A stretch of DNA of 64,000 bases from the NCBI GenBank assembly GCA_036960375.1, contig JBALVY010000001.1, positions 576,563-640,562 of the forward strand, written 5' to 3'. Source of the DNA: Pseudomonadales bacterium. GTDB taxonomy: Bacteria; Pseudomonadota; Gammaproteobacteria; Pseudomonadales; CAWVSB01. Below are positions 1 to 64,000 of the stretch, piece by piece. A program made the position numbers and the translations under genes. Each line of letters opens with the position of its first letter. Position 1 is the first letter of the stretch. The notes beneath the pieces were generated by a model. The model saw nothing but the letters and a program-made list of their open reading frames with translations. It was not told the DNA's origin and made no database searches.

Positions 1-1257
1 TAGGGAAAGCCCGACCACAGCCCACACCGCCGCTACTGCGGCGCCCACAAGCGCGACTGCCCCCAGACCCAGCCCCAGGCCTTGTGTCAGGCCAGTAAAT
101 ATCCATGCGAACATGACATCGCCACCGCGATAGACTGCGATATCGATGACACTTTTTGCCTTGAACCGACTTTCGCGGTCGAGCTTGGTGAACAGCATTT
201 CACGACAGGGCCTAGTGATGGAGTAGTTGCCGGCCCGCCGCAAGATCTGCATGCCCACAACCACCCACAGCATGGGAGTGAGTGCTAGAAACATCATTGC
301 GATGGCGATAATAGCGGGCACTGAGGCGAGGGTCTTGGCTAGGCCGAAACGCGCGGTCAGTCGGCTGGTACCGAACCATGCAGTGACAATCGACAGGACA
401 TTGACCGCAAGGTCGATTCCCGCCCAGAACCGCACTCGGTCGGCGCTGGCCACGTCGGCCATCAGGTTTTTCAGCTCGAAGTAAATGAATGTATTGATGG
501 CAACATAGAGCAGGATAAACAGGCCGATACCCAGCAGGTACCGGCTCTTCAGGAAAAGCTCGAAGCCCGCCAGGGAGCTGCCGCCTATCGCGGTGTTCTG
601 GCTGTTGTGGTTGCCCTCGGGATTGCCGACCACACCGCGATTGCGCAATTGATTCATTCGCAGCACGATCACGACAGGTACGATTAGAAGGGTCGCGGAT
701 ATAATTAGAAGGTTCTTCTCGCCTACCCAGCCGACCAGGAATATCGCCATAGTCGGTCCTGCGATCGCACCGATGCTTGAACCCGAGCCGATGAAGGCGA
801 ATAAGCGCAAGGACTGCTCTCGTGAATAGGTGTCTGCCATGTAGGTCCAGAACACCGAGACATGAAACAAGCTGAATACGCTGATCCAGACATAGAATGC
901 CTTGCCCGCCAGCCCAATCTCTGCCGTATTGTCGAGCACTTTGTAGAACACAACGAACGATATGGCAAACAGTAAATAGATGCCCGGTACAATTCTGGAT
1001 GTGCGTATGCGCGAGCACGCTGCCCCATATAGCCAGACCGCGAACAAGCTGACAAAAAACGTGGCAGTCCACAAGGTGCTCAACTCGCTATCGGTCCAGT
1101 TGCTGGACATGGCATCGCGCACAGGCTTGAGCATGCTGTAAGAGGTCATTAAGGTAACGACAAAAGAGAACGATAACAGCACGGCTTGTAGTTCCTTTGG
1201 TTTGATCCTGGCTGTGCTTTCTACCAGATTGTTCAGGCTTGCACGGATGCGCGACAT
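1..1257 (-). CDS. MFS-type transporter, TLC/Npt1-like (tentative); C-terminus runs off the left edge, 419 codons visible
   Basis: Absent from the ORF track because no stop lies in the window. My manual minus-strand translation from ATG at 1257 stays open to base 1: MSRIRASLNNLVESTARIKPKELQAVLLSFSFVVTLMTSYSMLKPVRDAMSS..., with many hydrophobic spans. The Y-x-x-L-K-P-x-R-D motif after TM1 recalls the ATP/ADP-translocase-like MFS branch. The listed ORF 212..1072 is an off-frame shadow. Confidence 0.7.
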   Translation of the reverse strand, partial: MSRIRASLNNLVESTARIKPKELQAVLLSFSFVVTLMTSYSMLKPVRDAMSSNWTDSELSTLWTATFFVSLFAVWLYGAACSRIRTSRIVPGIYLLFAISFVVFYKVLDNTAEIGLAGKAFYVWISVFSLFHVSVFWTYMADTYSREQSLRLFAFIGSGSSIGAIAGPTMAIFLVGWVGEKNLLIISATLLIVPVVIVLRMNQLRNRGVVGNPEGNHNSQNTAIGGSSLAGFELFLKSRYLLGIGLFILLYVAINTFIYFELKNLMADVASADRVRFWAGIDLAVNVLSIVTAWFGTSRLTARFGLAKTLASVPAIIAIAMMFLALTPMLWVVVGMQILRRAGNYSITRPCREMLFTKLDRESRFKAKSVIDIAVYRGGDVMFAWIFTGLTQGLGLGLGAVALVGAAVAAVWAVVGLSL

Positions 1258-1302
1258 GTTAGAGTCCTGTTCGATTGGTCAGGGTGATGCAAGTGGCGGC
1301 GT

Positions 1303-2505
1303 TCATGCGTATCCGTCGATCAGTGTATCACCCGTTGGCACTTGCAGTAGCTTCTTACCTGCTAGCGCCATGCTGTTGTTGTAGTGAACAGATCCGTGGG
1401 TTGAGACAGTGCGGCAGTCGCGGAAGTGACGTTGTACCGGGTTGCGCCCTATCTGGCCGGTCACGCCCATCATGGCCGATAGATCGTGCACCGCGTCTCG
1501 GCATAGCCTAGCGACATAGGCCATCTGCTGACGCGAACGCAGGCGCTCGGTACCCTTGAGTTGCTCGTGTGCCATGCCGCGTTCATGCAGCATTGTACAT
1601 AGCTGGTCCGTCAGTAGTTCTGCCGTGGCAATGCGCACCTCGACCTCACCGACAGCGATCTGTACCGGCACCTGGTCGACAATGGTTTCACCGCGCATGG
1701 CGCCAACCCTGTCGATGGTTGAATCGAGATATTGCTCCAGGGCGCCGCGTGCTGTGCCCAGCAATGGGCCGGCCAGCAGGGTGCCAAAGTAGGAGGGCAT
1801 CTCGGTGTGGTAAATGTACTTGTCGTGGAGCTTGGACCCCGGAGGCTTCTGGCCGGAGAAGGATTTGTGATCGATAATCCGAGAGGCGGGAATGAACTGA
1901 TCCTTAACTACAACGTCATTGCTGCCGGTTCCTTTGAGTCCCTCGGCGACCCAGGTGTAGAGAATCTCGAACTCACCCGGCAGTAGCATAATATGGTGAG
2001 TAGGCATCCCCTTGTCCTTGGCTGACACCAGCACGCAGTCGGCGTGATCCACGCCACTGGCAAAACCCCACCTGCCGTTGGCAATGTAACCGCCATCTAC
2101 CGGTTCGAGCGAGCCACCACCGGCCGACGCCGTGGATATGATGGCATCCGGATGGTTCGGCCAGAATTCTTCCTGAGTCTCTGCGGGGAAGCGTGCCAGC
2201 ATCCAGGTGTGCGACAGCACGATGGAACTGATCCAGCCGGTTGATCCGCATCCGCGGGATATTTCGCGACTAACGTCTACGTGGGTGCCCCAATCCATCT
2301 CAAAGCCGCCGTAGCGACGTGGTGCGAATATTTTGTGCAATCCAGCCGCCTTCAGGTCTGCTATGGTTTCGTCTGGGATTTTACCCATGTCCTCGGTCGC
2401 GCTTGCACGTTCGCGCAATATTGGCACAAGGTTCTTGGCTGCAGTGACGAGTTCTTCTCGGCTTGGCACGTAACTAGGGGTTTGCTTCGATGCGCTTTTT
2501 AGCAT
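1303..2505 (-). CDS. Acyl-CoA-dehydrogenase-fold flavin-dependent monooxygenase, oxygenase component (HsaA / HpaH-C2 / DszC-like)
   Basis: 400 aa. RRYGGFEMDWGTHVDVSREISRGCGSTGWISSIVLSHTWMLARFPAETQEEFW and GRWGFASGVDHADCVLV are typical of group-D two-component monooxygenases rather than true ACADs. It lies 46 nt upstream of the MFS gene on the same strand. Confidence 0.8.
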   Translation of the reverse strand: MLKSASKQTPSYVPSREELVTAAKNLVPILRERASATEDMGKIPDETIADLKAAGLHKIFAPRRYGGFEMDWGTHVDVSREISRGCGSTGWISSIVLSHTWMLARFPAETQEEFWPNHPDAIISTASAGGGSLEPVDGGYIANGRWGFASGVDHADCVLVSAKDKGMPTHHIMLLPGEFEILYTWVAEGLKGTGSNDVVVKDQFIPASRIIDHKSFSGQKPPGSKLHDKYIYHTEMPSYFGTLLAGPLLGTARGALEQYLDSTIDRVGAMRGETIVDQVPVQIAVGEVEVRIATAELLTDQLCTMLHERGMAHEQLKGTERLRSRQQMAYVARLCRDAVHDLSAMMGVTGQIGRNPVQRHFRDCRTVSTHGSVHYNNSMALAGKKLLQVPTGDTLIDGYA

Positions 2506-2602
2506 GTTATAAGTGTCCTGTGTTCACTTGAGCCTGTTTGATCCGTTGGCGGTGTTGTTACCATGGGTGCAATACTTCCATGCTGCGCCTGTCTTAACGA
2601 TA

Positions 2603-2687
2603 AGCCCACATTGTGGTCAGGCGGGCACAGGCAGCGGCGCCCGCAATGTGGGCTGGATGCTATTAAGGGATAGCCTGAGTAGCATCC
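2603..2687. promoter_or_regulatory. Nested palindromes in the divergent promoter region (candidate operator or stem-loops)
   Basis: AGCCCACATTG (2603-2613) and CAATGTGGGCT (2644-2654) form a perfect 11-nt inverted repeat enclosing GCGGGC...GCCCGC. GGATGCTA (2655-2662) and TAGCATCC (2680-2687) follow, then TGCTTTTG. Function not established. Confidence 0.25.
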
Positions 2688-2721
2688 TGCTTTTGATGAA
2701 CAGCTTGGGGTTTACTGACAT

Positions 2722-5028
2722 ATGTCTGCCTTGCCTACGGCCGCGCCCCTGTCAGGGGTGAAAGTCCTTAACTGCGGAACGGCAGGTGTAGGCCCGTGGG
2801 CTGCATCACTGTTGGGTTTCCTGGGTGCCAGCGTGTTCAAGATTGAGCGTCCAGGCGGTGATTTCATCCGCCTGATGTACCCTCGTCGCAACGGTGTTGG
2901 TGCTGCCTATCCCGCTTTTAACGCTGGGCAGCGAGTGCTTACGCTGGACCTCAAGGATCCCGTCGACTGCGAGCGCTTTGATGAGCTGGTCCGTGACAGC
3001 GACGTGCTGATAGAAAATTTCCGGCCGGGCGTGGCAGAACGTCTGCACATGGGTTACGAGCGGGTGCGCGCGATAAACCCTGGAATCGTTTACGGCTCTA
3101 GTTCGGCCTGGGGTGACTCCGGACCAATGCGGGACCAGGCGGCCGTTGACCCACACCTGCAGGCCTTTAGCGGATTCGCAGCGCTTAATGGTGAGGTCGG
3201 TGGCCCCCCCGAAATGCTGCGCTCGGTCCATATCGATCCTAATGGCTCTGTATACCTTGCGGCTCTGCTCATACTCGGCTTGCTACAACGCAATCGCATT
3301 GGCACGGGTATGCGCTTGGGTACGTCCCATTTTGCGATGGCGTTAGCAATGCAAAGTACTCGCATCGCCGAATTGCTATCCCAGGATGATGTGCTGCCGC
3401 GCATGGGTAGTGCCTGTATCGCCAGTGCACCGAACCAGTGTGTGCGCACGGCCGACGGGCAGTACCTGGCGGTGACCGCTGAGAGCGATCACCAGTGGGC
3501 CGGATTGTGTCGAGCACTGCAGCGCCCCGATTGGTTACATGACGACCGTTTCGGCAGCAATACTGATCGCTGCCTAAACCGAGAGGTCCTGGCGCGCCTG
3601 CTGGAAGCTGAGTTCCTGCGGTTCCCGCAGCGCTGGTGGATATCGCGTCTGGAGCAGGAGAACGTGCCTCATAGCCGACTGCTCGATTACGACGACTTGC
3701 GCTTCCACCCACAGATACTTGATAACGCTTACCTGTCCACCCTCGATACTGAGGAGGGGGCGGTCGTGGTTGGGGGCTTGCCTTGGCATTTCAGTCGTAC
3801 GCCTGCCCGGCTCAGTACCGCGGGTGCAGACGAGTCGGTAGCGCAGGTGGCGGCGTCCGAGGTGTCCGCTGACCCTGAGGTCGCTCCTTTGCATGAGCTC
3901 ACCGTCATCGACGCCAGTGAAGGTTATAGCGGGCCACTACTAAGCCTGTTACTGGCCGACTCTGGGGCAACTGTTATCAAGGCGGAATTGCCCGCCGGAG
4001 ATTGGGCCCGGCATCTAGAGCCCGCAGATACAGCCGGTAGCAGCGCTCTTTTTGAAGCCCTTAATCGCAACAAGCGCGGGCTGCCGATCGCACCCGATAA
4101 AGCCAACAGTCGGACCGAGTTCGACTTACTGCTCGCAGTGGCTGATGTGCTGGTCTACGATGCCAACTCGCTGCTGGCTCAGCAGTGGGAATTGAGTGAA
4201 GCGGCACTGCGCGAACGTTACCCGCGGCTGGTGCTTGTTGAGCTCAGTGCCTACGGGCCACAAGGGCCGCTTGCGGCCAGTACCGGCAGTGAACTGACGG
4301 CGCAAGCGATGACCGGCTACCTGCGCAACCTCGGTCGTCCCGACGGTCCACCGGTGAGAGTGGGTGCGGATATTGCCACTACAGGCACTGCTGCCATGGC
4401 CCTGGTGGGCACGTTGGCCGCGCTGTATGAGCGTGAACGATCGGGCGCTGGCCAGCGGATTCAGTGCAGCTTGCTCGGGACCCTGATGTCCATGCGGAGC
4501 TTGCGCTGGGCTTCATTGGACCGTCCCGATGCCTGGCGGGGTACCGATTGCGGGGCTACCACGGACAACCCCTGGCTGGGCTACCAGACCCGGGATGGCT
4601 TTATCTGGCCCTCCCTCAGAACAGTTCGCGAGAACGCCGATCTGCAGTATCTGCTGGAGCAGCTCGGTGTACCGGAAGACATGCGCCTGGCAGCTGAAAT
4701 GAAGGAGATGCCGAGCGAGACTATCGGCCTCGGCTATCTGGCGCGTCAGTGGCAGGCGCGGTGGGATAGTGTTCTCGGTAAGCTCTCACGCGATGTCGTG
4801 TTGGCACAGTTTCACTCAGCCAGAGGCATTGCTGTTGAGTTCAGTGAACTGCACGAAATTGTCAGCCATCCCCAGACACAGACCCTTGGCATTTTTGAGC
4901 AGAGCGGTGGGCGGCGCTATATGCGCGCACCCTGGTCCGCGCCCTGGTCGCTGCCGCCGCTCCAGTTAGCGCCTACCCATCCAAAATGGGTCGGCATCGA
5001 TGTTAATTCAGAACACACAAAGGCCTAA
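2722..5028 (+). CDS. Double-domain class III (CaiB/BaiF) CoA-transferase, DddD-like architecture
   Basis: 768 aa. The N-half begins LSGVKVLNCGTAGVGPWAASLLGFLGASVFKIERPGGD. A second transferase half restarts near aa 392: LHELTVIDASEGYSGPLLSLLLADSGATVIKAELPAGD. Both halves keep an Asp at the expected catalytic position (HIDPNGS; VGADIATTGT). Paralog of 23200..25470. Confidence 0.85.
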   Translation: MSALPTAAPLSGVKVLNCGTAGVGPWAASLLGFLGASVFKIERPGGDFIRLMYPRRNGVGAAYPAFNAGQRVLTLDLKDPVDCERFDELVRDSDVLIENFRPGVAERLHMGYERVRAINPGIVYGSSSAWGDSGPMRDQAAVDPHLQAFSGFAALNGEVGGPPEMLRSVHIDPNGSVYLAALLILGLLQRNRIGTGMRLGTSHFAMALAMQSTRIAELLSQDDVLPRMGSACIASAPNQCVRTADGQYLAVTAESDHQWAGLCRALQRPDWLHDDRFGSNTDRCLNREVLARLLEAEFLRFPQRWWISRLEQENVPHSRLLDYDDLRFHPQILDNAYLSTLDTEEGAVVVGGLPWHFSRTPARLSTAGADESVAQVAASEVSADPEVAPLHELTVIDASEGYSGPLLSLLLADSGATVIKAELPAGDWARHLEPADTAGSSALFEALNRNKRGLPIAPDKANSRTEFDLLLAVADVLVYDANSLLAQQWELSEAALRERYPRLVLVELSAYGPQGPLAASTGSELTAQAMTGYLRNLGRPDGPPVRVGADIATTGTAAMALVGTLAALYERERSGAGQRIQCSLLGTLMSMRSLRWASLDRPDAWRGTDCGATTDNPWLGYQTRDGFIWPSLRTVRENADLQYLLEQLGVPEDMRLAAEMKEMPSETIGLGYLARQWQARWDSVLGKLSRDVVLAQFHSARGIAVEFSELHEIVSHPQTQTLGIFEQSGGRRYMRAPWSAPWSLPPLQLAPTHPKWVGIDVNSEHTKA

Positions 5029-5030
5029 CA

Positions 5031-6188
5031 GTGGATTTCAAATTACCTGAACAGACCCAAATGATTAAAGACACGGCGCGCCGCGTTGTGAATGAACACT
5101 TCATGCCGTTGGAGCAACAGCTGGCCGACCGGGAAAGTACCTATGAGGTCCCGCCTGAGGTCCATGCGAAACTCGCGACTACCCTCAAAGACTTGGGATT
5201 GTGGGCGCTGGAAGTGCCCGAGGAGCTAGGCGGTGCTGGTCTGGGTATCCTCGACCATTGTGCTGTCATGGAAGAAGCCTGGCGTTGCACCGCAGGCCGG
5301 CGCCTGTGGGTCTCGCTATTTTTTCCTGTTTTGAACCAGCTCGGCACCATCGATCAGAAAGAAAAATACCTGTATCCAAGTATCAGTGGTGCCATCCATG
5401 GGGCGTCGGCGTTTTCGGAGCCTGGCGCCGCCGGCGATCTGGCCGGAATCAGCACTACTGCCACGCAAGTGGCGGACGGCTGGCTGCTTAACGGTACCAA
5501 GTGTTGGATTACATACGCCGACACGGCTAGCTATGTATTGGTTCTGGCGCGCATGCCTGGTACTCGGCGTCACGACGGCATGACCTGGTTCGTGGTCGAC
5601 GCCAATTCGCCGGGTTTCGAGGTAACGCGTCGCCAGCAGATGATTCATGGCCACCCCACCTTTGAGCTGATGCTGAATGACTGCCTGCTGCCCCATGATG
5701 CTATTCTGGGCGAGCCCGGACAGGGTTTTGCCTCAGGTGCTAACGCCCTGTTCCGAGGTCGTATGACGATTTCAGCTCGCGCTCTGGGTAGCGCCGAGCG
5801 CTGCATGGAAATGATGGTCAGCTACGCCAACGAGCGCCATACTTTCGGCAAGCCCCTGGCCAGCCGGCAGGCGATCCAGTGGATGATTGCCGATTCTGCG
5901 CTAGAGTTACACAACCTGAGATCCATGCTGGTTCGCACCGCCTGGGATGCAGATCAGGGCAAGTCAATGCGAACCCAGACCGCTATGCTGAAACTGCAGG
6001 CTTCCGAAGTCGCTGGCCGCATCGCAGATCGAGCGGTGCAAATTCATGGTGCTGCAGGACTATCTACTGACATGGTGCTTGAGCGCATCTACCGAGATGT
6101 TCGTCCCATGCGTATCTACGAGGGGACATCCGAAGCGATGCGTAGCATGATCGCCAAGAATATTCTGGCGGGTGACCCATGGCAGTGA
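5031..6188 (+). CDS. Acyl-CoA dehydrogenase
   Basis: 385 aa. GTG start 2 nt after the upstream stop. Canonical ACAD layout with the C-terminal RIYEGTSEAMR catalytic-Glu motif. Confidence 0.9.
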   Translation: MDFKLPEQTQMIKDTARRVVNEHFMPLEQQLADRESTYEVPPEVHAKLATTLKDLGLWALEVPEELGGAGLGILDHCAVMEEAWRCTAGRRLWVSLFFPVLNQLGTIDQKEKYLYPSISGAIHGASAFSEPGAAGDLAGISTTATQVADGWLLNGTKCWITYADTASYVLVLARMPGTRRHDGMTWFVVDANSPGFEVTRRQQMIHGHPTFELMLNDCLLPHDAILGEPGQGFASGANALFRGRMTISARALGSAERCMEMMVSYANERHTFGKPLASRQAIQWMIADSALELHNLRSMLVRTAWDADQGKSMRTQTAMLKLQASEVAGRIADRAVQIHGAAGLSTDMVLERIYRDVRPMRIYEGTSEAMRSMIAKNILAGDPWQ

Positions 6189-7639
6189 ACGCGCAATCTA
6201 TCGCGGCGCAACTTTCCGCACTGCCACTGTCTATGACCATAGATGGTATTGCTGTCGCCGCCGCCAAACAGCTCGATGTTATTAACCCGTCTACTGCCAC
6301 GGTGCTTAGCACCGCGCCGGATGCCAGTCCTGCCGAGATCGACCTGGCGGTGGATGCCGCCGCTCGTGCTTATCCTGCCTGGTCCGGACTGCCGATGGCG
6401 ACCCGCCGGACCGCTATCATGGCGCTGGCCGATGCACTTGAGGCTAATCGCGATGAGCTTACGCTGATCAATTCGCTGGAGTGCGGTGCGCCACTGAAGG
6501 TGGCCCGCTCAGTGGATGTCGCAATTCGCTACCTCAGGACAATCGCCGCTTTCGAGTTGCCGGTAGAGATACTGCGAGAGGACGCTACCCAACGTATCGA
6601 ACTGATGCGGGTGTCACTAGGAGTCGTTGCAGCTATTACGCCCTGGAATGCCCCCCTAACCCTGGCAGCCGCAAAAATTGCCTCTGCGCTGCTTGTGGGC
6701 AACACTATGGTGTTGAAACCCTCGCCTTTCGCGCCGTTGGCGACCCTGCGGCTGGGACAATTGGCCAGTGAGATTTTCCCGGCTGGCGTGCTTAATGTGG
6801 TCAGCGGCGGCGCGGCGGCGGGGGAGTCGCTGACGGGTCACCCGGACGTTGCCAAAGTGTCTTTCACCGGTTCGGTAGAGGTTGGTAAGCACATTATGTC
6901 CGCCGCCAGCGGTGGGCTGAAGCGTCTTACCCTCGAGCTTGGAGGCAATGACGCCGCAATCGTCCTGTCCGATACCGATCCCGTGGTAGCGGCGGCGGGT
7001 ATCGCTCGCATCGCTTTCTCTAATTGCGGTCAGTTCTGCATGGCGATCAAGCGCGTCTACGTCGAGCGACCGGTGGCCGAGGCCCTGTGTGATGCCCTGG
7101 TCAGGGAAGTATCGGCGAAGCGACTGGGTTCGGCCCTCGATCCAGGCACCGATATCGGCCCGGTGCAAAATGAACAGCAGTACCTGCGTCTGCAGGCCCT
7201 GCTTGAGGACACAAAAGCAGCCGGTGGCCGGTTTCTACTGGGCGGCGGAATTGGCGAGGTTTCTACAGGAGGCGGCTATTACATTTCGCCCGCTATTGTG
7301 ACCGGTCTCGATGAAACCGCTGAACTGGTGGCCAATGAGCAGTTTGGTCCCGTGCTGCCGGTGCTGGTAGTGGACTCCGCTGAGGAAGCTCTGGCGCGGG
7401 CCAATGCGAGCCGGTTCGGGCTGGGTGGCTCCGTTTGGGGCGCTGATGTGGCAAGGGCCACCGCCCTGGCGAGGCAGATGCAAGTGGGCACTGCTTGGGT
7501 AAATCAGCACGGCGCTCTGGACGCGGCGGTACCCATGAACGGGTGCAAAGAATCGGGCCTGGGTATTGAATATGGCATTGATGGTTTAAAGGGCTACACC
7601 GCACCCCGGGTGGTCAATATTCTGAAAACTACGAGATAA
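6179..7639 (+). CDS. NAD(P)+-dependent aldehyde dehydrogenase
   Basis: 486 aa. ALDH motifs LELGGND and FSNCGQFCMA (catalytic Cys). The start overlaps the ACAD stop (ATGGCAGTGA). Confidence 0.9.
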   Translation: MAVNAQSIAAQLSALPLSMTIDGIAVAAAKQLDVINPSTATVLSTAPDASPAEIDLAVDAAARAYPAWSGLPMATRRTAIMALADALEANRDELTLINSLECGAPLKVARSVDVAIRYLRTIAAFELPVEILREDATQRIELMRVSLGVVAAITPWNAPLTLAAAKIASALLVGNTMVLKPSPFAPLATLRLGQLASEIFPAGVLNVVSGGAAAGESLTGHPDVAKVSFTGSVEVGKHIMSAASGGLKRLTLELGGNDAAIVLSDTDPVVAAAGIARIAFSNCGQFCMAIKRVYVERPVAEALCDALVREVSAKRLGSALDPGTDIGPVQNEQQYLRLQALLEDTKAAGGRFLLGGGIGEVSTGGGYYISPAIVTGLDETAELVANEQFGPVLPVLVVDSAEEALARANASRFGLGGSVWGADVARATALARQMQVGTAWVNQHGALDAAVPMNGCKESGLGIEYGIDGLKGYTAPRVVNILKTTR

Positions 7640-7659
7640 AAAACGAGGCAGAATTAACA

Positions 7660-8028
7660 ATGACGGCGACAAACACAGCAGCAACACAGCGGCGGGTGGT
7701 CAAGGACAAGCCTGCTCATTTTTTCGACAGCCCTGAGACGGACATCCTTATGTCTATGGTGCTGGCCCTGGCGGGTGAGCTTTCGGTAGTGCGCGAGCGA
7801 CTCGATACCCACGAAAGGTTGAGCCAGTCCCAGGGCGGTTTCGACCCGGATGCGGTTAATCGTTATAAGCCGGATGCCGAGGTTGTGGCGCAGCGCAGCG
7901 CTGCGCGTAATAAGTATCTGAAACGCGTTCTTAGGGAAGCGCTGAACGAGGTGAGTAGAGCCAGTGACACGGACCCGCTTCTGTCCGGTGAAGCGCTGGC
8001 CGACATACTGACAGGACAAGGAAAATGA
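7660..8028 (+). CDS. Small predicted alpha-helical protein S1, family not recognised; paralog of 10417..10740
   Basis: 122 aa. It aligns without gaps to S2 over about 78 residues, roughly one third identical, sharing V-x-R-[ED]-R-L-D-T-x-E-x-L and P-D-x-E...Y. Its stop overlaps the start of the downstream methyltransferase (ATGA at 8025-8028). Confidence 0.6.
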   Translation: MTATNTAATQRRVVKDKPAHFFDSPETDILMSMVLALAGELSVVRERLDTHERLSQSQGGFDPDAVNRYKPDAEVVAQRSAARNKYLKRVLREALNEVSRASDTDPLLSGEALADILTGQGK

Positions 8029-9218
8029 GCAAACACATAACACCCGAAAATTACACTGGCGGCTTTGAGGGTCACCCTATGCTGCCGCAAACCGACCATG
8101 ACGAGCACGCGCAACAGGCTTTTGTGCTCAGTCTAAAGCAGCTGGTCAATGGCGAATTACTGGCGGGCACCCGTCAGTTATGCGAGCGCAAAGCCCGGGA
8201 AGAGCTTGGGCTGGACAGCACTCCAGCGCCAGAGGCCAGACATGCAGTACGTAAAATGATGGCCGGCACGTCGAGCTACCGTATCTGGAGTTCGCTGCTG
8301 CGCAATTCGCAGGAGCTGCTGTGGGACTACGTGGGCGAAAGCGTGGATCGACAGTTGGATGAACTGAATACCCGCGCAAACAGTATAGAAACACCGCTTG
8401 GCTCGCTGCGGCTGAATCCGGATTTCATGCTGCCCGGCTATCTTGCGGCAGTTGATCAGCACATTATGCCAGGTGGCTATGGCGACAACCCGGCGGACGA
8501 TGATGTTCGCTCCGGCGCTGTGTATGACCGCGGTGCCGCCCTATACCACATGGGGCAAGTTAATCTGCTCAACGACGTCCGCGGGCATACGCTGGCCGCT
8601 TATTTGCAAGATGTCTACGGTGAGCTGAAGCCGCTGCGCATTCTCGATATGGGCTGTACAGTTGGGCACAGTACCCTGGTGCTGTGTGACTATTTTCCCG
8701 ATGCCGAGATCCACGCCATCGACGTGGGCCCATCACAGTTGCGTTATGCCCATGCCCGCGCCGAACATTTGGGCAAGACCGTGCATTTCTCACAGCAGTC
8801 AGCGGAGTCTACCGACTTCGAGTCAGGCAGCTTTGATCTTGTGGTGTCCAGTGCGATGTTCCACGAGACCTCAACTGCCGCAGTACCGCAGATCATGCGC
8901 GAATGCATGCGCCTTTTGCGCCCGGGTGGTATTTGCGCGCACGCCGAGGTGCCCGTGCGCTACGACCGGATGCCGGTAGCCGACGTACTCATAAGGGACT
9001 GGCAGACCTACCATAACGGTGAGCCTTTCTGGGGTGGATGCGCGACTACCGATTTCGGTGCGGCACTCGAAGATGCCAGTTTTGTCGACGTGCAAACCGG
9101 TTTCCAGCCGGCGACCCGCGACGCCACTGATCCGACCCGTGGCCACTTTAGTAGCGAGGGTGATGCCTCCTTTCGCTACTGGTATCTGTTCGGAGGTAAG
9201 AAACCCAGTGATGCATGA
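8025..9218 (+). CDS. Class I SAM-dependent methyltransferase MT1 with an N-terminal extension of about 190 aa
   Basis: 397 aa. Motif I is ILDMGCTVGHST and post-I is IHAIDVGP; LLRPGG is also present. The N-terminal extension is shared with MT2 (QAF, LLWD, PGGY, DDV-x-x-GA). Confidence 0.8.
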   Translation: MSKHITPENYTGGFEGHPMLPQTDHDEHAQQAFVLSLKQLVNGELLAGTRQLCERKAREELGLDSTPAPEARHAVRKMMAGTSSYRIWSSLLRNSQELLWDYVGESVDRQLDELNTRANSIETPLGSLRLNPDFMLPGYLAAVDQHIMPGGYGDNPADDDVRSGAVYDRGAALYHMGQVNLLNDVRGHTLAAYLQDVYGELKPLRILDMGCTVGHSTLVLCDYFPDAEIHAIDVGPSQLRYAHARAEHLGKTVHFSQQSAESTDFESGSFDLVVSSAMFHETSTAAVPQIMRECMRLLRPGGICAHAEVPVRYDRMPVADVLIRDWQTYHNGEPFWGGCATTDFGAALEDASFVDVQTGFQPATRDATDPTRGHFSSEGDASFRYWYLFGGKKPSDA

Positions 9219-9281
9219 TCCGGAAAAAATCGTTGATCTATATGAATCAATCCCATTAAGCAACCAAGAGGGAAAATCACA

Positions 9282-10415
9282 ATGAGTCAGGAAAATGCTA
9301 CGGCCATGCGGCCGACTCCCACTCATGACGAACAGTCGCGCCAGGCGTTTGACGGTCTGTTGCGCGCACACCTGCGCCAACACGTCTTGCCTGCGGTCAC
9401 TACATTATACGAGGAACGGGTGTTGCCAAAGTTCCGCAAGGAGCACGAGCGTGATCCGGCCACGAAAAGTGAAGTAGCCAAGGCGATGACCGCGGAGAAT
9501 TACTATCAGACCTGGAGTTACATGCAGCGTCTGAGCCAGCAATTATTGTGGGACTCGGTGATCGATTCGGTAGAGCGTTCCTTGCCGGAACTTATCGAGA
9601 GGGCAAAGGGCTTGACCGAGCTGGGGTCACTGACGCTCGACCCGGAGTTGGAAATACCGCGCTACCACACCTCCCATGACATTCATCAGCAGCCCGGTGG
9701 CTATCATTCCGAGTTCACCGAGGACGACGTCGCTGCGGGTGCGATATTTGATACCGGAGTGCCTATCTATTCGGGTGGTATCATGGGCGCAGCCAACGAT
9801 GTGCTCGGGCAAACTGTCGTCAGTTACTTCCGTGACACGTTTGCGCAACGCAAACCGTCCAAAATTCTCGATCTGGGTTGTGCGATAGGTAACTCTACCG
9901 TGCCCTGGGCTCAGGCATTCCCGGAGGCGGAAGTGCACGGTCTTGAAGTGGGTGCACCATGTTTGCGTTATGCGCATGCCCGGGCAAACGCGATGGGTGT
10001 GGAGGTGCATTTTCATCAGCAAAATGCCGAGTCCATGAACTTTCCCGATGAAAGCTTCGACCTGATCACCTCGTGTATTCTACTGCATGAAACATCGGTG
10101 CCCGCCCTGGCCAATATCCTGCGAGAATGCCACCGCCTGTTGAAGCCGGGAGGCATCATGATGCACCAGGATGGCTCGCTGACGTCATCCTGGGAGCCGC
10201 TGCGTGCATTCATGGCAGACTGGGAGGTAAGCAATAACAATGAGCCTTTTCTCGGCACCCTACGTAACCTTGATCTTCAGCAGGCCTATGTTGCGGCCGG
10301 ATTTGCGCTGGAAAAAATCAACTTCACTACAGCCCCGGTAGGCGGCAGCCAGCCCGCCCAGCGCGGTTATTTAAGTGGTTTTGGTGCAGTTCCGATCTAT
10401 TTGGCGGAGAAATAA
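9282..10415 (+). CDS. Class I SAM-dependent methyltransferase MT2, paralog of MT1
   Basis: 377 aa. Motif I is ILDLGCAIGNST; VHGLEVGAP and LLKPGG are also present. It has the same N-terminal extension as MT1. RBS GAGGGAAAA lies upstream. Confidence 0.8.
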   Translation: MSQENATAMRPTPTHDEQSRQAFDGLLRAHLRQHVLPAVTTLYEERVLPKFRKEHERDPATKSEVAKAMTAENYYQTWSYMQRLSQQLLWDSVIDSVERSLPELIERAKGLTELGSLTLDPELEIPRYHTSHDIHQQPGGYHSEFTEDDVAAGAIFDTGVPIYSGGIMGAANDVLGQTVVSYFRDTFAQRKPSKILDLGCAIGNSTVPWAQAFPEAEVHGLEVGAPCLRYAHARANAMGVEVHFHQQNAESMNFPDESFDLITSCILLHETSVPALANILRECHRLLKPGGIMMHQDGSLTSSWEPLRAFMADWEVSNNNEPFLGTLRNLDLQQAYVAAGFALEKINFTTAPVGGSQPAQRGYLSGFGAVPIYLAEK

Positions 10416-10416
10416 C

Positions 10417-10740
10417 ATGTCTGACACAGAAACAAAAGTAAAACTCGCTCGGGTAGCCCGAGGCAAACGCCCCGCGTATCTGGATGACAGGGCGATCGAT
10501 AACCTCTATGCCATTGTGGTCACCATGATGCAGGAAAATGTGGTGTTGCGGGACCGCTTAGATACACTGGAACTGCTGCTTGAGCGGCAGGGTGTTGTGT
10601 TACAGCAGCAAATAGAAACGTTCGTGCCAGACAAAGAGGCAGCCGACTCTCGCGAGCAGCGCAACAGGTCCTATATCGAGAAGTTGTTTCGCTGCCTGCA
10701 GGATGACCGCCAGCAGTTTGACGACAAGGTACAGGCATAA
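10417..10740 (+). CDS. Small predicted alpha-helical protein S2, paralog of S1
   Basis: 107 aa from ATG 10417 (MSDTETKVKLARV...), 1 nt after the MT2 stop (TAA c ATG). The track ORF 10375..10740 is an upstream extension into MT2. Confidence 0.6.
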   Translation: MSDTETKVKLARVARGKRPAYLDDRAIDNLYAIVVTMMQENVVLRDRLDTLELLLERQGVVLQQQIETFVPDKEAADSREQRNRSYIEKLFRCLQDDRQQFDDKVQA

Positions 10741-10759
10741 TGATTGTTCCGCAGGAGAT

Positions 10760-12265
10760 ATGCGTGTGAGTAAAAATGGCCTGAGCACGGAAACTCTTGC
10801 GTTTCTGCAAGGTCCCCGTAGCCTTCTTATTAATGGAGAGGCGGTGACAGGTAGCGGCGAGACCGTATCGATTGTTGACCCTTCGAGCGGAGAAGTCATC
10901 TGTGATTTCCCGTTGGCGTCAGCTGCGGATATCGACGCTGCGGTGACTGCAGCACGCAGTGCATTGACGCGGCCGAGCTGGTCCGGTATGTCAGGTTACG
11001 AGCGTGCGACATGCCTTTACCGACTGGCAGACCTGATAGAGGCTCATGCCGAGACCCTGGCGGAAATCGAGTCGCTGGATTTTGGCATGCCGATCCGGAT
11101 GAGCCGAGCGATGATGGCGAGCGTGCCGAGCAAGCATCTGCGTTACTGCGCTGGCTGGGCCACGCGCCTCGACGGCACTACCAAAAGCAGTTTCCCCGAT
11201 ACGCAAACCGGTGGCATCCACGGTTTTACGTTTCGAGAGCCGGTGGGGGTAGTGGGAGCTATAATTCCCTGGAATTCACCCATGGTTATGGCCATCATTA
11301 AGCTGGCTCCGGCCTTGGCTTGTGGCTGTACTATCGTGCTCAAACCCTCCGAGCTCACCCCGCTGACCGCCCAGTATCTCGGTGAGCTTGCGGCGGCAGC
11401 AGGGTTTCCGCCCGGCGTGATCAATATCGTACCGGGCCTTGGCTACGAAGCCGGGCAGGCGCTGGTCGATCACCCGCTACTGGCGAAGATAGCATTCACC
11501 GGTTCCAGTAATGCGGCCAGGGCTATTGTCGGATCTGTGGCTGAAAAGCTGACGCCTGTGGCGCTGGAACTGGGTGGTAAGGCTCCGGCCATTATCTGCG
11601 CCGACGCCAATCTGGACGCGGCGGCGCGCGTGGCAGCGGGCAGCTGTACCTCACTACAGGGGCAAAGCTGCGCAGCGATTACCCGTATTTATGTCGAGCG
11701 CGCGGTATACCCGCAGTTCCTGGAACGTCTCACTGCAAACCTGCAGGCGCTAAAAATAGGACCGGCGCTGGACGAAAGTAGCAGTCTCGGTCCACTGGTT
11801 TCCGCCTCCCAGTACCAGCGCGTGCAATCGTATATCGCTGCGGGTATTAGTGCAGGCGCCACGGCGCTTTCAGTCAGTTCGACACTGCCGGAGGGCGACG
11901 GTTTTTATATCGCACCGGTGATTTTCACCGACACCAAGCCCTCTATGTCGATAGTCTCTGATGAGATATTTGGGCCGGTGGTAGTGGTTGAGCCCTTCGA
12001 CTCGCTGGATGAGGCGATAGCCCTGGCGAACGATTCGCCCTATGGCCTGTTTGCCAGTGCCTGGACTGCCAGTATCGACAAGGCTCATTTTCTAATGAGG
12101 GTGCTGGATGTAGGTTACGTGGCCATCAATGGCTCGGGGGCGTTCGATGCCTCCATGCCCTTCGGCGGAGTCAAGCAATCCGGCTGGGGGCGCGAATTCG
12201 GCGAGGAGTCAGTGACTCACTACACCCGTATTAAGACGGTTGCTGTCACCTACGACGTCTCCTGA
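10760..12265 (+). CDS. NAD(P)+-dependent aldehyde dehydrogenase
   Basis: 501 aa from ATG 10760 (MRVSKNGLSTETLAFLQGPRSLLINGEAV), preceded by GGAG. Motifs LELGGKA and QGQSCAAITR. The track start at 10703 would overlap S2. Confidence 0.9.
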   Translation: MRVSKNGLSTETLAFLQGPRSLLINGEAVTGSGETVSIVDPSSGEVICDFPLASAADIDAAVTAARSALTRPSWSGMSGYERATCLYRLADLIEAHAETLAEIESLDFGMPIRMSRAMMASVPSKHLRYCAGWATRLDGTTKSSFPDTQTGGIHGFTFREPVGVVGAIIPWNSPMVMAIIKLAPALACGCTIVLKPSELTPLTAQYLGELAAAAGFPPGVINIVPGLGYEAGQALVDHPLLAKIAFTGSSNAARAIVGSVAEKLTPVALELGGKAPAIICADANLDAAARVAAGSCTSLQGQSCAAITRIYVERAVYPQFLERLTANLQALKIGPALDESSSLGPLVSASQYQRVQSYIAAGISAGATALSVSSTLPEGDGFYIAPVIFTDTKPSMSIVSDEIFGPVVVVEPFDSLDEAIALANDSPYGLFASAWTASIDKAHFLMRVLDVGYVAINGSGAFDASMPFGGVKQSGWGREFGEESVTHYTRIKTVAVTYDVS

Positions 12266-12345
12266 CCGCGATTTCATCCTGCCAGGCGGTAATCCGAGTC
12301 GCAGGCAGGTTCCCTTTCTGGAGAGATCGCTTTCTGTGCTGGGTA

Positions 12346-13632
12346 CTAGCCCGCCTGTTTTTCTTTGATAAACGCCAGGTTGGAGGATTCAACCTTTTCT
12401 ATCCAGCCGTCATACCTTTTCAGCGTTTGCGAAAACGGCTCTACCGATCCTGCCAGATAATCCAGCAGGTTGGCGGGTTTGAGTCCCGGTATAACGCTGC
12501 GCAGTGCCTCATTAATCCGGATTTTGGTTTCGTAGCGCTTGCGTAGCTTGGGCTCCAGCGGCATGGCGTAAATGCTGAGTCGCAGTAGCGCATGCATATC
12601 GGGAACCCGTGACGCGGTGTATGCTTCCAGGGCTTTGCCGCGGTCGCCCGAAAACTGTTTCAGCAGGCGCGCGATGATAACCGCGTCTTCCAGAGACGAG
12701 TTACACCCCTGACCGACGCTTGGCGGCACGGCATGGGCTGCGTCACCAAGTAGGCAGGCGTGGTTTTCAAAGTGGTAGCGGTCTAGCTTGATCGTGCGGC
12801 ACTGGAGGATTTTCCGTTCGAGGAAAGCCTTACGCTCATCCTCGGGGACAGCTGCGACCACTTCCGGGCAGCTTTTCTCCATCATCGACCACTGGTGACC
12901 GGCGTTGGTGGTTTCCTCGTTGCTGGCAGCGAATACCAGATTGCAGGTGGCCGTTCCGTTGGGATTTGGTATCGCGCCAACCATCAGGCCGCCGGGTAAC
13001 AGCCAGGCGTGCAACTCGTTGGGCCCTATAGACAGCTGGTCGCGACCATTCTTGTCGAGATAGAAATTTCGATATACCCGAGAGTAGGGTTTATCCTCAC
13101 AGGCGAAATCGGCGTCCCGCTCCAGCACTTGGCGCAGTCTGGAACCGGCCCCGTCGGCACCGAACAGAAGGTCATAGGCCTCGATCGTGTTTTGGCCCTG
13201 CATACTGAAATGAACCTCTTTTTGCTGCAGGTCCACATCGGTGCATTGTGCGCCAAAATGAATGTGGAAACGCTCGGAATTTAATTCCTCCAGCGAATCG
13301 AGCAAGCACTGTATCAACTCGTTGCGTTCACAGAGCCTAAATGGCTCCTTGACTTTGTTGCGCCGGACTGCCGGCGGCATCCAGTTGCGCATGCGCTCCT
13401 CGATCAGGACACAACGCCGGCTTACAGTCTCATCCAGACCGCTGATCTGCGCCAGGGCGTCAAAGCCACGCTTGAAAATAGCGAAGGAAAAACTCTTCTC
13501 GTTCTCCCTGTCCTGCAGTGCGTCGGCCCGTTCAAACACGTGAATGTCGCTGTTGGGTTCCGATTCGAGTAGTAGTCTGGCAAGCAGCAGACCGGCGGGG
13601 CCGGCTCCAAGAATGACAATTTTTTCGCGCAT
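12346..13632 (-). CDS. Group-A FAD-dependent monooxygenase (kynurenine-3-monooxygenase-like)
   Basis: 428 aa. N-terminal IVILGAGPAGLLLARLL dinucleotide fold. LLGDAAHAVPPSVGQGCNSSLEDA motif. Confidence 0.85.
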   Translation of the reverse strand: MREKIVILGAGPAGLLLARLLLESEPNSDIHVFERADALQDRENEKSFSFAIFKRGFDALAQISGLDETVSRRCVLIEERMRNWMPPAVRRNKVKEPFRLCERNELIQCLLDSLEELNSERFHIHFGAQCTDVDLQQKEVHFSMQGQNTIEAYDLLFGADGAGSRLRQVLERDADFACEDKPYSRVYRNFYLDKNGRDQLSIGPNELHAWLLPGGLMVGAIPNPNGTATCNLVFAASNEETTNAGHQWSMMEKSCPEVVAAVPEDERKAFLERKILQCRTIKLDRYHFENHACLLGDAAHAVPPSVGQGCNSSLEDAVIIARLLKQFSGDRGKALEAYTASRVPDMHALLRLSIYAMPLEPKLRKRYETKIRINEALRSVIPGLKPANLLDYLAGSVEPFSQTLKRYDGWIEKVESSNLAFIKEKQAG

Positions 13633-13790
13633 AATGGTCTCTGTAGTTTGGTAGCGAATTACTGGATAGGGTTATAATAGGACGTCCCCCGGTTTGCGCC
13701 TACCTGTCCGCATAGTGGGCTTGTCGCGCGATCAATCGGCTCCACGCTAGGATTAGCACTAATCTTTCCATCCACTTTACCACTAGGATA

Positions 13791-14630
13791 TTGAGAGCCG
13801 TGAATAAAAAACCTCTACGCCCCATCACCCAGGATCTCATCGATCAGTATGAACGAGACGGCGTTGTCTGCGTCCGAGGTATGTTTGACCCGGAGTGGCC
13901 TGAACTATTGTTGAAAGCGTTTGAACGGATCGAACATGACCCGGAAGAGCATGGCCTTCTTCCCTGGGCTATTGGCGGCTACAAATATCTGTGGCATAAA
14001 GTGCCGGAATTTCGATCCTACGTGCTCGACTCTCCGGCTGCTGAGGTGGTGGGGCGAGTCATCGGTGCCAGTTATACCCGCTTCTTTTTTGATCAGGTGT
14101 TCGCCAAGGACCCCCGTTCCACCAAGCCGACGGTTTGGCACAATGATATTCCCGGCTGGCCCACCGACGGCGAGCAGATACCCTCGTTCTGGATGGCCCT
14201 GACGCCTGTGTGCAAGGCCAACAGCCTCGAGTGCATCGCCGGCACGCACAAGGACGAAACCGTGTACTGGAATATCACCAACAACTCCCGCAAGATGATC
14301 CAGCCGCCGGACCGGCACCGCTGCCCGGATATGAATTTGCGGCGTGACGACCCGGATCTACAGTTCCTGAGCTGGGACATGGAGCCGGGTGATGCCCTGG
14401 TGATTCATCCTCGGGTATTGCATTATTCCAGCGGTAATCCGACTGACCAGCGCCGTGTTGCCCTGTCCACCCGTTGGGGTGGTAGCGATATTGTCTGGAA
14501 TCCCCGGCCAGAGTGCATGAATTTGCCAGGTATCTCGTTTGACGAAATGATTCCGGGGAAGAAACCCTCCGGTCCACTGTTCCCACTTGTTTGGGAGGCC
14601 ACGCCCGGTGCTGGTAATGAGGATTTATGA
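13791..14630 (+). CDS. PhyH-family Fe(II)/2-oxoglutarate dioxygenase
   Basis: 279 aa. ITQDLIDQYERDGVVCVRG is a PhyH-type N-terminus. WHND provides the H-x-D facial triad and VLHYSSGN the distal His. The start is uncertain (TTG 13791 or GTG 13799). Confidence 0.8.
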   Translation: MRAVNKKPLRPITQDLIDQYERDGVVCVRGMFDPEWPELLLKAFERIEHDPEEHGLLPWAIGGYKYLWHKVPEFRSYVLDSPAAEVVGRVIGASYTRFFFDQVFAKDPRSTKPTVWHNDIPGWPTDGEQIPSFWMALTPVCKANSLECIAGTHKDETVYWNITNNSRKMIQPPDRHRCPDMNLRRDDPDLQFLSWDMEPGDALVIHPRVLHYSSGNPTDQRRVALSTRWGGSDIVWNPRPECMNLPGISFDEMIPGKKPSGPLFPLVWEATPGAGNEDL

Positions 14631-14669
14631 CATATTTTACGCTTTTAGTAACCCGTTCTCCGGCTATGT

Positions 14670-16079
14670 ATGACTGAGCCCGTGGTAGCGACAGCGCCCG
14701 CCGCCAGCGCACCTGCCGAGCCCCGCGAGCTGCCCCTGTTGGTTTGCTTCGGCTGGGGTATCGGCTCTCTCGGTATGAACGTGTTCGGCTTTGCCAAACT
14801 GTTATTATTGCGATTCATGACCGATATTCTGGGAATCACGCCGGCGGTTGCCGGGCTGCTGATGTCTGGTTCGAAGCTCTACGATGCGGCCACTGACCCT
14901 GTTATGGGCATTATCAGTGACCGGACCTCGACCCGCTGGGGCAGGCGCCGCCCCTACCTGTTGCTCGGCGCGATATTATGTGGTCTGAGCTTTGTCTTTC
15001 TGTTCAATGTGCCGGTATTTGAACGGCCGGGGTTCACTGCCGCGGTGATCGGCTTCGCCCTCATTCTCTACTCAACCGCCTATACGGTGTTTAATGTACC
15101 CTACATGGCCATGCCGGCGGAAATGACCGATAACTACCATGAACGCTCCTTTCTCATCACTTTCCGCGTTTATGGCATTGCCTTCGGCCAGGTCATCGGT
15201 GGGTTTGTCGGCCCCCTGATTATTGCCTATTATGGCGGCGGTTATTACGGCCATAGCATGATGGCCTGGGCCATCGGCGCAGTTGTATTGGTGGCCCTGC
15301 TGACCTGCTTCGCCACCACCGGCCGGGCCAAATTCACGCAACGCGATGAAACTGTCCAGCGCGGCTGGCGTGAACAGTGGCGCACCGCGAGATCCAATAA
15401 GCCGTTTGTCATTCTTCTCATCAGCAAGCTGGCCACCCTGACCGGTACCAGCATCATGTTTGTGTCCCTATCTTATTTTGTAACGCTGATACTCGAGGTC
15501 AGCTATACCTGGTTGGGGTATTTCGCCCTTAGCATTACTATCGGCATGATACTGTCGCAGCCTGTCTGGCTGAAGCTTAGTCGCCGCTATGGCAAGAGAA
15601 TATGTTTTATCAGTGCCTCAATCCTGTTCGCCCTGGTCAGCCTGACGTGGTTGGCGAGTTCCAACGGTGAGGCCGCCTTTATTTCCATTAGCCGCAGTGT
15701 GGTGCTAGGTCTGGCATCCGGCGGTATCCTGCTGATGGGTCAGTCCATGTTGCCTGATACCATCGAGTTGGATAACCGGCGTACCGGGCTGCGTCGGGAG
15801 GGTATCTTTTCTGGACTTTACACCACGGTAGAGAAGCTCGGCTCGGCTTTTGGCGCGGGCTTCGCTGGCTTGACCCTCAGTTTTGCCGGCTACATTGCTT
15901 CCACCGAGAGCGAAACGGTGGTCCAGCCGGCCAGTGCTATTACGGGTATCTATATCTGTCTGGCAGTATTGCCCGCGGTCACCGCGTTGCTCAGCGCGAT
16001 TGCCATGATTTGGTACGATCTGTCGGAAGAAAAGCTTAAGAGTACAACGCTCGTAGTGGAGGAGACGCCGCCGGTATAA
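14670..16079 (+). CDS. MFS transporter, glycoside-pentoside-hexuronide (GPH) family
   Basis: 469 aa with about 12 TM segments. GPH signature DPVMGIISDRTSTRWGRRRPYLLLG. Confidence 0.85.
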   Translation: MTEPVVATAPAASAPAEPRELPLLVCFGWGIGSLGMNVFGFAKLLLLRFMTDILGITPAVAGLLMSGSKLYDAATDPVMGIISDRTSTRWGRRRPYLLLGAILCGLSFVFLFNVPVFERPGFTAAVIGFALILYSTAYTVFNVPYMAMPAEMTDNYHERSFLITFRVYGIAFGQVIGGFVGPLIIAYYGGGYYGHSMMAWAIGAVVLVALLTCFATTGRAKFTQRDETVQRGWREQWRTARSNKPFVILLISKLATLTGTSIMFVSLSYFVTLILEVSYTWLGYFALSITIGMILSQPVWLKLSRRYGKRICFISASILFALVSLTWLASSNGEAAFISISRSVVLGLASGGILLMGQSMLPDTIELDNRRTGLRREGIFSGLYTTVEKLGSAFGAGFAGLTLSFAGYIASTESETVVQPASAITGIYICLAVLPAVTALLSAIAMIWYDLSEEKLKSTTLVVEETPPV

Positions 16080-16155
16080 GCTTAGCGCTAATGCGTGTCC
16101 AGGTGTGCAGCGCGCAGGTAGGATTGGTTTTTTTTACCAGCGCCCGGGCTGGCTC

Positions 16156-16962
16156 TTAGTTGATGGCCTGGTCTGTATCGGAATACTGGTTGCGGGTGGT
16201 GGTGCGCTTCGCATACTGCTCGCCGATCTCATCGGCAGTAGAGCGCAGCTCCGGGATGAACCGTTCAAGGGCTGTTTCCAGTGACTCGATATAGAGCGAG
16301 GAATAGCGGGTTGTCAGGCAGGCAAAGGCGTGTTTTTTTTCAAATATTGGAATCGATATCGCCGTCATGTTCTCGTCCGATACCTGCGTATCATAGCCTC
16401 GGCTACGTATTTCAGAGAGTTTTTTGCGCCACTGCGCAGGGTCTCTTACCACCTCGTCTCGCGGGCTCGCGCTGGTTTTCGAGATCAAGTCCACAAATGT
16501 ATTGCGATCTTTGTCCGAGCAAAAGGCGAGAAATGTCCTGCCCGATGCGCTTCCGGCCATCGATGTACACCAGCCGGTGGGTATTCTGTAGTTCGCTAGG
16601 CGACTGTGATAATCGGTGGCGGCGCGTACCATCATATTGAGGCCGCTGGGGACAGTTAGGTTGACTGGCCAGATAAGCTTCCGGCCCAGTTGCTCGATTT
16701 TTGGCCTTACGATACTGGCGATCCACAGTTCATCGATGTAGCCGTCACTGAGCCCCCGTACCTTGAGAGTGAGCCAGTAGGCGCCACTGAGCTCATCCCG
16801 TAGAACATAGTCCTCGGCACGGAGTGTCTCCAGCATTCGGTGTGCTGTGCCACGCGACAGCGAACACCGCTTTGCCACCTGGTTGGAGGTAAGGCCATTA
16901 TGCCGGTTGAGCAGCTCCAGTACGGCAAGCCCCCGTTCGAGTGACTGAACTGTTTTTGTCAT
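16156..16962 (-). CDS. IclR-family transcriptional regulator
   Basis: 268 aa. N-terminal wHTH (SLERGLAVLELL...GLTSNQVAKRCSLSRGTAHRMLETL) followed by an IclR effector domain. Confidence 0.9.
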   Translation of the reverse strand: MTKTVQSLERGLAVLELLNRHNGLTSNQVAKRCSLSRGTAHRMLETLRAEDYVLRDELSGAYWLTLKVRGLSDGYIDELWIASIVRPKIEQLGRKLIWPVNLTVPSGLNMMVRAATDYHSRLANYRIPTGWCTSMAGSASGRTFLAFCSDKDRNTFVDLISKTSASPRDEVVRDPAQWRKKLSEIRSRGYDTQVSDENMTAISIPIFEKKHAFACLTTRYSSLYIESLETALERFIPELRSTADEIGEQYAKRTTTRNQYSDTDQAIN

Positions 16963-17070
16963 GTCGCTAGCGTCCTTCCTGATTAATCTGCATTACTTCG
17001 GGTTGCCAAGCGCTAATGAAATGCGGTGAATCCTGATAGGGCCCATCATAGCACCCCTTGTCGATTGGGA

Positions 17071-17898
17071 TCAGGCCGCGGGCTTCGCCGGTGGATTGTT
17101 GATCAGGGCAATTATTGCTTGGCTCCAGCGTTCTGCTTCATCCCAAATGATCTGCGAGGTGCCACCTTCGATCTCTGTGTACTGGAATGTCGGTTTTATC
17201 CGGCTGGCCCGCTCGGCAAGGTGATGAATGATGTCACCCGTATTAGAGAGTATGGTAGTAGGGCAGATAACGCGTGTCAGCGCATCGCCGAGGTCGTAGG
17301 AAAAAGAAGCCTGATGTCCGTACCATTCACTGTCTCCGGCAATCATCGCGCACAGAGTAGACATGTGGGTGGCGGCCAGCGAAGCGGTATTGCCCGTTTT
17401 GCCGTGGCTGACCTTCCAGCGGGCCATAAAATGCGACCCGTCTTCCCGTGGAGACTGGTCTAGTCGCGGTCGGGCTTGACGTTCGCTGCGCTCTTGGGCG
17501 GTATATACCGGTGGTGAGTGCAATATCAGATGCCGTACCTGTTCGGGGTGGTTGGCCGCCACTGCGCCCGCCACAGCTGCGCCTGTGTGGTGACCCACTA
17601 GCGCTGCTGGTTCGTGGCACAATGCACTGATCGCCACGGCGATGGCAGCGGCGTATTCATCCACGCTGGGTGGCGCTAGTGGAAGGTCGGACATACCGTA
17701 GCCAGGCGTATCCAGAGCGATCACCCTGAATCCGGCGGCGGCCAGCAAGGGTAGGGCGTGCTCGTATTGTACCGATGACTGAGAGGTCTGGTGCAGTAGG
17801 ACCAGAGGCGCACCGCTACCGGCTTCGCGGTAGTGAATCTGGCCGTAGGGTCCGTCGACATAACCTTTGCGGGTCGGTGCAAGATCGATAGCGTTCAT
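17071..17898 (-). CDS. Alpha/beta-hydrolase-fold protein, epoxide-hydrolase/dehalogenase-like but with a non-canonical active site
   Basis: 275 aa from ATG 17898 (MNAIDLAPTRKGYVDGPYGQIHYREAG). LVLLHQTSQSS occupies the place of the HG-x-P motif. LVGHHTGAAV occupies the place of the GHD-x-G nucleophile elbow. The track start at 18072 overlaps the divergent TonB receptor promoter region. Confidence 0.8.
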   Translation of the reverse strand: MNAIDLAPTRKGYVDGPYGQIHYREAGSGAPLVLLHQTSQSSVQYEHALPLLAAAGFRVIALDTPGYGMSDLPLAPPSVDEYAAAIAVAISALCHEPAALVGHHTGAAVAGAVAANHPEQVRHLILHSPPVYTAQERSERQARPRLDQSPREDGSHFMARWKVSHGKTGNTASLAATHMSTLCAMIAGDSEWYGHQASFSYDLGDALTRVICPTTILSNTGDIIHHLAERASRIKPTFQYTEIEGGTSQIIWDEAERWSQAIIALINNPPAKPAA

Positions 17899-18078
17899 AG
17901 TGTTTACCCGATAATGGATGGTTGAGGAGGCAACAAAAACATAAAGATAAACACATTTTGCGAGTACACCAACATGCCCGCGATGTGGGCTGCTTTTAAT
18001 CGCAAATTTATTGGAGAATACTCGCACTTGAAACGTGATCCACCAATTCTTGGCGCGCAGCATAGGAAACATATACTA

Positions 18079-20709
18079 ATGATAAAATTCAATAAGTTAA
18101 GTAAAGCAGTCGCTATAGCCTCCTTACCCTTTCTTGCAGCAGGGCCGTCGATGGTCATGGCTCAGCAGGCGCCTGAATCGACAGAAGCAGGTCAGCTCGA
18201 AGAAATTACCGTGAGTGCACGTCGGCGAACAGAGAACCTGCAGGACGTGCCTATGTCGGTTGAGGCCTTCAATGAGAGCGCTATCGAGAGCCTGAACGTC
18301 TATAAGTTCAGCGACCTGGCCAGCCAGGTACCCAACCTGACGTTTGTCAGAGGCGAAAGTGGGCGTCTTAATACCCCGATTATTCGCGGTATGGCTCTGA
18401 TCGACTCTCGTGGTTTCGATAACAACGTCGGTGTCTTTATCGACGGAGTGTTTGTATCAGGACGGGCGGCACAGAATATCGGCTTGGTCGATCTCCAGCG
18501 CGTAGAGGTCGTCAAGGGACCTCAGAGCGCACTTTATGGGCGCAACACTTTTGCCGGCGCGGTGAATTTCGTGACTAAAGATCCTTCAGATACCTTCGAG
18601 GGCAATGTCGAGGCGACTATTGGTGAAGACAATCTGACACGGGTACAAGCTGCGATTTCCGGTCCTATAATTGAGGATCGCCTCTCCGGCAGGCTAGCCC
18701 TGAGTTATATGGACGATGAGGGTACTTACAAGAACATCGGGCCACAAGACAAGAATGGCGGTATAGGCGGCGCTAAGAGCGAGACCGTGATGGGAACCTT
18801 GCTATTTACGCCCAATGATTCTACCCGAATTTTCCTCGATGCCTATTACTCAGATGAAGACGTTGACGGCCGTGCGCTTGAAATCGTCGACAATAACTGC
18901 GGCGAAATCGTGCCGACCTTCACCAGCCTAACGTATGATATCGGTGTTCCGTACTACGCCTGTGGTGAAACGCCCAACTACAGCGGCGAGATGGTCGATC
19001 AGTCACCGGGGGCTTATTCCTCTAAAGGTGATACTTACCGGGGCGACCTGCGTATGGATTTCGAAATCGGCGACTATACCCTGCACTCCATCACGGCCTA
19101 TACCAAGAACCAGAGCAACGGCTTTGCCGACCTGGACCGCAGTCAGGTAGGTGGTGCCCACTATGGCTATGCGAAGCGGTCAGATTACGAGGCTCGCCCC
19201 TCCTATTTGCCTCCAGTATTATTTCCGGACGCACCCTATATTCCTGGGTGGGTGGAGGTAACGGACGCAGACTTCAATACATTCATTGGCTCTCAGGGTC
19301 TGGACCAAAAGTATTGGTCGCAGGAACTGCGACTCGACTCCGCCTCCGACCAGCGCTTGCGCTGGAGTGCCGGCCTGTACTACTTCCATTCCGAGAACGA
19401 TCAGTCATCGGACCTCGCTATCGATGTTAGCTCGGCCGTAGACGCCACAGGCCTTTCACCCGATGAGCTGGTATTCATGACTGTAGATCCAGCCGGTGGT
19501 CCGGGGCCCTACCCCTGGTTAGGCCCAGCAAACCCGCCGGGACGTCTTGCTCTGCCCCACCCCCTCCTGGGGCAACAGTACGAGGTTGATACCGACCTTT
19601 GGTCGGATGGCGTCAGGGGTCCGCAGCAACTGACCATTTCCACGGAAACCGTGGACCAGTATTCGATATTTGGTTCTCTTGAATACGACTTTACCGACAA
19701 GCTTACCGGAACCGTCGAGCTGCGCTACACGGAAGAGACCCGTTCACTAGAGGACATTAAGGACGATTTCTTCTTCACAGTGCCTCCGGGCGAGAGTAAC
19801 TACAACGAGGTGAGCTTCGAATTCTGGGATCCGCGCTTTACCCTGCGTTATGCGATGAACGACGACATCATGATCTACGGTTCCGTGGCCAAGGGCACCC
19901 GCTCTGGCGGCGTCAACGGCAACATTCCCGAGGCAGACCCCGATATTCTGACCTACGACCCTGAGACTAACTGGACCTATGAATTAGGCATTAAGAACTC
20001 CTGGCTGGATAATCGTTTGCAGCTTAATGCGGCGATCTTCTACGTGGACTGGGAGGACGCCCAGTTCCGCCAGCGCCTGACAGACAGCACCGGTGCATTC
20101 CTCACGGCAACCAGTAATTCTACCGGTCTGACCAGCAAGGGCTTTGAGATCAGTATCGTGGCTCAGCCTACCGAGCATTGGAATATCTCCGGTGGCTATG
20201 GTTATGCTGACGTCACCTTTGATGACGGCACACTCTACTCCGGTGGTGCTGCACTATGTCGGCTGCAACCAGCAGACAACAGTGACTATCCCGTGCTGCC
20301 TATCAACTGTGTGCTTGATCCTGCCGGTTCTGGTGACTCCTTCCCGGATATGTCAGGTCTACAGCCCAGACGTTCCAGCGACACCACAGCCAACTTTGCC
20401 ACGACGTACACCCGACCGTTGGGTGACAGCCTCGACTGGTTTGCCCAGGCGGATGCTTCCTACCGATCTAAACAGTACATGGACGAAATCAATGTGACCT
20501 ACGTACCCGCACGCAGCATTGCCAATATGAGCCTGGGTATCAATGCCGAGTCCTGGGGCGTTACCCTCTGGGTGAAGAATATGTTTGAAGAAGACGCGCC
20601 TGAGTTTGCCCAGGTATTTCAGTCGGACCTCAACTCATTCCTCCCGGTGACCACCATCGTTGGTATTGAGCGACGTCGCATTGGTATCACTGCTCGCTAC
20701 CGCTTCTAA
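18079..20709 (+). CDS. TonB-dependent outer-membrane receptor
   Basis: 876 aa from ATG 18079. Signal peptide MIKFNKLSKAVAIASLPFLAAGPSMVMAQQ, then LEEITVSARRR and a plug domain. Beta-barrel with C-terminal ...ITARYRF. Confidence 0.9.
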   Translation: MIKFNKLSKAVAIASLPFLAAGPSMVMAQQAPESTEAGQLEEITVSARRRTENLQDVPMSVEAFNESAIESLNVYKFSDLASQVPNLTFVRGESGRLNTPIIRGMALIDSRGFDNNVGVFIDGVFVSGRAAQNIGLVDLQRVEVVKGPQSALYGRNTFAGAVNFVTKDPSDTFEGNVEATIGEDNLTRVQAAISGPIIEDRLSGRLALSYMDDEGTYKNIGPQDKNGGIGGAKSETVMGTLLFTPNDSTRIFLDAYYSDEDVDGRALEIVDNNCGEIVPTFTSLTYDIGVPYYACGETPNYSGEMVDQSPGAYSSKGDTYRGDLRMDFEIGDYTLHSITAYTKNQSNGFADLDRSQVGGAHYGYAKRSDYEARPSYLPPVLFPDAPYIPGWVEVTDADFNTFIGSQGLDQKYWSQELRLDSASDQRLRWSAGLYYFHSENDQSSDLAIDVSSAVDATGLSPDELVFMTVDPAGGPGPYPWLGPANPPGRLALPHPLLGQQYEVDTDLWSDGVRGPQQLTISTETVDQYSIFGSLEYDFTDKLTGTVELRYTEETRSLEDIKDDFFFTVPPGESNYNEVSFEFWDPRFTLRYAMNDDIMIYGSVAKGTRSGGVNGNIPEADPDILTYDPETNWTYELGIKNSWLDNRLQLNAAIFYVDWEDAQFRQRLTDSTGAFLTATSNSTGLTSKGFEISIVAQPTEHWNISGGYGYADVTFDDGTLYSGGAALCRLQPADNSDYPVLPINCVLDPAGSGDSFPDMSGLQPRRSSDTTANFATTYTRPLGDSLDWFAQADASYRSKQYMDEINVTYVPARSIANMSLGINAESWGVTLWVKNMFEEDAPEFAQVFQSDLNSFLPVTTIVGIERRRIGITARYRF

Positions 20710-20726
20710 GTACAGGAGATATAAAA

Positions 20727-21545
20727 ATGACCAAGCTTTTGAATATTCGTTGCCTATACGCTTTGTGTTTGGCCAGTCTGCTGTCTCTGTCGCTGCCGGC
20801 GTTCAGCGCCAACCCGGAGCCGACTTCGGCTGCGGCGGCTCAGGGTGAAATTCTGGTGGTCGGTGCGTCCGGTCGCTCGGGGGTGTACATCATTAAGGCA
20901 CTCGAGCAGCAAGCGCGTGCTTTTCGGCCAATGACCAGCAATATCGAGCGGGCCAAGGGAAAGGTACCGGGCGATTACAATTGGGTGCAGGCCGATGTGC
21001 GTGACATGGCGACTTTGCAGGCTGCTATGGACGGAGTCACTTATGTGATTTCTGTCCTGGGTGCCACCAAGTTTGAAGGCCCAGACGGGCCTGAATTTGT
21101 GGACTGGCAAGGGACCAGAAATATAGTCGATGCGGCGAAAAAGGCCGGGGTGAAGCATATTGTGATCGTTTCTGCGGCGGGAGTATCGCAACCCAATAAC
21201 GCGATGAACAAGTACGGCAACGTAATGGTGTGGAAATTCAAGGGTGAGAACTACCTGCGAGCCGGCGGTATCCCTTACACCATCATTAGACCCGGTGGCC
21301 TCGAGAGCGAGGACAGCACGGGCAAGGGAATCGCCATGATGCAAGGTGATACGCTGCCTAATCACGGAGGCTTCAGTCGTGCCGACCTGGCCTCCATGTT
21401 GCTTGCTGCGGTGGGCAATCCCGACGCCTACCAGAAAACCTTTGAGCCAATTTACGAGGATGAGGCGGCTGCAGATGCTTGGCGCACCGAGTTTGGAGCG
21501 CTACTGACCGATGAGCAACTCAAGGCCAGCGCAGGCAATGAGTAG
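20727..21545 (+). CDS. Exported NAD(P)-binding Rossmann-fold protein (atypical SDR / NmrA-like)
   Basis: 272 aa. Sec-type signal MTKLLNIRCLYALCLASLLSLSLPAFS-AN, then ILVVGASGRSGVYIIKAL (GxxGxxG). Paralog of 27333..28190. Confidence 0.8.
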   Translation: MTKLLNIRCLYALCLASLLSLSLPAFSANPEPTSAAAAQGEILVVGASGRSGVYIIKALEQQARAFRPMTSNIERAKGKVPGDYNWVQADVRDMATLQAAMDGVTYVISVLGATKFEGPDGPEFVDWQGTRNIVDAAKKAGVKHIVIVSAAGVSQPNNAMNKYGNVMVWKFKGENYLRAGGIPYTIIRPGGLESEDSTGKGIAMMQGDTLPNHGGFSRADLASMLLAAVGNPDAYQKTFEPIYEDEAAADAWRTEFGALLTDEQLKASAGNE

Positions 21546-22230
21546 CGACAGCAATGATACGCTGAAGCGACGTCAGGCTCTGTCAATGGCGGCGGCCAGC
21601 ATTGCTGGCGCTGCACTGTTTCGCACTGGCATGGTATCTTCCCAGCCGGCGAGCGAGCCTTCGCGTCCCACCCCCGGAATGACTTCCAAGCTGAGCCCGG
21701 AAATTGAGGCGGCGAAGAAAAACGCCTTCATCATGATCCCCTACGGCATGTTTGTACTGGCGGTTACCGACGGCGAAAATATTTACGCTGGTGCTGTTAA
21801 CTGGGTGATGCAGAGCGCCTATGCTGAACCACTCTTCACCATGGGAGTGCGCCGCCCCGGCGGCTTTGGTTTCCCTTACAGTGACGAGGTCTACAAGACC
21901 CTGGTCAAAACAGGCAAGTTCAGTTTGTCGTTTCTCGGTGAAGACCAAACAAATATGGCCAGAGCGTTCATGTCAGCCGATACCGTGATCGATGGCAACA
22001 AGATCAACGGCTATGAATTCCACACTGCCATGACCGGCGCGCCTATCATCAATGAGGCACCAGCCTGGTTTGAGGCCGAGGTCAAGGATGAGGTGACGCC
22101 GGGTGACCATTCACTCTTTATTTGCTCTGTCATCAACGCAGGCAATACCACTGAGCAGCCATTGCTGATGGATCGCGACGCGACCCGTCGCCCGAAGAAC
22201 TGGCTCACCGGTGGTGCGGCCACTAAGTAG
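21538..22230 (+). CDS. Flavin-reductase-like (FMN-binding split-barrel) protein with a Tat-type signal
   Basis: 230 aa from ATG 21538, overlapping the upstream stop. N-terminus MSSDSNDTLKRRQALSMAAASIAGAALF carries a twin-Arg plus hydrophobic region. Core IPYGMFVLAVTDGENIYAGAVNWVMQSAYAEPLFTMGV resembles the flavin reductase domain. Confidence 0.7.
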   Translation: MSSDSNDTLKRRQALSMAAASIAGAALFRTGMVSSQPASEPSRPTPGMTSKLSPEIEAAKKNAFIMIPYGMFVLAVTDGENIYAGAVNWVMQSAYAEPLFTMGVRRPGGFGFPYSDEVYKTLVKTGKFSLSFLGEDQTNMARAFMSADTVIDGNKINGYEFHTAMTGAPIINEAPAWFEAEVKDEVTPGDHSLFICSVINAGNTTEQPLLMDRDATRRPKNWLTGGAATK

Positions 22231-22304
22231 CAAGTCATGTATCCCGGTAATGGAGTTTTTAGCATGAGCGCTCAGAGACGTCAGCTGAATGCCCTCGTTG
22301 TCCT

Positions 22305-23099
22305 ATGAGGAAGGCCTACGTCGATATCCCTCAGGGGCAGCTTCATTACCTGACAGAGGGCACCGGTATTCCGCTGGTACTTTGTCACCAGTCCCCCAAC
22401 TGTTCTCGCATGTTCACCGCTGCAATTCCTTTGCTTGCTGAGGCGGGCTTCAGGGTGCTGGCATTTGATACTCCCGGGCATGGGGAGTCCAGTCCGCTGC
22501 AGCACGAACCTTCGATTCCAGATTATGCGCGGGCGTTGCTGTCGGGCCTCGATGCGCTGGAGCTAGAACATTTTCATCTGCTGGGCCACCATACCGGCGC
22601 AGCGATAGCCGCAGAGATGGCCGTTAGCGCGGCGGGGCGGGTCGACTCGCTGATACTGAATGGCCCGCCATTGTTTTCACCGGATACACGCGCCCAGCGC
22701 CGCTTGAAGGATCCCCTGCGCATTGTGCCGACAGAGGGCGGGCAGCACTTGTTGACCTTGTGGGAGTTGCGCAAGCGGGTGACGCCTGGTTGGTCTGACC
22801 TGAGGGTGATGCAGCGTGCCGTTGTCGATCTGCTGCGCTGCGGCAACCGGGTTCATCAGGGACACGCGGCGGTATACGACTACGATCTTGAACAGGCGCT
22901 GATGCAGCTGAACGTTCCCACGCTGATTTTGACCAACACCGGGGAAGACCTGTACCAGCATTCCCTTGCGACTTTTGCCCTGCGCCCCGACGCCTTTAAG
23001 CTCTCAGAACTACCCGGTGGTACCCACGACATTGTCGATGAACAGCCGGTGGCCTGGTCACATGCAGTGGCCTCGTTCGTTGCGCAGGTGGTTGGCTGA
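22305..23099 (+). CDS. Alpha/beta-hydrolase-fold protein, paralog of 17071..17898
   Basis: 264 aa. It shows the same deviations as its paralog: LVLCHQSPNCS and LLGHHTGAAIA. A C-terminal GGTHD is present. Confidence 0.8.
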   Translation: MRKAYVDIPQGQLHYLTEGTGIPLVLCHQSPNCSRMFTAAIPLLAEAGFRVLAFDTPGHGESSPLQHEPSIPDYARALLSGLDALELEHFHLLGHHTGAAIAAEMAVSAAGRVDSLILNGPPLFSPDTRAQRRLKDPLRIVPTEGGQHLLTLWELRKRVTPGWSDLRVMQRAVVDLLRCGNRVHQGHAAVYDYDLEQALMQLNVPTLILTNTGEDLYQHSLATFALRPDAFKLSELPGGTHDIVDEQPVAWSHAVASFVAQVVG

Positions 23100-23199
23100 C
23101 GCTCAGTGCCATCCGCTATGCGGGCTTAGTGTTGGCAGCACATTCCGATGATAGAGTAATACGCTATTTAACCCCTACAGACTACGGGAAAACAGAGCA

Positions 23200-25470
23200 A
23201 TGAATGCCCCTCTCAAAGGTATCAAAGTCCTCAATTGCGGCACCGCCGGTGTGGGTCCCTGGGCAGCCACACTGCTGGGTTACCTTGGGGCAGAAGTCAT
23301 CAAGATTGAAAGGCCTAGCGGCGAAATGACCCGTCGAGCGTTTCCGCAACGCAACGGTGTAAGCACCGCCTTTCTCGCCCTCAATATCAACCAGACCCCA
23401 CTGTACCTGGATATGAAAGATCCAGATAACCGAGCGCAGTTCGAGCAGTTGGTCGCGGGAGCGGACGTCCTTATTGAGAACTATCGACCCGGCGTCGCCG
23501 AGCGTATCGGCATGGGTTACGAGTATGTCAGCCAAATAAATCCGCGATTAGTGATGGCCAGCAGCCCGGGCTGGGGGCACAGCGGCCCCATGCGCGATAC
23601 CGGCGCGGTTGACCCGCACCTACAGGCCTTCAGTGGTTTTGCCGGTCTTAATGGAGCCGAGGGTGACGACCCCGAGATGTTGCGTTATACCCATATCGAC
23701 CCGAACGGCTCGGTACACTTGGCCGCTCTCGTTATGCTTGGCCTGCTGCAGCGGCAGCGTACCGGCAAGGGAAGCTATGTGCGCAGCTCCCACCTTGCTA
23801 TGGCACTGTTTATGCAATCGACGCGTATTGCCGAGACTCTGACGACAGGCGAGCCGGTTCCCCGGCTCGGTAGCGCCTGCACATCCAGTGTACCCAATCA
23901 GTGTTTTCAGGCCCGTGACGGAGCCTGGTTTACTGTGGCGGTAGAGTCGCCTGAGCAGTGGCAGGGCTTTTGTGCGGCGATAGAGCGGTCGGAACTCGCA
24001 GAGGACGAACGATTTTGTACCAACGCGGCTCGGGTACAGAACCGCCGAGCACTGGTAGAGGACCTGCAGCGCTGGTTCGCGGGCCAGCCGGAGCGCTGGT
24101 GGATTACCCGGCTCGAAGCGTATGCCGTGCCCCACAGCCGGTTGCTTGAATTTGACGACCTGCGCTATCACCAGCAGATTGTGGAGAACGGCTATCTGGT
24201 CGAAGTGGAATCGGTCGCCGGCCCATTGACGCTGGGGGGGCTGCCCTGGCGATTCAGTCGCACGCCCGCCTCAATTGTCGCAGCGAAACCCGCCGGTGAT
24301 GCGTCTGGCATGGTCGCATTCACTGCCGATGGCGAAGCGCAGCCGGTCAAGGGCAATGCGGCTTCACCGGAGCTCCCACCTCTGGACGGGCTGAGGGTGA
24401 TCGACGCCTCCCAGGGCTACGCCGGTCCGCTGGTGGCCTTGCTGCTGGCGGAGGCCGGTGCCGAAGTGACGAAGCTGGAACCGTCCGCAGGAGACTGGAC
24501 TCGTACTCTACTGCCGACGACGGGCGAGGGGCGCAGTGCCGCGTTTGATGCGATGAACCGAAACAAGCTCTGCCTGTCGGTCGATAAGCTAAGTTCGGCG
24601 GACACTGCCCGGCTGGTGGAACAGGCCGATATTGTGATTAGCGATGATTCAGACCTGTTGGCCGCACTTGGGCTCGATACCGCGGTTCTAGCGGAGCAAA
24701 ATCCCGAAATGATTCACTTTGAATTAAGTGGCTTTGGCGAGCGTGGTCCAATGGCCGGCCACCCGGCGAGTGAGCTGGGAATACAGGGTATGACGGGTTA
24801 TCTGAGTGACCTTGGGCAGCCCGGCGGCGAGCCGGTGCGGGTGGGCGCGGATATTACCGGCACCTGTACTGCGGCTTTGTCATTTCTGGGCGTAACGGCA
24901 GCGCTTTACGAGCGAGCGGAGTCCGGCAAAGGGCAGTCGATTGCCGCCAGTATGCTGGGGGCCATGATGTGTATGCGCACCCTGCGCTGGGCCAACCACT
25001 GCCGCCCCGACGAATGGAAAGGTGGCGACTGCAATGGCAAAACTGATCAGCCCTGGCGTGGCTACCGGACCCGTGACGGTGTCATTTGGCCCACCATGGT
25101 GCCGGTGCGCGACGACCAACAGATTTTAGAAATATATCGGCAGTTGGGTATGTTTGATGAGGTATGCGACAAGGATATTTTCATGCAGCACGGGCGCGAC
25201 ACTGTCGGCCTGGGATTCAACGCTCAAGCGGTCAAGCCGGTCTGGGACAAGGCCCTTGGTCGACTGCCGACAGAACAGGTACTGCGGGTCTTCAATGAGC
25301 ATCGCGGTATCGCCGTGGAGTTTTCCGAGTTGCATCAACTTGTTAACCATCCCCAGGTGCAGGCACTGGATATTCTAGAGGGTGATGGTGCCGGCCGCTA
25401 TGTGCGTGCGCCATGGCATACGAGCTGGCAGCGCCCTCCACTTAAACAACCAATGGGAAATGACCAATGA
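23200..25470 (+). CDS. Double-domain class III CoA-transferase, paralog of 2722..5028
   Basis: 756 aa. LKGIKVLNCGTAGVGPWAATLLGYLGAEVIKIERPSGE, and a second half LDGLRVIDASQGYAGPLVALLLAEAGAEVTKLEPSAGD. HIDPNGS and VGADITGTCT are retained. By eye well over half of positions are identical to the first copy. Confidence 0.85.
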   Translation: MNAPLKGIKVLNCGTAGVGPWAATLLGYLGAEVIKIERPSGEMTRRAFPQRNGVSTAFLALNINQTPLYLDMKDPDNRAQFEQLVAGADVLIENYRPGVAERIGMGYEYVSQINPRLVMASSPGWGHSGPMRDTGAVDPHLQAFSGFAGLNGAEGDDPEMLRYTHIDPNGSVHLAALVMLGLLQRQRTGKGSYVRSSHLAMALFMQSTRIAETLTTGEPVPRLGSACTSSVPNQCFQARDGAWFTVAVESPEQWQGFCAAIERSELAEDERFCTNAARVQNRRALVEDLQRWFAGQPERWWITRLEAYAVPHSRLLEFDDLRYHQQIVENGYLVEVESVAGPLTLGGLPWRFSRTPASIVAAKPAGDASGMVAFTADGEAQPVKGNAASPELPPLDGLRVIDASQGYAGPLVALLLAEAGAEVTKLEPSAGDWTRTLLPTTGEGRSAAFDAMNRNKLCLSVDKLSSADTARLVEQADIVISDDSDLLAALGLDTAVLAEQNPEMIHFELSGFGERGPMAGHPASELGIQGMTGYLSDLGQPGGEPVRVGADITGTCTAALSFLGVTAALYERAESGKGQSIAASMLGAMMCMRTLRWANHCRPDEWKGGDCNGKTDQPWRGYRTRDGVIWPTMVPVRDDQQILEIYRQLGMFDEVCDKDIFMQHGRDTVGLGFNAQAVKPVWDKALGRLPTEQVLRVFNEHRGIAVEFSELHQLVNHPQVQALDILEGDGAGRYVRAPWHTSWQRPPLKQPMGNDQ

Positions 25471-26468
25471 CAAGTGCAGACAACTCTACGCAAGGCGCCC
25501 CCGGGACATTTGATGCAATCAGCTTTCGCGACGCCCTGGGGCAGTTTGCCACCGGCGTAACGATAATAACCGCGGTCGATGCAGACGGCACGCCGGTGGG
25601 TGTTACCGCCAACAGTTTCAATTCTGCTTCCCTGGACCCGCCTCTGGTTCTGTGGAGCCTTGGGCGACGCTCGGGCACCCTTAGCGCGTTCACCCAGGCG
25701 GAATATTTTGCTGTGCACATTCTTTCGGCGGATCAGATCGAACTTTCCAATCGGTTTGCTGCCCCCCGCAGCGACAAATTCGAGGGAATTGAAACAACAG
25801 AAGGTCTTGGCGGCGTGCCCTTGCTCGATGGTTGTGCCGCTCGTTTCGAATGCAAAACCGCCTACCAGTACGAGGGTGGCGACCATATTATTTTTGTCGG
25901 CGAGGTGCAGCGCTTTGAAAAGGCAGATACTCCCACGCTGCTGTATCACCAGGGCAAGTATGCCTTGTCGCATGCGCAGCAGGCGGTAGCACCGGGCACG
26001 CCGGGTGGAGAGGGCGTCGATCCGCCCGGAGGGTTTGTCGACGACTATCTCGCCTACCTCTTAATTAATGCCTCCCGAAGCTTCCTGACCCGCTTCAAGG
26101 ACTGCATTCTCTCTTCCGGCCTGGACATCATTGGCTGGAGAACACTGGCGCATCTTACTGATCAGGACGGCAGGATGGGCAAAACCATGTTAAGCAAGGG
26201 AGTGGCAGAGGATGCCGAGAGCATGCTCGAAGCGCATCGCCGGCTCGAGTCGGAAGGCCTTATCCGCCGCGACGTAGAGCCGCTGGACGAAGAACTTGCA
26301 AGGCCGATACACCTGACCGACCTCGGCAGGGAAACGGTGATCCCCATACTGGCCGCGGCTAAATCGCTTGAATCAGACGCCCTTGGTGGTCTGGAAACAG
26401 ATGACGAGATTCAGATTCTGAAAAATTCGTTGCGCCAGGTGGCGTCGCGTATGGCAGATGAGAAATAG
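25467..26468 (+). CDS. Flavin reductase (HpaC-like) fused to a C-terminal MarR-type winged-helix domain
   Basis: 333 aa. The N-terminal ~165 aa (FRDALGQFATGVTIITAVDADGTPVGVTANSFNSASLDPPLVLWSL...GDHIIFVGEV) form a flavin reductase domain. After a Pro/Gly linker comes a MarR-like segment (IIGWRTLAHLTDQDGRMGKTMLSKGVAEDAESMLEAHRRLESEGLIRRD). The start overlaps the CoA-transferase stop (ATGA). Confidence 0.8.
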   Translation: MTSADNSTQGAPGTFDAISFRDALGQFATGVTIITAVDADGTPVGVTANSFNSASLDPPLVLWSLGRRSGTLSAFTQAEYFAVHILSADQIELSNRFAAPRSDKFEGIETTEGLGGVPLLDGCAARFECKTAYQYEGGDHIIFVGEVQRFEKADTPTLLYHQGKYALSHAQQAVAPGTPGGEGVDPPGGFVDDYLAYLLINASRSFLTRFKDCILSSGLDIIGWRTLAHLTDQDGRMGKTMLSKGVAEDAESMLEAHRRLESEGLIRRDVEPLDEELARPIHLTDLGRETVIPILAAAKSLESDALGGLETDDEIQILKNSLRQVASRMADEK

Positions 26469-26473
26469 CAGGC

Positions 26474-26499
26474 AAAAAAAACGGCGGGTATACCGCCGT
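26474..26499 (-). terminator. Rho-independent terminator between convergent genes
   Basis: Stem ACGGCGG (26481-87) pairs with CCGCCGT (26493-99) around a 5-nt loop. The A7 run at 26474-80 becomes a T-tract after the hairpin on the minus strand. Confidence 0.6.
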
Positions 26500-26518
26500 T
26501 AAAGGGAATATGCTTTGT

Positions 26519-27316
26519 CTATGGTTTACTGAATTTCAACACGGCGCGGGAAGTTTTACCGCGATAGGCGGGCATCATTGCCATGCCCTTTAGGTCGTCC
26601 TCGGTATTGAGTAATACGTCACTCTCAGATTCGAACACAAAGCCCGCTGCCAAAAAATCTCGCTTGATCAGTTCCGGATCGATCCGGTGTAGCTTCGGTA
26701 CCACGGCGGGGTCGGCGTCGGCTTGTGCTATATGGTCTATTACGCCGACTGTTCCGCCTGCACGCGTCGCTGCAAATACCTGTGCCAGCATGGCTGGGCG
26801 ATCTACTTTTTCCCAGCCGCGAAACCCATCAATGTAATAAATGTCATGGTAGGCAAGGCTGAACAGCACCACATCGAACGCGTCTGTCGGCAGTATTAAT
26901 GCGTTATTGGGGGCTATCAATACCTCGACGTTGTTGAGGCGATCATCTCCATAGCGGATGGCGCGCTCTTCGGCGGTCATCCCGGCGTACACGGTATTGT
27001 TGTGTGCGACCACCCGGCCCTTTTCACCTACTGTGTAGGACAGCATCTCAGTGTAGTAACCACCGCCCGAGTACATATCCAGTACGCTCTGGCCGGGTTG
27101 AATAGAGAAGAACTGCAAGATATCTGCAGGTTTGCGCTGAGTATCGCGCACCGTGTCCTTTTCCGGACGATTCGGATTCGTGACAGCGGCGGTGATGATC
27201 TCAGCTTGTGATGTGGCGGGCGGCACGTCGGCTGTAGCGGCGCAGGAAATTAACGTGGCGCAGGCTGCCAGCTGCACTATGTGATTTTTGAGGGCGAAAC
27301 GGCGAAGGTTTAACAT
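26519..27316 (-). CDS. Exported (lipoprotein-signal) class I methyltransferase-fold protein
   Basis: 265 aa. N-terminus MLNLRRFALKNHIVQLAACATLISCAAT contains lipobox-like LAAC and LISC. VLDMYSGGGYYTE resembles methyltransferase motif I. Confidence 0.75.
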   Translation of the reverse strand: MLNLRRFALKNHIVQLAACATLISCAATADVPPATSQAEIITAAVTNPNRPEKDTVRDTQRKPADILQFFSIQPGQSVLDMYSGGGYYTEMLSYTVGEKGRVVAHNNTVYAGMTAEERAIRYGDDRLNNVEVLIAPNNALILPTDAFDVVLFSLAYHDIYYIDGFRGWEKVDRPAMLAQVFAATRAGGTVGVIDHIAQADADPAVVPKLHRIDPELIKRDFLAAGFVFESESDVLLNTEDDLKGMAMMPAYRGKTSRAVLKFSKP

Positions 27317-27332
27317 GTTGTTCTCCAGTATT

Positions 27333-28190
27333 TTAGTTCAGGAACAGGTTCCAAAGGTTTAATCGGTTGGGGTCATAAGCAGTAAAGGTTTTGCCTATCG
27401 TGTCGTCGTCCGCCAGTGATGCTACCACTAGCTGCGCTAGGTCCTTGCGTCCCATGTAACTGAAGGACTCGGCGTCTTCCGTAAGTCGGGCTGTGCCCGT
27501 TGTTGGCCCTTTTGATAGGCCGCCGGGACGAATAATAGTGTAGTCGAGGCCGCTTAGCCTAAGGTGGTCCTCTGCTTTCTCTTTCAACGGAATCACTTCC
27601 TGATGCCCGCGGCGCGCCATCGGCGGCAGGCCTTCCCAGGACTTGCCAGGTCCGATGACGGTCACCAACAACATGCGCTCTACTCCCGCATTCTTGGCTG
27701 TGTCAATGATGTTGCGATTGCCAATGAAGTCGGGACGCTTATTAGGGTCCATTTTGGTCTGACCCTCGATCAGCGAGCTGATGAAATTCTTGCGGGTGGG
27801 GAGGTCCTTGGAGGACGTTCCCAAGGTTGAGATAACCGCATCGAACTTAGCTGAATTCATGATCGCAGCTAACTCGTCCTGCTTCATAGCGTCGCCCACG
27901 GCTTTGCGGATACCCAGTTCATCCAGAGCGGCAGTATTGGAAGTCGGGCGCACCAGCGCAGTCACTTCAACGCCCTGGGACTGAAGAACCCGCACAATTT
28001 CCAGGCCGGTACCTCTAGTACCGCCGACAACCAGCACCCTGCGTGTTTCAAGCGGGGTCGGGCTAAGGCTTTGGAACGAATCAGGTGTGTGGTAGATACC
28101 GCTCATCATAGCTACGTATGCCGCGGCAATCAGGAATAGGCCGAGCGATAGGAATAGGATGGTTTTACCTAGAATTTTTAACAGCCACAT
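27333..28190 (-). CDS. Membrane-anchored NAD(P)-binding Rossmann-fold protein (NmrA-like), paralog of 20727..21545
   Basis: 285 aa. N-terminal TM helix ILGKTILFLSLGLFLIAAAYVAMM, then VLVVGGTRGTGLEIVRVL. Confidence 0.75.
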   Translation of the reverse strand: MWLLKILGKTILFLSLGLFLIAAAYVAMMSGIYHTPDSFQSLSPTPLETRRVLVVGGTRGTGLEIVRVLQSQGVEVTALVRPTSNTAALDELGIRKAVGDAMKQDELAAIMNSAKFDAVISTLGTSSKDLPTRKNFISSLIEGQTKMDPNKRPDFIGNRNIIDTAKNAGVERMLLVTVIGPGKSWEGLPPMARRGHQEVIPLKEKAEDHLRLSGLDYTIIRPGGLSKGPTTGTARLTEDAESFSYMGRKDLAQLVVASLADDDTIGKTFTAYDPNRLNLWNLFLN

Positions 28191-28462
28191 TATTCTTTTC
28201 TCCGTGTGGGAGGCGTCGTAAGGGAAAGTTCGATCGCCTTTGCAGATTCTGTAAGAACGGCCAAATATTGGTCGTTGGCCATGAAACTAACAATAAGCCC
28301 GCATGGTGGTCTCGTTGACCCGATAGCCCCGGTTGCAGGTACCATACCGCCACGGTCTAGTTGATACAAAATATTTGAAGATCGAATTCATGGAAACCTG
28401 TGATGTGCTGGTTGTTGGCGCAGGGCCCGTTGGAACTATTGAATAGAGAAGGGGAGTTAAAT

Positions 28463-29209
28463 ATGACTGATGTACGTGGCTGGAGAGCCAAGTTCGGTGT
28501 CTTGGGGCCGTCAACCAATACTATTGTGCAGCCCGATTTTGACGACTTGCGCCTGCCTGGTGTGACCAACCATTACAGTCGCATTGTGGTGCAGAATGCC
28601 AATGCTATGTCCGATGAGACCTTCATGGCCGGTACCCAGGAAATTTCCACGCATACACTGGAAGCCGTGCGTGGTGTGCTCACTTGTGCGCCGGACTATC
28701 TAGTTATGGGTATGTCGGCGGTGACCTTCTATGGCGGCGCCGAAGGCGCGGCCGAGTGGAAGAAGAACGTGGTGGACAACGCCGGGCTGGATATTTCCAT
28801 TGGCTCGGAGTCGCTAGTGGCTGCCATCGAGGCTTATGGTGGGATTAAACGGGTGGCATTTCTGTCGCCGTACTTTCCTGTTGCCAACGCCGAAGTAGCC
28901 AACTATCTCTCGGATTTTGGTATTGAGACTGTGCGCGATGTTTGCCTGCGCTGTCCTAGCTGGACCTCCATTGCCGAGGTTGCCGAGGATACACTGGTTG
29001 ACACTGTGGCATCGCTGGACGGCGACGATGTCGACGCAATCCTGCAGGTAGGCACCAACCTGTCCATGCTAAGCCTGGCGGGCAAGCTGGAAAAACAGCT
29101 AGCCAAGCCGGTGATCGCGATTAATGCAGCCACCTACTGGCACGCGCTTCGCGCGAATAATATTACCGACAAAATTTCGGGCTTTGGCCGCCTGCTTGAG
29201 GAGTTCTAG
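28463..29209 (+). CDS. Asp/Glu/hydantoin-racemase superfamily protein (maleate isomerase / arylmalonate decarboxylase-like)
   Basis: 248 aa from ATG 28463 (RBS GAAGGGGAG). GVLGPSTNTIVQPDF, LVMGMSAVTFYGG, VAFLSPYF and ILQVGTNLSM match the two-lobed layout of this family. Confidence 0.75.
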   Translation: MTDVRGWRAKFGVLGPSTNTIVQPDFDDLRLPGVTNHYSRIVVQNANAMSDETFMAGTQEISTHTLEAVRGVLTCAPDYLVMGMSAVTFYGGAEGAAEWKKNVVDNAGLDISIGSESLVAAIEAYGGIKRVAFLSPYFPVANAEVANYLSDFGIETVRDVCLRCPSWTSIAEVAEDTLVDTVASLDGDDVDAILQVGTNLSMLSLAGKLEKQLAKPVIAINAATYWHALRANNITDKISGFGRLLEEF

Positions 29210-29210
29210 T

Positions 29211-30125
29211 ATGGATTATCCCTATGTACCAATCTGTGACAGAGGGCCGCTGTCATTTCCTGATGGCAAACGGGTTGCGCTTATTATGACGTTCAATCTA
29301 GAGACCTGGGACCTGGTAAAGGAAACCGATCAACCTTATTACGCCGGTGGCCCGGCGATTCTGCCCAATACGTTGCCGGGGAACATTCCCGATTATCCAA
29401 ACTACTCATGGCGGGAGTACGGCCAGCGGGTGGGCATCTGGCGCCTGTACGAGCTTTTCGACAGCCTGGGTGTGGCCGCCAGTTGCACCACCAACGCGGT
29501 GACGTTTGAGCGCCGCAATCCGATGGTGAAGGCCTGTCTCGATCGCGGCTGGGAACTGCTTGCACATAATTATGAGCAGGGTGAATTACTAACAGACTAC
29601 GCTCATGACCCGGAGCGGGAGCGGGCAGTGATCGACAAAACGATCGATATCTATACCCGGCATGTGGGGCGCAAGCCTTTGGGGTGGTTGTCGTCATCCT
29701 TGCGGGGCACACTCAATACCGCTGCGATCCTCGCAGAGCGCGGCTTTCTGTTTTACTGCGACATTATGAATGATGACCAGCCATACATGATCGATACCGA
29801 GGCAGGCCAGATTGTTTCCATTCCCTACTCAAATGAAATCAACGATTTCACCATTCTCACCCGAAGTAATCATACTACCGACCAGTACCGAGACATTCTG
29901 ATTGAGGAGCTCGATGTGCTCTACCAGGAAGGTGCGACCAGTGGCCGTATTATGAATGTGGGTTTGCACCCGCATGTGAGCGGGCGCGCCTATCGCGTGA
30001 GAGCCGTTCGAGAGTTTATTGAGCATGCCAAGAGCCTGGACGGGGTCTGGTGGACGACGCGCGAAGAGCTGGCGCGCTGGTATCTTGAAAATAGACAAGG
30101 TCATATGGATGCCTCCAATGCATAA
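29211..30125 (+). CDS. Polysaccharide-deacetylase-fold hydrolase, PuuE (allantoinase)-like
   Basis: 304 aa from ATG 29211, 1 nt after the upstream stop. It is collinear with my recollection of PuuE: YGQRVGIWRLYELF, RKPLGWL, GFLFYCDIMNDDQPYM, SIPYSNEINDF, VGLHPHVSGRAYRVRAVREFIEHAK. Confidence 0.8.
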   Translation: MDYPYVPICDRGPLSFPDGKRVALIMTFNLETWDLVKETDQPYYAGGPAILPNTLPGNIPDYPNYSWREYGQRVGIWRLYELFDSLGVAASCTTNAVTFERRNPMVKACLDRGWELLAHNYEQGELLTDYAHDPERERAVIDKTIDIYTRHVGRKPLGWLSSSLRGTLNTAAILAERGFLFYCDIMNDDQPYMIDTEAGQIVSIPYSNEINDFTILTRSNHTTDQYRDILIEELDVLYQEGATSGRIMNVGLHPHVSGRAYRVRAVREFIEHAKSLDGVWWTTREELARWYLENRQGHMDASNA

Positions 30126-30753
30126 AAGTACCCGAAGGAATTTTTTGGTCTTCGTGGGTATCATGTTGCTGGGGCTGATACCCAGCGAGATCTACTTGTT
30201 GTCAGCGGGGTTCAGTGACGACAGTCTGAATATGGTGCTGCGGCAAACGGCCCGCTCCAGTCTCTTGTTCTTTTTGCTGGCCTTTGTTGCCACGCCATTG
30301 CGTCAACTCGTGGATCTTCCTGTGGCTCGCTGGTTAGTGCGTCACCGGCGTTCGCTGGGCCTCGCGTTTGGCGGTATGCAGAGCGCGCACCTCCTGTTAA
30401 TCGCCTGTCGGTACGCGGCGATTCCCGGCGTAGATTTAAATCCGATAGTGGGGACCATTGGTGGCACAGCCTATCTGCTGATGTACCTGATGGTTGTTAC
30501 TTCCTTCAACGCGCCGCGGCGGTTTATAAGCGCAGTGGCTTGGCAGCGCCTGCACAAGGTGGGGCTGTACTATAACGGATTTCTCTTTTTGGCCATGCTA
30601 CCACCGGGCGCAGATGAGCAGTTGCTGAACCCTGGCCGTGCTGTACTGATCGTACTGACGACCATCGCCGTGTTAGTCCGGGTGGCAGAGTTCGCGAGTC
30701 ACTGGCGTAAATCCAGAACGGCAAAGCAACGTGCGGTAGGCGAATCCTTGTGA
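30109..30753 (+). CDS. Ferric-reductase-like transmembrane protein (MsrQ/YedZ-like)
   Basis: About 214 aa with 5-6 TM segments. Conserved-looking His residues in RRSLGLAFGGMQSAHLLLI and AWQRLHKVGLYYNGF. The start is uncertain (ATG 30109 or 30118); both overlap the upstream gene end. Confidence 0.5.
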   Translation: MPPMHKSTRRNFLVFVGIMLLGLIPSEIYLLSAGFSDDSLNMVLRQTARSSLLFFLLAFVATPLRQLVDLPVARWLVRHRRSLGLAFGGMQSAHLLLIACRYAAIPGVDLNPIVGTIGGTAYLLMYLMVVTSFNAPRRFISAVAWQRLHKVGLYYNGFLFLAMLPPGADEQLLNPGRAVLIVLTTIAVLVRVAEFASHWRKSRTAKQRAVGESL

Positions 30754-30841
30754 TATTGCGAATGAAGATATATGAAAGTTTTGGGCTGGAAAAATAGGCA
30801 AGATAACGTGATTTTGACAAGTCTGATTCGAGAGGTATGAA

Positions 30842-32779
30842 ATGGAAAATAGTTTGAAAAGAGTGGATCTAGCGGATTCACTCTCAATTTCCCGTCGCCG
30901 TTTTGTTACAGGGGCTACTGCAAGTGGTGTGCTATTGGGCTTGGGGCTGGGCTCGACGTTGTCTTTAGCATCGGCCCAAAGCCGTACAGGACCAACGACT
31001 CTGCGCGGGAGGGAATTTGACCTCAATATCGGCTATCAACCCGTTAACTTCACGGGTAAAAATCGTATGGCCACTGCCGTCAATGGGTCGGTGCCCGCGC
31101 CGATATTACGTTGGCGCGAGGGAGACCGGGTCACCTTGCGAGTAAAAAACAACCTTGCAGAAGATAGCTCTATTCATTGGCACGGCCTTATTTTGCCAAC
31201 AGATATGGATGGTGTGCCAGGGCTGAGTTTTGGTGGCATTAAGCCGGGTGAAACTTTCGAATACCAGTTTGATATTAATCAAAGCGGCACCTATTGGTAC
31301 CACAGTCATTCTGGATTCCAGGAACCGACGGGTCTGTATGGTGCCATCATTATTGATCCTAAGGAGCCAGATCCTGTCAGCTATGATCGGGATTATGTGG
31401 TCATGTTGTCGGATTGGTCTGATGAAGATCCGCAAGATATCTATGCTAAGTTGAAAAAGCTTAGTCATTATTACAACTTCCGCGAGCGCACGGCAGCTGA
31501 CGTCTGGCGCGACATTAAGGCCAAGGGTATTACGCAAACATGGAACGATCGCGCCATGTGGAATCAGATGCGGATGAGTGATCGCGATATATCCGATGTA
31601 ACGGGTTACACCTACACCTATCTGATGAATGGCGTGACACCGGATGAAGGCTGGGTCGGACTGTTTAAACGAGGCGAAAAGGTGCGCTTGCGCTTTATCA
31701 ATGGCTCGGCAATGACATTGTTTGACGTGCGTATTCCAGGTTTGAAAATGACGGTTGTGGCCACTGACGGTCAGAATATAGAGCCGGTGACCGTTGATGA
31801 ATTTCGTATCGGCGTTGCAGAGACCTACGATGTGGTTGTAGAACCAAGTGATGACAGCGCGCATACCATTTTCGCTCAAAGTATTGATCGTACAGGTTAT
31901 ACGCGAGGCACGTTAACGCCAGATATTGGGTTAACTTCAGTGGTACCCAGCATGGATGCAGCGCCGATTTTAGCTCACCGGGATATGGGCATGAATCACA
32001 GTATGCACGGAACGGCAGATATGGCCGACATGGGTGGCATGGATCATAGCTCCCATCAGATGAACGAGAAGCCAGCTATGGATCATAGCGCCCATCAGAT
32101 GAGCGAGAAGCCAGCGATGGATCATAGCTCTCATCAGATGAGCGAGAAGCCAGCGATGGATCATAGCTCTCATCAGATGAGCGGCATGAAAACAATGGAG
32201 CCTAAAATCCATGGGGAAACCTTAGGAAAAGCAGGTTTCGGTAGCAGCCGTGAAATAACCCACGTTGCCAGCGAGCAGGGGCCTCACGTCGATATGCGTG
32301 CAGCGGCACCGCAGAGTGGTTTGAATGACCCAGGTATTGGTTTGCGAAATCACCAGCAGGAGCACGGACGAAGAGTACTGACGTATGCTGATATTAAAAA
32401 TCTCTACCCCACCCAAGATCCACGTGAACCCACCCGAGAAATAGAGCTGCACTTAACAGGCAATATGAGCCGGTATATGTGGTCGATGAACGGGATTAAA
32501 TTTTCTGATGCCGATCCTTTAGAGTTGAAATACGGTGAGCGTGTTCGTATTACTCTGGTCAACGACACTATGATGAGTCACCCCATGCATTTACATGGTA
32601 TGTGGAGTGAGCTGGAAACCGGCGATCCCAAACATCTTCCGCGTAAGCATACGGTTATCGTACAGCCAGGATCAAAAATCAGTTATTTGGTGACGGCTGA
32701 TGCCATTGGTCGCTGGGCCTATCACTGCCATCTGGTCTATCACATGCCGGGTATGTTCCGTGAAGTTCGGGTGAGCTAA
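30842..32779 (+). CDS. copA: Copper-resistance multicopper oxidase CopA
   Basis: 645 aa. Tat signal SRRRFVTGATASGVLLGLG. Cu-site motifs HWHG, WYHSH, HPMHLHGM and YHCHLVYHM. Central Met/His-rich repeats. Confidence 0.9.
   Translation: MENSLKRVDLADSLSISRRRFVTGATASGVLLGLGLGSTLSLASAQSRTGPTTLRGREFDLNIGYQPVNFTGKNRMATAVNGSVPAPILRWREGDRVTLRVKNNLAEDSSIHWHGLILPTDMDGVPGLSFGGIKPGETFEYQFDINQSGTYWYHSHSGFQEPTGLYGAIIIDPKEPDPVSYDRDYVVMLSDWSDEDPQDIYAKLKKLSHYYNFRERTAADVWRDIKAKGITQTWNDRAMWNQMRMSDRDISDVTGYTYTYLMNGVTPDEGWVGLFKRGEKVRLRFINGSAMTLFDVRIPGLKMTVVATDGQNIEPVTVDEFRIGVAETYDVVVEPSDDSAHTIFAQSIDRTGYTRGTLTPDIGLTSVVPSMDAAPILAHRDMGMNHSMHGTADMADMGGMDHSSHQMNEKPAMDHSAHQMSEKPAMDHSSHQMSEKPAMDHSSHQMSGMKTMEPKIHGETLGKAGFGSSREITHVASEQGPHVDMRAAAPQSGLNDPGIGLRNHQQEHGRRVLTYADIKNLYPTQDPREPTREIELHLTGNMSRYMWSMNGIKFSDADPLELKYGERVRITLVNDTMMSHPMHLHGMWSELETGDPKHLPRKHTVIVQPGSKISYLVTADAIGRWAYHCHLVYHMPGMFREVRVS
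32039..32182 (+). repeat. In-frame 39-nt tandem repeat (about 3.7 copies) inside copA
   Basis: ATGGATCATAGC[TG]C[CT]CATCAGATGA[AG]CGAGAAGCCAGC[TG] repeats at 32039, 32078, 32117 and 32156 (the last copy partial). It encodes MDHS[SA]HQM[NS]EKPA. Confidence 0.9.
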
Positions 32780-32792
32780 GGAGAATTAACCA

Positions 32793-33545
32793 ATGACGCC
32801 ATCTATAAAACAAGTAACAAAATTACCGGCGAACAAATTTAGGGAATACTTGCCTGCATTAGCGATCTTTTTACTGTTCGGATCAGCCGGTTCAGCGGTA
32901 GCCAGCAGCAAGGATGATCCTCTATTGGGCAAGGTTCTGATAGACCAGCTAGAGGTGCGTGATGCCGATGAAGGCAATCCAGTGGTACTAGAGGGGCAGG
33001 CTTGGATTGGAAAAGACCTTCAGAAAATTTGGTTCAAAGCAGAGGTAGAGCGCGCGGGTAGTGAAACCGAAGAAGCGGAATTGCAAGCGCTGGTTAGCCG
33101 GGCAATTGCTCCGTACTGGGATATGCAAATTGGATTGCGACAGAATTTTGAGCCGACACCCAGTAGAAGCTGGGCGGTCATTGGCGTTCAAGGTCTCGCT
33201 CCGTATTTCTTTGAAATCGATACAGCATTGTTTGTCGGAGAGGGCGGGCGCACTGCGTTTCGACTGGAGGCAGAGTATGAAATATTGCTTTCCCAGCGGC
33301 TGATTTTGACCCCCGAGATTGAAGTAAATGTGCATGGCCAAAACGATGCCGACCTTGGTATAGGTTCCGGATTATCTGACATTGAGGCAGGTCTCAGACT
33401 TCGGTATGAAATTCGTCGTGAGTTTGCACCCTATATCGGTGTCAACTGGAACAAGTCCTTTGGTAATACCGCAGATTTAGCACGTAAAGCAGGGGAAGAC
33501 ATCGATGATCTAGTGTGGGTGATTGGGGTGCGGGCGTGGTTTTAA
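32793..33545 (+). CDS. copB: Copper-resistance outer-membrane protein CopB
   Basis: 250 aa. It lies directly downstream of copA (RBS AAGGAGA) and has a signal peptide. CopB-type C-terminal barrel ending ...VIGVRAWF. Confidence 0.85.
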   Translation: MTPSIKQVTKLPANKFREYLPALAIFLLFGSAGSAVASSKDDPLLGKVLIDQLEVRDADEGNPVVLEGQAWIGKDLQKIWFKAEVERAGSETEEAELQALVSRAIAPYWDMQIGLRQNFEPTPSRSWAVIGVQGLAPYFFEIDTALFVGEGGRTAFRLEAEYEILLSQRLILTPEIEVNVHGQNDADLGIGSGLSDIEAGLRLRYEIRREFAPYIGVNWNKSFGNTADLARKAGEDIDDLVWVIGVRAWF

Positions 33546-33773
33546 CGGTCTTTAGGGAATAGAGGTTGAAGGAGCTGTGGCAAAATCGGTGCCTAGGATT
33601 GGTTAATTACATTAGTACCTGTCTAGGCTCCATCTCAAGCTCTTTTCTAGACGGAAATGAGATCAGAGAGCTTAAAGGTTTCGATCGAGATTAGTGAGAG
33701 GATTAGCGATGAGCCAAGCCCGGATTTTTCTGTTGGTCCCCTGATAGTCCCTGCTTGGTCCCTAAACGAAAAA

Positions 33774-33801
33774 GGCCGGAATATATTTAAATATTCCGGC
33801 C
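33774..33801. terminator. Bidirectional rho-independent terminator (copB / tRNA-Leu)
   Basis: GGCCGGAATAT...ATATTCCGGCC hairpin, flanked by A5 upstream and T5 downstream. Confidence 0.6.
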
Positions 33802-33843
33802 TTTTTCTTGTCTATAAATCTTTATATATCAATGGTATATGTG

Positions 33844-33930
33844 TGGTGCCCAGGGGGAGACTCGAACTCCCACGACCATAAGGTCACTAGCACCTGAAGC
33901 TAGCGCGTCTACCAATTCCGCCACCTGGGC
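33844..33930 (-). tRNA. tRNA-Leu (anticodon CAG), 87 nt with long variable arm and encoded CCA
   Basis: Reverse complement: GCCCAGGTGGCGGAATTGGTAGACGCGCTAGCTTCAGGTGCTAGTGACCTTATGGTCGTGGGAGTTCGAGTCTCCCCCTGGGCACCA. Acceptor stem GCCCAGG/CCTGGGC. Anticodon stem CTAGC/GCTAG with loop TTCAGGT. T-arm GGGAG-TTCGAGT-CTCCC. Confidence 0.95.
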
Positions 33931-33949
33931 TCTCGGCTATGCCGAAGAG

Positions 33950-33992
33950 GAAGCGCACTGTAATGGCAGATAGCTTATATGTCAATACTGGC
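33950..33992 (-). promoter_or_regulatory. Sigma70 stable-RNA-type promoter of tRNA-Leu (copy R1)
   Basis: On the minus strand: TTGACA (33985-33980), a 17-nt spacer, TACAGT (33962-33957), then the GC-rich discriminator GCGCTTC. The mature tRNA 5-prime end is about 20 nt downstream. Confidence 0.6.
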
Positions 33993-34247
33993 TCGCCCGG
34001 ATGAGTTATTGGCAAAATTGTCTGGTGGCAATAACTTCACTTCGTGGCATCCCGTCTAAAGTTATTCTTCTTTGGGAAAAAAGTGAGAATAAGATCGTTA
34101 CAAATCAGGAGGTTCTAAGATTGATACTGAGAGGAAATATTAATTAGTATGAACACATCGTTCATCGTGGAAATAGAGCAACGGAATAAGGGCTGCCCTC
34201 GCCCTGAGGAGTGCAGAAAATGGAAGATGAGGCGATATAGTGTTACC

Positions 34248-34270
34248 GTTGTTAAGCATTGTTTAACAAC
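34248..34270 (+). promoter_or_regulatory. Candidate antitoxin operator
   Basis: GTTGTTAA (34248-55) and TTAACAAC (34263-70) form a perfect 8-nt inverted repeat with a 7-nt spacer, 18 nt upstream of the antitoxin start. Confidence 0.4.
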
Positions 34271-34287
34271 AGTAAACAGGTGACCTT

Positions 34288-34551
34288 ATGTTAGGCGTCC
34301 GATTAGACGAACAACTTGAAAAGCGCTTAAATGCTTTAGCTGCTAAGACACATCGCTCCAAGAGCTTCTTAGCCAAAGAGGCGTTAATCCGCTATATCGA
34401 AGAAGAAGAGCGTAAGCAGCGTGAAAACGAGCAGACAATGGCGCGTTGGGAGGAGTATCAGGAGACTGGCGAAACAGTGAACAATGAAGATATGATGGAT
34501 TGGCTGGAGTCTTGGGGTACCGATGTGGAGAAACCATGCCCAGCGAAATAG
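34288..34551 (+). CDS. Ribbon-helix-helix (CopG/ParD-like) type II antitoxin
   Basis: 87 aa. MLGVRLDEQLEKRLNALAAKTHRSKSFLAKEALIRYIEEEE is a typical RHH N-terminus. The 3-prime end overlaps the toxin start. Confidence 0.8.
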   Translation: MLGVRLDEQLEKRLNALAAKTHRSKSFLAKEALIRYIEEEERKQRENEQTMARWEEYQETGETVNNEDMMDWLESWGTDVEKPCPAK

Positions 34552-34829
34552 TCTGGTTACCTGATGCATCTAGAGATGTTGCCCGTCTTAGAAACTTTAT
34601 TAAATCAAAAAAAACCCGTGCGGCACAGCGTGCCGCCAAACGTATGGTTGAAGGTGTAAATATCCTGCGAGAGAACCCTCAAGCGGGCGTGCCAGGGGAA
34701 GATTTTAGCGATTACAGAGATCTTATGCTGACATTTGGAGCAGGAGAATACATCATCAGGTACAGGCAAGAAGCGGTGAATCGAGTTGTGATCGTTCGTG
34801 TTCGCCATAGCAAAGAAGAAGGAATTTGA
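34536..34829 (+). CDS. RelE/ParE-family type II toxin
   Basis: 97 aa from ATG 34536 (MPSEIVWLPDASRDVARLRNFI...YIIRYRQEAVNRVVIVRVRHSKE). The 16-nt overlap with the antitoxin is a typical toxin-antitoxin arrangement. Confidence 0.85.
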   Translation: MPSEIVWLPDASRDVARLRNFIKSKKTRAAQRAAKRMVEGVNILRENPQAGVPGEDFSDYRDLMLTFGAGEYIIRYRQEAVNRVVIVRVRHSKEEGI

Positions 34830-34930
34830 TTTCTATAGAAATCAAACAGGACTGGGAACAGGTGGAGAGAGGCTTCTGAGTCACCCTGCTAGTTCAGCCG
34901 CCGTCAATGATACCCTGAGTTAATACACCG

Positions 34931-34973
34931 GAAGCGCAATTTAATGGCAGGTAGTCTACATGCCAATACTGCC
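34931..34973 (-). promoter_or_regulatory. Orphan second copy (R2) of the tRNA-type promoter, pointing antisense into the toxin-antitoxin cassette
   Basis: 35 of 43 nt identical to R1. On the minus strand: TTGGCA (34966-61), 17-nt spacer, TAAATT (34943-38), and the same GCGCTTC discriminator. I recognise no RNA gene downstream. Confidence 0.4.
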
Positions 34974-35119
34974 GTGAGTGCGATAGCCAATACCGAGCGG
35001 GCCAAACACGCCTTCGGTGACGATCAGCAGCGCTTTTCAAGCCTCGACCAAATTACCCCTGGCAACAGTCGATATTGGAGTAGACTCTGCTCTTGGAATA
35101 TTAACGATAGGAAGTTGCT

Positions 35120-35971
35120 ATGTCTCTAGTCGTACACGCCAGCGGGCAAGCCTGCGGCGCAACCTTGACCGGGGTGAACCTGGCGGCGCCACTCAGTGAT
35201 GTCGAGATTGCCGCCATTCGCTCAGCCTGGCTGCAGCACCATGTGGTGTCGTTTCCAGGGCAAGTCATGAGCGACGATGACCTTGAACGATTTACCCGTT
35301 ATTTCGGTGATTTTGGCGACGACCCTTTTATCGCTCCAATTGCTGGCCGTGAGCATGTTATTGCGGTGCAGCGTTCGGCCCATGAGACTGCGCCAATATT
35401 TGCCGAGGCCTGGCATACCGACTGGAGTTTCCAGTCCACACCGCCAGCGGGCACCTGCCTGTACGGCATCACCATTCCACCGCAGGGTGGCGAAACCTGG
35501 TTTACCAACCAACACAAGGCGCTTACCGAAATGCCAGCGGCATTGAGGGCAAGGCTTGCGGACAAACTCGCTATTCACTCTGCCAAGGGCGCCTATGCAC
35601 CCGACGGCCTTTACGGTGTAGCAGACAAGGGTAGCGATCGCAGTATGATCATATTGCCGTCGGTCGAGGCCAATGCCACACAATTGCACCCGCTGATCCG
35701 CAATCATCCGGAAACCGGCCAGCCTGCTATATATGGCTGCTTTGGATACATTATCGGTGTGGTGGATACGGCTGACGACGAAGCGCTGGCCTTATTGGTA
35801 GATCTCTATGAGTGGCAGACCAGAGCCGAGTTTCAGTATCACCACCAATGGCAGGCGAATATGTTGATCATGTGGGATAACCGTTCGGTATTGCACCGGG
35901 CTACCGGTGGCTATGAGGGGTTTGACCGGCTGTTGCACCGGACTACCATCGGCGGGAATTTGGCCACGTAA
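35120..35971 (+). CDS. TauD/TfdA-family Fe(II)/2-oxoglutarate dioxygenase
   Basis: 283 aa. WHTD H-x-D motif, GGETWF, and C-terminal WDNRSVLHRA...RLLHRTTIGG. Confidence 0.85.
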   Translation: MSLVVHASGQACGATLTGVNLAAPLSDVEIAAIRSAWLQHHVVSFPGQVMSDDDLERFTRYFGDFGDDPFIAPIAGREHVIAVQRSAHETAPIFAEAWHTDWSFQSTPPAGTCLYGITIPPQGGETWFTNQHKALTEMPAALRARLADKLAIHSAKGAYAPDGLYGVADKGSDRSMIILPSVEANATQLHPLIRNHPETGQPAIYGCFGYIIGVVDTADDEALALLVDLYEWQTRAEFQYHHQWQANMLIMWDNRSVLHRATGGYEGFDRLLHRTTIGGNLAT

Positions 35972-36337
35972 ACGGAATTCGTTTGGAGTAAATGGGTAAT
36001 ACCCTCTTCACTGGACACCCAGTGGGATAATACCGTGGTCATTGTCGCCAGTGAGTTTGGTCGCACCGTGGCAGAAAATGGTACCCGAGGCACCGATCAC
36101 GGTACCGGCGGCGTGATGTTTCTTGCCGGTGGTGCAGTTCAGGGCGGTAAGGTGCTGGGCGAGTGGCTAGGGCTAGCGAAAGCCGATCTTTTTGATAACC
36201 GTGATTTACGCCCCACCTCCGATACACGAGAATGGATGGCAGCCACCCTGCATCAGCACTGGCAGCTAAATGAATCGCAGCTCAATGATGTATTTCCGGG
36301 TATCACTCCAAAAGAGACTCGGCTTATAAAGACTTAG
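35972..36337 (+). pseudogene. 3-prime remnant of a DUF1501-family gene (N-terminal ~three quarters missing)
   Basis: The open frame begins right after the tauD stop. From about 36005 it reads SLDTQWDNTVVIVASEFGRTVAENGTRGTDHGTGGVMFLAGGAVQGGKVLGEW..., the characteristic C-terminal block of DUF1501 proteins. Full-length members are roughly 400+ aa. No Tat signal or start context is present. Confidence 0.7.
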
Positions 36338-36390
36338 CGTTGCTAGGGCAGCAGGCCAGTATCCTGAACCCGAGTATCTTCGGGCCCAGG

Positions 36391-37161
36391 CTAGTGGCCC
36401 AGCAATGTAGAAATAGCCTTGGCGGTATCTTGCAAGTGGCCTTTGGCTGTATCCAGATTCATGTGATGTGAGCCATCCAGGTGCTCAAGAAAAGGCACTA
36501 CCAGCGACGCAACGATAGTAGATTTGCTGTCAAAAACGGGGAACCCTATATCGGTTACGCCGTGAACTTGCTGGCTTTTTAATATCTCGTAGCCTCTGGA
36601 CTCTACATCGTTGGTAATCTTTTTAAGTGCGGCAGCGCTAAGGGCTTGTTTCAAATGCTTTGGTTGTTGAGATAGCATTTTTTTGCGTTCAGCAGGAGAG
36701 TTGTAAGTTAAAAACAAATGACCTGAACAGGTATTGGTAAGCGGGACTTCCAGACCGAGTTTAACACCGAAGCGAAATTGGGAAGTGGTGTCTTGTTGGG
36801 CAATCACCAGTGCCTTGCCGCCTTCGCGTATCGCTAGGTGACACGACTGGCCAATGGTATTTACCAGCTCTTCCATTAGTGGGCCCGCAATGGCGGTCAG
36901 TTTTTTTACGGCACTGTGCTGGTGGGCGACTTCAAAGAGCTTGAGAGACATAGCATATTTTTCGGACGCAGAGTCAAATTTGATGTAACCCCTTTCATCC
37001 AGAACAACCAGCATACGGAATATCTCGCTTTTTGACCGGCCCAGTTTGTCAGCGATCTCCCTGAGACTAAGCGCGGCGGGTTCGGCGGCCATCATCTCAA
37101 GAATATCCAGCCCCTTGGTGAGAGCGGGTGCGGCGTAAGTCTGCTTTCTACTGCTGTCCAT
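36391..37161 (-). CDS. IclR-family transcriptional regulator (divergent from the fucose operon)
   Basis: 256 aa. wHTH LTKGLDILEMMAAEPAALSLREIADKLGRSKSEIFRMLVVL followed by an effector domain. Confidence 0.9.
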   Translation of the reverse strand: MDSSRKQTYAAPALTKGLDILEMMAAEPAALSLREIADKLGRSKSEIFRMLVVLDERGYIKFDSASEKYAMSLKLFEVAHQHSAVKKLTAIAGPLMEELVNTIGQSCHLAIREGGKALVIAQQDTTSQFRFGVKLGLEVPLTNTCSGHLFLTYNSPAERKKMLSQQPKHLKQALSAAALKKITNDVESRGYEILKSQQVHGVTDIGFPVFDSKSTIVASLVVPFLEHLDGSHHMNLDTAKGHLQDTAKAISTLLGH

Positions 37162-37382
37162 TTTTTCCCCTGGATGATTCTAAGTACTTTAATAAAAACA
37201 ATGCGTTACTTATTTTTATTGGCGAAATAAGGGTCCCGGCGAGGGTGATTTCACTGTCCTTCTTGGTGCCGTATCTTACATTATTTAAAATATGGCTTCA
37301 TATTTAAAGCAGAAATGCCTTGACTCCTTCCTTGTAAGTTTTATATTTACAGCTTCATTTTATATATAATACCTAAGAAGGA

Positions 37383-38723
37383 ATGCGCACTGTTATGGCG
37401 GCCTCGAACAAGATTATTTCTCTGAAAACGGTTGATGTCAGATTTCCCACCTCAGAAAGCCTCGATGGGTCGGATGCCATTAACAAGGACCCGGATTATT
37501 CGGCTGCCTACGTCATTTTGGAGACAGAGCAAGGAAACACCGGTTACGGCCTCGTATTTACCATTGGTCGCGGTAATGATATTTGCTGTCGGGCCATTGA
37601 AAGCATGCAGCATCTGGTGCTTGGTCATGATCTTGAGGAGATCAAGGCCGATATGTTCTCCTTCTACGATCAATTGCGTTCAGACAGCCAGTTGCGCTGG
37701 TTGGGGCCAGAAAAAGGCGTCGTGCATATGGCGGCGGGTGCCATCGTTAACGCCGTGTGGGATATGTGGGCCCGCGATGCGGGCAAGCCAATCTGGCGGC
37801 TGCTTAGCGATATGTCACCAGAGCAATTTGTCGATTGCCTGGACTTCCGTTATATCACCGATGTGTTGACCAAAGAAGAAGCGCTTGCAATGGTCAAGGG
37901 TAAAGAGTCGACCAAGTCGGAGCGCATCAGCTATTTAGAAAACAATGGTTACCCGTCCTATACGACTTCTGCAGGTTGGTTAGGTTACAGCGACGAGAAA
38001 CTGGCGCGCCTGTGCCAAGAAGCTTTGGACCAGGGCTTCAAACATTTGAAGCTGAAAGTTGGTGTCAGTGTAGAAGATGATAAGCGTCGTTGTTCTATCG
38101 CCCGTGAAGTGATTGGCGATGATGTGAAATTAATGATAGATGCCAATCAAATTTGGGAAGTAGACCAGGCAATTGAGTGGGTAAATGAGCTAGCGCCATT
38201 AAAGCCGTGGTTTATCGAAGAACCCACCAGTCCGGATGATATTTTTGGGCACAAAAAGATTAAGGACAATATTGGCGATATTAAAGTTGCCACCGGCGAG
38301 CACTGTCAAAACCGCATAATATTCAAACAGTTCATCGCTAACGATGCCCTTGATGTGGTGCAAATTGACAGCTGCCGGCTTGCCAGTATTAACGAAATTC
38401 TTGTGGTGTATTTAATGGCCGCCAAATATGGCAAGCCTGTTTGTCCCCATGCAGGCGGTGTGGGGCTGTGTGAGTACGTACAGCATCTTTCGATGATTGA
38501 CTATGTGCGTATATCAGCTGACCTTGCTGACCGCGTGGTCGAGTTTGTTGACCACCTGCACGAGCATTTTGAAGACCCTTGTATCATAGAAGGCGGAGCC
38601 TACAAAGCGCCGTCCATGCCGGGTTACAGTATTAAGATGTTTGATGAAACGCTTGAGCAGTATCGCTATCCTGACGGCAGTGAATGGGTAAAGCGATTGA
38701 GTAAGCTGGGAGAGGCGAGTTAA
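37383..38723 (+). CDS. fucD: L-fuconate dehydratase (enolase superfamily)
   Basis: 446 aa. It is near-collinear with the Xanthomonas FucD sequence as I recall it: DVRFPTS..LDGSDA.N.DPDYSAAYV, GYGLVFTIGRGND, SQLRWLGPEKGV.HMA, WLGYSDEKL, IEEPTSPDD, TGEH.QNR..FKQ, PHAGGVGLCE.VQHL. The start may be ATG 37395. Confidence 0.9.
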   Translation: MRTVMAASNKIISLKTVDVRFPTSESLDGSDAINKDPDYSAAYVILETEQGNTGYGLVFTIGRGNDICCRAIESMQHLVLGHDLEEIKADMFSFYDQLRSDSQLRWLGPEKGVVHMAAGAIVNAVWDMWARDAGKPIWRLLSDMSPEQFVDCLDFRYITDVLTKEEALAMVKGKESTKSERISYLENNGYPSYTTSAGWLGYSDEKLARLCQEALDQGFKHLKLKVGVSVEDDKRRCSIAREVIGDDVKLMIDANQIWEVDQAIEWVNELAPLKPWFIEEPTSPDDIFGHKKIKDNIGDIKVATGEHCQNRIIFKQFIANDALDVVQIDSCRLASINEILVVYLMAAKYGKPVCPHAGGVGLCEYVQHLSMIDYVRISADLADRVVEFVDHLHEHFEDPCIIEGGAYKAPSMPGYSIKMFDETLEQYRYPDGSEWVKRLSKLGEAS

Positions 38724-38726
38724 ATA

Positions 38727-39836
38727 ATGGTAAAGCCAGATTATTACAATACGAACTACCCCCATGTTCCAGATCTTAAGAGGCGCGCAAAGGCGCGCAT
38801 GCCAAAATTTGCCTTCGAAAAACGTCAAATCGGCAATACCGAGCTTAGCGTGCCGGTATTGGGCTTCGGCGCTGCCTCAATGGGCAATCTGTATCACGCG
38901 GTGGCGGACGAAGAGGCGCAAAAAGCCTTGTCAGCGGCGCTAAATGCTGGAATGGGATTGTTTGATACAGCGCCTCACTATGGCCTGGGTTTAAGTGAGC
39001 GTCGCGTGGGTGACGCACTACGCTCAGTTGCAAGATCCGAATACGTGTTGTCTACCAAGGTGGGTCGATTATTAACCCCGGACCCGCAAGCCAAGCTTGA
39101 CGAGTTGCGCTATGGTTTTTTAAGCCCAATGCCCTTTGATGAACACTACGACTATACCTACGACGGTATTATGCGGTCTTACGAAGACAGCGTGCAGCGT
39201 CTTGGCTTGTCTGAGATTGATATACTTCTGGTTCATGATATCGGTGTCGATACCCACGGTGATCAAAATGAACTCTACTATAAGCAGCTTGTATCTAGCG
39301 GCTATAGAGCGCTGGATCAATTACGATCGGCTGGCCAAATAAAGGCCATAGGTCTGGGTGTCAATGAGACGGAAATTTGCGAGCGGGTGATGGAGTTTGG
39401 CCAGTTCGATTGCTTCTTATTAGCGGGTCGCTATTCATTGCTCGAACAAGATGCTCTGCATACCTTTTTGCCAAAATGCCTGGACCACGGTGCCTCGATA
39501 ATTTTGGGCGGACCCTATAATTCCGGTATTTTGGCGACGGGTGTAAAAGGCCCATGTGTTCCCACTTATAACTATGTGCCAGCACCGCAGACAATTATTG
39601 ATCGTGTCGCGCGTATCGAAGATATCTGCTCGGCCCATGGCGTGACCTTGGCGGCTGCCGCACTTCAATTCCCATTAGGACACTCGGCGGTAGCCTCCGT
39701 CATCCCCGGTTTGGGTAGTGCGGGTCGGGTCGAAAAAACCATCGAGCTGTTCAATGAAGTGATTCCACACAGTTTTTGGCAGGACTTGCAGGGCAAAGGT
39801 TTGCTTAGCGAAGCGGCTCCAATTCCCGGCGCATAA
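38727..39836 (+). CDS. Aldo/keto reductase, probable L-fucose (D-threo-aldose) 1-dehydrogenase
   Basis: AKR motifs LGFGAASMGNLY and FDTAPHYGLGLSERRVG. It lies in the fucose operon. An alternative start at ATG 38799 (MPKFAFEKRQIG...) would give a more typical length. Confidence 0.8.
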   Translation: MVKPDYYNTNYPHVPDLKRRAKARMPKFAFEKRQIGNTELSVPVLGFGAASMGNLYHAVADEEAQKALSAALNAGMGLFDTAPHYGLGLSERRVGDALRSVARSEYVLSTKVGRLLTPDPQAKLDELRYGFLSPMPFDEHYDYTYDGIMRSYEDSVQRLGLSEIDILLVHDIGVDTHGDQNELYYKQLVSSGYRALDQLRSAGQIKAIGLGVNETEICERVMEFGQFDCFLLAGRYSLLEQDALHTFLPKCLDHGASIILGGPYNSGILATGVKGPCVPTYNYVPAPQTIIDRVARIEDICSAHGVTLAAAALQFPLGHSAVASVIPGLGSAGRVEKTIELFNEVIPHSFWQDLQGKGLLSEAAPIPGA

Positions 39837-39882
39837 AATGCCGGGTGTATTTATCACCGCACAGTAATCAGGAAATAGCTTT

Positions 39883-40656
39883 ATGACTGAACAAGTACAA
39901 AAGACCGCGGTAATTACCGGTGGTGGTAGCGGCATCGGCTATGCCATTAGCCTGCATTTGGCGCGCAAAAACATCAAAGTGATGGTGTTGGATATCGACG
40001 GTAGTGCGGCGGCGGCAACGGCGGCAGATATTGAAGCCGAAGGCGGCGCAGCCGAGGCCTATATTGCCGATGTATCAAGTGGGCAGCAGATGCACGATAT
40101 CTTCAAAAAAATTAGCAGCAAGCACAACATCGACATTTTGGTTAATAATGCAGGCATTGCCCACATAGGCAGTATTGATGCCGTGCAAGAAGAGGACTTG
40201 GATCGCCTCTATAACATCAATGTTAAAGGGACCTTTAACGGCATGGCAGCGGCGGTTCCCGTTATGAAAGCACAGGGACAGGGAGTGATTATCAATATGG
40301 CCTCTATTGCAGCAACCGTGGGTTTAAGCGATCGCTTCGCCTATTCCATGACCAAGGGTGCGGTCGTTGCCATGACATTGTCTGTGGCCAAAGATTATAT
40401 TAATGACGGCATTCGTTGTAACTGCATTTCTCCCGGGCGAGTACATACGCCCTTTGTCGATAACTTTTTAGAGAAAAATTATCCTGACAATAAAGAAGAG
40501 ATGTTTGAGACCTTGTCAAAATCGCAACCCATTGGACGTATGGGTAAGCCGGAAGAAATTGCCGCGCTAGTGGGCTATTTATGCTCCGACGATGCATCGT
40601 TTATTACCGGCAGCAACCTGCCCATCGATGGCGGATTTGTGACGCTTAATACCTAG
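39883..40656 (+). CDS. Short-chain dehydrogenase/reductase, probable 2-keto-3-deoxy-L-fuconate dehydrogenase
   Basis: 257 aa. TGGGSGIG, NNAG and YSMTK(x3) classical SDR motifs. Assignment by operon context. Confidence 0.85.
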   Translation: MTEQVQKTAVITGGGSGIGYAISLHLARKNIKVMVLDIDGSAAAATAADIEAEGGAAEAYIADVSSGQQMHDIFKKISSKHNIDILVNNAGIAHIGSIDAVQEEDLDRLYNINVKGTFNGMAAAVPVMKAQGQGVIINMASIAATVGLSDRFAYSMTKGAVVAMTLSVAKDYINDGIRCNCISPGRVHTPFVDNFLEKNYPDNKEEMFETLSKSQPIGRMGKPEEIAALVGYLCSDDASFITGSNLPIDGGFVTLNT

Positions 40657-40678
40657 AACTTAAGAAAAGAGAAACCTG

Positions 40679-41527
40679 ATGAAACTATTACGCTATGGCC
40701 CAGAAGGGCAAGAAAAGCCCGCTCTACTCGACAAAAATGGACAAATTCGTTGTCTGGCGAAATTTCTGCCAGATATTAGCCCGGCGGCGCTGATGCCTGG
40801 GGCATTGGACCGTTTGAGAGATATAGAAACCGATAACCTGCCACTGGTTGGCTCCGACGTGCGCATTGGTGCATGTGTCAATAATATTGGTAAGTTCCTA
40901 TGCATTGGACTTAACTTCGCAGACCACGCCAAGGAAACCGGCGCGGCTATTCCTCCAGAGCCGGTTGTATTCTCAAAGTTTACGAGTGCCGTGTGTGGCC
41001 CCAATGATGACATCATTAAACCCAGAGGCAGCACCAAACTGGATTGGGAAGTAGAGCTTGCCATGGTTATTGGCAAGAAGGTGTCCTATGCCGACGAAGC
41101 CGAAGCGGCAGAAGCCATTGCGGGTTACTTTGTTTGTAACGACGTATCTGAGCGAGAGTTTCAGATAGAGCGTTCTGGTCAATGGGATTTGGGCAAGGGC
41201 TGCGATACCTTCGGCCCTATTGGACCTTATCTGGTCACCGCAGATGACGTAGAAGACGTGAACAATTTGGGTATGTGGTTAGAGGTGAACGGTAAGCGCT
41301 ATCAGGATGGCAGCACCAAAACCATGATTTTTAAAACCGCCGAAATTGTCAGTTTTCTCAGTCAGTATATGACGCTACACCCCGGTGATGTGATCACCAC
41401 GGGCACCCCGCCCGGCGTGGGCCTGGGTCAAATTCCGCCTGTCTATTTAAACGTAGGCGATGTGATTGAGCTGGGGATTGAAGGTCTGGGTCGTCAGAAA
41501 CAGCGTGTTGTTTCGGCGCCTACTTAA
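40679..41527 (+). CDS. Fumarylacetoacetate-hydrolase-family protein, probable 2,4-diketo-3-deoxy-L-fuconate hydrolase
   Basis: 282 aa. FAH-domain features (LDWEVELAMVIGK, GTPPGVG). Assignment by operon context. Confidence 0.85.
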   Translation: MKLLRYGPEGQEKPALLDKNGQIRCLAKFLPDISPAALMPGALDRLRDIETDNLPLVGSDVRIGACVNNIGKFLCIGLNFADHAKETGAAIPPEPVVFSKFTSAVCGPNDDIIKPRGSTKLDWEVELAMVIGKKVSYADEAEAAEAIAGYFVCNDVSEREFQIERSGQWDLGKGCDTFGPIGPYLVTADDVEDVNNLGMWLEVNGKRYQDGSTKTMIFKTAEIVSFLSQYMTLHPGDVITTGTPPGVGLGQIPPVYLNVGDVIELGIEGLGRQKQRVVSAPT

Positions 41528-41612
41528 AGAGTAGGCGAACAGGGGCGGGCATTCAGCAATCAGGTGGATTCCTAAAAAAATAAAACAGCTAAACAGCGGG
41601 AATGATAAGGTC

Positions 41613-42944
41613 ATGAATACAAGTAGCGGCAGTACATCGGTCACAGGCAAGATGGAAGAAAGTAAAATTCGGGTTATTGGCAAAGGCATGCTTGTGCCCT
41701 TTATTCTGGTCACGACGCTTTTTGCTCTTTGGGGTTTTGCCAACGATGTGACCAACCCGCTGGTACGCGTATTTAAAGAGATTTTTCAAATATCGAATGC
41801 ACAAAGTAGTTTGGTACAGTTTGCCTTCTATTTTGGCTATTTCACCATGGCGCTACCGGCAGCGCTACTGATACAAAAATATTCGTATAAAACCGGCATA
41901 TTAATCGGCCTCGCTCTTTATGCTCTGGGTGCATTTTTAACGATTCCCGCCGCCGGCATGATGAATTTTTGGCTCTTTATTCTGTCTCTCTATATTTTGA
42001 CCTTCGGTTTGGCTTTTCTGGAAACCACCGCCAACCCCTATATTCTTTCTATGGGTCCACCTGAAACCGCAACACGGCGATTGAATTTGGCCCAGGCCTT
42101 TAATCCGGTAGGGTCCTTGACCGGCATGTTTGTTGCTACCTCCTATATTATGGGTCAAATAAGGGTCTTTAAGCTGGAAGACGCGGCGCAATTTGCGGCT
42201 GAAAATCCTGTTGGCTTCGAGGCGATGCAGCTGGCTGACCTGGCCACGGTGCGCGGCCCCTATGTCACCATTGGCATTGTCGTATCGCTGATGTTTCTGG
42301 TTTTTTTGCTGACCAAAATACCCAATACCAAACGCACACACGAAATCAGCTTTTTACCTACAGTGAAGCGTCTACTGGCCAACAAGAATTACTACGAGGG
42401 CGTTATTGCCCAGGCCTTTTATGTTGGCGCTCAGATTATGTGTTGGACCTATATTATTCATTACGGCATCGACACTTTGGGCCTGGCGCCTGAGGTGGCC
42501 AGTAGCTATAACATAGTGGCCATGGTTATCTTTTTATGCAGTCGCTTTGTTTGTACATTTTTGATGGGCTATGTACGACCTAGCCAACTGCTGATGCTGT
42601 TGTCTCTTGCTGCTATGGCATTTACCCTGGGTGCCATTTTTATTGGCGGTATGGCAGGCCTGTATAGTTTGATCGGTATCTCTGCCTGTATGTCACTGAT
42701 GTTTCCTACTATTTATGGTCTTGCGCTTAACGGCCTTGGCGAAGACGCACGAATAGGGTCGGCAGGTTTGATTATGGCTATAGTGGGAGGGGCGCTTATG
42801 CCCATTCTGCAAGGCATGATGATTGATAGTGGTTCTATTATCGGTGATATTCATGCGGTCAAAACCTCGTTCTTTTTACCCTTTATCTGTTTTGTAGTGG
42901 TGGCAGTCTACGGTTTTCGCTCGGGTAAGCGTGAAAGCCCTTAA
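41613..42944 (+). CDS. fucP: L-fucose:H+ symporter-type MFS permease
   Basis: 443 aa with 12 TM segments. FucP-like N-terminus (FILVTTLFALWGFANDVTNPLV..FKEIFQISNAQSSLVQFAFY.GYF). Confidence 0.85.
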   Translation: MNTSSGSTSVTGKMEESKIRVIGKGMLVPFILVTTLFALWGFANDVTNPLVRVFKEIFQISNAQSSLVQFAFYFGYFTMALPAALLIQKYSYKTGILIGLALYALGAFLTIPAAGMMNFWLFILSLYILTFGLAFLETTANPYILSMGPPETATRRLNLAQAFNPVGSLTGMFVATSYIMGQIRVFKLEDAAQFAAENPVGFEAMQLADLATVRGPYVTIGIVVSLMFLVFLLTKIPNTKRTHEISFLPTVKRLLANKNYYEGVIAQAFYVGAQIMCWTYIIHYGIDTLGLAPEVASSYNIVAMVIFLCSRFVCTFLMGYVRPSQLLMLLSLAAMAFTLGAIFIGGMAGLYSLIGISACMSLMFPTIYGLALNGLGEDARIGSAGLIMAIVGGALMPILQGMMIDSGSIIGDIHAVKTSFFLPFICFVVVAVYGFRSGKRESP

Positions 42945-43015
42945 TAGGCTGCGCTGCGGCTTTACCCCTACTATTTTGGGCAGGGGCTAGTTAAAGGAAA
43001 GTTAAAGGAATTCAA

Positions 43016-43390
43016 ATGAACGACACAAGGCGGCAGTGCTTTGCACTTGATCTGGTAGATGACGCCGATCTTATTGCTGAGTATGAGCGCTATCATAAGC
43101 CGGATAAAATTTGGCCAGCAATTACCGCCAGCATTCGCAAGGCCGGCATTGTCGATATGGAAATCTACCGAGTTGGCGACCGCCTGTTTATGATTATGGA
43201 AGTGACGCCAGAATTTGATCCGGCGGCCAAGACAATATCAGACAGTAATGATCCGGATGTGATTGCCTGGGAAAAACTGATGTGGAGATTTCAACAGCCT
43301 CTACCCTCAGCTGAAGAAGGCGAAAAATGGTTGCAGATGAAACGGATTTTTAGCCTCACTGAAACGCCTGATGATGTTTCAGGTGGATAG
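43016..43390 (+). CDS. L-rhamnose/L-fucose mutarotase family protein (RhaM-like)
   Basis: 124 aa. FALDLVDDADLIAEYERYHKPDKIWPAITASIRKAGIVDMEIYRVGDRLFMIMEV is typical of the RhaM/DUF718 family. Confidence 0.8.
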   Translation: MNDTRRQCFALDLVDDADLIAEYERYHKPDKIWPAITASIRKAGIVDMEIYRVGDRLFMIMEVTPEFDPAAKTISDSNDPDVIAWEKLMWRFQQPLPSAEEGEKWLQMKRIFSLTETPDDVSGG

Positions 43391-43421
43391 AGAGATAAAT
43401 AGGGAGATAAAGGACGGCGCT

Positions 43422-44246
43422 ATGCGTATCGACAGCCATCAACATTTTTGGCAATTGCAGCGGGGCGATTACGGCTGGCTGGATGAATCACTGGGCGTGT
43501 TATACCGAGACTATCAGCCTACGGAACTTGCCGAGCACTTGGCTGCCGGTTCTATCAGTAAATCGATTGTGGTGCAGGCGGCAGCGACCGTTGAAGAGTC
43601 TAAGTACCTACTGGCATTGGCCGAAGAGTTCGATTTTATAGCCGGTGTTGTAGGCTGGATCGATATGGATGGCGACAATGCCCTGCCACAATTGGCCGGC
43701 TTGGCCGCGCACGACAAGCTCCTTGGCATTCGCCCCATGATTCAGGATATTGCTGATCCAGAGTGGATGTTACAGCCGGCGCTAGACCCGATTTTTCGTC
43801 AACTAATAGGTAGGCAGCTGTGCTTTGATGCCTTGGTTAAACCTGGCCAGTTGGACAATCTAACTGTATTAATGCGGCGTTATCCAGATTTGAGGGTGGT
43901 GATTGACCACGCCGCCAAGCCCAATATTGCAGAGGGCGAATTTGAGCCATGGGCTGGCAAGATGCAAACCATTGCCTCTGAAACACAGGCCTACTGCAAA
44001 CTGTCGGGGCTGCTCACCGAAGCGGCCGATGGCGCAACAATGAGCGACCTGCAGCCCTATATGCAACACCTGCTGGAGTGTTTTGGCGCAGAACGTTTGA
44101 TGTGGGGCAGCGATTGGCCAGTGCTCAACTTGGCCGCTGATTATGCCGGCTGGCTAAGTATCAGCGAGCAATTCATCAGTGCTCTGTCCGAGAGTGATCA
44201 GCAGGCCATCATGGGGCACACGGCAGCGCAGTTTTATCAGCTGTGA
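43422..44246 (+). CDS. Amidohydrolase-2 family protein, probable L-fucono-1,5-lactonase
   Basis: 274 aa from ATG 43422. MRIDSHQHFW is a metal-binding start. DHAAKP and WGSDWPV motifs. Assignment by operon context. Confidence 0.8.
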   Translation: MRIDSHQHFWQLQRGDYGWLDESLGVLYRDYQPTELAEHLAAGSISKSIVVQAAATVEESKYLLALAEEFDFIAGVVGWIDMDGDNALPQLAGLAAHDKLLGIRPMIQDIADPEWMLQPALDPIFRQLIGRQLCFDALVKPGQLDNLTVLMRRYPDLRVVIDHAAKPNIAEGEFEPWAGKMQTIASETQAYCKLSGLLTEAADGATMSDLQPYMQHLLECFGAERLMWGSDWPVLNLAADYAGWLSISEQFISALSESDQQAIMGHTAAQFYQL

Positions 44247-46363
44247 TGTGCGCTAGCAGGGAGTGAAATTTCTACCGCAACACCGTCTGGTGTTGTTTGA
44301 TTACTCATACTGATTTTACCGCCGTGATGCTCGGCGATAATTCGAGCAATGAACAAACCGAGTCCATGATGTTCACCCTGCTGTTTATCAGTAGAGCGTG
44401 ATGAGCTCATAAGCTGAAACAGTTGTTCAGGCTCCCCTTCTATTAATGGCCCTTCGTTTCTGATCGATAGCACTAATTGGTTTTTGTGTTTCTTTAGTGC
44501 GATTTTGATAGAGCTGCCTTCGGTGTGAAAGTCCAGTGCGTTATCAACAAGTTTATCCAGCATTTGTTCAATGTGAATGTCGGAGCCAGAGATAAATGCC
44601 GGTTCATTCCCAAAGTCATCTGCTAAGTAGAGGTCTGTGCTGATTTTCTGCCGGTAATGTACGTAGGTTTTTAGCAGTGCGTTTAGATCCAAATTCTGGA
44701 ACCGTTCGGTCTTGAGGGCGTTTTCAAGGCTGGCAGCTTCCGACAGTTTTTCGACCAATAAACCAATTCGATTAACGGCGCGCTGAGCACTGTCGATATA
44801 TTGCGAAGCGCTTTGGGGGTCGGCTTGAATATGTTGCAGCGAGGTGCTTAGCGTACTCAGCGGGTTATTAATTTCATGGCGCAGTGTGCGGGGAATCGAG
44901 GCTAAAAAATCTTGATGCTGGGCGAGTCGTTCTGTCACCGCATCAAAATTTCGAGCCAATTCGCCCAGTTCGTCGCTGGCCCTGGCTTCACGGTTGGGTG
45001 ATGCGTTTTGCATGCGCCCGTGGTCATCGATGAGGCTGCTGGTATGGCGGCCCAGACGACGAATTCGCCAGGCCAGTCTTGCGGCAAAGGCGAGTAGTAC
45101 CAGCACAATTGAACCGGTACTGAGCAAGGCCAGCAAGTAGATCTTTTCGATGGATTGACGCTGTAATAACAGTAGTTGATCGGTGCTCTGTTCTACCAGA
45201 ATACTGCCAATGATTTGGTCGCCATTATAGATGGGGTGGGCCGCAGCAATAATGGTCGTGCGCTCATCCAGTGAGGGTCTTTTCACCGTGCCGGCTTGAC
45301 CTGCCAGGGCGTCTGTGACTATTGGATCTTTGCGAAAATAGGTGCTCTCACTGTTGTAGTCCGAGAAGTAGCGCGGTGGGTTGCCAACCAGTACATTGGT
45401 CAGCATGACTTTAATGATCTGTGTTGCCTGTCGCCAAAAGCCTTGCTCGTCTCCTATGGCAATCAGTTCGTCACCGGCGGTGTTTTTAAGGTCGCCGCGT
45501 AATGCGCGCACCCGAAATTGTGAGTCAATGACCCAGATGCGAGTTTGCGGTGGTGACAAACCTTCCAGAATTGCCTGGGTTGGTGCAGAGCGCAATACCA
45601 GAGGATTTAGTTCGCCGCGCCATTGACCAAAGCTGGCGATCAATTCATTAGGTCGTCGATTGTCGCTATCAATAACGTCTACAATGCCGACACCCAGTTG
45701 TTCTGCTTTTAGCCAGCTCATTGGCAGTGAGAACTCCAATGTGTATGTGTCTGGCTGTCGGCGCACAAAGCCACGCACTTGATACAGTGGTTTGCCGGGC
45801 TCGGCAAATGACCAGCGTCTATCCATGCTGTAGTTGGTGGTTCTGCCGGTGCCTTCAAAGCTGAGTGCAATACGTTGGGGGTGTTTCTCGCTATTGGCCA
45901 AATAAAGGCGTAAATGGTCACTGTGATCAAGTCGTAAATAAGCTGGATGGCGGCCAATAGCGGTATCGTCTTTGACTCGAACCAGCCCTAATAGTTGATC
46001 TTCTGATTGAGCCAGAACCAGGCTAAAGCTGGTAGCTTGGCCCTGAAATTGTTGCGCCTTATCAGTGAGTTCTTGCCAGTCTTCGTCGTAGCCATCGAGC
46101 ATTATCTGCCCGTCAAGCGAGTGAATGGGCAGGCTCGGCAGCAGGTTGGGGTCATCAGGGTCGGTAAATAGTTCGTCTCGGCCATTGAGTAAGGTGGCCA
46201 CGCTTTGGGCGACCAGCAATTGCGCCTGTGCTTGTCCGTCGAACAAAAACTGCTTCATGGCTGATAAAGACTGCAATACCAACCAAGGAACCAGCAACAA
46301 AATGCTGCCAACCAGTAACAGTTTGGTTGCAAGCCCCGGTCCGCGAGGGCGTTGCATGGTCAT
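44237..46363 (-). CDS. pdsS: Sensor histidine kinase of the proteobacterial dedicated sortase system
   Basis: 708 aa. N-terminal TM segment, large periplasmic region, second TM segment, H-box LRHEINNPLS, and an HATPase C-terminus (GLGLFIARIIAEHHGG). The start overlaps the stop of the response regulator (ATGA). Confidence 0.8.
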   Translation of the reverse strand: MTMQRPRGPGLATKLLLVGSILLLVPWLVLQSLSAMKQFLFDGQAQAQLLVAQSVATLLNGRDELFTDPDDPNLLPSLPIHSLDGQIMLDGYDEDWQELTDKAQQFQGQATSFSLVLAQSEDQLLGLVRVKDDTAIGRHPAYLRLDHSDHLRLYLANSEKHPQRIALSFEGTGRTTNYSMDRRWSFAEPGKPLYQVRGFVRRQPDTYTLEFSLPMSWLKAEQLGVGIVDVIDSDNRRPNELIASFGQWRGELNPLVLRSAPTQAILEGLSPPQTRIWVIDSQFRVRALRGDLKNTAGDELIAIGDEQGFWRQATQIIKVMLTNVLVGNPPRYFSDYNSESTYFRKDPIVTDALAGQAGTVKRPSLDERTTIIAAAHPIYNGDQIIGSILVEQSTDQLLLLQRQSIEKIYLLALLSTGSIVLVLLAFAARLAWRIRRLGRHTSSLIDDHGRMQNASPNREARASDELGELARNFDAVTERLAQHQDFLASIPRTLRHEINNPLSTLSTSLQHIQADPQSASQYIDSAQRAVNRIGLLVEKLSEAASLENALKTERFQNLDLNALLKTYVHYRQKISTDLYLADDFGNEPAFISGSDIHIEQMLDKLVDNALDFHTEGSSIKIALKKHKNQLVLSIRNEGPLIEGEPEQLFQLMSSSRSTDKQQGEHHGLGLFIARIIAEHHGGKISMSNQTTPDGVAVEISLPASAHHS

Positions 46364-47058
46364 GAATTTTCGTACCAGCGATAACCAAAACCGTATTCAT
46401 TATTGATGGCACTAAAATCAGCATCAATTTTACAAAACTTGCGGCGAATATTACGCATATGGGTATTGATGGTATTGGCGGTGACGTATTGCTGTTTGGT
46501 GGCACTCATTAAACTGTCGTAGCTCACTGCGTGTCCAGGATGACGCAAAAGGTGCAGAAGTAAACGAAACTCTGTGACTGTCATGGGTATACGCTGGTTT
46601 TTCCATTCAGCCTGCATGGTACTGTCATTAATACTCAGCGAGCCTATCACCGTTGCGGCATCGGTGTTTACTGGTTGATTACGCAGTTCTGCCAGCCGCA
46701 ATAATGAGGCGACGCGCTCTGCCAAAAACCCCAGGCTAATGGGTTTGGGTTGGTAGTCCCAGGCGCCCAGACGCAGGCCCGATATTTTGTCGATTTCATC
46801 AATGCGTTCGGTGAGAAATAATACGGGTAATCCGGGGTGGCTGGCCAGCAGTTCGCGGCATAAATTGAAGCCGCCATCCACTTCGTCTTGCAGAATAATG
46901 TCCAGAATCACTAAATCCGGCAGCTCGCGATTGATGCCTGCTGCGGCCTGTTTACGGCTGGCATACTCTGCTGTGCGGTAGCCCTTTTGACGCACCGCTG
47001 TTGCGTAGTTGTGCCGTTGGTCGGCGTCATCTTCAACAATGGCAATTAGAGCGGGCAT
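46360..47058 (-). CDS. pdsR: OmpR-family response regulator of the dedicated sortase system
   Basis: 232 aa. Receiver domain (IAIVEDD...DLVILDI) plus a winged-helix output domain (TEFRLLLHLLRHPGHAVSYDSL). Confidence 0.85.
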   Translation of the reverse strand: MPALIAIVEDDADQRHNYATAVRQKGYRTAEYASRKQAAAGINRELPDLVILDIILQDEVDGGFNLCRELLASHPGLPVLFLTERIDEIDKISGLRLGAWDYQPKPISLGFLAERVASLLRLAELRNQPVNTDAATVIGSLSINDSTMQAEWKNQRIPMTVTEFRLLLHLLRHPGHAVSYDSLMSATKQQYVTANTINTHMRNIRRKFCKIDADFSAINNEYGFGYRWYENS

Positions 47059-47229
47059 ATCGATCCTGTCTTTATGGCTAAGCGAAGGCTTGCTGAGGGC
47101 CTATTGTAACGATTGTTGGTCGCTTGGGTGGCACTGGCGCTAAATTCCATTATTTCTCCATTTTTTGTCCACGGCCTCTCCATTGCTATCGGTTTAACTA
47201 ATACAACTGATAACAAGGAAGCCAAAGCC

Positions 47230-47409
47230 ATGAAAGAATTTATTCCCATCACTGACGATTATCTCGAACAGCACCCGGAAATCTTGCTACAGCTTGTACC
47301 GCTCCAACTAGATAGACCCTGTCGGCATTTGCTGGTTCCCGTAGAGCAGGAAAGCGGGCACAGCCCGACTATTAGCACACAGCTTGCGCAGGGGTATCGC
47401 CATGACTAG
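47230..47409 (+). CDS. Candidate small ORF (59 aa) upstream of and overlapping the sortase-target gene
   Basis: ATG 47230 is preceded by AAGGAAG. The product reads MKEFIPITDDYLEQHPEILLQLVPLQLDRPCRHLLVPVEQESGHSPTISTQLAQGYRHD. Its stop overlaps the target start (ATGACTAG). No family recognised. Confidence 0.3.
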   Translation: MKEFIPITDDYLEQHPEILLQLVPLQLDRPCRHLLVPVEQESGHSPTISTQLAQGYRHD

Positions 47410-49474
47410 GCAGCTTCTTCACACGCTGGGCCTGTTTTTTCTAATGATAGGTCAAGCTCAGGCGCTGCCGACCGAATGGCAGGAGGTGGAGAGCGGTACA
47501 CTGGTGTTGCAGTCAGACTCCGGTGAAGTGCTGGGTGCCGCGCCTTTGTTGAGCACCGAAGTGGAGCTTATTGTTACCGGCGTTATCGCCCGGGCCCATG
47601 TGTCACAGAGTTTTAGTAATCCGAGTCAGGATTGGGTCGAAGCGGTGTATGTCTTCCCTTTACCCGAGAACGCAGCCGTAGATCATCTTCGCTTGCGTAT
47701 TGGCGATCGCATTATAGAAGGACAGATAAAGGAAAAGCAGCAGGCCCGTAAAATATACGCAGAAGCGAAAGCCAAGGGTCAGCGCACCGGTTTGGTTGAG
47801 CAGCAGCGGCCCAACTTGTTTACCACCAGTGTTGCCAATATTCCCCCAGGCGAGTCGATTGTTGTGGAATTGGAGTATCAGCATACCGTTGAGCGGGAGG
47901 CGGGCGAATACAGACTGCGTTTTCCGATGACTTTAACTCCGCGCTACATTCCGAATGCCGGCAACGGTGCGTCCCAGATGGATATAGGTCGGGCGGATGC
48001 AGGCCGGGGGGAAATAGGCCAACCAGAGTCTAAGTCGATATTCACAGCTATTGCCGATGCGGTAGCGATTAGCCCGCCCATAGGGCGCCAGGGTGTGAAT
48101 AATCATCCTATTGATATCACCGTGCGTTTAAAAGCCGGTTTCCCCGTGGGTTTGGTAGAGAGCGTTGACCACCCGGCGACAATAGAGCGCGGCGATGAGG
48201 AGGTTGTTGTGCGCCTCGCGAAAGGCGATCACATGGCGAACGCCGACTTTCGTTTACGCTGGGCACCGGCAAGGAGTGAGCAAGCGCAAGCGGCTTTTTA
48301 TACCGAGACATGGCAAGGAGAGCTATACGGTTTACTGATGCTGGTGCCTCCCACCACGGAAGTGGATATTAAGCCGGTCCCGCGGGATGTGGTGTATGTG
48401 CTGGATACCTCGGGTTCTATGGGCGGGGAATCGATACGTCAGGCGAAGTCTGCGCTTATTATGGCCTTGGAGCGTTTGGGACCGAAAGACCGTTTTAATG
48501 TCATTGAATTTAATTCGGGTACCTGGTCACTCTGGCCAGATATTCAGGCGGCCAGTCCGGGCAATATTGCCATGGCGCGTTCCTATGTACATTCACTGGA
48601 GGCCCGGGGCGGTACCGAAATGCTTGGTGCCATGCAGCGCGCTCTTTGCCCAGATTGCACGCCCGAGGGCAGGGTTCGGCAGGTCATTTTTCTAACCGAC
48701 GGTGCGGTAGGAAACGAGCGCGGCCTGTTTGCTGCCATTCAACAGCGTTTGGGCCGAACGCGCTTGTTCACCGTGGGAATCGGTTCGGCGCCCAACAGCC
48801 ATTTTATGCGCAAGGCGGCGCAATTTGGTCGGGGCAGTTATACCTATATTGCTTCAACGTCGGAAGTGGCCAGAGCAATGTCGGAACTGTTCGCCAAAAT
48901 TGAGCGACCCGTTATGACCGATATTCAGCTGCAGTTAGATGGCAAAGTCGCCCGTGAGCAGTTTCCTAGCCCCATTGCAGATCTTTATTATGGCGAGCCG
49001 TTGATTGCCACCATGAAGTTGAACGGCCCCCCCTCTGAGGTGATGGTGGTGGGCACCATTGATGGTCAGGTGGTTAAGGCGCAAGTGCCGGTCGAGGTGA
49101 GTCCGCGTAGTGGGGTACACGTGGCTTGGGCGCGCAGCAAAGTTGAAAGCTTACAAGACCGCATGGTGGGCAGGGCAGAGCCGGATGCAGTGGCAAGCCT
49201 GCGTCAGGCATTGATCGACATCGGTTTGTTTCATCACATGGTGACACCGCATACCAGCTTGGTCGCTGTAGATGTCACACCTGTCCGTGCTGCAGATGAA
49301 ATGTTACAGAAGAAACGCCTGGCGAATAATCCGCCCAAGGGCACCCGCTTTGGTCTGGCGCAAACAGCGTCGCCGGCAAGCCTGTCTTTGACGCTGGGTT
49401 TAGTGCTGTTGTGTGTGGCATTCATTTTGTTTCGGTCTAAGGGCCATGAGCGGAGATCGTATGGAGCTGCGTAA
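47402..49474 (+). CDS. Sortase target protein with VIT and von Willebrand factor A domains
   Basis: 690 aa from ATG 47402. Signal peptide MTRQLLHTLGLFFLMIGQAQA. VIT region. vWA MIDAS motif VLDTSGSMGG. C-terminal tripartite sorting signal: LAQTAS, a hydrophobic stretch (LSLTLGLVLLCVAFILF), and a basic tail (RSKGHERR). Confidence 0.85.
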   Translation: MTRQLLHTLGLFFLMIGQAQALPTEWQEVESGTLVLQSDSGEVLGAAPLLSTEVELIVTGVIARAHVSQSFSNPSQDWVEAVYVFPLPENAAVDHLRLRIGDRIIEGQIKEKQQARKIYAEAKAKGQRTGLVEQQRPNLFTTSVANIPPGESIVVELEYQHTVEREAGEYRLRFPMTLTPRYIPNAGNGASQMDIGRADAGRGEIGQPESKSIFTAIADAVAISPPIGRQGVNNHPIDITVRLKAGFPVGLVESVDHPATIERGDEEVVVRLAKGDHMANADFRLRWAPARSEQAQAAFYTETWQGELYGLLMLVPPTTEVDIKPVPRDVVYVLDTSGSMGGESIRQAKSALIMALERLGPKDRFNVIEFNSGTWSLWPDIQAASPGNIAMARSYVHSLEARGGTEMLGAMQRALCPDCTPEGRVRQVIFLTDGAVGNERGLFAAIQQRLGRTRLFTVGIGSAPNSHFMRKAAQFGRGSYTYIASTSEVARAMSELFAKIERPVMTDIQLQLDGKVAREQFPSPIADLYYGEPLIATMKLNGPPSEVMVVGTIDGQVVKAQVPVEVSPRSGVHVAWARSKVESLQDRMVGRAEPDAVASLRQALIDIGLFHHMVTPHTSLVAVDVTPVRAADEMLQKKRLANNPPKGTRFGLAQTASPASLSLTLGLVLLCVAFILFRSKGHERRSYGAA

Positions 49475-50057
49475 TGTCTTAGCCCTTGTCACGGTGATGT
49501 TCTCGGTCGGTTTGTTTTGCCATGGTGGGTATATTCATGCCAAGGCAATATTGGCGCAATGGCTGATAGCCGATAGCTGGCAAGACACCTTGGCCGGTCA
49601 GGCGTCGGTACGACCTTGGCCCTGGGCCGATACCTGGCCGGTGGCGGCCCTGCGCGTGCCGCGCTTGGATATAGAGCAGTATGTTCTAGCCGGTGACTCA
49701 GGGCAGGCATTGGCCTTTGGCCCTGGTCACCATAGTGCCAGTTCCTTGCCGGGCTCCGTCGGAACGACTCTCATCAGTGGTCATCGAGATACCCATTTCT
49801 CCTTCGTGCGCGATTTGGTGTCTGGAGACACACTGGAATTACAGGGGCCAGATGGCGGTAGCTTGCGCTATCGCATCACACACATGCAGGTAGTGGATAG
49901 CCGGCAAGCGCTATGGTTTGAAGATACTTCGGGTCAATTATTGCTGGTGACCTGTTATCCCTTCGATGGTCTGAGCAGCAATACCCCTTGGCGCTACATG
50001 GTGAGCGCAGTACGCGAAATTCCAACACACCATCGTTTACTTCCTGACGCGCATTAG
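49461..50057 (+). CDS. Sortase (Gram-negative / marine proteobacterial type)
   Basis: 198 aa from ATG 49461; ATG 49446 is an alternative. N-terminal TM anchor. Catalytic-type motifs LISGHRDTHF, LLLVTCYPF and PWRYMV. Confidence 0.8.
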   Translation: MELRNVLALVTVMFSVGLFCHGGYIHAKAILAQWLIADSWQDTLAGQASVRPWPWADTWPVAALRVPRLDIEQYVLAGDSGQALAFGPGHHSASSLPGSVGTTLISGHRDTHFSFVRDLVSGDTLELQGPDGGSLRYRITHMQVVDSRQALWFEDTSGQLLLVTCYPFDGLSSNTPWRYMVSAVREIPTHHRLLPDAH

Positions 50058-50470
50058 TCACCAAGGCCGGTAATACGTATACCAGCATGAGACTTGTATT
50101 GTTTGTTAATAAAAATGAGTACCGAAGTCATTGCCTCAACGGCTGTCGCGTTGTAAATGGTGCCGGCATGGAAACCACGCATGCCCGCCGCCTCAACTAA
50201 CTCAATCACTGTGGCACGGGCTTCTTTGTCATTGTCACAGACTAGGACGTCACAGCTTAAATCTTGACCTTCTTTAAGGTGATGTGCCGCCACGTTCTGG
50301 AATGCTGATACAACTCTAACATCGCCGCCTAGCATTTCTTACGCTATTTGTCCGGCGGAACCTTCTTTAGGGAGTTGTACACAAGCAACTTTTGGTGGAA
50401 TTAAGGGCACGGTCACATCGACCAGTATCCTAATTTTGTTGGCAATCGTTAAAGTTTTCAAGTTGCCTAA
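50054..50470 (-). pseudogene. Remnant of an NADPH-dependent F420 reductase (NpdG-like) gene: 5-prime truncated with an in-frame TAA
   Basis: The minus-strand frame reads ...KIRILVDVTVPLIPPKVACVQLPKEGSAGQIA-TAA-EMLGGDVRVVSAFQNVAAHHL...DVLVCDNDKEARATVIELVEAAGMRGFHAGTIYNATAVEAMTSVLIFIN. The stop (TAA, plus-strand 50339-50341) interrupts otherwise continuous NpdG-like sequence. The Rossmann N-terminus (~85 aa) is absent. Confidence 0.7.
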
Positions 50471-50503
50471 TTACTTTGGCCGACTATTAACACCAACTAA
50501 TGT

Positions 50504-51487
50504 TCAGCTAGCGATCTCAAGAATAACCTTACCCCTAGCTTTACGCCCCGTCAGGCAATTAAAGGCTTCTTCGTAACGCTCCATTGGGAATACATCGGTA
50601 ACCACCGGGTTTAACTTTCCTTCAGCAAACAACTGCCATAGTTCAATGACATTCTGTTTGTTAACTTCAGGTTCCGCTGCGGCGAACGCTCCCCAAAAAA
50701 CACCAATAATGGAGCAGCCTTTTAATAAAGTGATATTAATCGGTATTTTGGGAATCGGGCCACTGGCAAAACCAATAACTAAAAATCGACCGTTCCATGC
50801 CATGCAACGTAAAGCCGCTTCAGAAAAATCACCCCCTACAGGATCATAAACTACATCGACACCGCGACCACCGGTAAGCTCTTTAACTTTATCTTTCAGC
50901 GCTTCGTTAGTGTAATTAATAAGATGGTCAGCGCCCATGGACTTAGCAAGTTCAAGTTTTTCATCAGTACTGGCCGCCGCAATAACTGTAGCACCCATGC
51001 TTTTGGCAATTTCAACAGCGGTAATACCTACACCGCCAGCGGCACCCAATACCAACACTGTTTCACCAGCCTGTAAATTTGCCCGCTGTTTCAAAGCATA
51101 ATAGGAGGTGAAGTAAGTCATGCTGACACCCGCCGCCTGAGTGAAACTCAGCCCTTCAGGCATGGGCAATACCATCTGCTGGGCGACCGCTATTTTTTCA
51201 GCGAAGAAGCCGTGGCTACCGATAGAAATAACTTTATCGCCGGGCTTAAAGCCTTTAACGCCATCTCCCACGGCTTCAACAACCCCAGAACACTCGCCAC
51301 CGGGTATAAAGGGCAGTTCGGGTTTTATCTGATACTTGCCTTCAATAATCAGCGTATCTGGAAAATTAAGGCCTGCAGCTTTAACGGCTATTTTAACATC
51401 ATTTGGAGATATTTCCGGTTCGGGGAAATCCGCATTCAGAACCAGCTTATCGGCTGCTCCTAATTTTTCACAAACAATAGCACGCAT
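50504..51487 (-). CDS. qor: NADPH:quinone oxidoreductase / zinc-type alcohol dehydrogenase family
   Basis: 327 aa. MDR-family layout: GLNFPD, PFIPGGECSGVV, GETVLVLGAAGGVG. Confidence 0.85.
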   Translation of the reverse strand: MRAIVCEKLGAADKLVLNADFPEPEISPNDVKIAVKAAGLNFPDTLIIEGKYQIKPELPFIPGGECSGVVEAVGDGVKGFKPGDKVISIGSHGFFAEKIAVAQQMVLPMPEGLSFTQAAGVSMTYFTSYYALKQRANLQAGETVLVLGAAGGVGITAVEIAKSMGATVIAAASTDEKLELAKSMGADHLINYTNEALKDKVKELTGGRGVDVVYDPVGGDFSEAALRCMAWNGRFLVIGFASGPIPKIPINITLLKGCSIIGVFWGAFAAAEPEVNKQNVIELWQLFAEGKLNPVVTDVFPMERYEEAFNCLTGRKARGKVILEIAS

Positions 51488-51660
51488 AGTGTTTTACCTT
51501 TGTTAATTTTGATTGCTGGGGAATAATTTTGTTCGCCAATAAAGAGTGGTTCTTGCGCTCAGCGTGGCTGTAACTTGGCTATTTCCTTTGACTTCGTGAG
51601 AAATTTCTCGGACTGTTTAAAACCGGATTCTAGATCTGCCTGGAAGCCAGTGTATTGCGC

Positions 51661-51776
51661 AATAGTGAGAGGCTAAAGAGGTTCCTGTATGCCAACAGAG
51701 GTTACCTCAAGTGAATTTTATATGCAACTACTTGCATATAAAATCACACTTCGATGTGTGAGCGTATTAGTATTTT
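51661..51776. repeat. Copy A of a 116-nt duplicated regulatory region (inverted relative to copy B)
   Basis: The reverse complement of 51661-51776 aligns without gaps to 52847-52962, with about 95 of 116 positions identical by my hand count. It contains the perfect palindrome TTATATGCAA-CTAC-TTGCATATAA (51718-51741). Confidence 0.8.
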
Positions 51777-51880
51777 AGGCCGATCCAAAATGGGAGGGGT
51801 CTTAAGATCGCTCAAAATCATTGAGGCACTGAAGCATCCGGGTGTTGAAGTTCCCCTTGTACCCAATCCGGCATAGCTCT

Positions 51881-52651
51881 TCATTGAAATTCTTCCTTTC
51901 TTTTGCGAAATTCATCACCTGCTGTGCTTAGCAAAATTTGCTGGCGATCTTCCATGGCCATAGCCGCGTCCATGCTGGGTGCGTCAATCGAGAAATTAAG
52001 CGCATCTTTGGTAAGCTGCAATCCCATTCTCGAGGTTGCTAACATGGCGTTAATCATTTCAGTGGGTGCGTCATCCAATTCTTCATCAGGAACAACTTTT
52101 GAAACCAGTCGATGTAAAGCTGCTTCTTGCGCGTAAATAAATCGACCAGTTAACAGTAACTCTGACGCAAGAGACGCCCCCACCAATCGAGGGAGAAAGT
52201 AACTTGAACCCATATCACAACCTGTTAAACCAATCGTTAAATAAGCCGCATTTAACTTAGCACTCTCTCCTGCAATACGTATATCCGACGCCAGGGCTAG
52301 AGAAAACCCCCCTCCGCAGGCCGCGCCTTTTATTATAGAAATGATAGGCTGCGGACACCGCCGCATCGCTTTATAGATATCACGAATATTTGTTTGACCC
52401 TTTAGGTTATCCTCAACACCGCTAGCGGTATTCACCTCCTTTAAATCAAGTCCGGCACAGAATGCACGCCCTGCTCCTCTTAAAACAATAATCCTTGTGT
52501 CTTTGTCGTCGTACTTATCCTCAAAATATCCTCGCAGTTGGCGTACCATTTCTTGACTTAAGGCATTGAGGCTTTCAGGCCGGTTCATGGTTACCCATTC
52601 GACTGCGCCGCGTTTTTCGATCAGTAATATTTCCGAATTTTCCTTCATCAT
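51881..52651 (-). CDS. Enoyl-CoA hydratase/isomerase (crotonase) family
   Basis: 256 aa. Crotonase motifs RGAGRAFCAGLDL and GAACGGGFSLALASD. Confidence 0.85.
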   Translation of the reverse strand: MMKENSEILLIEKRGAVEWVTMNRPESLNALSQEMVRQLRGYFEDKYDDKDTRIIVLRGAGRAFCAGLDLKEVNTASGVEDNLKGQTNIRDIYKAMRRCPQPIISIIKGAACGGGFSLALASDIRIAGESAKLNAAYLTIGLTGCDMGSSYFLPRLVGASLASELLLTGRFIYAQEAALHRLVSKVVPDEELDDAPTEMINAMLATSRMGLQLTKDALNFSIDAPSMDAAMAMEDRQQILLSTAGDEFRKRKEEFQ

Positions 52652-52846
52652 AGATCCACTTTTTTAAGAATTATTTACCTACAATATCCCTGAGGCTATC
52701 CCAGAGAATCGCCATTCATTGCTTATCTGATTTTGTTTCTTTTTAGGAACAAGGCGGCAAGGTAGTTTACAAAATGATGTAAGCCCATGCCAGAAAGGGC
52801 TGCCTGTAGTCACAATCAGTTTGAATCGGCTCTTTATTAGCCCCCG

Positions 52847-52962
52847 AAAATACTAACACGCTCAAACGCTGATATGTGATTTTATGTGCAAATAGTTGCA
52901 TATGGACTTCGCTTGCGGTAACTTCTTTTGACTGACAGGAACCTCTTTAGGTTCTCACTATT
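52847..52962. repeat. Copy B of the 116-nt duplicated regulatory region
   Basis: See copy A. Its palindrome variant is ATGTGCAA-ATAG-TTGCATAT (52884-52903). It ends 15 nt before the LLM oxidoreductase ATG. Confidence 0.8.
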
Positions 52963-52977
52963 TTAAGGGTGAATATT

Positions 52978-54018
52978 ATGAAGTTAGGGGCTTTGCTGGG
53001 GTATTCTGGACGAAAAATCCAGATCAGTATTGAATTGATAAAATACGCTGAGAGTTTGGGTTACGACTCGGTTTGGACGTCTGAGGCCTATGGCTCAGAT
53101 GCGATCACAGTGGCTACCTGGATACTGGCACAAACGGAGAAAATTCGTGTGGGTACGGCCATTATGCAAATGCCGGCGCGTACTCCTGCCATGGCTGCTA
53201 TGACAGCTATGTCGTTGGCACAGCTTTCTGATAATCGCTTTATCGCAGGTTTAGGGGCATCGGGCCCTCAAGTGGTTGAGGGCTGGCATGGCGTACCCTA
53301 TGGTAAGCCTGTGACACGTACGCGTGAATACATACAGATCATGCGGGAGATCATGGCGCGTAAAGGCCCAGTGGAATTTAATGGCGATGTTTACCAAATG
53401 CCCAATAACAGCGAGGGCACCACAGGTTTAGGAAAGCCACTTAAAACAATACTAGATCCCAACCCTGACATTCCTATTTATACAGCATCGATTACCCCCG
53501 CTGGGCTGCGTTGCGCGGGGGCTGAGGCCGATGGTGTCTTTCCCGTATGGATGGATCCCGATAAATACGATGTCATTGGTGAACATCTGCAAAAAGGTTT
53601 CGATGCATCAGGCACCGCTAAGAGTTTGAAAAATTTCGATGTGGCGCCGTTTGTTTCAATCGCGATGCAGGATGACTTAGAGGCGGCGTTTGATTCCCTG
53701 CGTCCTTGGTTAGCCCTTTACATTGGCGGAATGGGCGCAAAGGGTAAGAACTTCTATAACGACTATGCCACACGTTTGGGTTATGGCGATGCTGCCGAGC
53801 GAATCCAAGACTTGTATTTAAGTGGCAAAAAATCCGAAGCGGAAGCGCTAGTACCTAACGCACTAATTGATGAGGTGGCTTTGGTCGGCCCCGCAGGGCG
53901 TATACGCGAAAGGCTACAGCGCTGGAAAGACGCAGGCCGCCGTGGCGAAGTGGGCACAATGATAGTTAGTGTTTATGAGCCGGAAGTAATGAAGCTACTC
54001 GCGGATGAATTGCTGTAA
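52978..54018 (+). CDS. Luciferase-like monooxygenase (LLM) family oxidoreductase, of the class usually annotated F420-dependent
   Basis: 346 aa from ATG 52978 (RBS AAGGGTG). MKLGALLGYSG...AESLGYDSVWTSEAYGSDAITVATWILAQTEKIRVGTAIMQMPARTPAMAAMTAMSLAQLSDNRFIAGLGASGPQVVEGWHG. The cofactor cannot be read from the sequence. Confidence 0.8.
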   Translation: MKLGALLGYSGRKIQISIELIKYAESLGYDSVWTSEAYGSDAITVATWILAQTEKIRVGTAIMQMPARTPAMAAMTAMSLAQLSDNRFIAGLGASGPQVVEGWHGVPYGKPVTRTREYIQIMREIMARKGPVEFNGDVYQMPNNSEGTTGLGKPLKTILDPNPDIPIYTASITPAGLRCAGAEADGVFPVWMDPDKYDVIGEHLQKGFDASGTAKSLKNFDVAPFVSIAMQDDLEAAFDSLRPWLALYIGGMGAKGKNFYNDYATRLGYGDAAERIQDLYLSGKKSEAEALVPNALIDEVALVGPAGRIRERLQRWKDAGRRGEVGTMIVSVYEPEVMKLLADELL

Positions 54019-54039
54019 TAAATTGTTAAGAGGAGTTCA

Positions 54040-55227
54040 ATGATGAGTGATCTCGAAAAATTTCGTTTAGAAACCCGAACGTGGCTGGAAGACAATTGTC
54101 CACAGTCACAGAGGGAGCCGATTACCAGTGGGGCAGATCAGTACTGGGGAGGCCGTAATCCTGAGACAAATCATCCAGACCAAAAGGTCTGGGTAGACCG
54201 TATGGGCGCCAAGGGTTGGACCACACCAGAATGGCCAGCCGAATATGGCGGCGGCGGTTTAAACAAACAAGAAACAAAAATTTTGGCTGAGGAAATGCGA
54301 GTGATCGGCGCACGTACCCCTCTCTACAGCTTCGGTATATCCATGCTTGGGCCAGCACTAATAATGCATGGCTCAGAAGAACAAAAGCACGAGCATATAC
54401 CCAAAATTATTCGTGGTGAAATTCGTTGGTGTCAGGGTTACTCAGAGCCGGGTGCGGGTTCAGATTTGGCAAGTTTACAAACGAAGGCCGAGGACATGGG
54501 CGATCATTACCGCGTCAATGGCTCTAAGGTATGGACGTCTGATGCCGACAAATCTGATTGGATTTTTTGCTTAACACGTACGGATAACACCGGCACCAAG
54601 CACCAAGGAATTAGCATACTGTTGTTCGATATGCGTAGCGAAGGTGTAACAACAAAACCCATATTATTAATTAGCGGTTACTCTCCCTTTTGCGAAACCT
54701 TTTTCGATAATGTCAGCGTTCCTAAAGGCAACTTGATGGGGCCAGAGGGTGAAGGTTGGGCGATTGCTAAGTACATACTAACGCATGAGCGTGAAATGAT
54801 ATCCGAAGCGGGAAATTCAGCCGGTGATGGAGTGAATTTGGGTCAACAGGCGATTGAAGCGATCGGCGTTGACGAGCAGGGGCGCTTAGATGATCCGATT
54901 TTACGTCAACAAATTGCAAAATTAGAATTGGATAGCCTGGCGTTTACTAACACCTTGGTACGAGTCGGAGACGAAAGTAAATCGACTCAAGGTATGGGCG
55001 CGGCTTCATCTATTTTTAAATATTACGGCACTGAACTGAACAAGCGTCGATTTGAAATTCTGATGGCTGCATCCGGCAGCAATGGTTTAGGTTGGGACGG
55101 TGATAAATATGAGGGCGGACTATTACCGCGTGCTTGGTTACGTACCAAAGCGAATACCATTGAAGGTGGTACCTCCGAGGTTCAATTAAACATTATATCC
55201 AAGCGTGTTCTGGGTTTACCCAGTTAA
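54040..55227 (+). CDS. Acyl-CoA dehydrogenase family protein (catalytic-type subunit)
   Basis: 395 aa. FadE-like N-terminus. The C-terminal TIEGGTSEVQ keeps the catalytic Glu position. Confidence 0.85.
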   Translation: MMSDLEKFRLETRTWLEDNCPQSQREPITSGADQYWGGRNPETNHPDQKVWVDRMGAKGWTTPEWPAEYGGGGLNKQETKILAEEMRVIGARTPLYSFGISMLGPALIMHGSEEQKHEHIPKIIRGEIRWCQGYSEPGAGSDLASLQTKAEDMGDHYRVNGSKVWTSDADKSDWIFCLTRTDNTGTKHQGISILLFDMRSEGVTTKPILLISGYSPFCETFFDNVSVPKGNLMGPEGEGWAIAKYILTHEREMISEAGNSAGDGVNLGQQAIEAIGVDEQGRLDDPILRQQIAKLELDSLAFTNTLVRVGDESKSTQGMGAASSIFKYYGTELNKRRFEILMAASGSNGLGWDGDKYEGGLLPRAWLRTKANTIEGGTSEVQLNIISKRVLGLPS

Positions 55228-55250
55228 CAGAGGCGTAAGAGGAACAGACT

Positions 55251-56384
55251 ATGGCATTGGTATTAAGTGAAGAGCAGTTAATGTTAAAAGATTCTGCGAC
55301 GGGGTTTCTTTCAGATAAAGCACCTGTGGCGGCATTGCGTAAGTTACGCGATGAAAAAAACGCTACGGGTTATTGTAAAAAACTATGGCGTGAAATGGTC
55401 GAGATGGGTTGGGCGGGTATTACCATTCCTGAAGAATTTGGCGGTGCAGGATACGGTTATACGGGTCTGGGAATTATCCTTGAACAAGTGGGTCGCAACC
55501 TCACTGCCTCGCCACTGGAGTCGACGGTATTGGTTGCTGCAACGGTCATTAGCGAAGCCGGTACTCAAGCACAAAAGGAAGCGCTGTTACCGGCGATTGC
55601 CTCAGGTGAATTACTGGTGAGCTTAGCTTTGCAGGAAGGGGCACTCCATGCGCCACATAAAACCGCTACAACCGCCGTGCCACAAGGTGATGGATATGTA
55701 TTAAACGGCTGCAAAACATTGGTGCTAGACGCCCATGTTGCAAACCAGTTTATTATTGTGGCGCGAATAAGTGGTGCTGTTGGCGATGCCAATGGCTTAG
55801 GTCTATTTTTGGTAGACGCCGATCAGGTTGAAGTCTCACGCGATATTATGGTCGATAGCCGTAATTATGGAACGCTGACCATAACGAATGTTAGTGTCAG
55901 CTCAAGTGCGATATTGGGGCGGCTGGAAACGGCAGATGCCTCATTAAGCCGGTCGTTGGATATTGCCAATATTGGTCTCAGCGCACAGTTGCTCGGTTTA
56001 TCAATGGAGGCCTATGAGCGCACCCTAGAATACCTGAAGCAGCGCGAGCAGTTTGGAGAGCTTATAGGTAGCTTTCAGGCCTTACAGCACCGCGCAGCAG
56101 AAATGTATACGGAACTAGAGTTATGTAAATCGATGGTTTTACGGTCACTTCAAGCCATTGACAACAACGATACCCAGTTATCATTGTTAGCGACGGGGAC
56201 GAAGGCAAAGTTATGTGAGGTAGCCGAGATCGTGACAAACGAAGCCATTCAAATGCATGGTGGCATTGGCATGACAGATGAGTTCGAAATAGGTTTCTTT
56301 ATTAAACGTGCAAGAGCGGTACAGGTAACCTTTGGTGGTTATAGTTATCACATTGATCGCTTTGCTAAACTCAGTGGCTTTTGA
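55251..56384 (+). CDS. Acyl-CoA dehydrogenase family protein lacking the canonical catalytic Glu (partner-type subunit)
   Basis: 377 aa with the ACAD fold. The equivalent C-terminal motif reads VTFGGYSYH, with Phe where Glu is expected. Confidence 0.8.
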   Translation: MALVLSEEQLMLKDSATGFLSDKAPVAALRKLRDEKNATGYCKKLWREMVEMGWAGITIPEEFGGAGYGYTGLGIILEQVGRNLTASPLESTVLVAATVISEAGTQAQKEALLPAIASGELLVSLALQEGALHAPHKTATTAVPQGDGYVLNGCKTLVLDAHVANQFIIVARISGAVGDANGLGLFLVDADQVEVSRDIMVDSRNYGTLTITNVSVSSSAILGRLETADASLSRSLDIANIGLSAQLLGLSMEAYERTLEYLKQREQFGELIGSFQALQHRAAEMYTELELCKSMVLRSLQAIDNNDTQLSLLATGTKAKLCEVAEIVTNEAIQMHGGIGMTDEFEIGFFIKRARAVQVTFGGYSYHIDRFAKLSGF

Positions 56385-56452
56385 TTAAAAGGCTTTACCA
56401 CCAGCTTAGCGACGATACAAGCTGTCGTTATATAAAAGTTGAAGGAGTACAA

Positions 56453-57229
56453 ATGTCTAATGAATTTTGTAGTGTCGAACGCGATGGTCATTTAACCATT
56501 GTCACGCTTAATCGGCCCGAAGTGATGAACGCCGTTCATCCATTAATGAGCTATGAACTCGATGTTATCTGGAACGATTTTGAGAGTGATCCCGATCAAT
56601 GGGTTGCTATTATTACCGGTGCGGGAGACCGTGCTTTTTCGGCGGGTAATGACCTAAAATATGCGGCGAGTGGAGGTAGTATTACTCTGCCTGACAGTGG
56701 CTTTGCTGGGATTACCAATCGCTTTAACATGACTAAGCCCGTTATCGCGGCCGTGAATGGTACTACCATGGGCGGCGGGTTTGAAATTGCGTTAATGGCT
56801 GACATTATTATAGCCGCTGAAAATGCTGTATTTTCATTCCCTGAGCCCAAAGTAGGGTTGGCTGCTTTATCCGGTGGTATGCATCGTCTGCCACGAATGA
56901 TTCCTTATCAGCAGGCGATGGGTATGCTGTTAACATGTCGTCAGGTTGCCGCGGCGGAAGGTAAAGCAATGGGTTTTGTCACAGAGGTCGTTCCGCAAGG
57001 GTCGGCGCTGGAGGAGGCAAAGAAATGTGCAGCCATGATTTTAGAGTGCTCTCCCATGTCTATCAGAGCGACAAAAGAATCAGTAGTTGAAGGTTTGAAG
57101 GAAAAAGACGTAGAGACAGCGATGTCTATACATTACCCTTCTATAGTAGCTCTATTTAATAGTGAAGACATTCGTGAAGGCCCGACAGCTTTTGCGGAAA
57201 AGCGTGCGCCTCAATGGAAGGGTCGTTAA
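56453..57229 (+). CDS. Enoyl-CoA hydratase/isomerase (crotonase) family
   Basis: 258 aa from ATG 56453 (RBS GAAGGAG; MSNEFCSVERDGHLTIVTLNRPEVMNA). TGAGDRAFSAGNDL and NGTTMGGGFEIALMAD. Confidence 0.85.
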   Translation: MSNEFCSVERDGHLTIVTLNRPEVMNAVHPLMSYELDVIWNDFESDPDQWVAIITGAGDRAFSAGNDLKYAASGGSITLPDSGFAGITNRFNMTKPVIAAVNGTTMGGGFEIALMADIIIAAENAVFSFPEPKVGLAALSGGMHRLPRMIPYQQAMGMLLTCRQVAAAEGKAMGFVTEVVPQGSALEEAKKCAAMILECSPMSIRATKESVVEGLKEKDVETAMSIHYPSIVALFNSEDIREGPTAFAEKRAPQWKGR

Positions 57230-57240
57230 GCGATAAAAAC

Positions 57241-57269
57241 GCCACTAGTCATAGTGGCTTTTGTATTTT
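57241..57269. terminator. Bidirectional rho-independent terminator
   Basis: GCCACTA-gtca-TAGTGGC hairpin, followed by TTTTGTATTTT on the plus strand and preceded by AAAAA, which gives a T5 run for the minus strand. Confidence 0.55.
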
Positions 57270-58818
57270 ATATTTTCCTATTACTGCCCTGCCAATAAGG
57301 ATCTTTAAGTAGGCGTTTATATAGTTTTCCTGTTTCATGGCGGGGCATGACGTCTAGGTAGTCGATACTTTTGGGGGCTTTATAACCGGCCAACAGATTA
57401 CGGCAATGAGCAATAAGATCGTTCGTTAACGTTTCGTTTTCATCGTGACCGGGCATGAGACAAATTGCGGCCTTAACCTCTTCACCGTATTCCTTATTGG
57501 GAATTCCAAACACGGCAACATCATATACAGCAGGATGGGTAGATAACGCCGTTTCAATTTCAGCCGGATAAATATTAACACCGCCAGAAATAATCATATC
57601 GATCTTGCGGTCGCTCAAAAATAAGTAACCGTCCTCATCCAAATAACCGATGTCACCAAAGGTAAACAATCCGGGCGCTAAGTGTGCCGCCTGTGTTTTT
57701 TCAGGCTCGTTGTGATATTCGAATTCGCTACCCGTTAGATTGCGTACATAGATATCCCCGGTGTCACCCTGAGCGACTTCATTGCCATTATCGTCTATGA
57801 TTTTTATTTCCACTGTTGGCGTCGGTTTGCCCATAGTGCCGGGTTTATCGAGCCAATCTTGAGTACTGCTTATGGCAACAATCGATCCCTCAGTTGAGCC
57901 ATAGTACTCGTTAATTACTGGTCCCCACCAATCAATCATTTGTTGTTTTACTTCGGGCCCACAGGGTGCTGCACCGTGCCACACAGCGTCGAGGCTGTTG
58001 CCACTAAATGTGTGGCGAATGCTATCACTCAAATCCAGCAGTCGATGGAATTGAGTCGGTACCATATGCACATTGGTGACTTGATGTTCGTCAATCAGTT
58101 GCAGTGTTTCCGCCGGGTCGAATTTATGACGAATAACGACTGTGCTGCCGATGATCAAGGCAGGAAACGAAAACGCCCATTGTCCGGAGTGATAAATGGG
58201 GCCACACAAAAGCGTGGTGCCGCTCGCTTGTATCGTTAGCATAGCGGTCATGCCCTCAGCGATCATTGGCAATATTTCTATCGGAACAGGCTCACCGTTA
58301 GTGATGGTTTTTACACCTTTCGGTTTACCGGTGGTGCCCGATGTATAAAACATCGAAGCCCCCAAGTATTCAACACTAGGCTCGTCGCTTGAGTGCTCAC
58401 CTAGATAGTGTTCATAGTCGATAAACCCTGGTATAGGCCCTTCCATTGATTGCCGAATACTAATGCACTGTATATTTTGAAGTTGGGTGGCATGTTCAAT
58501 GAACTGCCCCTCAATAAATAACTGCTTACAACCGGCGTCATCAATAACGTAAGCGAGTTCCTTGGCGGTGAAGTGCCAATTGACAGGGACGTAAATTATT
58601 CCGGCGTGAGTTGCCGCCGTCAGCAGTTCAAAATATTCACGGCAATTACCGGCGAAGATAGCAATCGTATCTCCTTGGTGAATACCGTTAGCAGAAAACG
58701 CCGCTATTAACTGATTCACTCGGGAGTTTAACTCCTTCCATGAAGTTTTCCCTCTTTCATCAATCAGTGCTGGATCAGTTCCACGGAGATCAGCATGCGC
58801 CTTAATATACCTTGCCAT
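57268..58818 (-). CDS. AMP-dependent acyl-CoA synthetase/ligase
   Basis: 516 aa. AMP-binding motifs MFYTSGTTGKPKGV, YGSTEG and GDIGYLDEDGYLFLSDRKIDMIISGGVNIYPAEIE. Confidence 0.85.
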   Translation of the reverse strand: MARYIKAHADLRGTDPALIDERGKTSWKELNSRVNQLIAAFSANGIHQGDTIAIFAGNCREYFELLTAATHAGIIYVPVNWHFTAKELAYVIDDAGCKQLFIEGQFIEHATQLQNIQCISIRQSMEGPIPGFIDYEHYLGEHSSDEPSVEYLGASMFYTSGTTGKPKGVKTITNGEPVPIEILPMIAEGMTAMLTIQASGTTLLCGPIYHSGQWAFSFPALIIGSTVVIRHKFDPAETLQLIDEHQVTNVHMVPTQFHRLLDLSDSIRHTFSGNSLDAVWHGAAPCGPEVKQQMIDWWGPVINEYYGSTEGSIVAISSTQDWLDKPGTMGKPTPTVEIKIIDDNGNEVAQGDTGDIYVRNLTGSEFEYHNEPEKTQAAHLAPGLFTFGDIGYLDEDGYLFLSDRKIDMIISGGVNIYPAEIETALSTHPAVYDVAVFGIPNKEYGEEVKAAICLMPGHDENETLTNDLIAHCRNLLAGYKAPKSIDYLDVMPRHETGKLYKRLLKDPYWQGSNRKI

Positions 58819-58829
58819 GAGGCTCCTTA

Positions 58830-60272
58830 TTAACTGTTCGATGCGATGGGTGAATGGGTACTGCTAGGTCTGTTAGCTAATTGACTACGTACATCATCCA
58901 ATCTCGATCGAGATAATTGGTAGCGGCTATAGACAGCGATGACCACAAAACAGATACACATTAGACCTGGGCCATAGACCCAAGCTAGGCGATTAACCAT
59001 GGTGTCTGTTACTAATGCGGCATCGGTGATGCCATCGAGGCCAGCAAAATCGATGGCAATCCCGGCGAAAAATGCCCCTAGGCCAAACGTCATTTTTTGC
59101 GCAAGCATCATACCGGAATAGATAATTCCCTCTTGTCGCATGCCCGATTTTAGTTCTAGTTCGTCGGCTATGTCCGGCACCATGCCGCCAGCGATATTGC
59201 CATTGGCAATGTAAAAGGTTTGCTGTAAGGCGACAAAAACACAGACAAAGATCAGTAAACCGATACTGCCCGCTGGCGGTGTAAATTCATATAAATACGC
59301 CATTACTGGCACGGGTCCGATAAGCGCCATACAAAAAGTGACAACGATAATGCCTCGTTTTTTACCCAAACGGTGGACAACACGCTTAGCTATCCATGCA
59401 GCAGGTAACAAACTGAAAAATATACACAGCATAAAAATGCCTATTTGTTCGCTGCTAAATCCATAAATATAGTTGTTAACATGGAGCAGCATGGTATTGC
59501 CCATACCCACAGCGGTGATCAAGATGACGTTGGCGCCAAGATATACTCTGGCAGAGTGGTGTTTAAGCATAGTCACCACATCACCAAAGGCGTAATACCA
59601 TGGTCTGGCCTGTTGGGCCTCACTGGTTTGTGCAAGATATTGAATGCGGTCGCGGGTCCCCCAAAAAGCCATTATCATGCCGAATGCCGCAATGCCCGCC
59701 GCAACAAATCCAATGTCACGATAACCACTGGCAACCATTCCGGCCGCAGTTGCTGCAGGGATTAATACAAACCACGCGATCACTTGAATACTTAGACCGC
59801 CGGTATAGCCCACAAGGTTGCGGTACGTTGATATGCTGTTGCGCTCTTCGTAGTCGTTCGATAACTCCGCCCCCAAGGCCAAGTGTGGCACGGTAAATAG
59901 TGTTAGGCATGTACGAATAATAATGGCATTGCCGAGATACCAAGCAAACAATAAATTTTGAGAGAGATCCTGTGGCGGGTTAAAAATGGCGATTAAAAAT
60001 AGTGGGAAAGGAATAATAGCCAGCGCCATGAATGGGTGTCGTCGGCCCCATTTACCACCTTTCCAATTGTCAGAAACCTGGCCAATAATAGGATCGGAAA
60101 TGGCGTCAGCAATTAATGCGAGTAGGGCAGCTAAACCGGCAAGGCTAGCTGATAATCCCATAAATTGTGTGTAGTAAAAAAAGAGAAAGTAGTGAAAAGA
60201 GACATCTTTAGCAGACCAGGAAAACTGCCCTAAACTATAGGTAAATTTGGTGCGAAAACTCAGTGAAGACAT
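58830..60272 (-). CDS. MFS transporter, GPH family
   Basis: 480 aa with about 12 TM segments. DPIIGQVSDNWKGGKWGRRHPFMAL signature. Distant paralog of 14670..16079. Confidence 0.8.
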   Translation of the reverse strand: MSSLSFRTKFTYSLGQFSWSAKDVSFHYFLFFYYTQFMGLSASLAGLAALLALIADAISDPIIGQVSDNWKGGKWGRRHPFMALAIIPFPLFLIAIFNPPQDLSQNLLFAWYLGNAIIIRTCLTLFTVPHLALGAELSNDYEERNSISTYRNLVGYTGGLSIQVIAWFVLIPAATAAGMVASGYRDIGFVAAGIAAFGMIMAFWGTRDRIQYLAQTSEAQQARPWYYAFGDVVTMLKHHSARVYLGANVILITAVGMGNTMLLHVNNYIYGFSSEQIGIFMLCIFFSLLPAAWIAKRVVHRLGKKRGIIVVTFCMALIGPVPVMAYLYEFTPPAGSIGLLIFVCVFVALQQTFYIANGNIAGGMVPDIADELELKSGMRQEGIIYSGMMLAQKMTFGLGAFFAGIAIDFAGLDGITDAALVTDTMVNRLAWVYGPGLMCICFVVIAVYSRYQLSRSRLDDVRSQLANRPSSTHSPIASNS

Positions 60273-60318
60273 AATAATACCGCGACGACAATTAGTGTGG
60301 TGTGGCTAGTTGAACGGA

Positions 60319-61473
60319 TCACAGAGCTAACCCCGCATTGACGAGATATTTGTTCGACCTCAATTTCGCATTACTGTGAATATTCATATAGAACAGGGAA
60401 TAATCGAGCTGGTGATAAGTGCCCATTACATCGACATCGAAACCCGATGACTGTGATGGGTTTACATAGAGTGTCCCGTCCTTACATTGAGCCGAGGTAA
60501 GTTTGGCGATGGGTTTCCCCAGTTGCTCTATTGACTGATTGCTAGCGACATCCGCACTTCTGCCCATCGCAGCATTAAGCGTGCCAGCTGGGAGGAGTGC
60601 ACCATGATTGAGGCTGGCTGCAGCCAGCTCTTCATCAACACGCCATGATAGAGGATTGGTGCATAAACTTTTTTCAGGACGCTCATAGGGCAGTGCACCT
60701 TCGGGCATCGTATCCCAGTGCACAACACAGTGAAGCTCGTCGGCAGCACGACATGACTTTATGTGATTCATTGAATCAAACCATGATGGTGACATTGGAA
60801 TTAAGGTAGAGCCAATTAAATAAGCTGATACCATCCGTTTATGTAAGTCACTGACATCAATAACTTCCTTCAGCAGACGCGTGGCATGGTGAGTGCCTTG
60901 GCTGTGACTGGCAATAATGAAGGGCCGGCCTTCATTGCTATGTTGGAGATAATGTTCAAAGGCTCGCTTCACGTCTTGATAGGCAAAGCTAAGTACTTCG
61001 TCGCGATCAGATGCCGATCCAAAGTAGGCAAATATATTCGCTTGACGGTATCTGGGGGCGTAAATATTACAGCAGCCGTTAAAGGCGCTAGCTTGGTTGG
61101 CCAGCATAAACTGGGTGTTTTCTTCCGTTCCGGAGTTCATGTCCATGGGCGCGGTCCAGCTTCCTGAAGTCAGAAGACCCGTGGGATGAATAAAAAAAAC
61201 ATCGACGGCTTGCTCCCCTTGAAGACGCTGAACATCAATGCCATCGGGTACGAGATCAGCAGGGTCCTGTTTTGTTGGCAGGGATGCCCAGTTACTGGGA
61301 AGATTATAGTCCGGTGGGGCAACGGCATCCTTTGGATCAAATTCTCCGGCAGGTTTGTTGTATGCAGTAAAAGCCATAAAAAAAAGACTTCCACCTAAGC
61401 CCGTAACAGAAAGTGCAATAGCGATCGCAGCTACACTGGCTACGGTAAGCCCTATTATTTTGATGGCCTTCAT
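60319..61473 (-). CDS. DUF3089-type alpha/beta-hydrolase (lipase-like) protein, membrane-anchored or secreted
   Basis: 384 aa. N-terminal hydrophobic anchor MKAIKIIGLTVASVAAIAIALSVTG. VFFIHPTG. Nucleophile elbow IASHSQGTHH. Confidence 0.7.
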   Translation of the reverse strand: MKAIKIIGLTVASVAAIAIALSVTGLGGSLFFMAFTAYNKPAGEFDPKDAVAPPDYNLPSNWASLPTKQDPADLVPDGIDVQRLQGEQAVDVFFIHPTGLLTSGSWTAPMDMNSGTEENTQFMLANQASAFNGCCNIYAPRYRQANIFAYFGSASDRDEVLSFAYQDVKRAFEHYLQHSNEGRPFIIASHSQGTHHATRLLKEVIDVSDLHKRMVSAYLIGSTLIPMSPSWFDSMNHIKSCRAADELHCVVHWDTMPEGALPYERPEKSLCTNPLSWRVDEELAAASLNHGALLPAGTLNAAMGRSADVASNQSIEQLGKPIAKLTSAQCKDGTLYVNPSQSSGFDVDVMGTYHQLDYSLFYMNIHSNAKLRSNKYLVNAGLAL

Positions 61474-61563
61474 TTCTATCCCTTAACGAGTTAGATATTT
61501 TGACAGTAGTCACTCCCGCACAATGTACTGGAGTGACTACGGATACAGCTTATCAATTTGCTA

Positions 61564-64000
61564 TCAGAAAGCGTATTTCAATACCAGCTCGGTGGTGCGA
61601 GGCTGCATGTAAATATCATAGGGGTCGCGGGCCAAAGATCCTGTGGCGTTAAAGACCCTGTCATCTGAGTCCGTCAGGTTCTTAACATGCAAGGTTACGC
61701 TCCAGGAGTCGGTCTGCAGACCTGCTCGGACATCCGCGCGGGCGAAGCCGTCAGTCTTTGCTGTTTCACCACCGCTACCATAGGCATATTTCTCGCCGGT
61801 ATAGCTGGCAAATATTCCGGCGACGATGCTGGAGCCCTCGAACCAGGAAACTGATCGGTTGTAGTCCAGGGAGGCGAAGCCGGTCCAGTCGGGAACTCCC
61901 TGAATCGGATCCCCATCACTCACACTCGCTCCTGGCAGTGTATCCAGGTACTCCGATTCCATCAGGTTAACACCCGCGCCCACCGTAATGGTCTCCGTTG
62001 CTGCCCAATTCATGCTGGCTTCGAGGCCGTAGCTCCTAGCATCGCCGGGGTTTTCCTTTATAACGCTAGTCGTTAACGCACCGAACTGGGGATCGATGAT
62101 CCACTCGGTTAGTTCAAGAATGGTGTCCTGCCAATCGTTGTAGTAGATGGCAGTGTCGAAATACAAGCTGTCTGTGGCAAACCACTTCGCACCGATCTCG
62201 TAGGCGGTCAGGTTTTCCTCGTCAGTGAACGGCTGCGCCTTGAAACCGGCGGGGCGGTTGACGAATACAGCGGTTTGGGTGAGGCCAAAGTTCGGCGCCC
62301 CTGACCGCTGTCCAGTAGAAACGCTGAAGTAGTTCATCAGGTCGTCGGTCCAATTTACCTTGAGGTTAATCCTGCCGGTGACACCGTCAAAGGTCTCTTC
62401 CGAGGGATTGTCCAGCCCCTGCTCGGCCATCAAATCACTGTAGAACTCACTCCGTTCAGTCGACTTTCGCTCGTCTTCGAAGTAACGCAAACCGACGGTC
62501 AGTTCCATTTTGTCGGTGAACGCGTAGCTAACCTCACCGAACACTGCCTGCTGATCCGACTCGATGCTACTCTCGACAAGGGTTATCTGGTCGAGGGCCG
62601 TAACGGATGGTAAGGGTATTACGACGGGGTCGGGGCCGAGGCCGTAAAGGGTCACCACGCCGGCAGGATTGGTAGTGTCCAAGTCGGCTGAGGGGGCGAT
62701 GGCCGCAGAGAGATCAAAGTGCTCCTCGTGCTCCAGAGAATAGTAACCGGCGGTCCAACTGAGAGGGCCGTCATTTTTTGAGGCGAGCCGAATCTCATAG
62801 TTATTGGTTTCCAGCGAAGAGCCCTGGAAGCCATCTCGGGGACCGGCCATTTGCCCAAGCCCGTAAGATTCCTCCTCCATCCGGTTCGCTGTCGCGTAAA
62901 GCTGGATGGAATCGAATTCATAGGTGAGCGCAGTCGTATACAGCTCGTATTCACCGCTATCGACCTGCAAGGTACCCGCTGGTCCTGCCGCCGTCTCAGT
63001 AACACTGCCAGGTGTGGGCGGCATCAATGCGGCAATGTTCTGCGTGTATACATCTGTCAACTGCTGGTTAATCGTTTCGGCGTACAGGGGATAGTAGGGG
63101 CCGAGCATCTCTTGAAAGATCGGTGTTATGGCACCTACAGTTATCGCGGTCGTAGTGGAAGTGAAAGCGTGATCCGTGCCGCCCTTCACCTCGAAATTAT
63201 AGTCCGAATCGGAGTAAATGGGGGCGGATTCGACGTCATATTTATGATATCCGACATCGAGTCGCAAGCGCGCATTGGGAGTAAAGCCGAACTGCACCTT
63301 GTAGTTTTTGCCGTCCAACTCATTGAAATCGTCCGGGCCATTAATGTAGTCTAGCCAGCCAGCCCGATCGCGATTGTGAGCGGTTAATCTTACGGCGAGT
63401 TTGTCTGCCACGATGGGAATGTTAACAACCCCGGCAATTGTGTGGCCGTCTCCACCACCGGAAATGGTGTGGGCTCCCAGTTCGATCTTGCCAGAGAAAC
63501 CACCCTCGGTATCAGCTTTGTTACTCAGGATACGTATGGTGCCACCGGTTGAGCCGGCACCGTAAAGAGTGCCTTGTGGACCCTTCAATACTTCCACGCG
63601 CTCCAGGTCGAAGGGGATAATCTCCGGCGTTGATACGCCTAGCAGGCTGACATAGGAGAAATCGTCAATGTAGTAACCGACCAATGCATCACCGCGACTC
63701 GCCGAGATACCGCGAATTTGAATAGTGGTTGCACGGGGGTTGGTCTTAGTCAGCGAGGCGCCAGGCGAGCGCTCTATCACTGCGTTGATACTAGTGGCGG
63801 CTAGGTCTTCGAGGGTCGCCCCAGATATTGCATTAATGCCCATCGCCGTGTCTGATAAGGCAGTGCCGGTAGCGCCTTTAAGTGCGGTAACAAGAACCTC
63901 TTCAAGTAGTCGTTCTCGCTCTTCGGCCTGCGTGGTAAATGTACTGACAGCTGCTGCGAGAGCCAGTACTGGTGTGGCAAATTTGACTGTGTTGCGGTAC
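61564..64000 (-). CDS. TonB-dependent outer-membrane receptor (N-terminus at or beyond the right edge)
   Basis: The frame stays open upstream of the track start (63843) to the window edge. There it reads ...KFATPVLALAAAVSTFTTQAEERERLLEEVLVTALKGATGTALSDTAMGINAISG..., a signal peptide plus a TonB-box region. C-terminal ...ELVLKYAF. Confidence 0.85.
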   Translation of the reverse strand, partial: YRNTVKFATPVLALAAAVSTFTTQAEERERLLEEVLVTALKGATGTALSDTAMGINAISGATLEDLAATSINAVIERSPGASLTKTNPRATTIQIRGISASRGDALVGYYIDDFSYVSLLGVSTPEIIPFDLERVEVLKGPQGTLYGAGSTGGTIRILSNKADTEGGFSGKIELGAHTISGGGDGHTIAGVVNIPIVADKLAVRLTAHNRDRAGWLDYINGPDDFNELDGKNYKVQFGFTPNARLRLDVGYHKYDVESAPIYSDSDYNFEVKGGTDHAFTSTTTAITVGAITPIFQEMLGPYYPLYAETINQQLTDVYTQNIAALMPPTPGSVTETAAGPAGTLQVDSGEYELYTTALTYEFDSIQLYATANRMEEESYGLGQMAGPRDGFQGSSLETNNYEIRLASKNDGPLSWTAGYYSLEHEEHFDLSAAIAPSADLDTTNPAGVVTLYGLGPDPVVIPLPSVTALDQITLVESSIESDQQAVFGEVSYAFTDKMELTVGLRYFEDERKSTERSEFYSDLMAEQGLDNPSEETFDGVTGRINLKVNWTDDLMNYFSVSTGQRSGAPNFGLTQTAVFVNRPAGFKAQPFTDEENLTAYEIGAKWFATDSLYFDTAIYYNDWQDTILELTEWIIDPQFGALTTSVIKENPGDARSYGLEASMNWAATETITVGAGVNLMESEYLDTLPGASVSDGDPIQGVPDWTGFASLDYNRSVSWFEGSSIVAGIFASYTGEKYAYGSGGETAKTDGFARADVRAGLQTDSWSVTLHVKNLTDSDDRVFNATGSLARDPYDIYMQPRTTELVLKYAF

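Follow-up and report, generated by a model that had tools for sequence, protein, structure and literature searches.

Gene content, composition and conservation

The window (the whole stretch of DNA that was analyzed, 64,000 nucleotides) comes from a marine Pseudomonadales genome and begins within a GC-rich gene block whose last gene ends at position 30,753 (Table 1). A near-identical contig (L019) places the left end of the block ~4.4 kb outside the window, to the left of its start, and the block measures ~35 kb with ~28 genes. Proteins were assigned by searches against Pfam, NCBIfam (with its equivalog cut-offs), and PDB and were compared by all-versus-all BLASTP within the window. Visual inspection of the sequences served to recognize signal peptides and catalytic motifs. 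The Pfam matches agree with the families named in an earlier note on this DNA. Its two MFS transporters need one adjustment: the MFS_2 gene is complete, but the second, an MFS_1 gene, is truncated by the window edge. A candidate open reading frame at 212 to 1072 on the minus strand was rejected as an artifact that lies out of frame over the MFS_1 gene (GC3 0.43).

Table 1. Genes and operator sites of the block, in window coordinates
Feature	Position	Strand	Evidence and remarks
MFS_1 transporter, partial	1-1257	-	419 of 442 codons open, 3' end beyond window start; full gene with Pfam MFS_1 on L019; GC3 0.69
ACAD-fold flavin-dependent oxygenase component (HsaA / C2-HpaH-like)	1303-2505	-	Pfam Acyl-CoA_dh_2/N; NCBIfam HsaA 259 bits, C2 208 bits, both below equivalog cut-offs; PDB HsaA 195, C2 175 bits
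Two operator sites between divergent oxygenase gene and CoA-T1 operon	2603-2616; 2641-2654	-; +	Exact matches to CCRCNNNGYGGGCT; kept in L017, L019
CoA-T1, fused tandem class III CoA-transferase, 768 aa	2722-5028	+	PF02515 501.6 bits, two stretches; DPHLQAFSG in N-half, ELTAQAMTG in C-half
Acyl-CoA dehydrogenase (ACAD), canonical, IYEGTSE motif	5031-6188	+	Pfam ACAD N/M/C; NCBIfam AcrC 273 bits, glutaryl-CoA DH 205 bits, below cut-offs; 63% identity to L101 ACAD
ALDH1	6179-7639	+	PF00171 450 bits; start overlaps ACAD stop
Small helical protein 1, 122 aa, upstream partner of MT1	7660-8028	+	No Pfam/NCBIfam match; stop overlaps MT1 start; motif GEVSVLRDRLDTHERL
MT1, class I SAM methyltransferase, ~190-aa N-terminal helical domain	8025-9218	+	Pfam Methyltransf_25/11 at residues 206-305
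MT2, same family as MT1, different subclade	9282-10415	+	39% identity to MT1; NJ tree; 52% to stand-alone members
Small helical protein 2, 107 aa, downstream partner of MT2	10417-10740	+	107-aa gene call on L019; aligns with small-protein family
ALDH2, 499 aa, most like phenylacetaldehyde dehydrogenase StyD	10766-12265	+	PF00171 521 bits; NCBIfam StyD 495 bits, below 850 cut-off; start from L019 gene call
Group A FAD monooxygenase, kynurenine-3-monooxygenase (KMO)-like	12346-13632	-	PF01494; PDB KMO 112 bits, E 5e-31
Operator site between FAD monooxygenase and PhyH genes	13708-13721	+	Motif match, conservation, consensus
PhyH-family Fe/2-oxoglutarate dioxygenase (WHND... HxD motif)	13791-14630	+	PF05721 92.6 bits; nearest solved relative MysH 104 bits; 49% identity to L101 PhyH
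MFS_2, GPH-type cation symporter	14670-16079	+	PF13347 290 bits; TIGR00792 220 bits
IclR-family regulator, MhpR/PcaR-like	16156-16962	-	HTH_IclR + IclR_C; PRK09834 165 bits; 40% identity to L101 IclR; same transcription unit as ABH1, downstream
ABH1, α/β-fold, GHHTG elbow	17071-17901	-	Pfam Abhydrolase_1; motif; TARA ortholog 270 aa
Operator site between ABH1-IclR unit and TonB receptor operon	17978-17991	+	Motif match, conservation, consensus
TonB-dependent outer-membrane receptor	18079-20709	+	Plug + β-barrel; TIGR01783 160 bits, below cut-off
NAD_binding_10 protein, Sec-type signal peptide (periplasmic, predicted)	20727-21545	+	Pfam; N-terminus read by eye
Flavin_Reduct-fold protein, twin-arginine (RRQALS) signal (periplasmic, predicted)	21538-22230	+	PF01613 81 bits; N-terminus by eye
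ABH2, α/β-fold, GHHTG elbow	22305-23099	+	Pfam; invariant GHHTG, H28, H241; AF2 pLDDT 96
Operator site upstream of CoA-T2	23113-23126	+	Motif match; relaxed match at orthologous TARA site seen by eye
CoA-T2, fused tandem class III CoA-transferase, 756 aa	23200-25470	+	PF02515 532 bits; sister clade to CoA-T1
Flavin reductase with C-terminal regulatory domain, C1-HpaH-like	25467-26468	+	PF01613 147 bits; NCBIfam HphnlacHdxRed 237 bits over 4-307/309, below 340 cut-off; translationally coupled to CoA-T2
Methyltransferase-fold protein, signal peptide, accessory	26519-27316	-	Weak PCMT/UbiE matches; N-terminus by eye; missing from TARA copy L009 (tblastn, no match)
NAD_binding_10 protein, N-terminal membrane anchor	27333-28190	-	Pfam; 40% identity to L101 homolog
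Operator site between NAD_binding_10 gene and Amdase-like operon	28296-28309	-	Motif match, conservation
Asp/Glu-racemase-superfamily protein (maleate isomerase / arylmalonate decarboxylase / EutA-like)	28460-29209	+	PF17645 62 bits; PDB maleate isomerase 47 bits, AMDase 35 bits
PuuE-allantoinase-like polysaccharide-deacetylase-fold amidohydrolase	29208-30125	+	TIGR03212 149 bits, below cut-off; PDB PuuE 125 bits
Multi-pass membrane protein, weakly ferric-reductase-like (YedZ/MsrQ-type); last gene of block	30109-30753	+	PF01794 21.8 bits, below cut-off; 54% identity to TARA ortholog

The block is compositionally foreign in this genome. Its GC content within the window (positions 1 to 30753) is 0.567 versus 0.492 for the remainder, and GC3 is 0.638 (sd 0.022, 25 block genes) versus 0.501 (sd 0.064, 25 outside genes; Mann-Whitney p=1.2e-8), with the compositional step at about 30.75 to 31.0 kb. 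The core genes gltBD, just left of the block, have a GC content of ~0.50. These profiles uphold the earlier proposal of a GC discontinuity and possible acquisition, although the top end of the spot GC values given at that time was too high. HipA/Fic genes (left edge) and copAB flank the block, the adjoining core genes have ~50% GC, and an EntS-like MFS_3 exporter gene and an ABM-domain gene are present at the left edge. Neither an integrase nor an att repeat turned up, which counts against acquisition of the block as an island.

Further marine bacteria preserve the block as a unit, in both gene content and gene order. The genes are found in unchanged order, at 51-86% amino acid identity, on TARA scaffold_452 and ZHEN22 scaffold_1343, and in both the GC content of the block equals that of its flanks. 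The whole block, pairs included, is kept in three other metagenomic contigs, and a motif scan of the 185,579 GTDB species representatives did not recover it. An isochorismatase gene lies upstream of the block in L017. An alphaproteobacterial locus (L101) contains, within 20 kb, homologs of the IclR regulator (40%), a CoA-transferase (47%) followed directly by the ACAD (63%), an NAD_binding_10 protein (40%), and PhyH (49%), together with a methyltransferase/small-protein pair and an α/β-fold protein with GHHGG.

A common operator motif

An imperfect 15-bp palindrome, GCCCRC-N3-GYGGGC, has six exact sites across five intergenic regions and is common to eight transcription units. All exact matches are intergenic and within the block; only 0.20 were expected, and none of 100 shuffles reached six. 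The motif recurs at orthologous sites in three other metagenomic copies of the block; by locus, it lies at the orthologous positions of L001, L002, L009, L017, and L019 and occurs in 0 of 14 unrelated loci. Because the palindrome is common to five intergenic regions and recurs at orthologous sites, the block is predicted to be one regulon. Together with conservation as a unit, the motif bears out the idea of one coherent cluster. The regulator is presumably the MhpR-like IclR protein of the block, as co-occurrence suggests. The palindrome lies ahead of the ABH1-IclR unit, and autoregulation is therefore predicted.

Paralog pairs and three linked families

All seven paralog pairs that had been listed for the block were recovered by BLASTP, at 53% down to 21% identity, and the block paralogs are mutual best matches within the window. 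The CoA-transferases (two proteins of ~760 aa with two CoA_transf_3 domains each) share 52.6% identity over their full length. Lower values were obtained for MT1/MT2 (~380 aa, class I; 39.2%), ABH1/ABH2 (38.6%), the ALDHs (37.1%), the NAD_binding_10 proteins (29.9%), and the small proteins (~110-122 aa, without a Pfam match; 29%, E 3e-9), and the flavin-reductase-fold proteins have only the same fold (21%, E 1e-5). The NAD_binding_10 and flavin-reductase pairs are not equivalent, as one member of each is periplasmic according to its N-terminal sequence read by eye. In the latter pair, one protein is predicted to be Tat exported and the other to be cytosolic and C1-HpaH-like with a C-terminal regulatory domain. 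This C1-like reductase aligns over its full length, including the effector-binding C-terminal domain.

Systematic duplication, the history proposed earlier, fails for most pairs. MT1 and MT2 fall into different subclades of a neighbor-joining tree and have the small gene in opposite order, and MT2 is closer to stand-alone relatives (52%) than to MT1 (39%). Similarly, ABH2 has ~50% identity to stand-alone relatives versus 39% to ABH1. Judged from sequence, the two methyltransferases belong to different subfamilies, as do the two α/β-fold proteins, and only the CoA-transferases, as sister paralogs, look like the result of in-cluster duplication. Two parallel branches are plausible, and the pairs would represent two parallel lines put together from already diverged family members, with no recent duplication.

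The block appears to be built around three uncharacterized families that co-travel in many other marine and soil bacteria: the ~380-aa methyltransferase with its ~120-aa helical partner, the GHHTG α/β-fold proteins, and the fused Asp/Glu class III CoA-transferases. They occur jointly, and alongside GPH-type MFS transporters, in Alphaproteobacteria, in metagenomes, and on Novosphingobium/Sphingomonas plasmids. For example, a GxHTG α/β-fold gene adjoins the methyltransferase gene in four metagenome loci, where CoA_transf_3, MFS_2, and TonB genes also recur close by, and a GHHTG gene overlaps the end of the fused CoA-transferase gene in L010-12. The order MFS_2, small gene, methyltransferase is found again in L018 and L100 / N. 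resinovorum pSA1, and the methyltransferase-bearing plasmid records also carry an α/β-fold protein (8/8). The small helical family has 549 cluster representatives at E<=1e-3. An AF2 model of MT1 (pLDDT 90.5) has only generic class I methyltransferases as structural neighbors (TM ~0.4). The α/β fold had been called atypical, and both copies indeed have a GHHTG nucleophile elbow, which is invariant in 38 family members; the neighbors of the ABH2 model are ordinary α/β-hydrolases (TM ~0.8).

Proposed function and comparison with known systems

An uptake and catabolic character is the best reading of the block because it encodes a TonB receptor, a GPH symporter, an MhpR/PcaR-like IclR regulator, ALDHs, an ACAD, CoA-transferases, and hydroxylases. 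We lean modestly toward a horizontally acquired ~35-kb gene island under a single IclR regulator that serves uptake and "upper pathway" conversion of one exogenous organic acid or of two related ones, with phenolic or nitrogen-containing aromatic compounds as the likeliest candidates. Its horizontal origin is suggested by the GC3 contrast, the GC content of gltBD, the HipA/Fic edge, the block-like GC content of the TARA and ZHEN flanks, and the absence from GTDB representatives.

In the proposed scheme, the substrate would pass the outer membrane via the TonB receptor, encounter the Sec-exported NAD(P)-binding-fold and Tat-exported flavin-reductase-fold proteins in the periplasm, and enter the cell via the GPH-type MFS_2 transporter and/or MFS_1. 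The two ALDHs would convert aldehydes to carboxylates, and these or their precursors would be methylated by the two methyltransferase/small-protein modules of two subtypes. CoA thioesters made by the two fused CoA-transferases may then be handled by the single ACAD, the PhyH-type dioxygenase, and the His-elbow α/β-fold proteins. The C1/C2-type two-component monooxygenase and the KMO-like FAD monooxygenase would hydroxylate the ring, and ring-derived amide or ene-dioate fragments would be processed by the PuuE-like amidohydrolase and the maleate-isomerase-like protein. Because the block lacks genes for a ring-cleavage dioxygenase, an enoyl-CoA hydratase, and a thiolase, core metabolism must finish its products. 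That gap sits uneasily with a catabolic route, as do the two SAM-consuming methyltransferases, which are unusual in such a route, and the left-edge exporter and ABM-domain genes.

The same features could belong to a biosynthetic or tailoring cluster, which we consider unlikely. Two ring hydroxylases (UbiH/KMO and HsaA types) and two intact O- or C-methyltransferases would decorate an aromatic acid stepwise, following ubiquinone/phenylpropanoid-tailoring logic, and its side chain would undergo the ALDH and CoA steps. The resulting methoxylated quinone, phenol, or chelator would leave through the EntS-like MFS_3 protein, whose gene, like the ABM-domain gene, is at the left edge, return through the TonB receptor (top subfamily match siderophore type, below cut-off), and be acted on by the two periplasmic proteins (flavin-reductase fold and NAD(P)-binding fold) and by the ferric-reductase-like membrane protein. 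However, the block has no scaffold-forming enzyme (NRPS, PKS, NIS synthetase, chorismate-utilizing enzyme, or prenyltransferase), its regulator is of the MhpR/PcaR catabolic type, and in unrelated contexts the methyltransferase module repeatedly accompanies TonB receptors and importers of the GPH type. Furthermore, Fur-box-like control was not seen, and the common operator is an IclR-style palindrome.

It is improbable that the block is a known route in disguise, such as DddD-type DMSP cleavage with acrylate/3-hydroxypropionate handling, Cai-type carnitine/crotonobetaine, 4-hydroxyphenylacetate/homoprotocatechuate, or pyridine-carboxylate (nicotinate/homarine/trigonelline-like) metabolism. In its favor, DddD too is a fused tandem class III CoA-transferase, the top matches of the ACAD include acryloyl-CoA reductase AcrC and CaiA, the reductase and oxygenase are similar to C1/C2 HpaH, and ALDH2 is similar to StyD and HpaE. 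Likewise, the FAD monooxygenase, α/β-fold, maleate-isomerase-like, and PuuE-like proteins echo NicC/NicD/NicE-type steps, and the isochorismatase gene in L017 would fit. For the block as a whole, this reading is already largely refuted: all NCBIfam equivalog scores are far below cut-off, 0 of the 120 best CoA-transferase homologs carry the name DddD in any source, and BCCT transporter, CaiC/CaiD, HpaD/extradiol dioxygenase, NicX, and NicAB genes are missing, and two methyltransferases are used by none of these candidate routes. Least probable is a chance mosaic of unrelated common-family operons in a GC-rich stretch, with pairs that mirror family frequency (abundant families include ALDH, MFS, α/β hydrolase, ACAD, and NAD(P)-binding proteins, the remainder of the window also has ACADs, MFS_2, a TonB receptor, and IclR, and one pair has only 21% identity), which is refuted by the common operator and whole-set conservation, unless the motif is a non-regulatory repeat, and is opposed by the uniform GC3, the mutual best matches, and the core found again in an alphaproteobacterium.

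The horizontally acquired uptake and "upper pathway" regulon that we favor has no published match among the pathways checked (the homarine hom operon, MddH, DsyG, and MysH/mycosporine-like amino acid biosynthesis). No block enzyme reaches an NCBIfam equivalog cut-off, and the earlier note's inability to map the gene set stands with respect to both curated families and checked pathways. The published homarine operon, homABCDER, has a gene set that differs from that of the block (PMC13236597).

Composition, boundaries, and operator of the block

The GC-rich block is a conserved, mobile regulon with a single operator. Its genes were mapped by Pfam and NCBIfam scans of all ORFs, and the main features are collected in the table below. 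GC content is 0.567 in the block compared to 0.492 outside it, and GC3 is 0.638±0.022 compared to 0.501±0.064 (p=1e-8), which is the discontinuity that the earlier note had proposed to look for. The MFS_1 transporter gene at the left end is a true gene, and an ORF lying over it at 212-1072(-) was rejected as an out-of-frame artefact.

The window derives from a marine Pseudomonadales metagenome-assembled genome, and two of its proteins, the methyltransferase MT1 and the CoA-transferase CoA-T1, show 100% identity to NCBI entries encoded on a 1.07-Mb contig. A near-identical second assembly (L019, GCA_036961145.1) matches window positions 1-12505 with 99.98% identity and reaches 8.7 kb further left. 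Leftward, it carries MFS_1, ABM-domain, and EntS-like MFS_3 genes that are still GC-rich, followed by genes for a 610-aa HipA_C protein, an 82-aa ORF, and a Fic-domain protein (GC3 0.34-0.53). Beyond the Fic gene are the core genes gltD and gltB (GC ~0.50, GC3 0.49-0.52). Because these core genes have a GC content of ~0.50, the host baseline agrees with window positions 31-61 kb, which leaves the ~35-kb block as the outlier. Furthermore, since the HipA_C and Fic genes lie between the GC-rich block and gltD/gltB, these toxin-antitoxin-type genes mark the left edge of the island.

Orthologous blocks in TARA scaffold_452 (L001 and L009) and ZHEN22 scaffold_1343 (L017) have flanks whose GC content (0.55-0.60) equals that of the block, and it is plausible that these two lineages are relatives of the donor. 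The gene context differs from genome to genome. Here the block has HipA/Fic/gltBD to its left and copAB to its right, whereas a sigma-54 two-component system and AstE border the TARA copy, in which the MFS_1-oxygenase pair is at the opposite end. In a motif scan of 185,579 GTDB species representatives with the first methyltransferase (MT1), no copy of the block was found, and distant methyltransferases were the sole matches. No integrase is present among the called genes, a search for att-type or tRNA-derived repeats between the tRNA-Leu and the island edges returned chance 11-14-mers only, and an Rfam scan matched only the tRNA. Scans for sigma-70 promoters and terminators were not informative, as the counts did not exceed those expected from shuffled sequence. 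Thus, among the marks of a genomic island, a compositional break and differing flanks with a patchy distribution were found, and an integrase, att sites, and direct tRNA insertion were not. The earlier note had suggested horizontal acquisition and a comparison of synteny for the whole block. The suggestion is upheld by the foreign GC and GC3 relative to core genes, by the recovery of the block from TARA and ZHEN22 contigs in differing flanking contexts, and by the lack of a copy among the GTDB representatives.

Several observations concern the edges and content of the block. The copA product is a multicopper oxidase in which a Met/His-rich motif, 'MDHSxHQMSEKPA', is repeated four times, and a CopB gene is also found inserted within the ZHEN22 copy; thus, copper-resistance genes occur beside the block in two genomes. 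The methyltransferase-fold protein listed at 26519-27316(-) has an N-terminal signal peptide, which would direct it to the periplasm, a compartment not expected to contain SAM. Its gene is the sole block gene absent from the TARA copy, in which a 397-aa FAD_binding_3 gene is found nearby instead.

The operator was first spotted by reading the intergenic regions of the block side by side. Exact matches to CCRCNNNGYGGGCT occur six times in the 64-kb window compared to 0.20 expected, and all six are intergenic and within the block. The consensus, G(C/A)CCRC-AAT-GYGGGCT, is an imperfect 15-bp inverted repeat. It is also present at orthologous positions of five related loci (L001, L002, L009, L017, and L019) and was found in none of 14 unrelated loci scanned. 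The block encodes a single regulator, an IclR protein whose HTH_IclR (51.7 bits) and IclR_C (34.7 bits) domains both score above their cut-offs and which is nearest to MhpR/PcaR (PRK09834, MhpR-type, 165 bits). Its gene belongs to a unit that bears one operator site. The block therefore has both the domain pair and the promoter-shared palindrome of an IclR regulon, and we infer that the IclR protein binds this palindrome. Two palindromic one-mismatch matches, 56 bp apart, also occur inside a VIT-VWA gene to the right of the block; this gene and the sortase gene that follows form a locally GC-richer stretch (0.55).

Elsewhere in the window, a second IclR-headed cluster with host-like GC looks like a non-phosphorylative route for a deoxy-sugar acid of the fucose/rhamnose type. 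A third cluster, for uptake and degradation, includes a TonB receptor gene with GC3 0.64, unlike its neighbors.

Positions of operator sites and other features in the window and in three related loci
Sequence	Position (strand)	Feature	Context
Window	1-1257(-)	MFS_1 transporter gene	truncated by window start
Window	2603-2616	operator site	oxygenase gene / CoA-T1 intergenic region
Window	2641-2654	operator site	oxygenase gene / CoA-T1 intergenic region
Window	13708-13721	operator site	FAD monooxygenase / PhyH intergenic region
Window	16156-16962(-)	IclR gene	downstream of ABH1
Window	17978-17991	operator site	ABH1-IclR unit / TonB receptor gene intergenic region
Window	23113-23126	operator site	upstream of CoA-T2
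Window	26519-27316(-)	gene for methyltransferase-fold protein	
Window	28296-28309	operator site	NAD_binding_10 gene / Amdase-like gene intergenic region
Window	28460-29209	nearest to maleate isomerase, arylmalonate decarboxylase	
Window	29208-30125	nearest to PuuE	
Window	30842-33930	copA, copB, then tRNA-Leu(CAG)	directly after block
Window	33844-33930(-)	tRNA-Leu(CAG)	3 kb past right edge, after copAB
Window	35120-35971	isolated TauD/TfdA-family dioxygenase gene	block-like GC3 (0.62) in low-GC surroundings
Window	36391-44246	second IclR-headed cluster	MR_MLE dehydratase, aldo/keto reductase, SDR, FAA-hydrolase-family, MFS_1, RhaM mutarotase, Amidohydro_2
Window	47384-49474	VIT-VWA gene	followed by sortase gene
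Window	49100-49172	two one-mismatch operator matches	inside VIT-VWA gene
Window	50504-63843	third cluster	Zn-ADH, two ECHs, luciferase-like monooxygenase, two ACADs, AMP-ligase, MFS_2, DUF3089, TonB receptor
L019 (second assembly)	15098-18029	HipA_C gene, 82-aa ORF, Fic-domain gene	between block and gltD/gltB
L017 (ZHEN22 copy)	18377-19075	CopB gene and 108-aa ORF	inserted within block, between MFS_2 and IclR
L101 (alphaproteobacterial locus)	2788-6535	GHHGG α/β-fold gene, Glyoxalase_4, free-standing lipoyl-domain protein, fused TPP-dependent E1	

Paralog pairs and their history

The earlier note had described a cluster in which functions occur as diverged pairs. BLASTP comparisons within the window bore out every listed pair. 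The observation is more robust than the note could know. The paired proteins are 52.6% identical for the CoA-transferases (full length), 37% for the ALDHs, 39% for the methyltransferases, 29% for the small proteins, 38.6% for the α/β-fold proteins (ABH1 and ABH2), 30% for the NAD_binding_10 proteins, and 21% for the flavin-reductase folds. As judged by eye from the N-termini, a Sec-type signal is present in one NAD_binding_10 protein and a membrane anchor in its counterpart. Likewise, of the two flavin-reductase-fold proteins, one bears a twin-arginine signal, and the second is a C1-HpaH-like reductase of the cytosol whose C-terminal domain is regulatory. By these sequence features, the members of these two pairs are not functional duplicates.

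The arrangement of the methyltransferase modules is a mirror, with ALDH-small-MT facing MT-small-ALDH, and every copy of the block keeps it. MT1 and MT2 belong to separate subclades of one large family. The small gene is upstream in MT1-type modules and downstream in MT2-type modules, as it is in the stand-alone locus L008. Furthermore, MT2 is 52% identical to stand-alone members compared to 39% to MT1, and ABH2 is ~50% identical to many stand-alone proteins compared to 38.6% to ABH1. The subclade split and the higher identities to stand-alone members indicate that the mirror was assembled from two pre-existing module subtypes, and we therefore rejected recent tandem duplication as its origin. 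The systematic duplication proposed in the earlier note is thus wrong for most pairs, given the closer stand-alone relatives of MT2 and ABH2. CoA-T1 and CoA-T2 are sister clades. It is plausible that the block contains two parallel lines.

Three central protein families and their linkage

Each fused CoA-transferase is a member of PF02515, which it matches in two stretches (501.6 and 532 bits compared to a cut-off of 23.3). The N-terminal half has DPHLQAFSG in both paralogs and most relatives (D[PS]HLQAFSG across the family), and the C-terminal half has ELxxQAMTG family-wide, with Glu replacing Asp. By analogy with Frc and CaiB, the Asp of D-x3-(Q/A)A-x-SG would be the catalytic residue. The nearest characterized relatives of the N-terminal half are mesaconate, oxalate, glutarate, and formyl-CoA transferases.

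The two methyltransferases are class I SAM enzymes, with an intact motif I (ILDMGCTVG or ILDLGCAIG), Methyltransf_25 scores of 76-82 bits, and an agreeing fold. Their family also has a ~190-aa N-terminal helical domain. Structural (Foldseek) and profile searches of the PDB with MT1 (AF2 model pLDDT 90.5) returned generic class I methyltransferases only and gave no clue to this domain or to the substrate. The small partner of ~110-125 aa carries the conserved motif GEVSVLRDRLDTHERL and belongs to a family of 549 representative clusters (50% identity, E<=1e-3), for which there is no Pfam model and no meaningful match among PDB sequences. The small gene adjoins the methyltransferase gene in 36 of the 60 metagenome loci with room on both sides. 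This separate helical partner is required by the methyltransferase or, at a minimum, accompanies it. Two candidate matches were rejected for their different architectures: MddH, a UbiE-like thiol methyltransferase, and DsyG/DsyGD, with a methyltransferase domain at residues 76-175.

The α/β-fold proteins have an invariant GHHTG in 38 sequences at the nucleophile position of hydrolases, and H28 and H241 are also invariant; more distant members have GxHT[GS] or GHHGG. The AF2 model of ABH2 (pLDDT 96.1) has the canonical α/β-hydrolase fold, and Foldseek matched it to ordinary hydrolases only (TM 0.77-0.82; 3om8, DxnB2, an aryl esterase, and fluoroacetate dehalogenase). A Ser, Cys, or Asp nucleophile at the elbow (Sm-x-Nu-x-Sm) is absent. 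Given this motif, the GHHTG proteins should not be classed as ordinary hydrolases or esterases. In the alphaproteobacterial locus L101, the GHHGG gene lies in a run that resembles the acetoin dehydrogenase genes AcoABC, and AcoC (PRK14875) is among the top NCBIfam matches of the block proteins. This context and these matches hint that the proteins transfer acyl groups and do not act as hydrolases.

Genes of these families recur together in other genomes. In four metagenome loci, GxHTG α/β-fold genes are directly beside a methyltransferase gene, with CoA_transf_3, MFS_2, TonB, FAD_binding_4, FGE-sulfatase, and hydantoinase genes recurring nearby. On abundant TARA contigs, a GHHTG gene overlaps the end of the fused CoA-transferase gene. 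Locus L101 has the order IclR, CoA-transferase, ACAD, with NAD_binding_10, PhyH, methyltransferase plus small protein, and GHHGG α/β-fold genes nearby, and its proteins are 26-63% identical to their block counterparts. The methyltransferase was found in 8 of 72,556 plasmids (six Novosphingobium, Sphingomonas sp. JE1, and one Sphingobium), and all eight also carry the α/β-fold protein. This neighborhood is also seen in the annotated pJE1 region, whose genes include those for polysaccharide deacetylases, an isochorismatase, a CaiB protein, a TonB receptor, and MFS transporters; our search for literature on strain JE1 found nothing.

The order MFS_2-small-MT recurs in N. resinovorum pSA1 (NZ_CP017076.1) and in locus L018. 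For the high-GC pSA1 locus, ORF picking was crude and several ORFs had no Pfam match, so only homology-supported genes were used. Genes for a DUF3089 homolog and for MFS_2 proteins, types also present in the third cluster of the window, lie near its methyltransferase module. Both the methyltransferase and the His-elbow α/β-fold family are multi-copy in sphingomonads: a single replicon, whether pSA1 or another Novosphingobium megaplasmid, has up to six places for each of the two.

Predicted function and comparison with known systems

No block protein reaches an NCBIfam equivalog cut-off. The oxygenase is nearest to HsaA and C2-HpaH and the reductase to C1-HpaH, with scores below the cut-offs for HsaA (259 < 450), C2 (208 < 650), C1 (237 < 340), and HsaB (134 < 230). 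The best solved relative of the FAD monooxygenase is kynurenine 3-monooxygenase (KMO; 112 bits, E 5e-31), and its best NCBIfam match is VioC (89 bits compared to a cut-off of 760); neither kynureninase nor TDO is encoded in the block. The PhyH protein is moderately similar to MysH, its closest solved relative (104 bits, E 7e-29). The ALDHs are nearest to StyD, aminoaldehyde dehydrogenases, and BADH, and the ACAD is nearest to AcrC, glutaryl-CoA dehydrogenase, and CaiA. The description of the cluster as an orphan thus stands: besides the missed cut-offs, none of the published pathways checked (the homarine hom operon, MddH, DsyG, and mycosporine-like amino acid biosynthesis) matches the block. 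The homABCDER operon encodes a HomA (FAD-binding)/HomB pair, the peptidase HomC, the ALDH-like HomD, and HomR (PMC13236597); compared by gene content alone, it was rejected for having no CoA-transferase, methyltransferase, or ACAD (PMC13236597).

The block is best read as an uptake and upper-pathway regulon for one or two related phenolic or nitrogen-containing aromatic acids, because it has a TonB receptor, two importer-type MFS transporters, an MhpR-like regulator, and no scaffold-forming biosynthetic enzyme. The last point also speaks against a tailoring or biosynthetic cluster, an alternative that is kept alive by the two SAM-dependent methyltransferases, the feature least expected in catabolism. 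Lacking genes for a ring-cleavage dioxygenase, a hydratase, and a thiolase, the block cannot mineralize a substrate alone.

A more general proposal is, in our estimate, rather unlikely: that the methyltransferase with its small partner, the His-elbow α/β-fold protein, and the fused Asp/Glu CoA-transferase are the central components of an undescribed route that is widespread among marine and sphingomonad bacteria and is usually accompanied by a GPH-type MFS importer, an ACAD, and PhyH. SAM methylation would be integral to processing the imported acid, and the His-elbow protein would be a non-hydrolytic catalyst of acyl or methyl transfer or of elimination, not an esterase. One possibility is that a transient methyl ester protects one carboxyl of a polycarboxylate during CoA activation of the other. 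Another is that a thioether or amine is methylated to an onium leaving group, followed by CoA-assisted elimination.

Marine heterotrophs draw on a large dissolved organic pool whose degradation genes are mostly unknown. As a regulon, the block has clear limits; Gamma- and Alphaproteobacteria share its unit structure and core genes, and cultivable sphingomonads carry its component families on megaplasmids. None of the three central families (small protein, α/β-fold protein, and methyltransferase) has a characterized member. Once the substrate is named, thousands of metagenomic genes would gain an annotation and a catabolic strategy that depends on methylation could come to light, and the defined operator and IclR regulator offer a direct experimental handle.

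Individual components resemble known systems in part. The ACAD-fold oxygenase and PF01613 reductase are like C1/C2, the Acinetobacter p-hydroxyphenylacetate 3-hydroxylase, and HsaAB, and the reductase aligns to the C1 model over its full length, including the C-terminal effector domain. However, 23 kb separates the two genes, and they are coupled to different CoA-transferase genes. From these alignments, the pair probably works like C1/C2 or HsaAB, though below the membership cut-offs. The PhyH protein shares the HxD...H iron triad of MysH, an Fe/2-oxoglutarate dioxygenase of palythine-type mycosporine-like amino acid biosynthesis, but no mysA-D genes surround it, and our search found no literature on catabolism of these compounds.

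The CoA-transferases are like class III (CaiB/BaiF/Frc) enzymes in having PF02515 twice per chain, such that the interlocked dimer would form as a single polypeptide, in apparently keeping the Asp of D-x3-QAxSG in the N-terminal half, and in being followed by an ACAD, as BbsEF is by BbsG and as CaiB occurs with CaiA. They differ in the Glu of the C-terminal half, and no characterized member is in equivalog range. With DddD, the DMSP CoA-transferase/lyase, they share the fused architecture alone; that name is absent from the 120 best homologs, and the block has no BCCT transporter.

The methyl-ester 'protect and deprotect' logic of BioC/BioH may serve as an analogy only. BioC, also a class I methyltransferase, is among the best NCBIfam matches of the block methyltransferases (54-56 bits, far below cut-offs), and these recurrently neighbor an α/β-fold family that some sources name 'pimeloyl-ACP methyl ester carboxylesterase'. 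In contrast to BioC/BioH, the block methyltransferases bear an additional helical domain of 190 aa and have a small partner as a protein of its own, and His replaces the catalytic Ser of BioH in the α/β-fold proteins.

As a whole, the block resembles IclR-regulated aromatic-acid clusters of the mhp, pca/pob, and hpa types, with an MhpR/PcaR-like IclR gene beside divergent catabolic operons, a palindromic operator, a group A FAD monooxygenase, an α/β-fold protein, an ALDH, and an MFS transporter. Unlike those clusters, it has no ring-cleavage dioxygenase, hydratase-aldolase, or thiolase, and its α/β-fold proteins have no Ser/Asp nucleophile. Its additions are two methyltransferase/small-protein modules, a pair of fused CoA-transferases, a dioxygenase of the PhyH type, and redox proteins in the periplasm. 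The object is thus of a familiar kind, an IclR-controlled catabolic island, with a central enzymology that is uncharacterized and widely distributed.

What the first reader, a model, noticed from the sequence alone, without database searches (positions are those of the whole stretch)
2722..5028. Double-domain class III CoA-transferase (DddD-like architecture) present twice within 23 kb
Both 2722..5028 (768 aa) and 23200..25470 (756 aa) consist of two complete CaiB/BaiF halves in one polypeptide. Each half keeps the Asp at the expected catalytic position (HIDPNGS, and VGADI[AT]). Established knowledge: most class III CoA-transferases are single-domain proteins of about 400 aa. The well-known tandem-domain member is DddD, the DMSP CoA-transferase/lyase of marine gammaproteobacteria. 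Here the context lacks the usual ddd partners I would expect (BCCT transporter, DddB-type alcohol dehydrogenase, LysR). Instead it has an ACAD, ALDHs, methyltransferases and oxygenases. These proteins may therefore be a distinct tandem-CaiB clade acting on another zwitterionic or carboxylate substrate.
Basis: partly seen in the sequence, partly recalled or inferred. Interest (0 to 1): 0.65.

Follow-up and report, generated by a model that had tools for sequence, protein, structure and literature searches.

The report
Non-DddD two-domain CoA-transferase paralogs
Two genes in a marine bacterial catabolic gene cluster each encode a fused double class III CoA-transferase that is real and is not the DMSP enzyme DddD, but belongs to a large, already recognised and mostly uncharacterised group of such fusions in which only one half keeps the standard catalytic residue.

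Summary
Both ORFs exist as described: 2722-5028 (768 aa) and 23200-25470 (756 aa). Each has two complete CoA_transf_3 halves, and the two proteins are 53% identical. The catalytic-residue claim is only half right. The N-half Asp (D172/D167) sits at the canonical nucleophile position and is invariant in 120 relatives. The C-half has T/G there, has lost the ENFRPG loop, and carries an invariant Asp 2-3 residues upstream instead.

They are not DddD. The best local match to a bona fide DddD is 31% over 197 aa, both are under 800 aa, there are no ddd partner genes, and DddD has the opposite polarity (Asp in its C-half).

Tandem class III CoA-transferases are common. A 2018 paper catalogued 2,401 and characterised a second member, PtmU4. 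About 110 of the 150 best 50%-identity clusters here are tandems, and almost all are asymmetric.

This clade is widespread in marine Alpha- and Gammaproteobacterial metagenomes. It travels with orthologous short-chain-type acyl-CoA dehydrogenase, MFS_2 transporter and alpha/beta-hydrolase genes.

Most likely each protein is a single-chain pseudo-heterodimer with one canonical active site. It would activate an unknown carboxylate for the co-translated dehydrogenase. This is a moderately interesting new variant of a known kind.

The parts
2722..5028 (+). Tandem class III CoA-transferase A (768 aa; NCBI MEH6548840.1, 'MAG: CoA transferase [Pseudomonadales bacterium]')
   Evidence: ORF and translation. 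PF02515 in two stretches, E 1.8e-150. Exact database match. AF2 model pLDDT 91.6, pTM 0.94.
2740..3819 (+). A, N-half (residues 7-366): canonical YfdE/Frc/SUGCT-like subunit
   Evidence: Best PDB sequence matches are Frc at 154 bits, SUGCT at 146 and YfdE at 145. ENFRPG loop at 3013-3030. 43 invariant columns against 20 in the C-half.
3235..3237 (+). Codon of D172, predicted nucleophile at the canonical position
   Evidence: Ungapped alignment to the catalytic Asp of YfdE, Frc, 4ed9 and SUGCT, and to about D178 of BbsEF chain B. Invariant in 120/120.
3820..3882 (+). Inter-half linker (residues 367-387), low confidence and poorly conserved
   Evidence: pLDDT below 50 at residues 372-378. Linker region length varies from 26 to 44 residues in the family.
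3883..4971 (+). A, C-half (residues 388-750): divergent subunit without the canonical Asp and without ENFRPG
   Evidence: PDB matches are weaker (YfdE 82 bits). ENFRPG is replaced by YDANSL. C-halves form their own clade with 88% NJ bootstrap support.
4369..4380 (+). D550-I-A-T553: invariant displaced Asp (4369-4371) and the canonical-position codon, which encodes Thr (4378-4380)
5031..6188 (+). Acyl-CoA dehydrogenase (385 aa). Its GTG start lies 2 nt after the stop of A. Conserved partner of the family.
   Evidence: Pfam ACAD N/M/C domains. Closest solved structure is short-chain ACAD, 244 bits. Orthologs at 52-84% identity lie next to or near family members in 5 other contigs. Junction sequence.
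23200..25470 (+). Tandem class III CoA-transferase B (756 aa; MEH6548857.1). D167 at 23698-23700, displaced D551 at 24850-24852, canonical-position G554 at 24859-24861.
25467..26468 (+). Flavin reductase-domain protein (333 aa). Its ATG overlaps the stop of B by 4 nt (ATGA).
   Evidence: Pfam Flavin_Reduct, E 6e-43. Junction sequence. Same arrangement in the Tara scaffold.
14670..16079 (+). MFS_2 transporter, conserved partner
   Evidence: Pfam MFS_2, E 2.7e-86. 42-47% identical orthologs in three distant contexts.
17071..18072 (-). Alpha/beta-hydrolase, conserved partner (second copy at 22305-23099 +)
   Evidence: Pfam hits. 40-46% identical orthologs lie immediately downstream of the CoA-transferase in L005 and L008.
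1303..30753 (.). About 29 kb catabolic cluster holding both paralogs. Genes: HsaA/HpaB-like oxygenase, A, ACAD, two ALDHs, two methyltransferases, FAD hydroxylase, PhyH dioxygenase, MFS_2, IclR, hydrolases, TonB receptor, NmrA-like proteins, two flavin reductases, B, Amdase-like protein.
   Evidence: Pfam and NCBIfam scans. The same gene order is conserved on Tara scaffold_452. GC is 0.55-0.60 inside and 0.46-0.51 beyond 30 kb.

Best explanation
A and B are single-chain versions of the interlocked class III CoA-transferase dimer, that is, pseudo-heterodimers.

The N-half is a complete YfdE/Frc/SUGCT-type subunit. Its Asp172 (A) or Asp167 (B) is the nucleophile that forms the acyl-aspartyl anhydride and aspartyl-CoA thioester intermediates.

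The C-half keeps the fold and most Rossmann-type motifs. It has lost the canonical Asp and the ENFRPG loop. It serves mainly as the obligatory partner subunit that completes the N-half active site. The Asp-less subunit of the heteromeric benzylsuccinate CoA-transferase BbsEF plays the same role.

The enzyme transfers CoA from an unknown acyl-CoA donor to a carboxylate. That carboxylate is generated in the cluster by the hydrolase and aldehyde-dehydrogenase steps from a compound imported via the TonB receptor and MFS_2. For A, the acyl-CoA product is oxidised by the translationally coupled short-chain-type acyl-CoA dehydrogenase.

Shown: architecture, residue status, non-membership of DddD, conserved gene partners. 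Inferred: single active site, CoA-transfer chemistry, pathway role. Unknown: the substrate.
For: - Two PF02515 halves in each protein. The single-chain model is confident: pLDDT 91.6, pTM 0.94. Each half matches solved class III monomers with target TM-scores of 0.80-0.89 but covers only about half of the query (TMq 0.44).
- The N-half Asp is canonical and invariant, and ENFRPG is kept.
- The C-half canonical column is T/G/S/E/A and ENFRPG is lost.
- The BbsEF chain-A entity likewise has Tyr at the canonical column, while the chain-B/D entity carries the D178-CoA adduct.
- Asymmetry is the rule among 268 relatives: about 176 tandems are (Asp, non-Asp), about 38 are (non-Asp, Asp) and only 12 are (Asp, Asp).
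- N- and C-half trees are congruent, so there was one ancestral fusion.
- The ACAD partner is orthologous (52-84% identical) beside or near family members in Gamma- and Alphaproteobacterial contigs, along with MFS_2 (42-47%) and the hydrolase (40-46%).
- No acyl-CoA synthetase lies in the 1-30 kb cluster. A transferase is therefore the only route to a CoA ester there.
- PtmU4, a characterised two-domain relative, is a monomer in solution (PMC6006322 supplement).
Against: - The C-half is not a decayed scaffold. It keeps the GP loop, the K-x-E...GDW motif, NRNK, the G-x-x-GP motif and QAMTGY.
- It has an absolutely invariant R-V-G-A-D motif 2-3 residues from the canonical position. That motif could be a displaced nucleophile or a second ligand site.
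- I could not inspect model coordinates, so the position of D550 relative to a CoA pocket is unknown.
- B is not adjacent to an ACAD.
- There is no biochemical data for any member of this clade.
Confidence: 0.6

Rival explanations
1. Both halves are catalytic. The invariant C-half Asp (D550/D551) is a nucleophile displaced by less than one helical turn. Each polypeptide would then carry two different active sites, for example two substrate specificities, or CoA transfer plus a second reaction as in the transferase/lyase DddD.
For: - D550 is invariant in 120/120 relatives, together with R546 and G548.
- Asp at -3 occurs in 171/220 degenerate halves. It is not among the five commonest residues at that position in canonical halves or in single-domain relatives.
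- In the model, D550 sits just before helix 551-574, and D172 sits at the start of helix 171-193.
- The C-half keeps many Rossmann-type motifs.
Against: - The ENFRPG CoA-phosphate loop is lost in the C-half.
- The C-half evolves faster: 20 invariant columns against 43, and 48% against 58% identity between A and B.
- The Asp-less BbsEF subunit has an Asp at -4 yet is not where the CoA adduct is reported.
- The Frc entries in the PDB include an Asp169 to Glu mutant. From my own knowledge, not checked here, Frc mutants show that the nucleophile geometry is tight.
Confidence: 0.2
2. They are dddD paralogs: DMSP CoA-transferase/lyases that release DMS.
For: Same two-domain architecture and a marine gammaproteobacterial host.
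Against: - The best BLASTP HSP to a bona fide DddD is 73 bits, 31% over 197 aa. That reference is L011, 837 aa, 66% identical to E. acroporae DddD, followed by an Fe-ADH.
- Each half scores higher with E. coli YfdE (159 and 101 bits) than with either DddD half (41-74 bits).
- DddD has the opposite polarity: Asp602 in its C-half and none in its N-half.
- At 768 and 756 aa, both fall below the field criteria of at least 800 aa and at least 40% identity (PMC9327192).
- There are no dddB/C/T/R-type neighbours.
Confidence: 0.02
3. They are PtmU4-type thioacid-forming enzymes that transfer sulfur onto an acyl-CoA.
For: [quoted passage not shown]
Against: - PtmU4 is about 600 aa with a truncated first domain, and its catalytic Asp430 is in the C-terminal domain. 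Here the Asp is in a full-length N-half.
- More than 90% of thioacid-group members have a PtmA3 acyl-CoA synthetase within 2 genes. None is near A or B.
- No sulfur-carrier protein genes were seen.
- A direct sequence comparison was not possible.
Confidence: 0.03
4. The proteins act on acyl-CoA without transferring CoA, for example as MCR-like racemase/epimerases that prepare a branched acyl-CoA for the stereospecific ACAD.
For: Family III includes alpha-methylacyl-CoA racemases. The N-half has an invariant His170-x-Asp172 pair. The pairing with an ACAD would fit such a role.
Against: - The N-half is much closer to transferases (145-155 bits) than to MCR/FAR (88-93 bits).
- No acyl-CoA synthetase in the cluster could supply the CoA ester.
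- The H-x-D pair is also common in single-domain transferase-like relatives.
Confidence: 0.07

Closest known systems
DddD (DMSP CoA-transferase/lyase; Marinomonas A6W2K8, Endozoicomonas acroporae, Amphritea locus L011)
   Same: Two class III CoA-transferase halves in one polypeptide, joined by a poorly conserved linker. Only one half carries the canonical Asp. Found in marine Proteobacteria.
   Different: There is no specific sequence relationship: 31% over 197 aa, and the halves are closer to YfdE than to DddD halves. The polarity is opposite. DddD has Asp602 in its C-half and none in its N-half, and it keeps SFRPG in the N-half. DddD is about 70 aa longer. It has dddB-type neighbours, whereas here the neighbours are an ACAD, MFS_2 and a hydrolase.
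[quoted passage not shown]
   Same: Members of the recognised two-domain subgroup. PtmU4 is monomeric, which fits a single-chain pseudo-dimer. One catalytic Asp.
   Different: PtmU4 has a truncated first domain (about 600 aa in total), its Asp430 is in the second domain, and it is paired with an acyl-CoA synthetase and sulfur-carrier proteins. None of these features is present here.
Heteromeric class III CoA-transferases, e.g. succinyl-CoA:(R)-benzylsuccinate CoA-transferase BbsEF (PDB 9fn0/9fol)
   Same: An asymmetric pair. One subunit carries the nucleophile (D178, aligned with D172 here). The other lacks the canonical Asp (Tyr there, with an Asp a few residues upstream). The N-half scores better with the catalytic entity (119 against 72 bits). 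The C-half scores better with the Asp-less entity (71 against 57 bits).
   Different: BbsE and BbsF are separate polypeptides, whereas here the two are fused. Similarity is only about 25-28% identity, so this is a functional analogy and not shown orthology.
Single-domain YfdE / Frc / SUGCT-type CoA-transferases
   Same: Closest sequence and fold relatives of both halves. The N-half keeps their nucleophile and ENFRPG loop.
   Different: Those enzymes are homodimers with two identical sites. No NCBIfam equivalog cut-off is reached (best about 260-270 bits against cut-offs of 442-750).

Membership tests
Class III (CaiB/BaiF, PF02515) CoA-transferases | Significant match to the PF02515 profile over the whole domain | tested here: met
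   Two stretches per protein, E 1.8e-150 and 1e-159. The N-half covers profile positions 1-357 or 1-361 of 366.
Class III (CaiB/BaiF, PF02515) CoA-transferases | Catalytic Asp at the canonical position (Frc Asp169 / YfdE Asp173 equivalent): N-half | tested here: met
   D172 (A) and D167 (B) align to the nucleophile in four solved enzymes. Invariant in 120/120.
Class III (CaiB/BaiF, PF02515) CoA-transferases | Catalytic Asp at the canonical position: C-half | tested here: not met
   T553 (A) and G554 (B) occupy the canonical column in five HMMER alignments and a single-domain HMM. hhalign puts it at A552. An invariant Asp lies 2-3 residues upstream.
Class III (CaiB/BaiF, PF02515) CoA-transferases | Large-domain/small-domain fold forming an interlocked dimer | tested here: inconclusive
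   The fold of each half matches YfdE, SUGCT and Frc (target TM-score 0.80-0.88), and the single-chain model has pTM 0.94. Coordinates could not be inspected, so interlocking itself was not verified.
Class III (CaiB/BaiF, PF02515) CoA-transferases | CoA-transfer activity through Asp-bound intermediates | not testable with these tools
   Needs enzyme assays.
DddD | At least 40% identity to a ratified DddD and at least 800 aa (criteria used in PMC9327192) | tested here: not met
   31% over 197 aa, 73 bits, against the L011 DddD. Lengths are 768 and 756 aa. Criteria taken.
DddD | Canonical Asp in the C-terminal domain only | tested here: not met
   DddD has P/S in the N-half and D602 in the C-half. 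The window proteins are the reverse.
DddD | ddd neighbourhood (Fe-ADH DddB, ALDH DddC, BCCT DddT, LysR DddR) | tested here: not met
   No Fe-ADH, BCCT or LysR gene in 1-30 kb. The DddD locus L011 has an Fe-ADH directly downstream. ALDHs are present here but resemble StyD or aminobutyraldehyde-DH types and fall below cut-offs.
DddD | DMS release from DMSP | not testable with these tools
   Needs heterologous expression and gas chromatography.
[quoted passage not shown] 2018, PMC6006322) | [quoted passage not shown] | tested here: met
   Definition taken.
PtmU4-type thioacid group | Conserved catalytic Asp in the C-terminal domain (Asp430) with a truncated N-domain | tested here: not met
   Here the Asp is in a full-length N-half and the C-half canonical column is T/G. 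PtmU4 features.
PtmU4-type thioacid group | PtmA3-like acyl-CoA synthetase within 2 genes | tested here: not met
   No AMP-binding gene in 1-30 kb. The nearest is at 57268-58818.
PtmU4-type thioacid group | Sequence similarity to PtmU4 at the network threshold (E <= 1e-80) | not tested
   The PtmU4 sequence was only partly recoverable, from a corrupted OCR of the supplementary alignment.
Heteromeric BbsEF-type class III CoA-transferases | One subunit with the nucleophile Asp and one without | tested here: met
   D172 aligns to about D178 of entity B. The C-half canonical column aligns to Tyr of entity A.
Heteromeric BbsEF-type class III CoA-transferases | Two separate polypeptides encoded by adjacent genes | tested here: not met
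   A single ORF of 768 or 756 aa with no internal stop.

The most novel reading that the evidence does not exclude
The invariant, displaced Asp of the C-half (the R-V-G-A-D motif) marks a second, non-canonical catalytic or CoA-ester-binding centre. These proteins would then be single-chain two-site enzymes: CoA transfer plus a second step such as elimination, hydrolysis or an internal CoA relay, analogous to the transferase/lyase duality of DddD but evolved independently and with reversed domain order. The conserved module of tandem CoA-transferase, ACAD, MFS_2 and hydrolase would be an unrecognised, widespread marine pathway for an abundant carboxylate or ester.
Probability: 0.15. Interest if true: 0.6.

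Novelty: new variant of a known kind. Interest (0 to 1): 0.35.

Why it matters
Two-domain class III CoA-transferases are numerous, but only DddD and PtmU4 have been characterised. Both carry their catalytic Asp in the second domain and both perform unusual chemistry.

The clade found here has three distinguishing features:
- It has the opposite polarity.
- It appears to have arisen by an independent fusion.
- It is abundant in marine Alpha- and Gammaproteobacterial metagenomes, and more distant relatives occur in Chloroflexota MAGs.

It is locked to an orthologous dehydrogenase, transporter and hydrolase set.

Practically, the result warns against annotating such proteins as DddD and counting them in DMSP-lyase surveys. 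It also provides a simple residue test, namely which half carries the canonical Asp, to sort tandem CoA-transferases. Finally, it nominates a conserved four-gene module whose substrate is worth identifying.

Tried and rejected
- Fold search against AFDB50, intended to find DddD and other tandems by structure: the library was unavailable.
- tblastn of the whole protein and of the inter-half junction against plasmids, intended to fish out a DddD: it returned only single-domain genes onto which both halves were stacked, and no DddD.
- Persicobacter pPP8, where the junction query hit two adjacent genes: both are ordinary single-domain YfdE-like genes that keep the canonical Asp. This is not a split form of the family.
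- The Alcolombri et al. 2014 DddD paper could not be read, and a search for 'Asp602' found nothing relevant. The Asp602 position was recovered directly from the Amphritea DddD sequence instead.
- A search for a DddD structure paper found none. The PDB holds no tandem class III enzyme, since all hits cover one half only (TMq 0.44).
- No BbsEF structure paper was found. The subunit asymmetry was read from PDB sequence alignments instead.
- Reconstruction of the PtmU4 sequence from the supplementary alignment failed. The OCR is corrupted and the second half of the alignment is an image.
- Substrate assignment from NCBIfam: no equivalog cut-off was reached for the CoA-transferases, the ACAD, the ALDHs, the methyltransferases or the oxygenases.
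- Looking for cultured hosts among distant colinear relatives: only MAGs and metagenome contigs were found.
Full report
OBSERVATION. The window holds ORFs at 2722..5028 (+, ATG, 768 aa) and 23200..25470 (+, ATG, 756 aa). Each matches Pfam CoA_transf_3 (PF02515) in two stretches, with E = 1.8e-150 and 1e-159. The two proteins are 53% identical over their full length. The N- and C-halves of one protein are only about 26% identical. They are exact matches to NCBI proteins MEH6548840.1 and MEH6548857.1, 'MAG: CoA transferase [Pseudomonadales bacterium]', on a 1.07-Mb contig. No NCBIfam equivalog model reaches its cut-off. The best scores are for Frc, YfdE and mesaconate-transferase models at about 260-270 bits, against cut-offs of 442-750.

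CATALYTIC RESIDUES. For the N-half this is right. D172 of A (HIDPNGS) aligns without gaps to the nucleophile Asp of E. coli YfdE, Brucella Frc, 4ed9 and human SUGCT. It also falls at about residue 178 of the BbsEF chain-B entity, whose D178-CoA adduct is the title of PDB 9fol. D172 is invariant in 120 of 120 relatives.

For the C-half the claim is wrong. Five independent HMMER alignments place T553 of A at the canonical column: YfdE, SUGCT, Frc, the FAR/MCR racemases and BbsEF chain A. A single-domain HMM gives T for A and G for B. A profile-profile alignment of N-halves against C-halves gives A552. That column is variable in the family (S/E/A/G/T). The Asp of VGADI (D550 in A, D551 in B) lies 2-3 residues upstream and is itself invariant, together with R546 and G548.

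The C-half has also lost the ENFRPG loop that the N-half keeps; it reads YDANSL in A. It evolves faster than the N-half. It has 20 invariant columns against 43, and A and B are 48% identical in the C-half against 58% in the N-half. It does retain many Rossmann-type motifs: the GP loop, K-x-E...GDW, NRNK, G-x-x-GP and QAMTGY.

COMPARISON WITH DddD. No DddD sequence was directly available. I used the dddD qPCR primer published for Endozoicomonas acroporae (PMC7174347) to scan genome contigs. This recovered two loci:
- The 3' part of the E. acroporae gene (L012).
- A complete 837-aa tandem gene in an Amphritea MAG (L011). It is 66% identical to the E. acroporae protein and is followed by an Fe-alcohol dehydrogenase, the DddB type.

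Against this DddD, protein A gives only short local matches. The best is 73 bits, 31% over 197 residues. In an all-against-all comparison of halves, the scores were as follows:

| Half | YfdE | Frc | Sister half | DddD halves |
|---|---|---|---|---|
| A N-half | 159 | 115 | 77 | 48-74 |
| A C-half | 101 | 80 | 74-77 (by direction) | 41-61 |

A neighbour-joining tree puts the N-halves with YfdE and Frc. The C-halves form their own clade (88% bootstrap), and the two DddD halves sit on separate deep branches. Deep nodes are weakly supported.

DddD also has the opposite polarity. Its N-half has Pro/Ser at the canonical column while keeping SFRPG. Its C-half has the canonical Asp at residue 602. 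The field's working criteria for DddD are at least 40% identity to a ratified protein and at least 800 aa (PMC9327192). Neither is met. No BCCT transporter, Fe-ADH or LysR gene lies in the cluster. These proteins are not DddD.

HOW COMMON ARE TANDEM ENZYMES? Dong et al. 2018 (PMC6006322) explicitly divide type III CoA-transferases into one- and two-domain proteins. They catalogued 2,401 two-domain members. They also characterised a second member, PtmU4. PtmU4 is a thioacid-forming enzyme whose essential Asp430 lies in the C-terminal domain, and it is a monomer by gel filtration.

My exhaustive HMMER search of 1.84 billion cluster representatives found 43,173 relatives. Among the best 150 clusters at 50% identity, about 110 are 700-850 aa tandems. 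I classified all 268 retrieved proteins by the residue at the canonical column of each half:

| Pattern (N-half, C-half) | Approximate count |
|---|---|
| Asp, non-Asp | 176 |
| non-Asp, Asp | 38 |
| Asp, Asp | 12 |

The sample is biased towards relatives of the query. Even so, it shows that the architecture is common and that asymmetry is the rule. An Asp at -3 occurs in 171 of 220 degenerate halves. It is not among the five commonest residues at that position in canonical halves or in single-domain proteins. A few proteins carry the same GADI-type half in the N-terminal position.

THE CLADE AND ITS CONTEXT. The 120 closest database clusters (39-65% identical, 660-808 aa) are all tandems. They come from marine metagenomes and MAGs named Rhodospirillaceae, Alphaproteobacteria and Gammaproteobacteria, and several clusters have 100-290 member sequences. 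More distant colinear relatives include Chloroflexota and Dehalococcoidia MAGs. N-half and C-half trees are congruent, which indicates a single ancestral fusion. The A and B lineages are both old. A groups with P0002 and B groups with P0012, and those two lie on one Tara Oceans scaffold.

That scaffold reproduces the window's gene order:
- A, ACAD, ALDH, a small ORF, two methyltransferases, a small ORF, ALDH.
- Then an FAD hydroxylase, a PhyH dioxygenase, MFS_2, IclR and a hydrolase.
- Then a TonB receptor, an NmrA-like protein, a flavin reductase, a hydrolase, B, a flavin reductase, and further on an Amdase-like gene.

In distant members the recurring neighbours are as follows:
- In a Rhodospirillaceae MAG, a 380-385 aa ACAD lies directly downstream of the transferase.
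- In two abundant, untyped metagenomic lineages (P0076 and P0098; 40-42% identical to A), the ACAD lies two or three genes downstream, together with a hydrolase and MFS_2.
- In another contig, the ACAD lies four genes upstream with MFS_2 and a TonB receptor.

These partners are orthologous to the window genes: the ACAD at 52-84% identity, MFS_2 at 42-47%, and the hydrolase at 40-46%. Unrelated ACAD and MFS_2 genes elsewhere in the window are only 22-29% identical.

The ACAD is most like short-chain acyl-CoA dehydrogenases (244 bits). Its GTG start lies 2 nt after the stop of A. The stop of B overlaps the ATG of a flavin-reductase gene.

The rest of the cluster suggests aromatic or phenolic side-chain catabolism. 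It contains an HsaA/HpaB-like oxygenase, two flavin reductases, a StyD-like ALDH, an aromatic-ring FAD hydroxylase and an Amdase-like protein. Nothing reaches an equivalog cut-off. No acyl-CoA synthetase lies in the 1-30 kb cluster.

STRUCTURE. An AlphaFold2 model of A built on 73 family sequences is confident: pLDDT 91.6, pTM 0.94. Only the termini and linker residues 372-378 are disordered. Foldseek against the PDB finds only half-length matches. Target TM-scores are 0.80-0.89, query TM-scores are 0.44, and the hits are SUGCT, Frc, YfdE, BbsEF, Rv3272 and MCR. No tandem class III enzyme has been solved. In the model, D172 sits at the start of helix 171-193 and D550 sits immediately before helix 551-574. 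Coordinates could not be inspected.

MECHANISM. The best-supported reading is a single-chain pseudo-heterodimer. The N-half would be the catalytic subunit, with the Asp172/167 nucleophile and the ENFRPG loop. The C-half would be the obligatory partner subunit.

The natural analogue is the heteromeric benzylsuccinate CoA-transferase. There the chain-B/D entity carries D178. The chain-A entity has Tyr at the canonical column with an Asp four residues upstream. The N-half scores better with the catalytic entity, and the C-half scores better with the Asp-less one.

The enzyme would activate a carboxylate formed in the cluster to its CoA ester, and the coupled ACAD would then oxidise that ester. 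The residue status, the non-DddD identity and the conserved partners are shown. The single active site, the transferase chemistry and the pathway role are inferred. The substrate and the CoA donor are unknown. I put this at about 0.6.

The main rival, at about 0.2, is that D550 is a displaced nucleophile or marks a second ligand site, giving two different sites per chain. DddD-type, PtmU4-type and racemase-type functions are unlikely for the reasons given in their own entries.

VERDICT. The interpretation that this is a distinct, non-DddD clade is right. [quoted passage not shown]

What is new here:
- The reversed polarity relative to both characterised members.
- The family-specific displaced Asp.
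- The conserved CoAT-ACAD-MFS_2-hydrolase module across marine lineages.

This is a new variant of a known kind, of moderate interest.

Noticed in passing
window 2603-2613 and 2644-2654: A perfect 11-bp inverted repeat, AGCCCACATTG / CAATGTGGGCT. It lies in the divergent intergenic region between the HsaA-like oxygenase gene (1303-2505, -) and CoA-transferase A, and it is unique in the window. As single-stranded DNA it folds at -19 kcal/mol (z = -3.3 against shuffles). It could be an operator for the cluster's IclR regulator or a hairpin.
   Followed up: partly
window 1-30000 versus 30000-64000: GC content is 0.55-0.60 across the catabolic cluster and drops to 0.46-0.51 beyond about 30 kb. There the cluster ends and a CopA-like multicopper oxidase (30842-32779) and CopB (32793-33545) follow. 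The compositional step may mark an acquired island.
   Followed up: no
window 7660-10740: Two paralogous SAM methyltransferases (8025-9218 and 9282-10415) each have a roughly 190-aa N-terminal region without any Pfam hit. They are flanked by small no-hit ORFs (7660-8028 and 10375-10740). The same four-gene arrangement is conserved on the Tara scaffold (L001 14938-17984). Methyltransferases are unusual in a catabolic operon.
   Followed up: no
window 52969-63843: A second uptake and catabolism cluster: a luciferase-like monooxygenase, two ACADs, an AMP-dependent ligase, a second MFS_2 transporter, DUF3089 and a second TonB-dependent receptor. Its ACAD and MFS_2 genes are only 22-29% identical to those linked to the tandem CoA-transferases.
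   Followed up: partly
window 1303-2505 (-), 21511-22230 (+), 25467-26468 (+): An ACAD-fold HsaA/HpaB-C2-like flavin-dependent oxygenase (259 bits to the HsaA model, below its cut-off) and two flavin-reductase genes suggest a two-component phenol hydroxylase in the cluster. The 333-aa reductase has about 170 extra C-terminal residues without a Pfam hit.
   Followed up: no
proteins P0171, P0231, P0181, P0170: Some tandem relatives carry the GADI-type Asp-less half in the N-terminal position and the canonical half in the C-terminal position. The same two half types therefore seem to have been fused in both orders.
   Followed up: partly
L011 3896-6409 (-) and 2663-3895 (-): An Amphritea sp. MAG carries an 837-aa DddD-type gene, 66% identical to E. 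acroporae DddD, directly followed by an Fe-alcohol dehydrogenase. This is a probable dddD-dddB pair.
   Followed up: partly

Follow-up and report, generated by a model that had tools for sequence, protein, structure and literature searches.

Small helical proteins encoded beside an N-terminally extended clade of class I SAM methyltransferases: a candidate two-part enzyme

Comparison with described systems

Trm112, in combination with Trm9, Trm11, Mtq2 or Bud23, is a small non-catalytic protein that class I SAM methyltransferases require as their partner and activator (PMC5372719, PMC6144793). The locus described here is similar in that one kind of small protein, termed S, is combined with several paralogous methyltransferases (MTs). 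However, Trm112, a zinc-knuckle/beta protein (COG2835), forms a beta-zipper with MTs of the translation apparatus, whereas S is predicted to be an all-alpha acidic hairpin, and its putative partners are MTs with a unique N-terminal hairpin that are encoded in metabolic operons. A Trm112-type fold was rejected for S, based on the all-helical model, the lack of a consistent Pfam match (75 members), and the lack of a fold match in the PDB.

The malonyl-ACP O-methyltransferase BioC, which acts together with the pimeloyl-ACP methyl ester esterase BioH, is likewise a Methyltransf_11/25-type MT, and the gene cluster in the window, i.e. the whole 64 kb stretch of DNA that was analysed, includes alpha/beta hydrolases and acyl-thioester enzymes. 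In contrast, BioC has neither the 190-aa N-terminal extension nor an S partner, and the S-MT pair usually occurs without hydrolases. Tam (trans-aconitate 2-methyltransferase), which also belongs to class I, converts a tricarboxylate into a methyl ester, and several S-MT loci have TcuA-like and PrpB/PrpD-like neighbours. However, Tam has another architecture, and an identity of the MTs with Tam was rejected, because they score 23-33 bits versus ~300-320 (PRK14103/PRK01683, cut-offs 320/297). To our knowledge, Tam has no partner protein.

CheR, likewise a class I MT, has an additional helical domain at its N-terminus and acts on Glu of the chemoreceptor helical hairpin; it is the template for an alternative explanation in which S is the methyl acceptor (see below). 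In contrast to CheR, the MTs have no CheR family match, S is a free 100-aa protein without a receptor domain, and there are no che genes nearby. UbiE works with the accessory factors UbiJ and UbiK, the latter of which is a small coiled-coil protein. The combination of a UbiE/COQ5-type MT (PF01209) with a small accessory protein is comparable to the S-MT pair, and the MTs match PF01209 with 35-46 bits. However, S has no consistent Pfam match and thus no match to the UbiK family, and the context is not that of quinone biosynthesis.

An operon with two S-MT pairs

The locus is a tightly packed operon of eight genes (Table 1), for which a role in CoA-dependent organic-acid/aldehyde catabolism can be inferred. 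The stop codon of the CoA-transferase gene is located 2 nt upstream of the acyl-CoA dehydrogenase (ACAD) gene, which overlaps with the start of the first aldehyde dehydrogenase (ALDH-A) gene by 10 nt. The stop codon of S1 and the start codon of MT1 form an ATGA overlap (8025-8028), and S2 begins 1 nt past the stop codon of MT2 (TAA-c-ATG, 10413-10419). Ribosome-binding sites (GAGG/GGAG) precede S1 and S2. For ALDH-B, which is 37% identical to ALDH-A, an alternative start at 10703 is possible, and AGGAG precedes 10760. At the 3′-side of the operon, terminator-like hairpins (12340-12395) are followed by a convergent gene. The CoA-transferase is closest to mesaconate, oxalate, and glutarate CoA-transferases, all below the cut-off (NCBIfam; the libraries are without a DddD model). 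The gene layout, the overlaps, the motifs, and the paralogy of the S and MT genes had been described in an earlier note on this DNA, and all of them were recovered.

Table 1. Coordinates of the operon genes and of selected features, counted from the first letter of the window
Feature	Position	Strand	Remarks
CoA-transferase, class III (CaiB-type), double-domain, 768 aa	2722..5028	+	operon gene 1; Pfam CoA_transf_3, two stretches, E 1.8e-150
Acyl-CoA dehydrogenase, 385 aa	5031..6188	+	Pfam Acyl-CoA_dh_N/M/1
Aldehyde dehydrogenase A (ALDH-A), 486 aa	6179..7639	+	Pfam Aldedh, E 8e-135
S1, small helical-hairpin protein, 122 aa, "upstream" S type	7660..8028	+	family profile, AF2 model
S1 core motif VVRERLDTHERL, residues 43-54	7786..7821	+	most conserved stretch of the family
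MT1, N-terminally extended class I SAM methyltransferase, 397 aa	8025..9218	+	Pfam Methyltransf_25, E 2.6e-21, residues 206-302 only
MT1 N-terminal extension, residues 1-205	8025..8639	+	aligns with MT2 extension; N-terminal HMM 204 bits
MT2, N-terminally extended class I SAM methyltransferase, 377 aa	9282..10415	+	Pfam Methyltransf_25, E 4.3e-23
MT2 N-terminal extension, residues 1-194	9282..9863	+	N-terminal HMM 289 bits
S2, small helical protein, 107 aa from its ATG, "downstream" S type	10417..10740	+	family HMM, E 1.5e-38
S2 core motif VLRDRLDTLELL, residues 43-54	10543..10578	+	family alignment
Aldehyde dehydrogenase B (ALDH-B), last operon gene	10760..12265	+	Pfam Aldedh, E 2.2e-156

A profile scan of the 64 kb revealed no S-like or MT-like open reading frames besides S1, S2, MT1, and MT2. 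A TARA contig has the same gene order, i.e. CoA-transferase, ACAD, ALDH, S, MT, MT, S, and ALDH, and the proteins are 58-84% identical. In orthologous operons the identities are 58-60% for S versus 73-77% for the MTs; S diverges faster than the MTs.

The S and MT families and their linkage

S1 and S2 can be aligned without gaps, as had been claimed, and 27 of 92 residues are identical (29%, E 9e-12), slightly less than the "about one third" given before. Both contain V-x-R-[ED]-R-L-D-T-x-E-x-L and P-D-x-E...Y, and match the S family profile at 1e-37 to 1e-38. A word-index protein search with S2 alone as the query retrieved only S2 itself. An exhaustive HMMER profile search yielded 1177 representatives at 50% identity, and at 90% identity the family has more than 2500 clusters. 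The pattern R[ED]RLDT[HVL]ERL, taken from the core stretch, was used for the genome search, with 544 confirmed hits. Judged from these searches, S1 and S2 belong to a widespread family of proteins of ~100-120 aa that is so far without annotation.

In 167 members, E40 and R47 are conserved in 100%, E52 in 99%, and D49 in 97%; R79 is also invariant, and all faces of segment 40-55 in helix 1 are conserved. The AF2 model of S1 (mean pLDDT 78) has two helices (residues 25-57 and 73-101) and predicts that residues 1-24 are disordered. The N-terminal motif AKGKRPxFFxDP is conserved, yet disordered in the model of the monomer. The combination of a disordered conserved motif and an all-round conserved helix 1 would be typical of an interface that becomes ordered upon binding.

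The earlier note had not recognised the S family, and nothing significant was found in Pfam, NCBIfam, the PDB (single sequence and profile), or with Foldseek versus the PDB. The best sub-significant matches were PspB (E 0.006, four of 75 members) and a histone chain (E 7.9). In a Pfam scan of 75 members (E<=1), 47 families matched any member; among the 25 of these that were listed there was no phasin, and none was matched by more than four of the 75 members. A phasin/PHA-granule label is attached to one of 120 listed S clusters at JGI; this assignment was rejected, because no phasin family is among the Pfam matches listed. S as a detached copy of the N-terminal hairpin of the MTs was also rejected (hhalign probability 0.2%, no homology).

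MT1 and MT2 are 39% identical over 362 aa (E 9e-88). They match Pfam Methyltransf_25/11/31/12 at E 1e-14 to 1e-23, and motif I, ILD[ML]GC[TA][VI]G[HN]ST, begins at residue 206 in MT1 and 195 in MT2 (ILDMGCTVG and ILDLGCAIG, followed by IHAIDVG and VHGLEVG, respectively). Both retain all invariants of the family (MT1: 37/37 invariant columns), and sequence as well as predicted structure place them in the class I SAM-dependent methyltransferase superfamily, the hallmarks of which are a Rossmann-type core, motif I (hhDhGCGxG), and an acidic residue past strand 2. The motifs QAF, LLWD, PGGY, and DDV..GA precede motif I in both proteins. The AF2 model of MT2 (pLDDT 90, pTM 0.90) consists of a long hairpin (helices 15-55 and 73-110) and a Rossmann core with alternating beta/alpha elements. 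With Foldseek, only generic MTs were found for MT2, many at a probability of 1.0, and they cover only the Rossmann core; for the N-terminal extension (~190 aa, helical hairpin) there was no solved structure below about profile position 160. This extension is specific to the MTs, which constitute a separate clade within the class I SAM methyltransferases. The MT family comprises more than 4000 clusters at 90% identity, and its members are at least 50% identical across phyla.

The MT core is closest to small-molecule MTs (PMT, RebM, MitM, and BioC/UbiE-like). Two specific assignments were rejected, i.e. BioC (TIGR02072, core only, 56.0 bits for MT1 and 54.0 for MT2, cut-off 184.95) and UbiE/MenG (TIGR01934, 36.2 and 50.5 bits versus a cut-off of 158.35; the neighbours are catabolic). 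The JGI label "UbiE" on MT homologues is a generic transfer.

The earlier note had made its proposal dependent on S-MT adjacency in other genomes, and this adjacency is indeed conserved. An MT of this clade is directly adjacent in 58 of the 80 genome loci anchored on S, and S is directly adjacent in 64 of the 72 assessable metagenome loci anchored on MT, with median gaps of 15-44 nt. Hence, the two families are tightly linked. The hosts include Binatia, Alpha- and Gammaproteobacteria, Cyanobacteria, Marinimicrobia, Anaerolineae, Actinomycetota, and Thermodesulfobacteriota, and members of both families occur in many phyla of marine, freshwater, and soil bacteria. The gene orders are MT-S, S-MT, S-MT-S, S-MT-MT-S, MT-MT-S, and divergent pairs. 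The sole candidate for a natural S-MT fusion, P0206, was a frameshift read-through. A search of the literature (full text) found nothing describing the S-MT pair.

About 11% of the assessable MT loci have no adjoining S, and ~22% of the S loci have no MT within 6 kb, so that S may also have MT-independent roles. The latter include two conserved "orphan" contexts, in which S is located beside an ABC exporter and an AsnC regulator, or beside amidase/CoA-transferase genes. Several S paralogues occur per genome, and orphan S genes are found in genomes that also hold an S-MT pair.

MT1 belongs to MT clade 4, and in this clade as well as in its sister clade 3 S is always encoded upstream. MT2 belongs to clade 12, in which S is encoded downstream in every member that has S, while one truncated locus shows none. 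S1 groups with S proteins encoded upstream of MT1-like MTs, i.e. the partners of the sister clade of MT1, and S2 groups with S proteins encoded downstream of MT2-like marine MTs (loci L089-L097). The S clades and the MT clades thus co-vary with gene order, and MT1/S1 and MT2/S2 belong to an "S upstream" and an "S downstream" lineage, respectively, both old, separately distributed, and fixed in their order. Because the clades track gene order, the mirror order, which had been described correctly, is due to the presence of two old pair types and not to a local mirror duplication of one module, as had been proposed. S-MT-S, with one MT between two different S types, is common in other genomes, and therefore a strict reading of one S per MT is too simple.

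The genes around the S-MT pair vary widely between loci, so that the pair itself is what is conserved and behaves as a portable unit. A class III CoA-transferase is present in 14 of 165 loci, an alpha/beta hydrolase also in 14 of 165, and the pair is found in housekeeping contexts as well. Recurrent neighbours are TcuA-like, PrpB/PrpD-like, and HMGL-like proteins as well as mesaconate/glutarate-type CoA-transferases, which act on di- or tricarboxylates, and the pair recurs in operons for organic-acid and aromatic catabolism of uncultured marine heterotrophs. A link to nicotinate/NAD salvage (isochorismatase and CinA-like neighbours) was dropped, because the CinA match is marginal (23 bits), and a link to the creatinine pathway (hydantoinase A/B and isochorismatase-type amidase) was set aside, because these neighbours are lineage-restricted.

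Possible functions of the S-MT pair

With a confidence that stays somewhat short of even, we favour the interpretation of S as a partner subunit dedicated to the N-terminally extended MT clade. A complex is expected because S-MT coupling survives every gene order and the clades co-vary with the order. Points against it are the faster divergence of S, the lack of a genuine S-MT fusion among the sequences searched, and the loci in which S or MT occurs without the other. S would bind its cognate MT via the N-terminal peptide and the conserved helix 1, and the clade-specific hairpin would be the likely docking site on the MT. Binding could stabilise the MT, activate it, or set its specificity. In some lineages, a single MT would be combined with an upstream-encoded and a downstream-encoded S type. 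The window carries two pairs, S1-MT1 and MT2-S2, both translationally coupled. The MTs most likely methylate a small molecule, and an organic-acid-type metabolite is the best guess for the acceptor, because of the recurring neighbours. A wider formulation, which has about equal chances of being right or wrong, is that S proteins are obligate helical-hairpin subunits of a widespread MT clade, heteromeric with upstream and downstream S in some lineages, in a bacterial two-component methyltransferase system unrelated to Trm112 in which S helps to form the active or substrate site, or else that S is a methyl-accepting switch.

Adjacency alone cannot differentiate between an enzyme with its subunit and an enzyme with its substrate. 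In analogy to CheR, the MT might methylate Lys/Arg of the AKGKRP motif or an invariant Glu/Arg of the hairpin, and S would be a switched regulator or adaptor. The disordered Lys/Arg-rich motif and the invariant E40, E52, R47, and R79 are possible modification sites, and the multiple paralogues and orphan S genes per genome would fit to one enzyme with several substrates. Nevertheless, we regard S as a methyl acceptor as unlikely, because the MT core is closest to small-molecule MTs, apart from generic core matches no model of a CheR or protein-MT family is matched significantly, subunits are the simpler explanation for two distinct S types that keep fixed positions on either side of one MT, and the pair is embedded in catabolic operons.

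Rather improbable is a shared process without a stable holoenzyme, in which S would serve in localisation or regulation or as a chaperone, e.g. as a basic-tail tether to a membrane or polyanion, or would control expression. About 19 of 165 S homologues have Lys/Ala/Pro-rich, histone-H1-like tails, which are unexplained by a simple subunit role, and the two orphan contexts as well as the MTs without adjoining S would also be compatible with such a factor. However, the tails are restricted to certain lineages and are missing in S1, S2, and every upstream-type S, and the start/stop overlaps and co-varying clades imply a coupling closer than co-regulation alone. In addition, no DNA-binding fold can be recognised in the S core, and its acidity (median pI 5.5) also weakened the candidate role of a DNA-binding regulator.

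The earlier note had suggested two pathways for the MTs, i.e. the protection and deprotection of a carboxyl group as its methyl ester, as in BioC/BioH, for which the alpha/beta hydrolases would be the esterases, or a sulfonium/ammonium (onium) chemistry with DddD-like CoA-transferases. Three alpha/beta hydrolases, two double-domain CoA-transferases, two ALDHs, and one ACAD are encoded in the window, the best NCBIfam matches include BioC, albeit sub-threshold, and the di-/tricarboxylate-acting neighbours at other loci make carboxyl O-methylation as such plausible. Specific support was found for neither pathway, and we consider them very unlikely: the scores are far below the cut-offs (BioC 54-56 bits versus 185, Tam 29-33 versus 320), most pairs have neither a CoA-transferase nor an alpha/beta hydrolase as a neighbour, genes specific for DMSP, betaine, or carnitine were not identified, and nothing links the MTs to onium chemistry.

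A selfish or toxin-antitoxin-like cassette of an enzyme and a small neutraliser, which a two-gene unit of variable order and context with several copies or orphans per genome might suggest, is extremely improbable, because PADLOC gave only a generic MT-core match (mad2) and an insignificant S1 match (E 0.009), 2.9 million viral contigs contained no S homologue, and the MTs are well conserved across phyla and the pair is stable inside conserved catabolic operons. Furthermore, we know of no SAM-MT toxin family.

All members of the two families are annotated only as "hypothetical protein" (S) and as generic or "UbiE" methyltransferases (MT). When S and MT are seen as one unit, thousands of orphan genes receive a name and a hypothesis that can be tested, and the misleading "UbiE" labels are corrected. 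The association across many phyla suggests an undescribed two-part enzyme, and thus possibly a new way to build or regulate a small-molecule methyltransferase. With the identity of the acceptor, a methylation step that has so far been overlooked in dissolved organic matter turnover could come to light.

The operon and its surroundings

Eight genes, in the order CoA-transferase, ACAD, ALDH-A, S1, MT1, MT2, S2, ALDH-B, are spaced by −10 to +63 nt, no excess of internal terminator-like sites is found in this stretch, and ALDH-B is followed by hairpins and then a convergent gene. Together, these features indicate a single operon. S1 and S2 are small helical proteins, MT1 and MT2 class I SAM methyltransferases, annotated in their source, a Pseudomonadales MAG, as "hypothetical protein" and "class I SAM-dependent methyltransferase", respectively; the 64-kb window contains no further S-like or MT-like ORFs. 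Two junctions claimed in an earlier note, an ATGA overlap of S1 and MT1 at 8025-8028 and TAA-c-ATG between MT2 and S2 at 10413-10419, were read directly in the sequence. The paralogy and gapless alignment of S1 and S2 also held, as did their common core V-x-R-[ED]-R-L-D-T-x-E-x-L, while the identity, put at about one third, was measured as 29% over 92 residues (E 9e-12). MT1 and MT2 are, as proposed, paralogous including their N-terminal extensions (39% identity over 362 residues, with the ~190 residues preceding SAM motif I), and the two aldehyde dehydrogenases on either side share 37% identity. The whole operon is preserved in the TARA contig L001, with ortholog identities of 58% (S1), 60% (S2), 77% (MT1), 73% (MT2), and 62-84% (remaining genes).

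The window's first ~28 kb resemble a single large catabolic island that includes a TonB receptor, an MFS transporter, an IclR regulator, and the genes around a second double-domain class III CoA-transferase. A third MT-like gene of the island, with a weak PCMT-type methyltransferase match (26.7 bits), has no S-like ORF alongside. The G+C content falls from 0.55-0.60 to 0.45-0.51 over ~30000-62000, and this part may have another origin.

Table. Positions of features in the window and in collected S/MT loci (L-numbers)
Feature	Sequence	Position (strand)	Length or remark
HsaA-like flavin monooxygenase	window	1303-2505 (-)	
8-gene operon	window	2722-12265	
S1	window	7660-8028	122 aa; sequence reading
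MT1	window	8025-9218	397 aa; sequence reading
MT2	window	9282-10415	377 aa; sequence reading
S2	window	10417-10740	107 aa; sequence reading
NmrA-like protein	window	20727-21545	around second CoA-transferase
Flavin reductase	window	21511-22230	around second CoA-transferase
Alpha/beta hydrolase	window	22305-23099	around second CoA-transferase
Second CoA-transferase	window	23200-25470	756 aa
Flavin reductase	window	25467-26468	around second CoA-transferase
PCMT-type match	window	26519-27316 (-)	265 aa
Multicopper oxidase	window	30842-32779	
tRNA-Leu(CAG)	window	33844-33930 (-)	
Tail-bearing S	L006	9131-9595	
Tail-bearing S	L122	6320-6763	
Protein 5′ of S-MT module	L006	6732-7622	~300 aa
S-less MT-family member	L003	11362-21158	region with the MT at the edge of an integrase-bearing element
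Orphan S	L019, L022, L030, L044, L053, L064, L067	around 6000	
Orphan S	L015, L024, L025, L037		

Adjacency and gene order across genomes

One genome per GTDB species was scanned with the pattern R[ED]RLDT[HVL]ERL, and 544 S loci were confirmed. The best 80 of these stem from Binatia, Alpha- and Gammaproteobacteria, Cyanobacteria, Marinimicrobia, Anaerolineae, Actinomycetota, and Thermodesulfobacteriota. HMM searches of six-frame ORFs at these 80 loci found an N-extended MT directly adjacent to S in 58 cases and elsewhere in the locus in three; 17 loci lack an MT despite room on either side, and two are truncated. We also analyzed 80 MT-anchored loci in metagenome contigs. S is directly adjacent in 64, eight lack an S despite room on either side, and eight are truncated, i.e. 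S adjoins the MT in 89% of the 72 assessable loci. The coupling proposed from the window is supported at the genomic level from both sides. Among the carriers in culture is Salinisphaera sp. PC39 (locus L031).

Orphan S genes, i.e. those that lack an MT within 6 kb, occur in two conserved contexts. In the first, an ABC exporter precedes S and a divergent AsnC regulator faces it; in the second, a tail-bearing S is flanked by amidase/GMC-oxidoreductase genes on one side and by ACAD/CoA-transferase genes on the other. Several genomes with an orphan S also carry an S-MT pair elsewhere. An S-less MT-family member in a Rhodospirillaceae MAG (L003) sits at the border of an element with integrase, DNA methylase, and ORC/CDC6-like genes.

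The commonest architecture is MT-S; S-MT, MT-MT-S, and divergent pairs were also observed, S-MT-S is present in at least 10 loci (e.g. L006), and the S-MT-MT-S order of the window is shared by L001 and L122. In the clustering, the S proteins upstream of the MT in S-MT-S modules are a clade of their own, S1 falls with its counterparts upstream of the MT in Foliamicus-type S-MT pairs, and S2 with those downstream of the MT in marine MT-S pairs (L089-L097). The S gene is always upstream in the clade of MT1 and its sister clade, and downstream in every S-bearing member of the clade of MT2, in which one truncated locus shows none. This shows that gene order goes with the lineage. The arrangement in the window had been described as a mirror-ordered duplicated module. 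Because the S clades and the MT clades each track gene order, the mirror order is no local inverted duplication; it is best explained by two neighbouring S/MT pairs of old types, both keeping the orientation usual for them. It is conceivable that the arrangement goes back, at an older date, to MT duplication within an S-MT-S module; L122 represents a recent event of this kind.

The S family and the methyltransferase clade

The view of S as an unrecognised family was borne out by database searches, in which S1 and S2 had no match in Pfam, NCBIfam, or PDB sequences. An exhaustive search of 1.84 billion representative proteins with the S1+S2 profile retrieved 1177 representatives at E≤1e-3, of which 474 reach E≤1e-10; almost all are 90-130 aa long. 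A separate search yielded 2562 clusters at 90% identity, none with a Pfam domain; where a name is given it is "hypothetical protein", and the only other labels, "phasin" and "IS5 family transposase", were evidently transferred. Neither 75 members scanned against Pfam nor their profile against the PDB gave a consistent match.

The AlphaFold2 prediction, based on an alignment of 40 sequences, is a hairpin of two helices (25-57 and 73-101, core pLDDT ~90) with residues 1 to ~24 disordered in the monomer, and Foldseek retrieved no solved structural relative. Over 167 members, conservation is 100% for E40 and R47, 99% for E52 and R79, 98% for D28 and V43, 97% for G16 and D49, 95% for P19 and R83, and 93% for R89 (consensus AKGKRPxFFxDPxIDKLL..M.AL.GEVSV.RDRLDT.ERLL). 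The conserved N-terminal motif falls within the disordered part, and helix 1 is conserved on all faces (residues 40-55, charged residues included), which would be more than a free two-helix hairpin needs. Both features of sequence and model suggest a partner interface on S.

The S core is acidic (median pI 5.5). Lys/Ala/Pro-rich, histone-H1-like tails, mostly N-terminal, are present on ~19 of 165 homologues (e.g. proteins P0135, P0147, P0208, and P0270), exclusively of the downstream and orphan types and never of the upstream type; S1 and S2 are tail-free. An apparent MT-S fusion, P0206 (364 aa), consists of an MT C-terminus, out-of-frame Arg-rich filler, and a complete S, i.e. a frameshift read-through.

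Pfam matches of MT1 and MT2 are confined to the C-terminal methyltransferase core, as are sequence-profile matches to solved structures. At E≤1e-10, over 4000 relatives of MT2 were retrieved. Many of them are full-length (370-390 aa), at least 50% identical, and derived from marine, freshwater, and soil metagenomes and MAGs; names, if given at all, are a generic MT label or "UbiE". Across 57 members including MT1, 37 alignment columns are invariant, comprising the SAM motif, HxQPGGYH in the extension, LHETS after strand 4, and WExxNNNExF, so that MT1 and MT2 look catalytically competent. The AlphaFold2 model (pLDDT 90, pTM 0.90) has an N-terminal long hairpin (helices 15-55 and 73-110) before the Rossmann core. 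Its Foldseek matches are generic methyltransferases with poor overall fit (TM-score ≤0.45), led by phosphoethanolamine methyltransferases, RebM, MitM, LahSB, NovO, and Rv2258c. With curated equivalog models, scores stay far under the cut-off for BioC (54-56 bits versus 185), UbiE/MenG (36-50 versus 158), and Tam (29-33 versus 320), and likewise for ArsM-type models. The extension is not homologous to S.

Possible function of the pair

The two-way adjacency across phyla, its persistence in every gene order, the co-varying clades, and the start/stop overlaps argue that S and the N-extended MT clade form one functional unit. Our leading reading, though a tentative one, is a physical holoenzyme with S as a non-catalytic partner of the MT. 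The closest functional analogy is Trm112, a small activator of methyltransferases, although its fold is unrelated to that of S. That S is instead the methyl acceptor of the MT seems unlikely, and a looser role as functional partner or localisation factor somewhat more so.

The earlier note had envisaged an operon-specific BioC/BioH or onium logic, which we regard as improbable.

Neighbours other than the pair itself are variable among 165 loci. Recurring ones are SDR (18 loci), a divergent VOC-like protein (17), class III CoA-transferase and alpha/beta hydrolase (14 each), isochorismatase-type hydrolase (13), ALDH (12), TcuA-like flavoprotein and, mainly in Binatia, hydantoinase A/B (11 each), and PrpD-like (8). 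Two operons recur: CoA-transferase, isochorismatase, VOC-like, S, MT, S behind an HMGL-like gene on the opposite strand, and S, MT, TcuA-like, alpha/beta hydrolase behind a VOC-like gene on the opposite strand. Marine alphaproteobacterial contigs (L076, L116, L155, L107, and L113) carry a super-module in which two to three MTs and three S genes are interleaved with salicylate-hydroxylase-like FAD monooxygenase, PrpD-like, PrpB-like, thioesterase, and HsaA-like genes. Other pairs lie amid housekeeping genes, e.g. FtsK, HemN, and glutathione peroxidase. Where there is a theme, it is CoA-dependent catabolism of di-/tricarboxylic and aromatic acids, and a small organic-acid-type acceptor of the MT is therefore a reasonable guess, no more.

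A ~300-aa conserved protein lies directly 5′ of many S-MT modules (L006 and 16 other loci). It resembles glyoxalase/VOC proteins only marginally (Pfam 23 bits, PDB profile E 0.02), and its family, too, is practically without annotation.

A selfish or TA-like cassette is very improbable; viral contigs do not contain the pair, and it has no relation to known defence systems. We found no family model, solved structure, or publication on S or the S-MT pairing. Small methyltransferase partner proteins are already known as a kind, and S-MT would be a new, unrelated, and very widespread variant.
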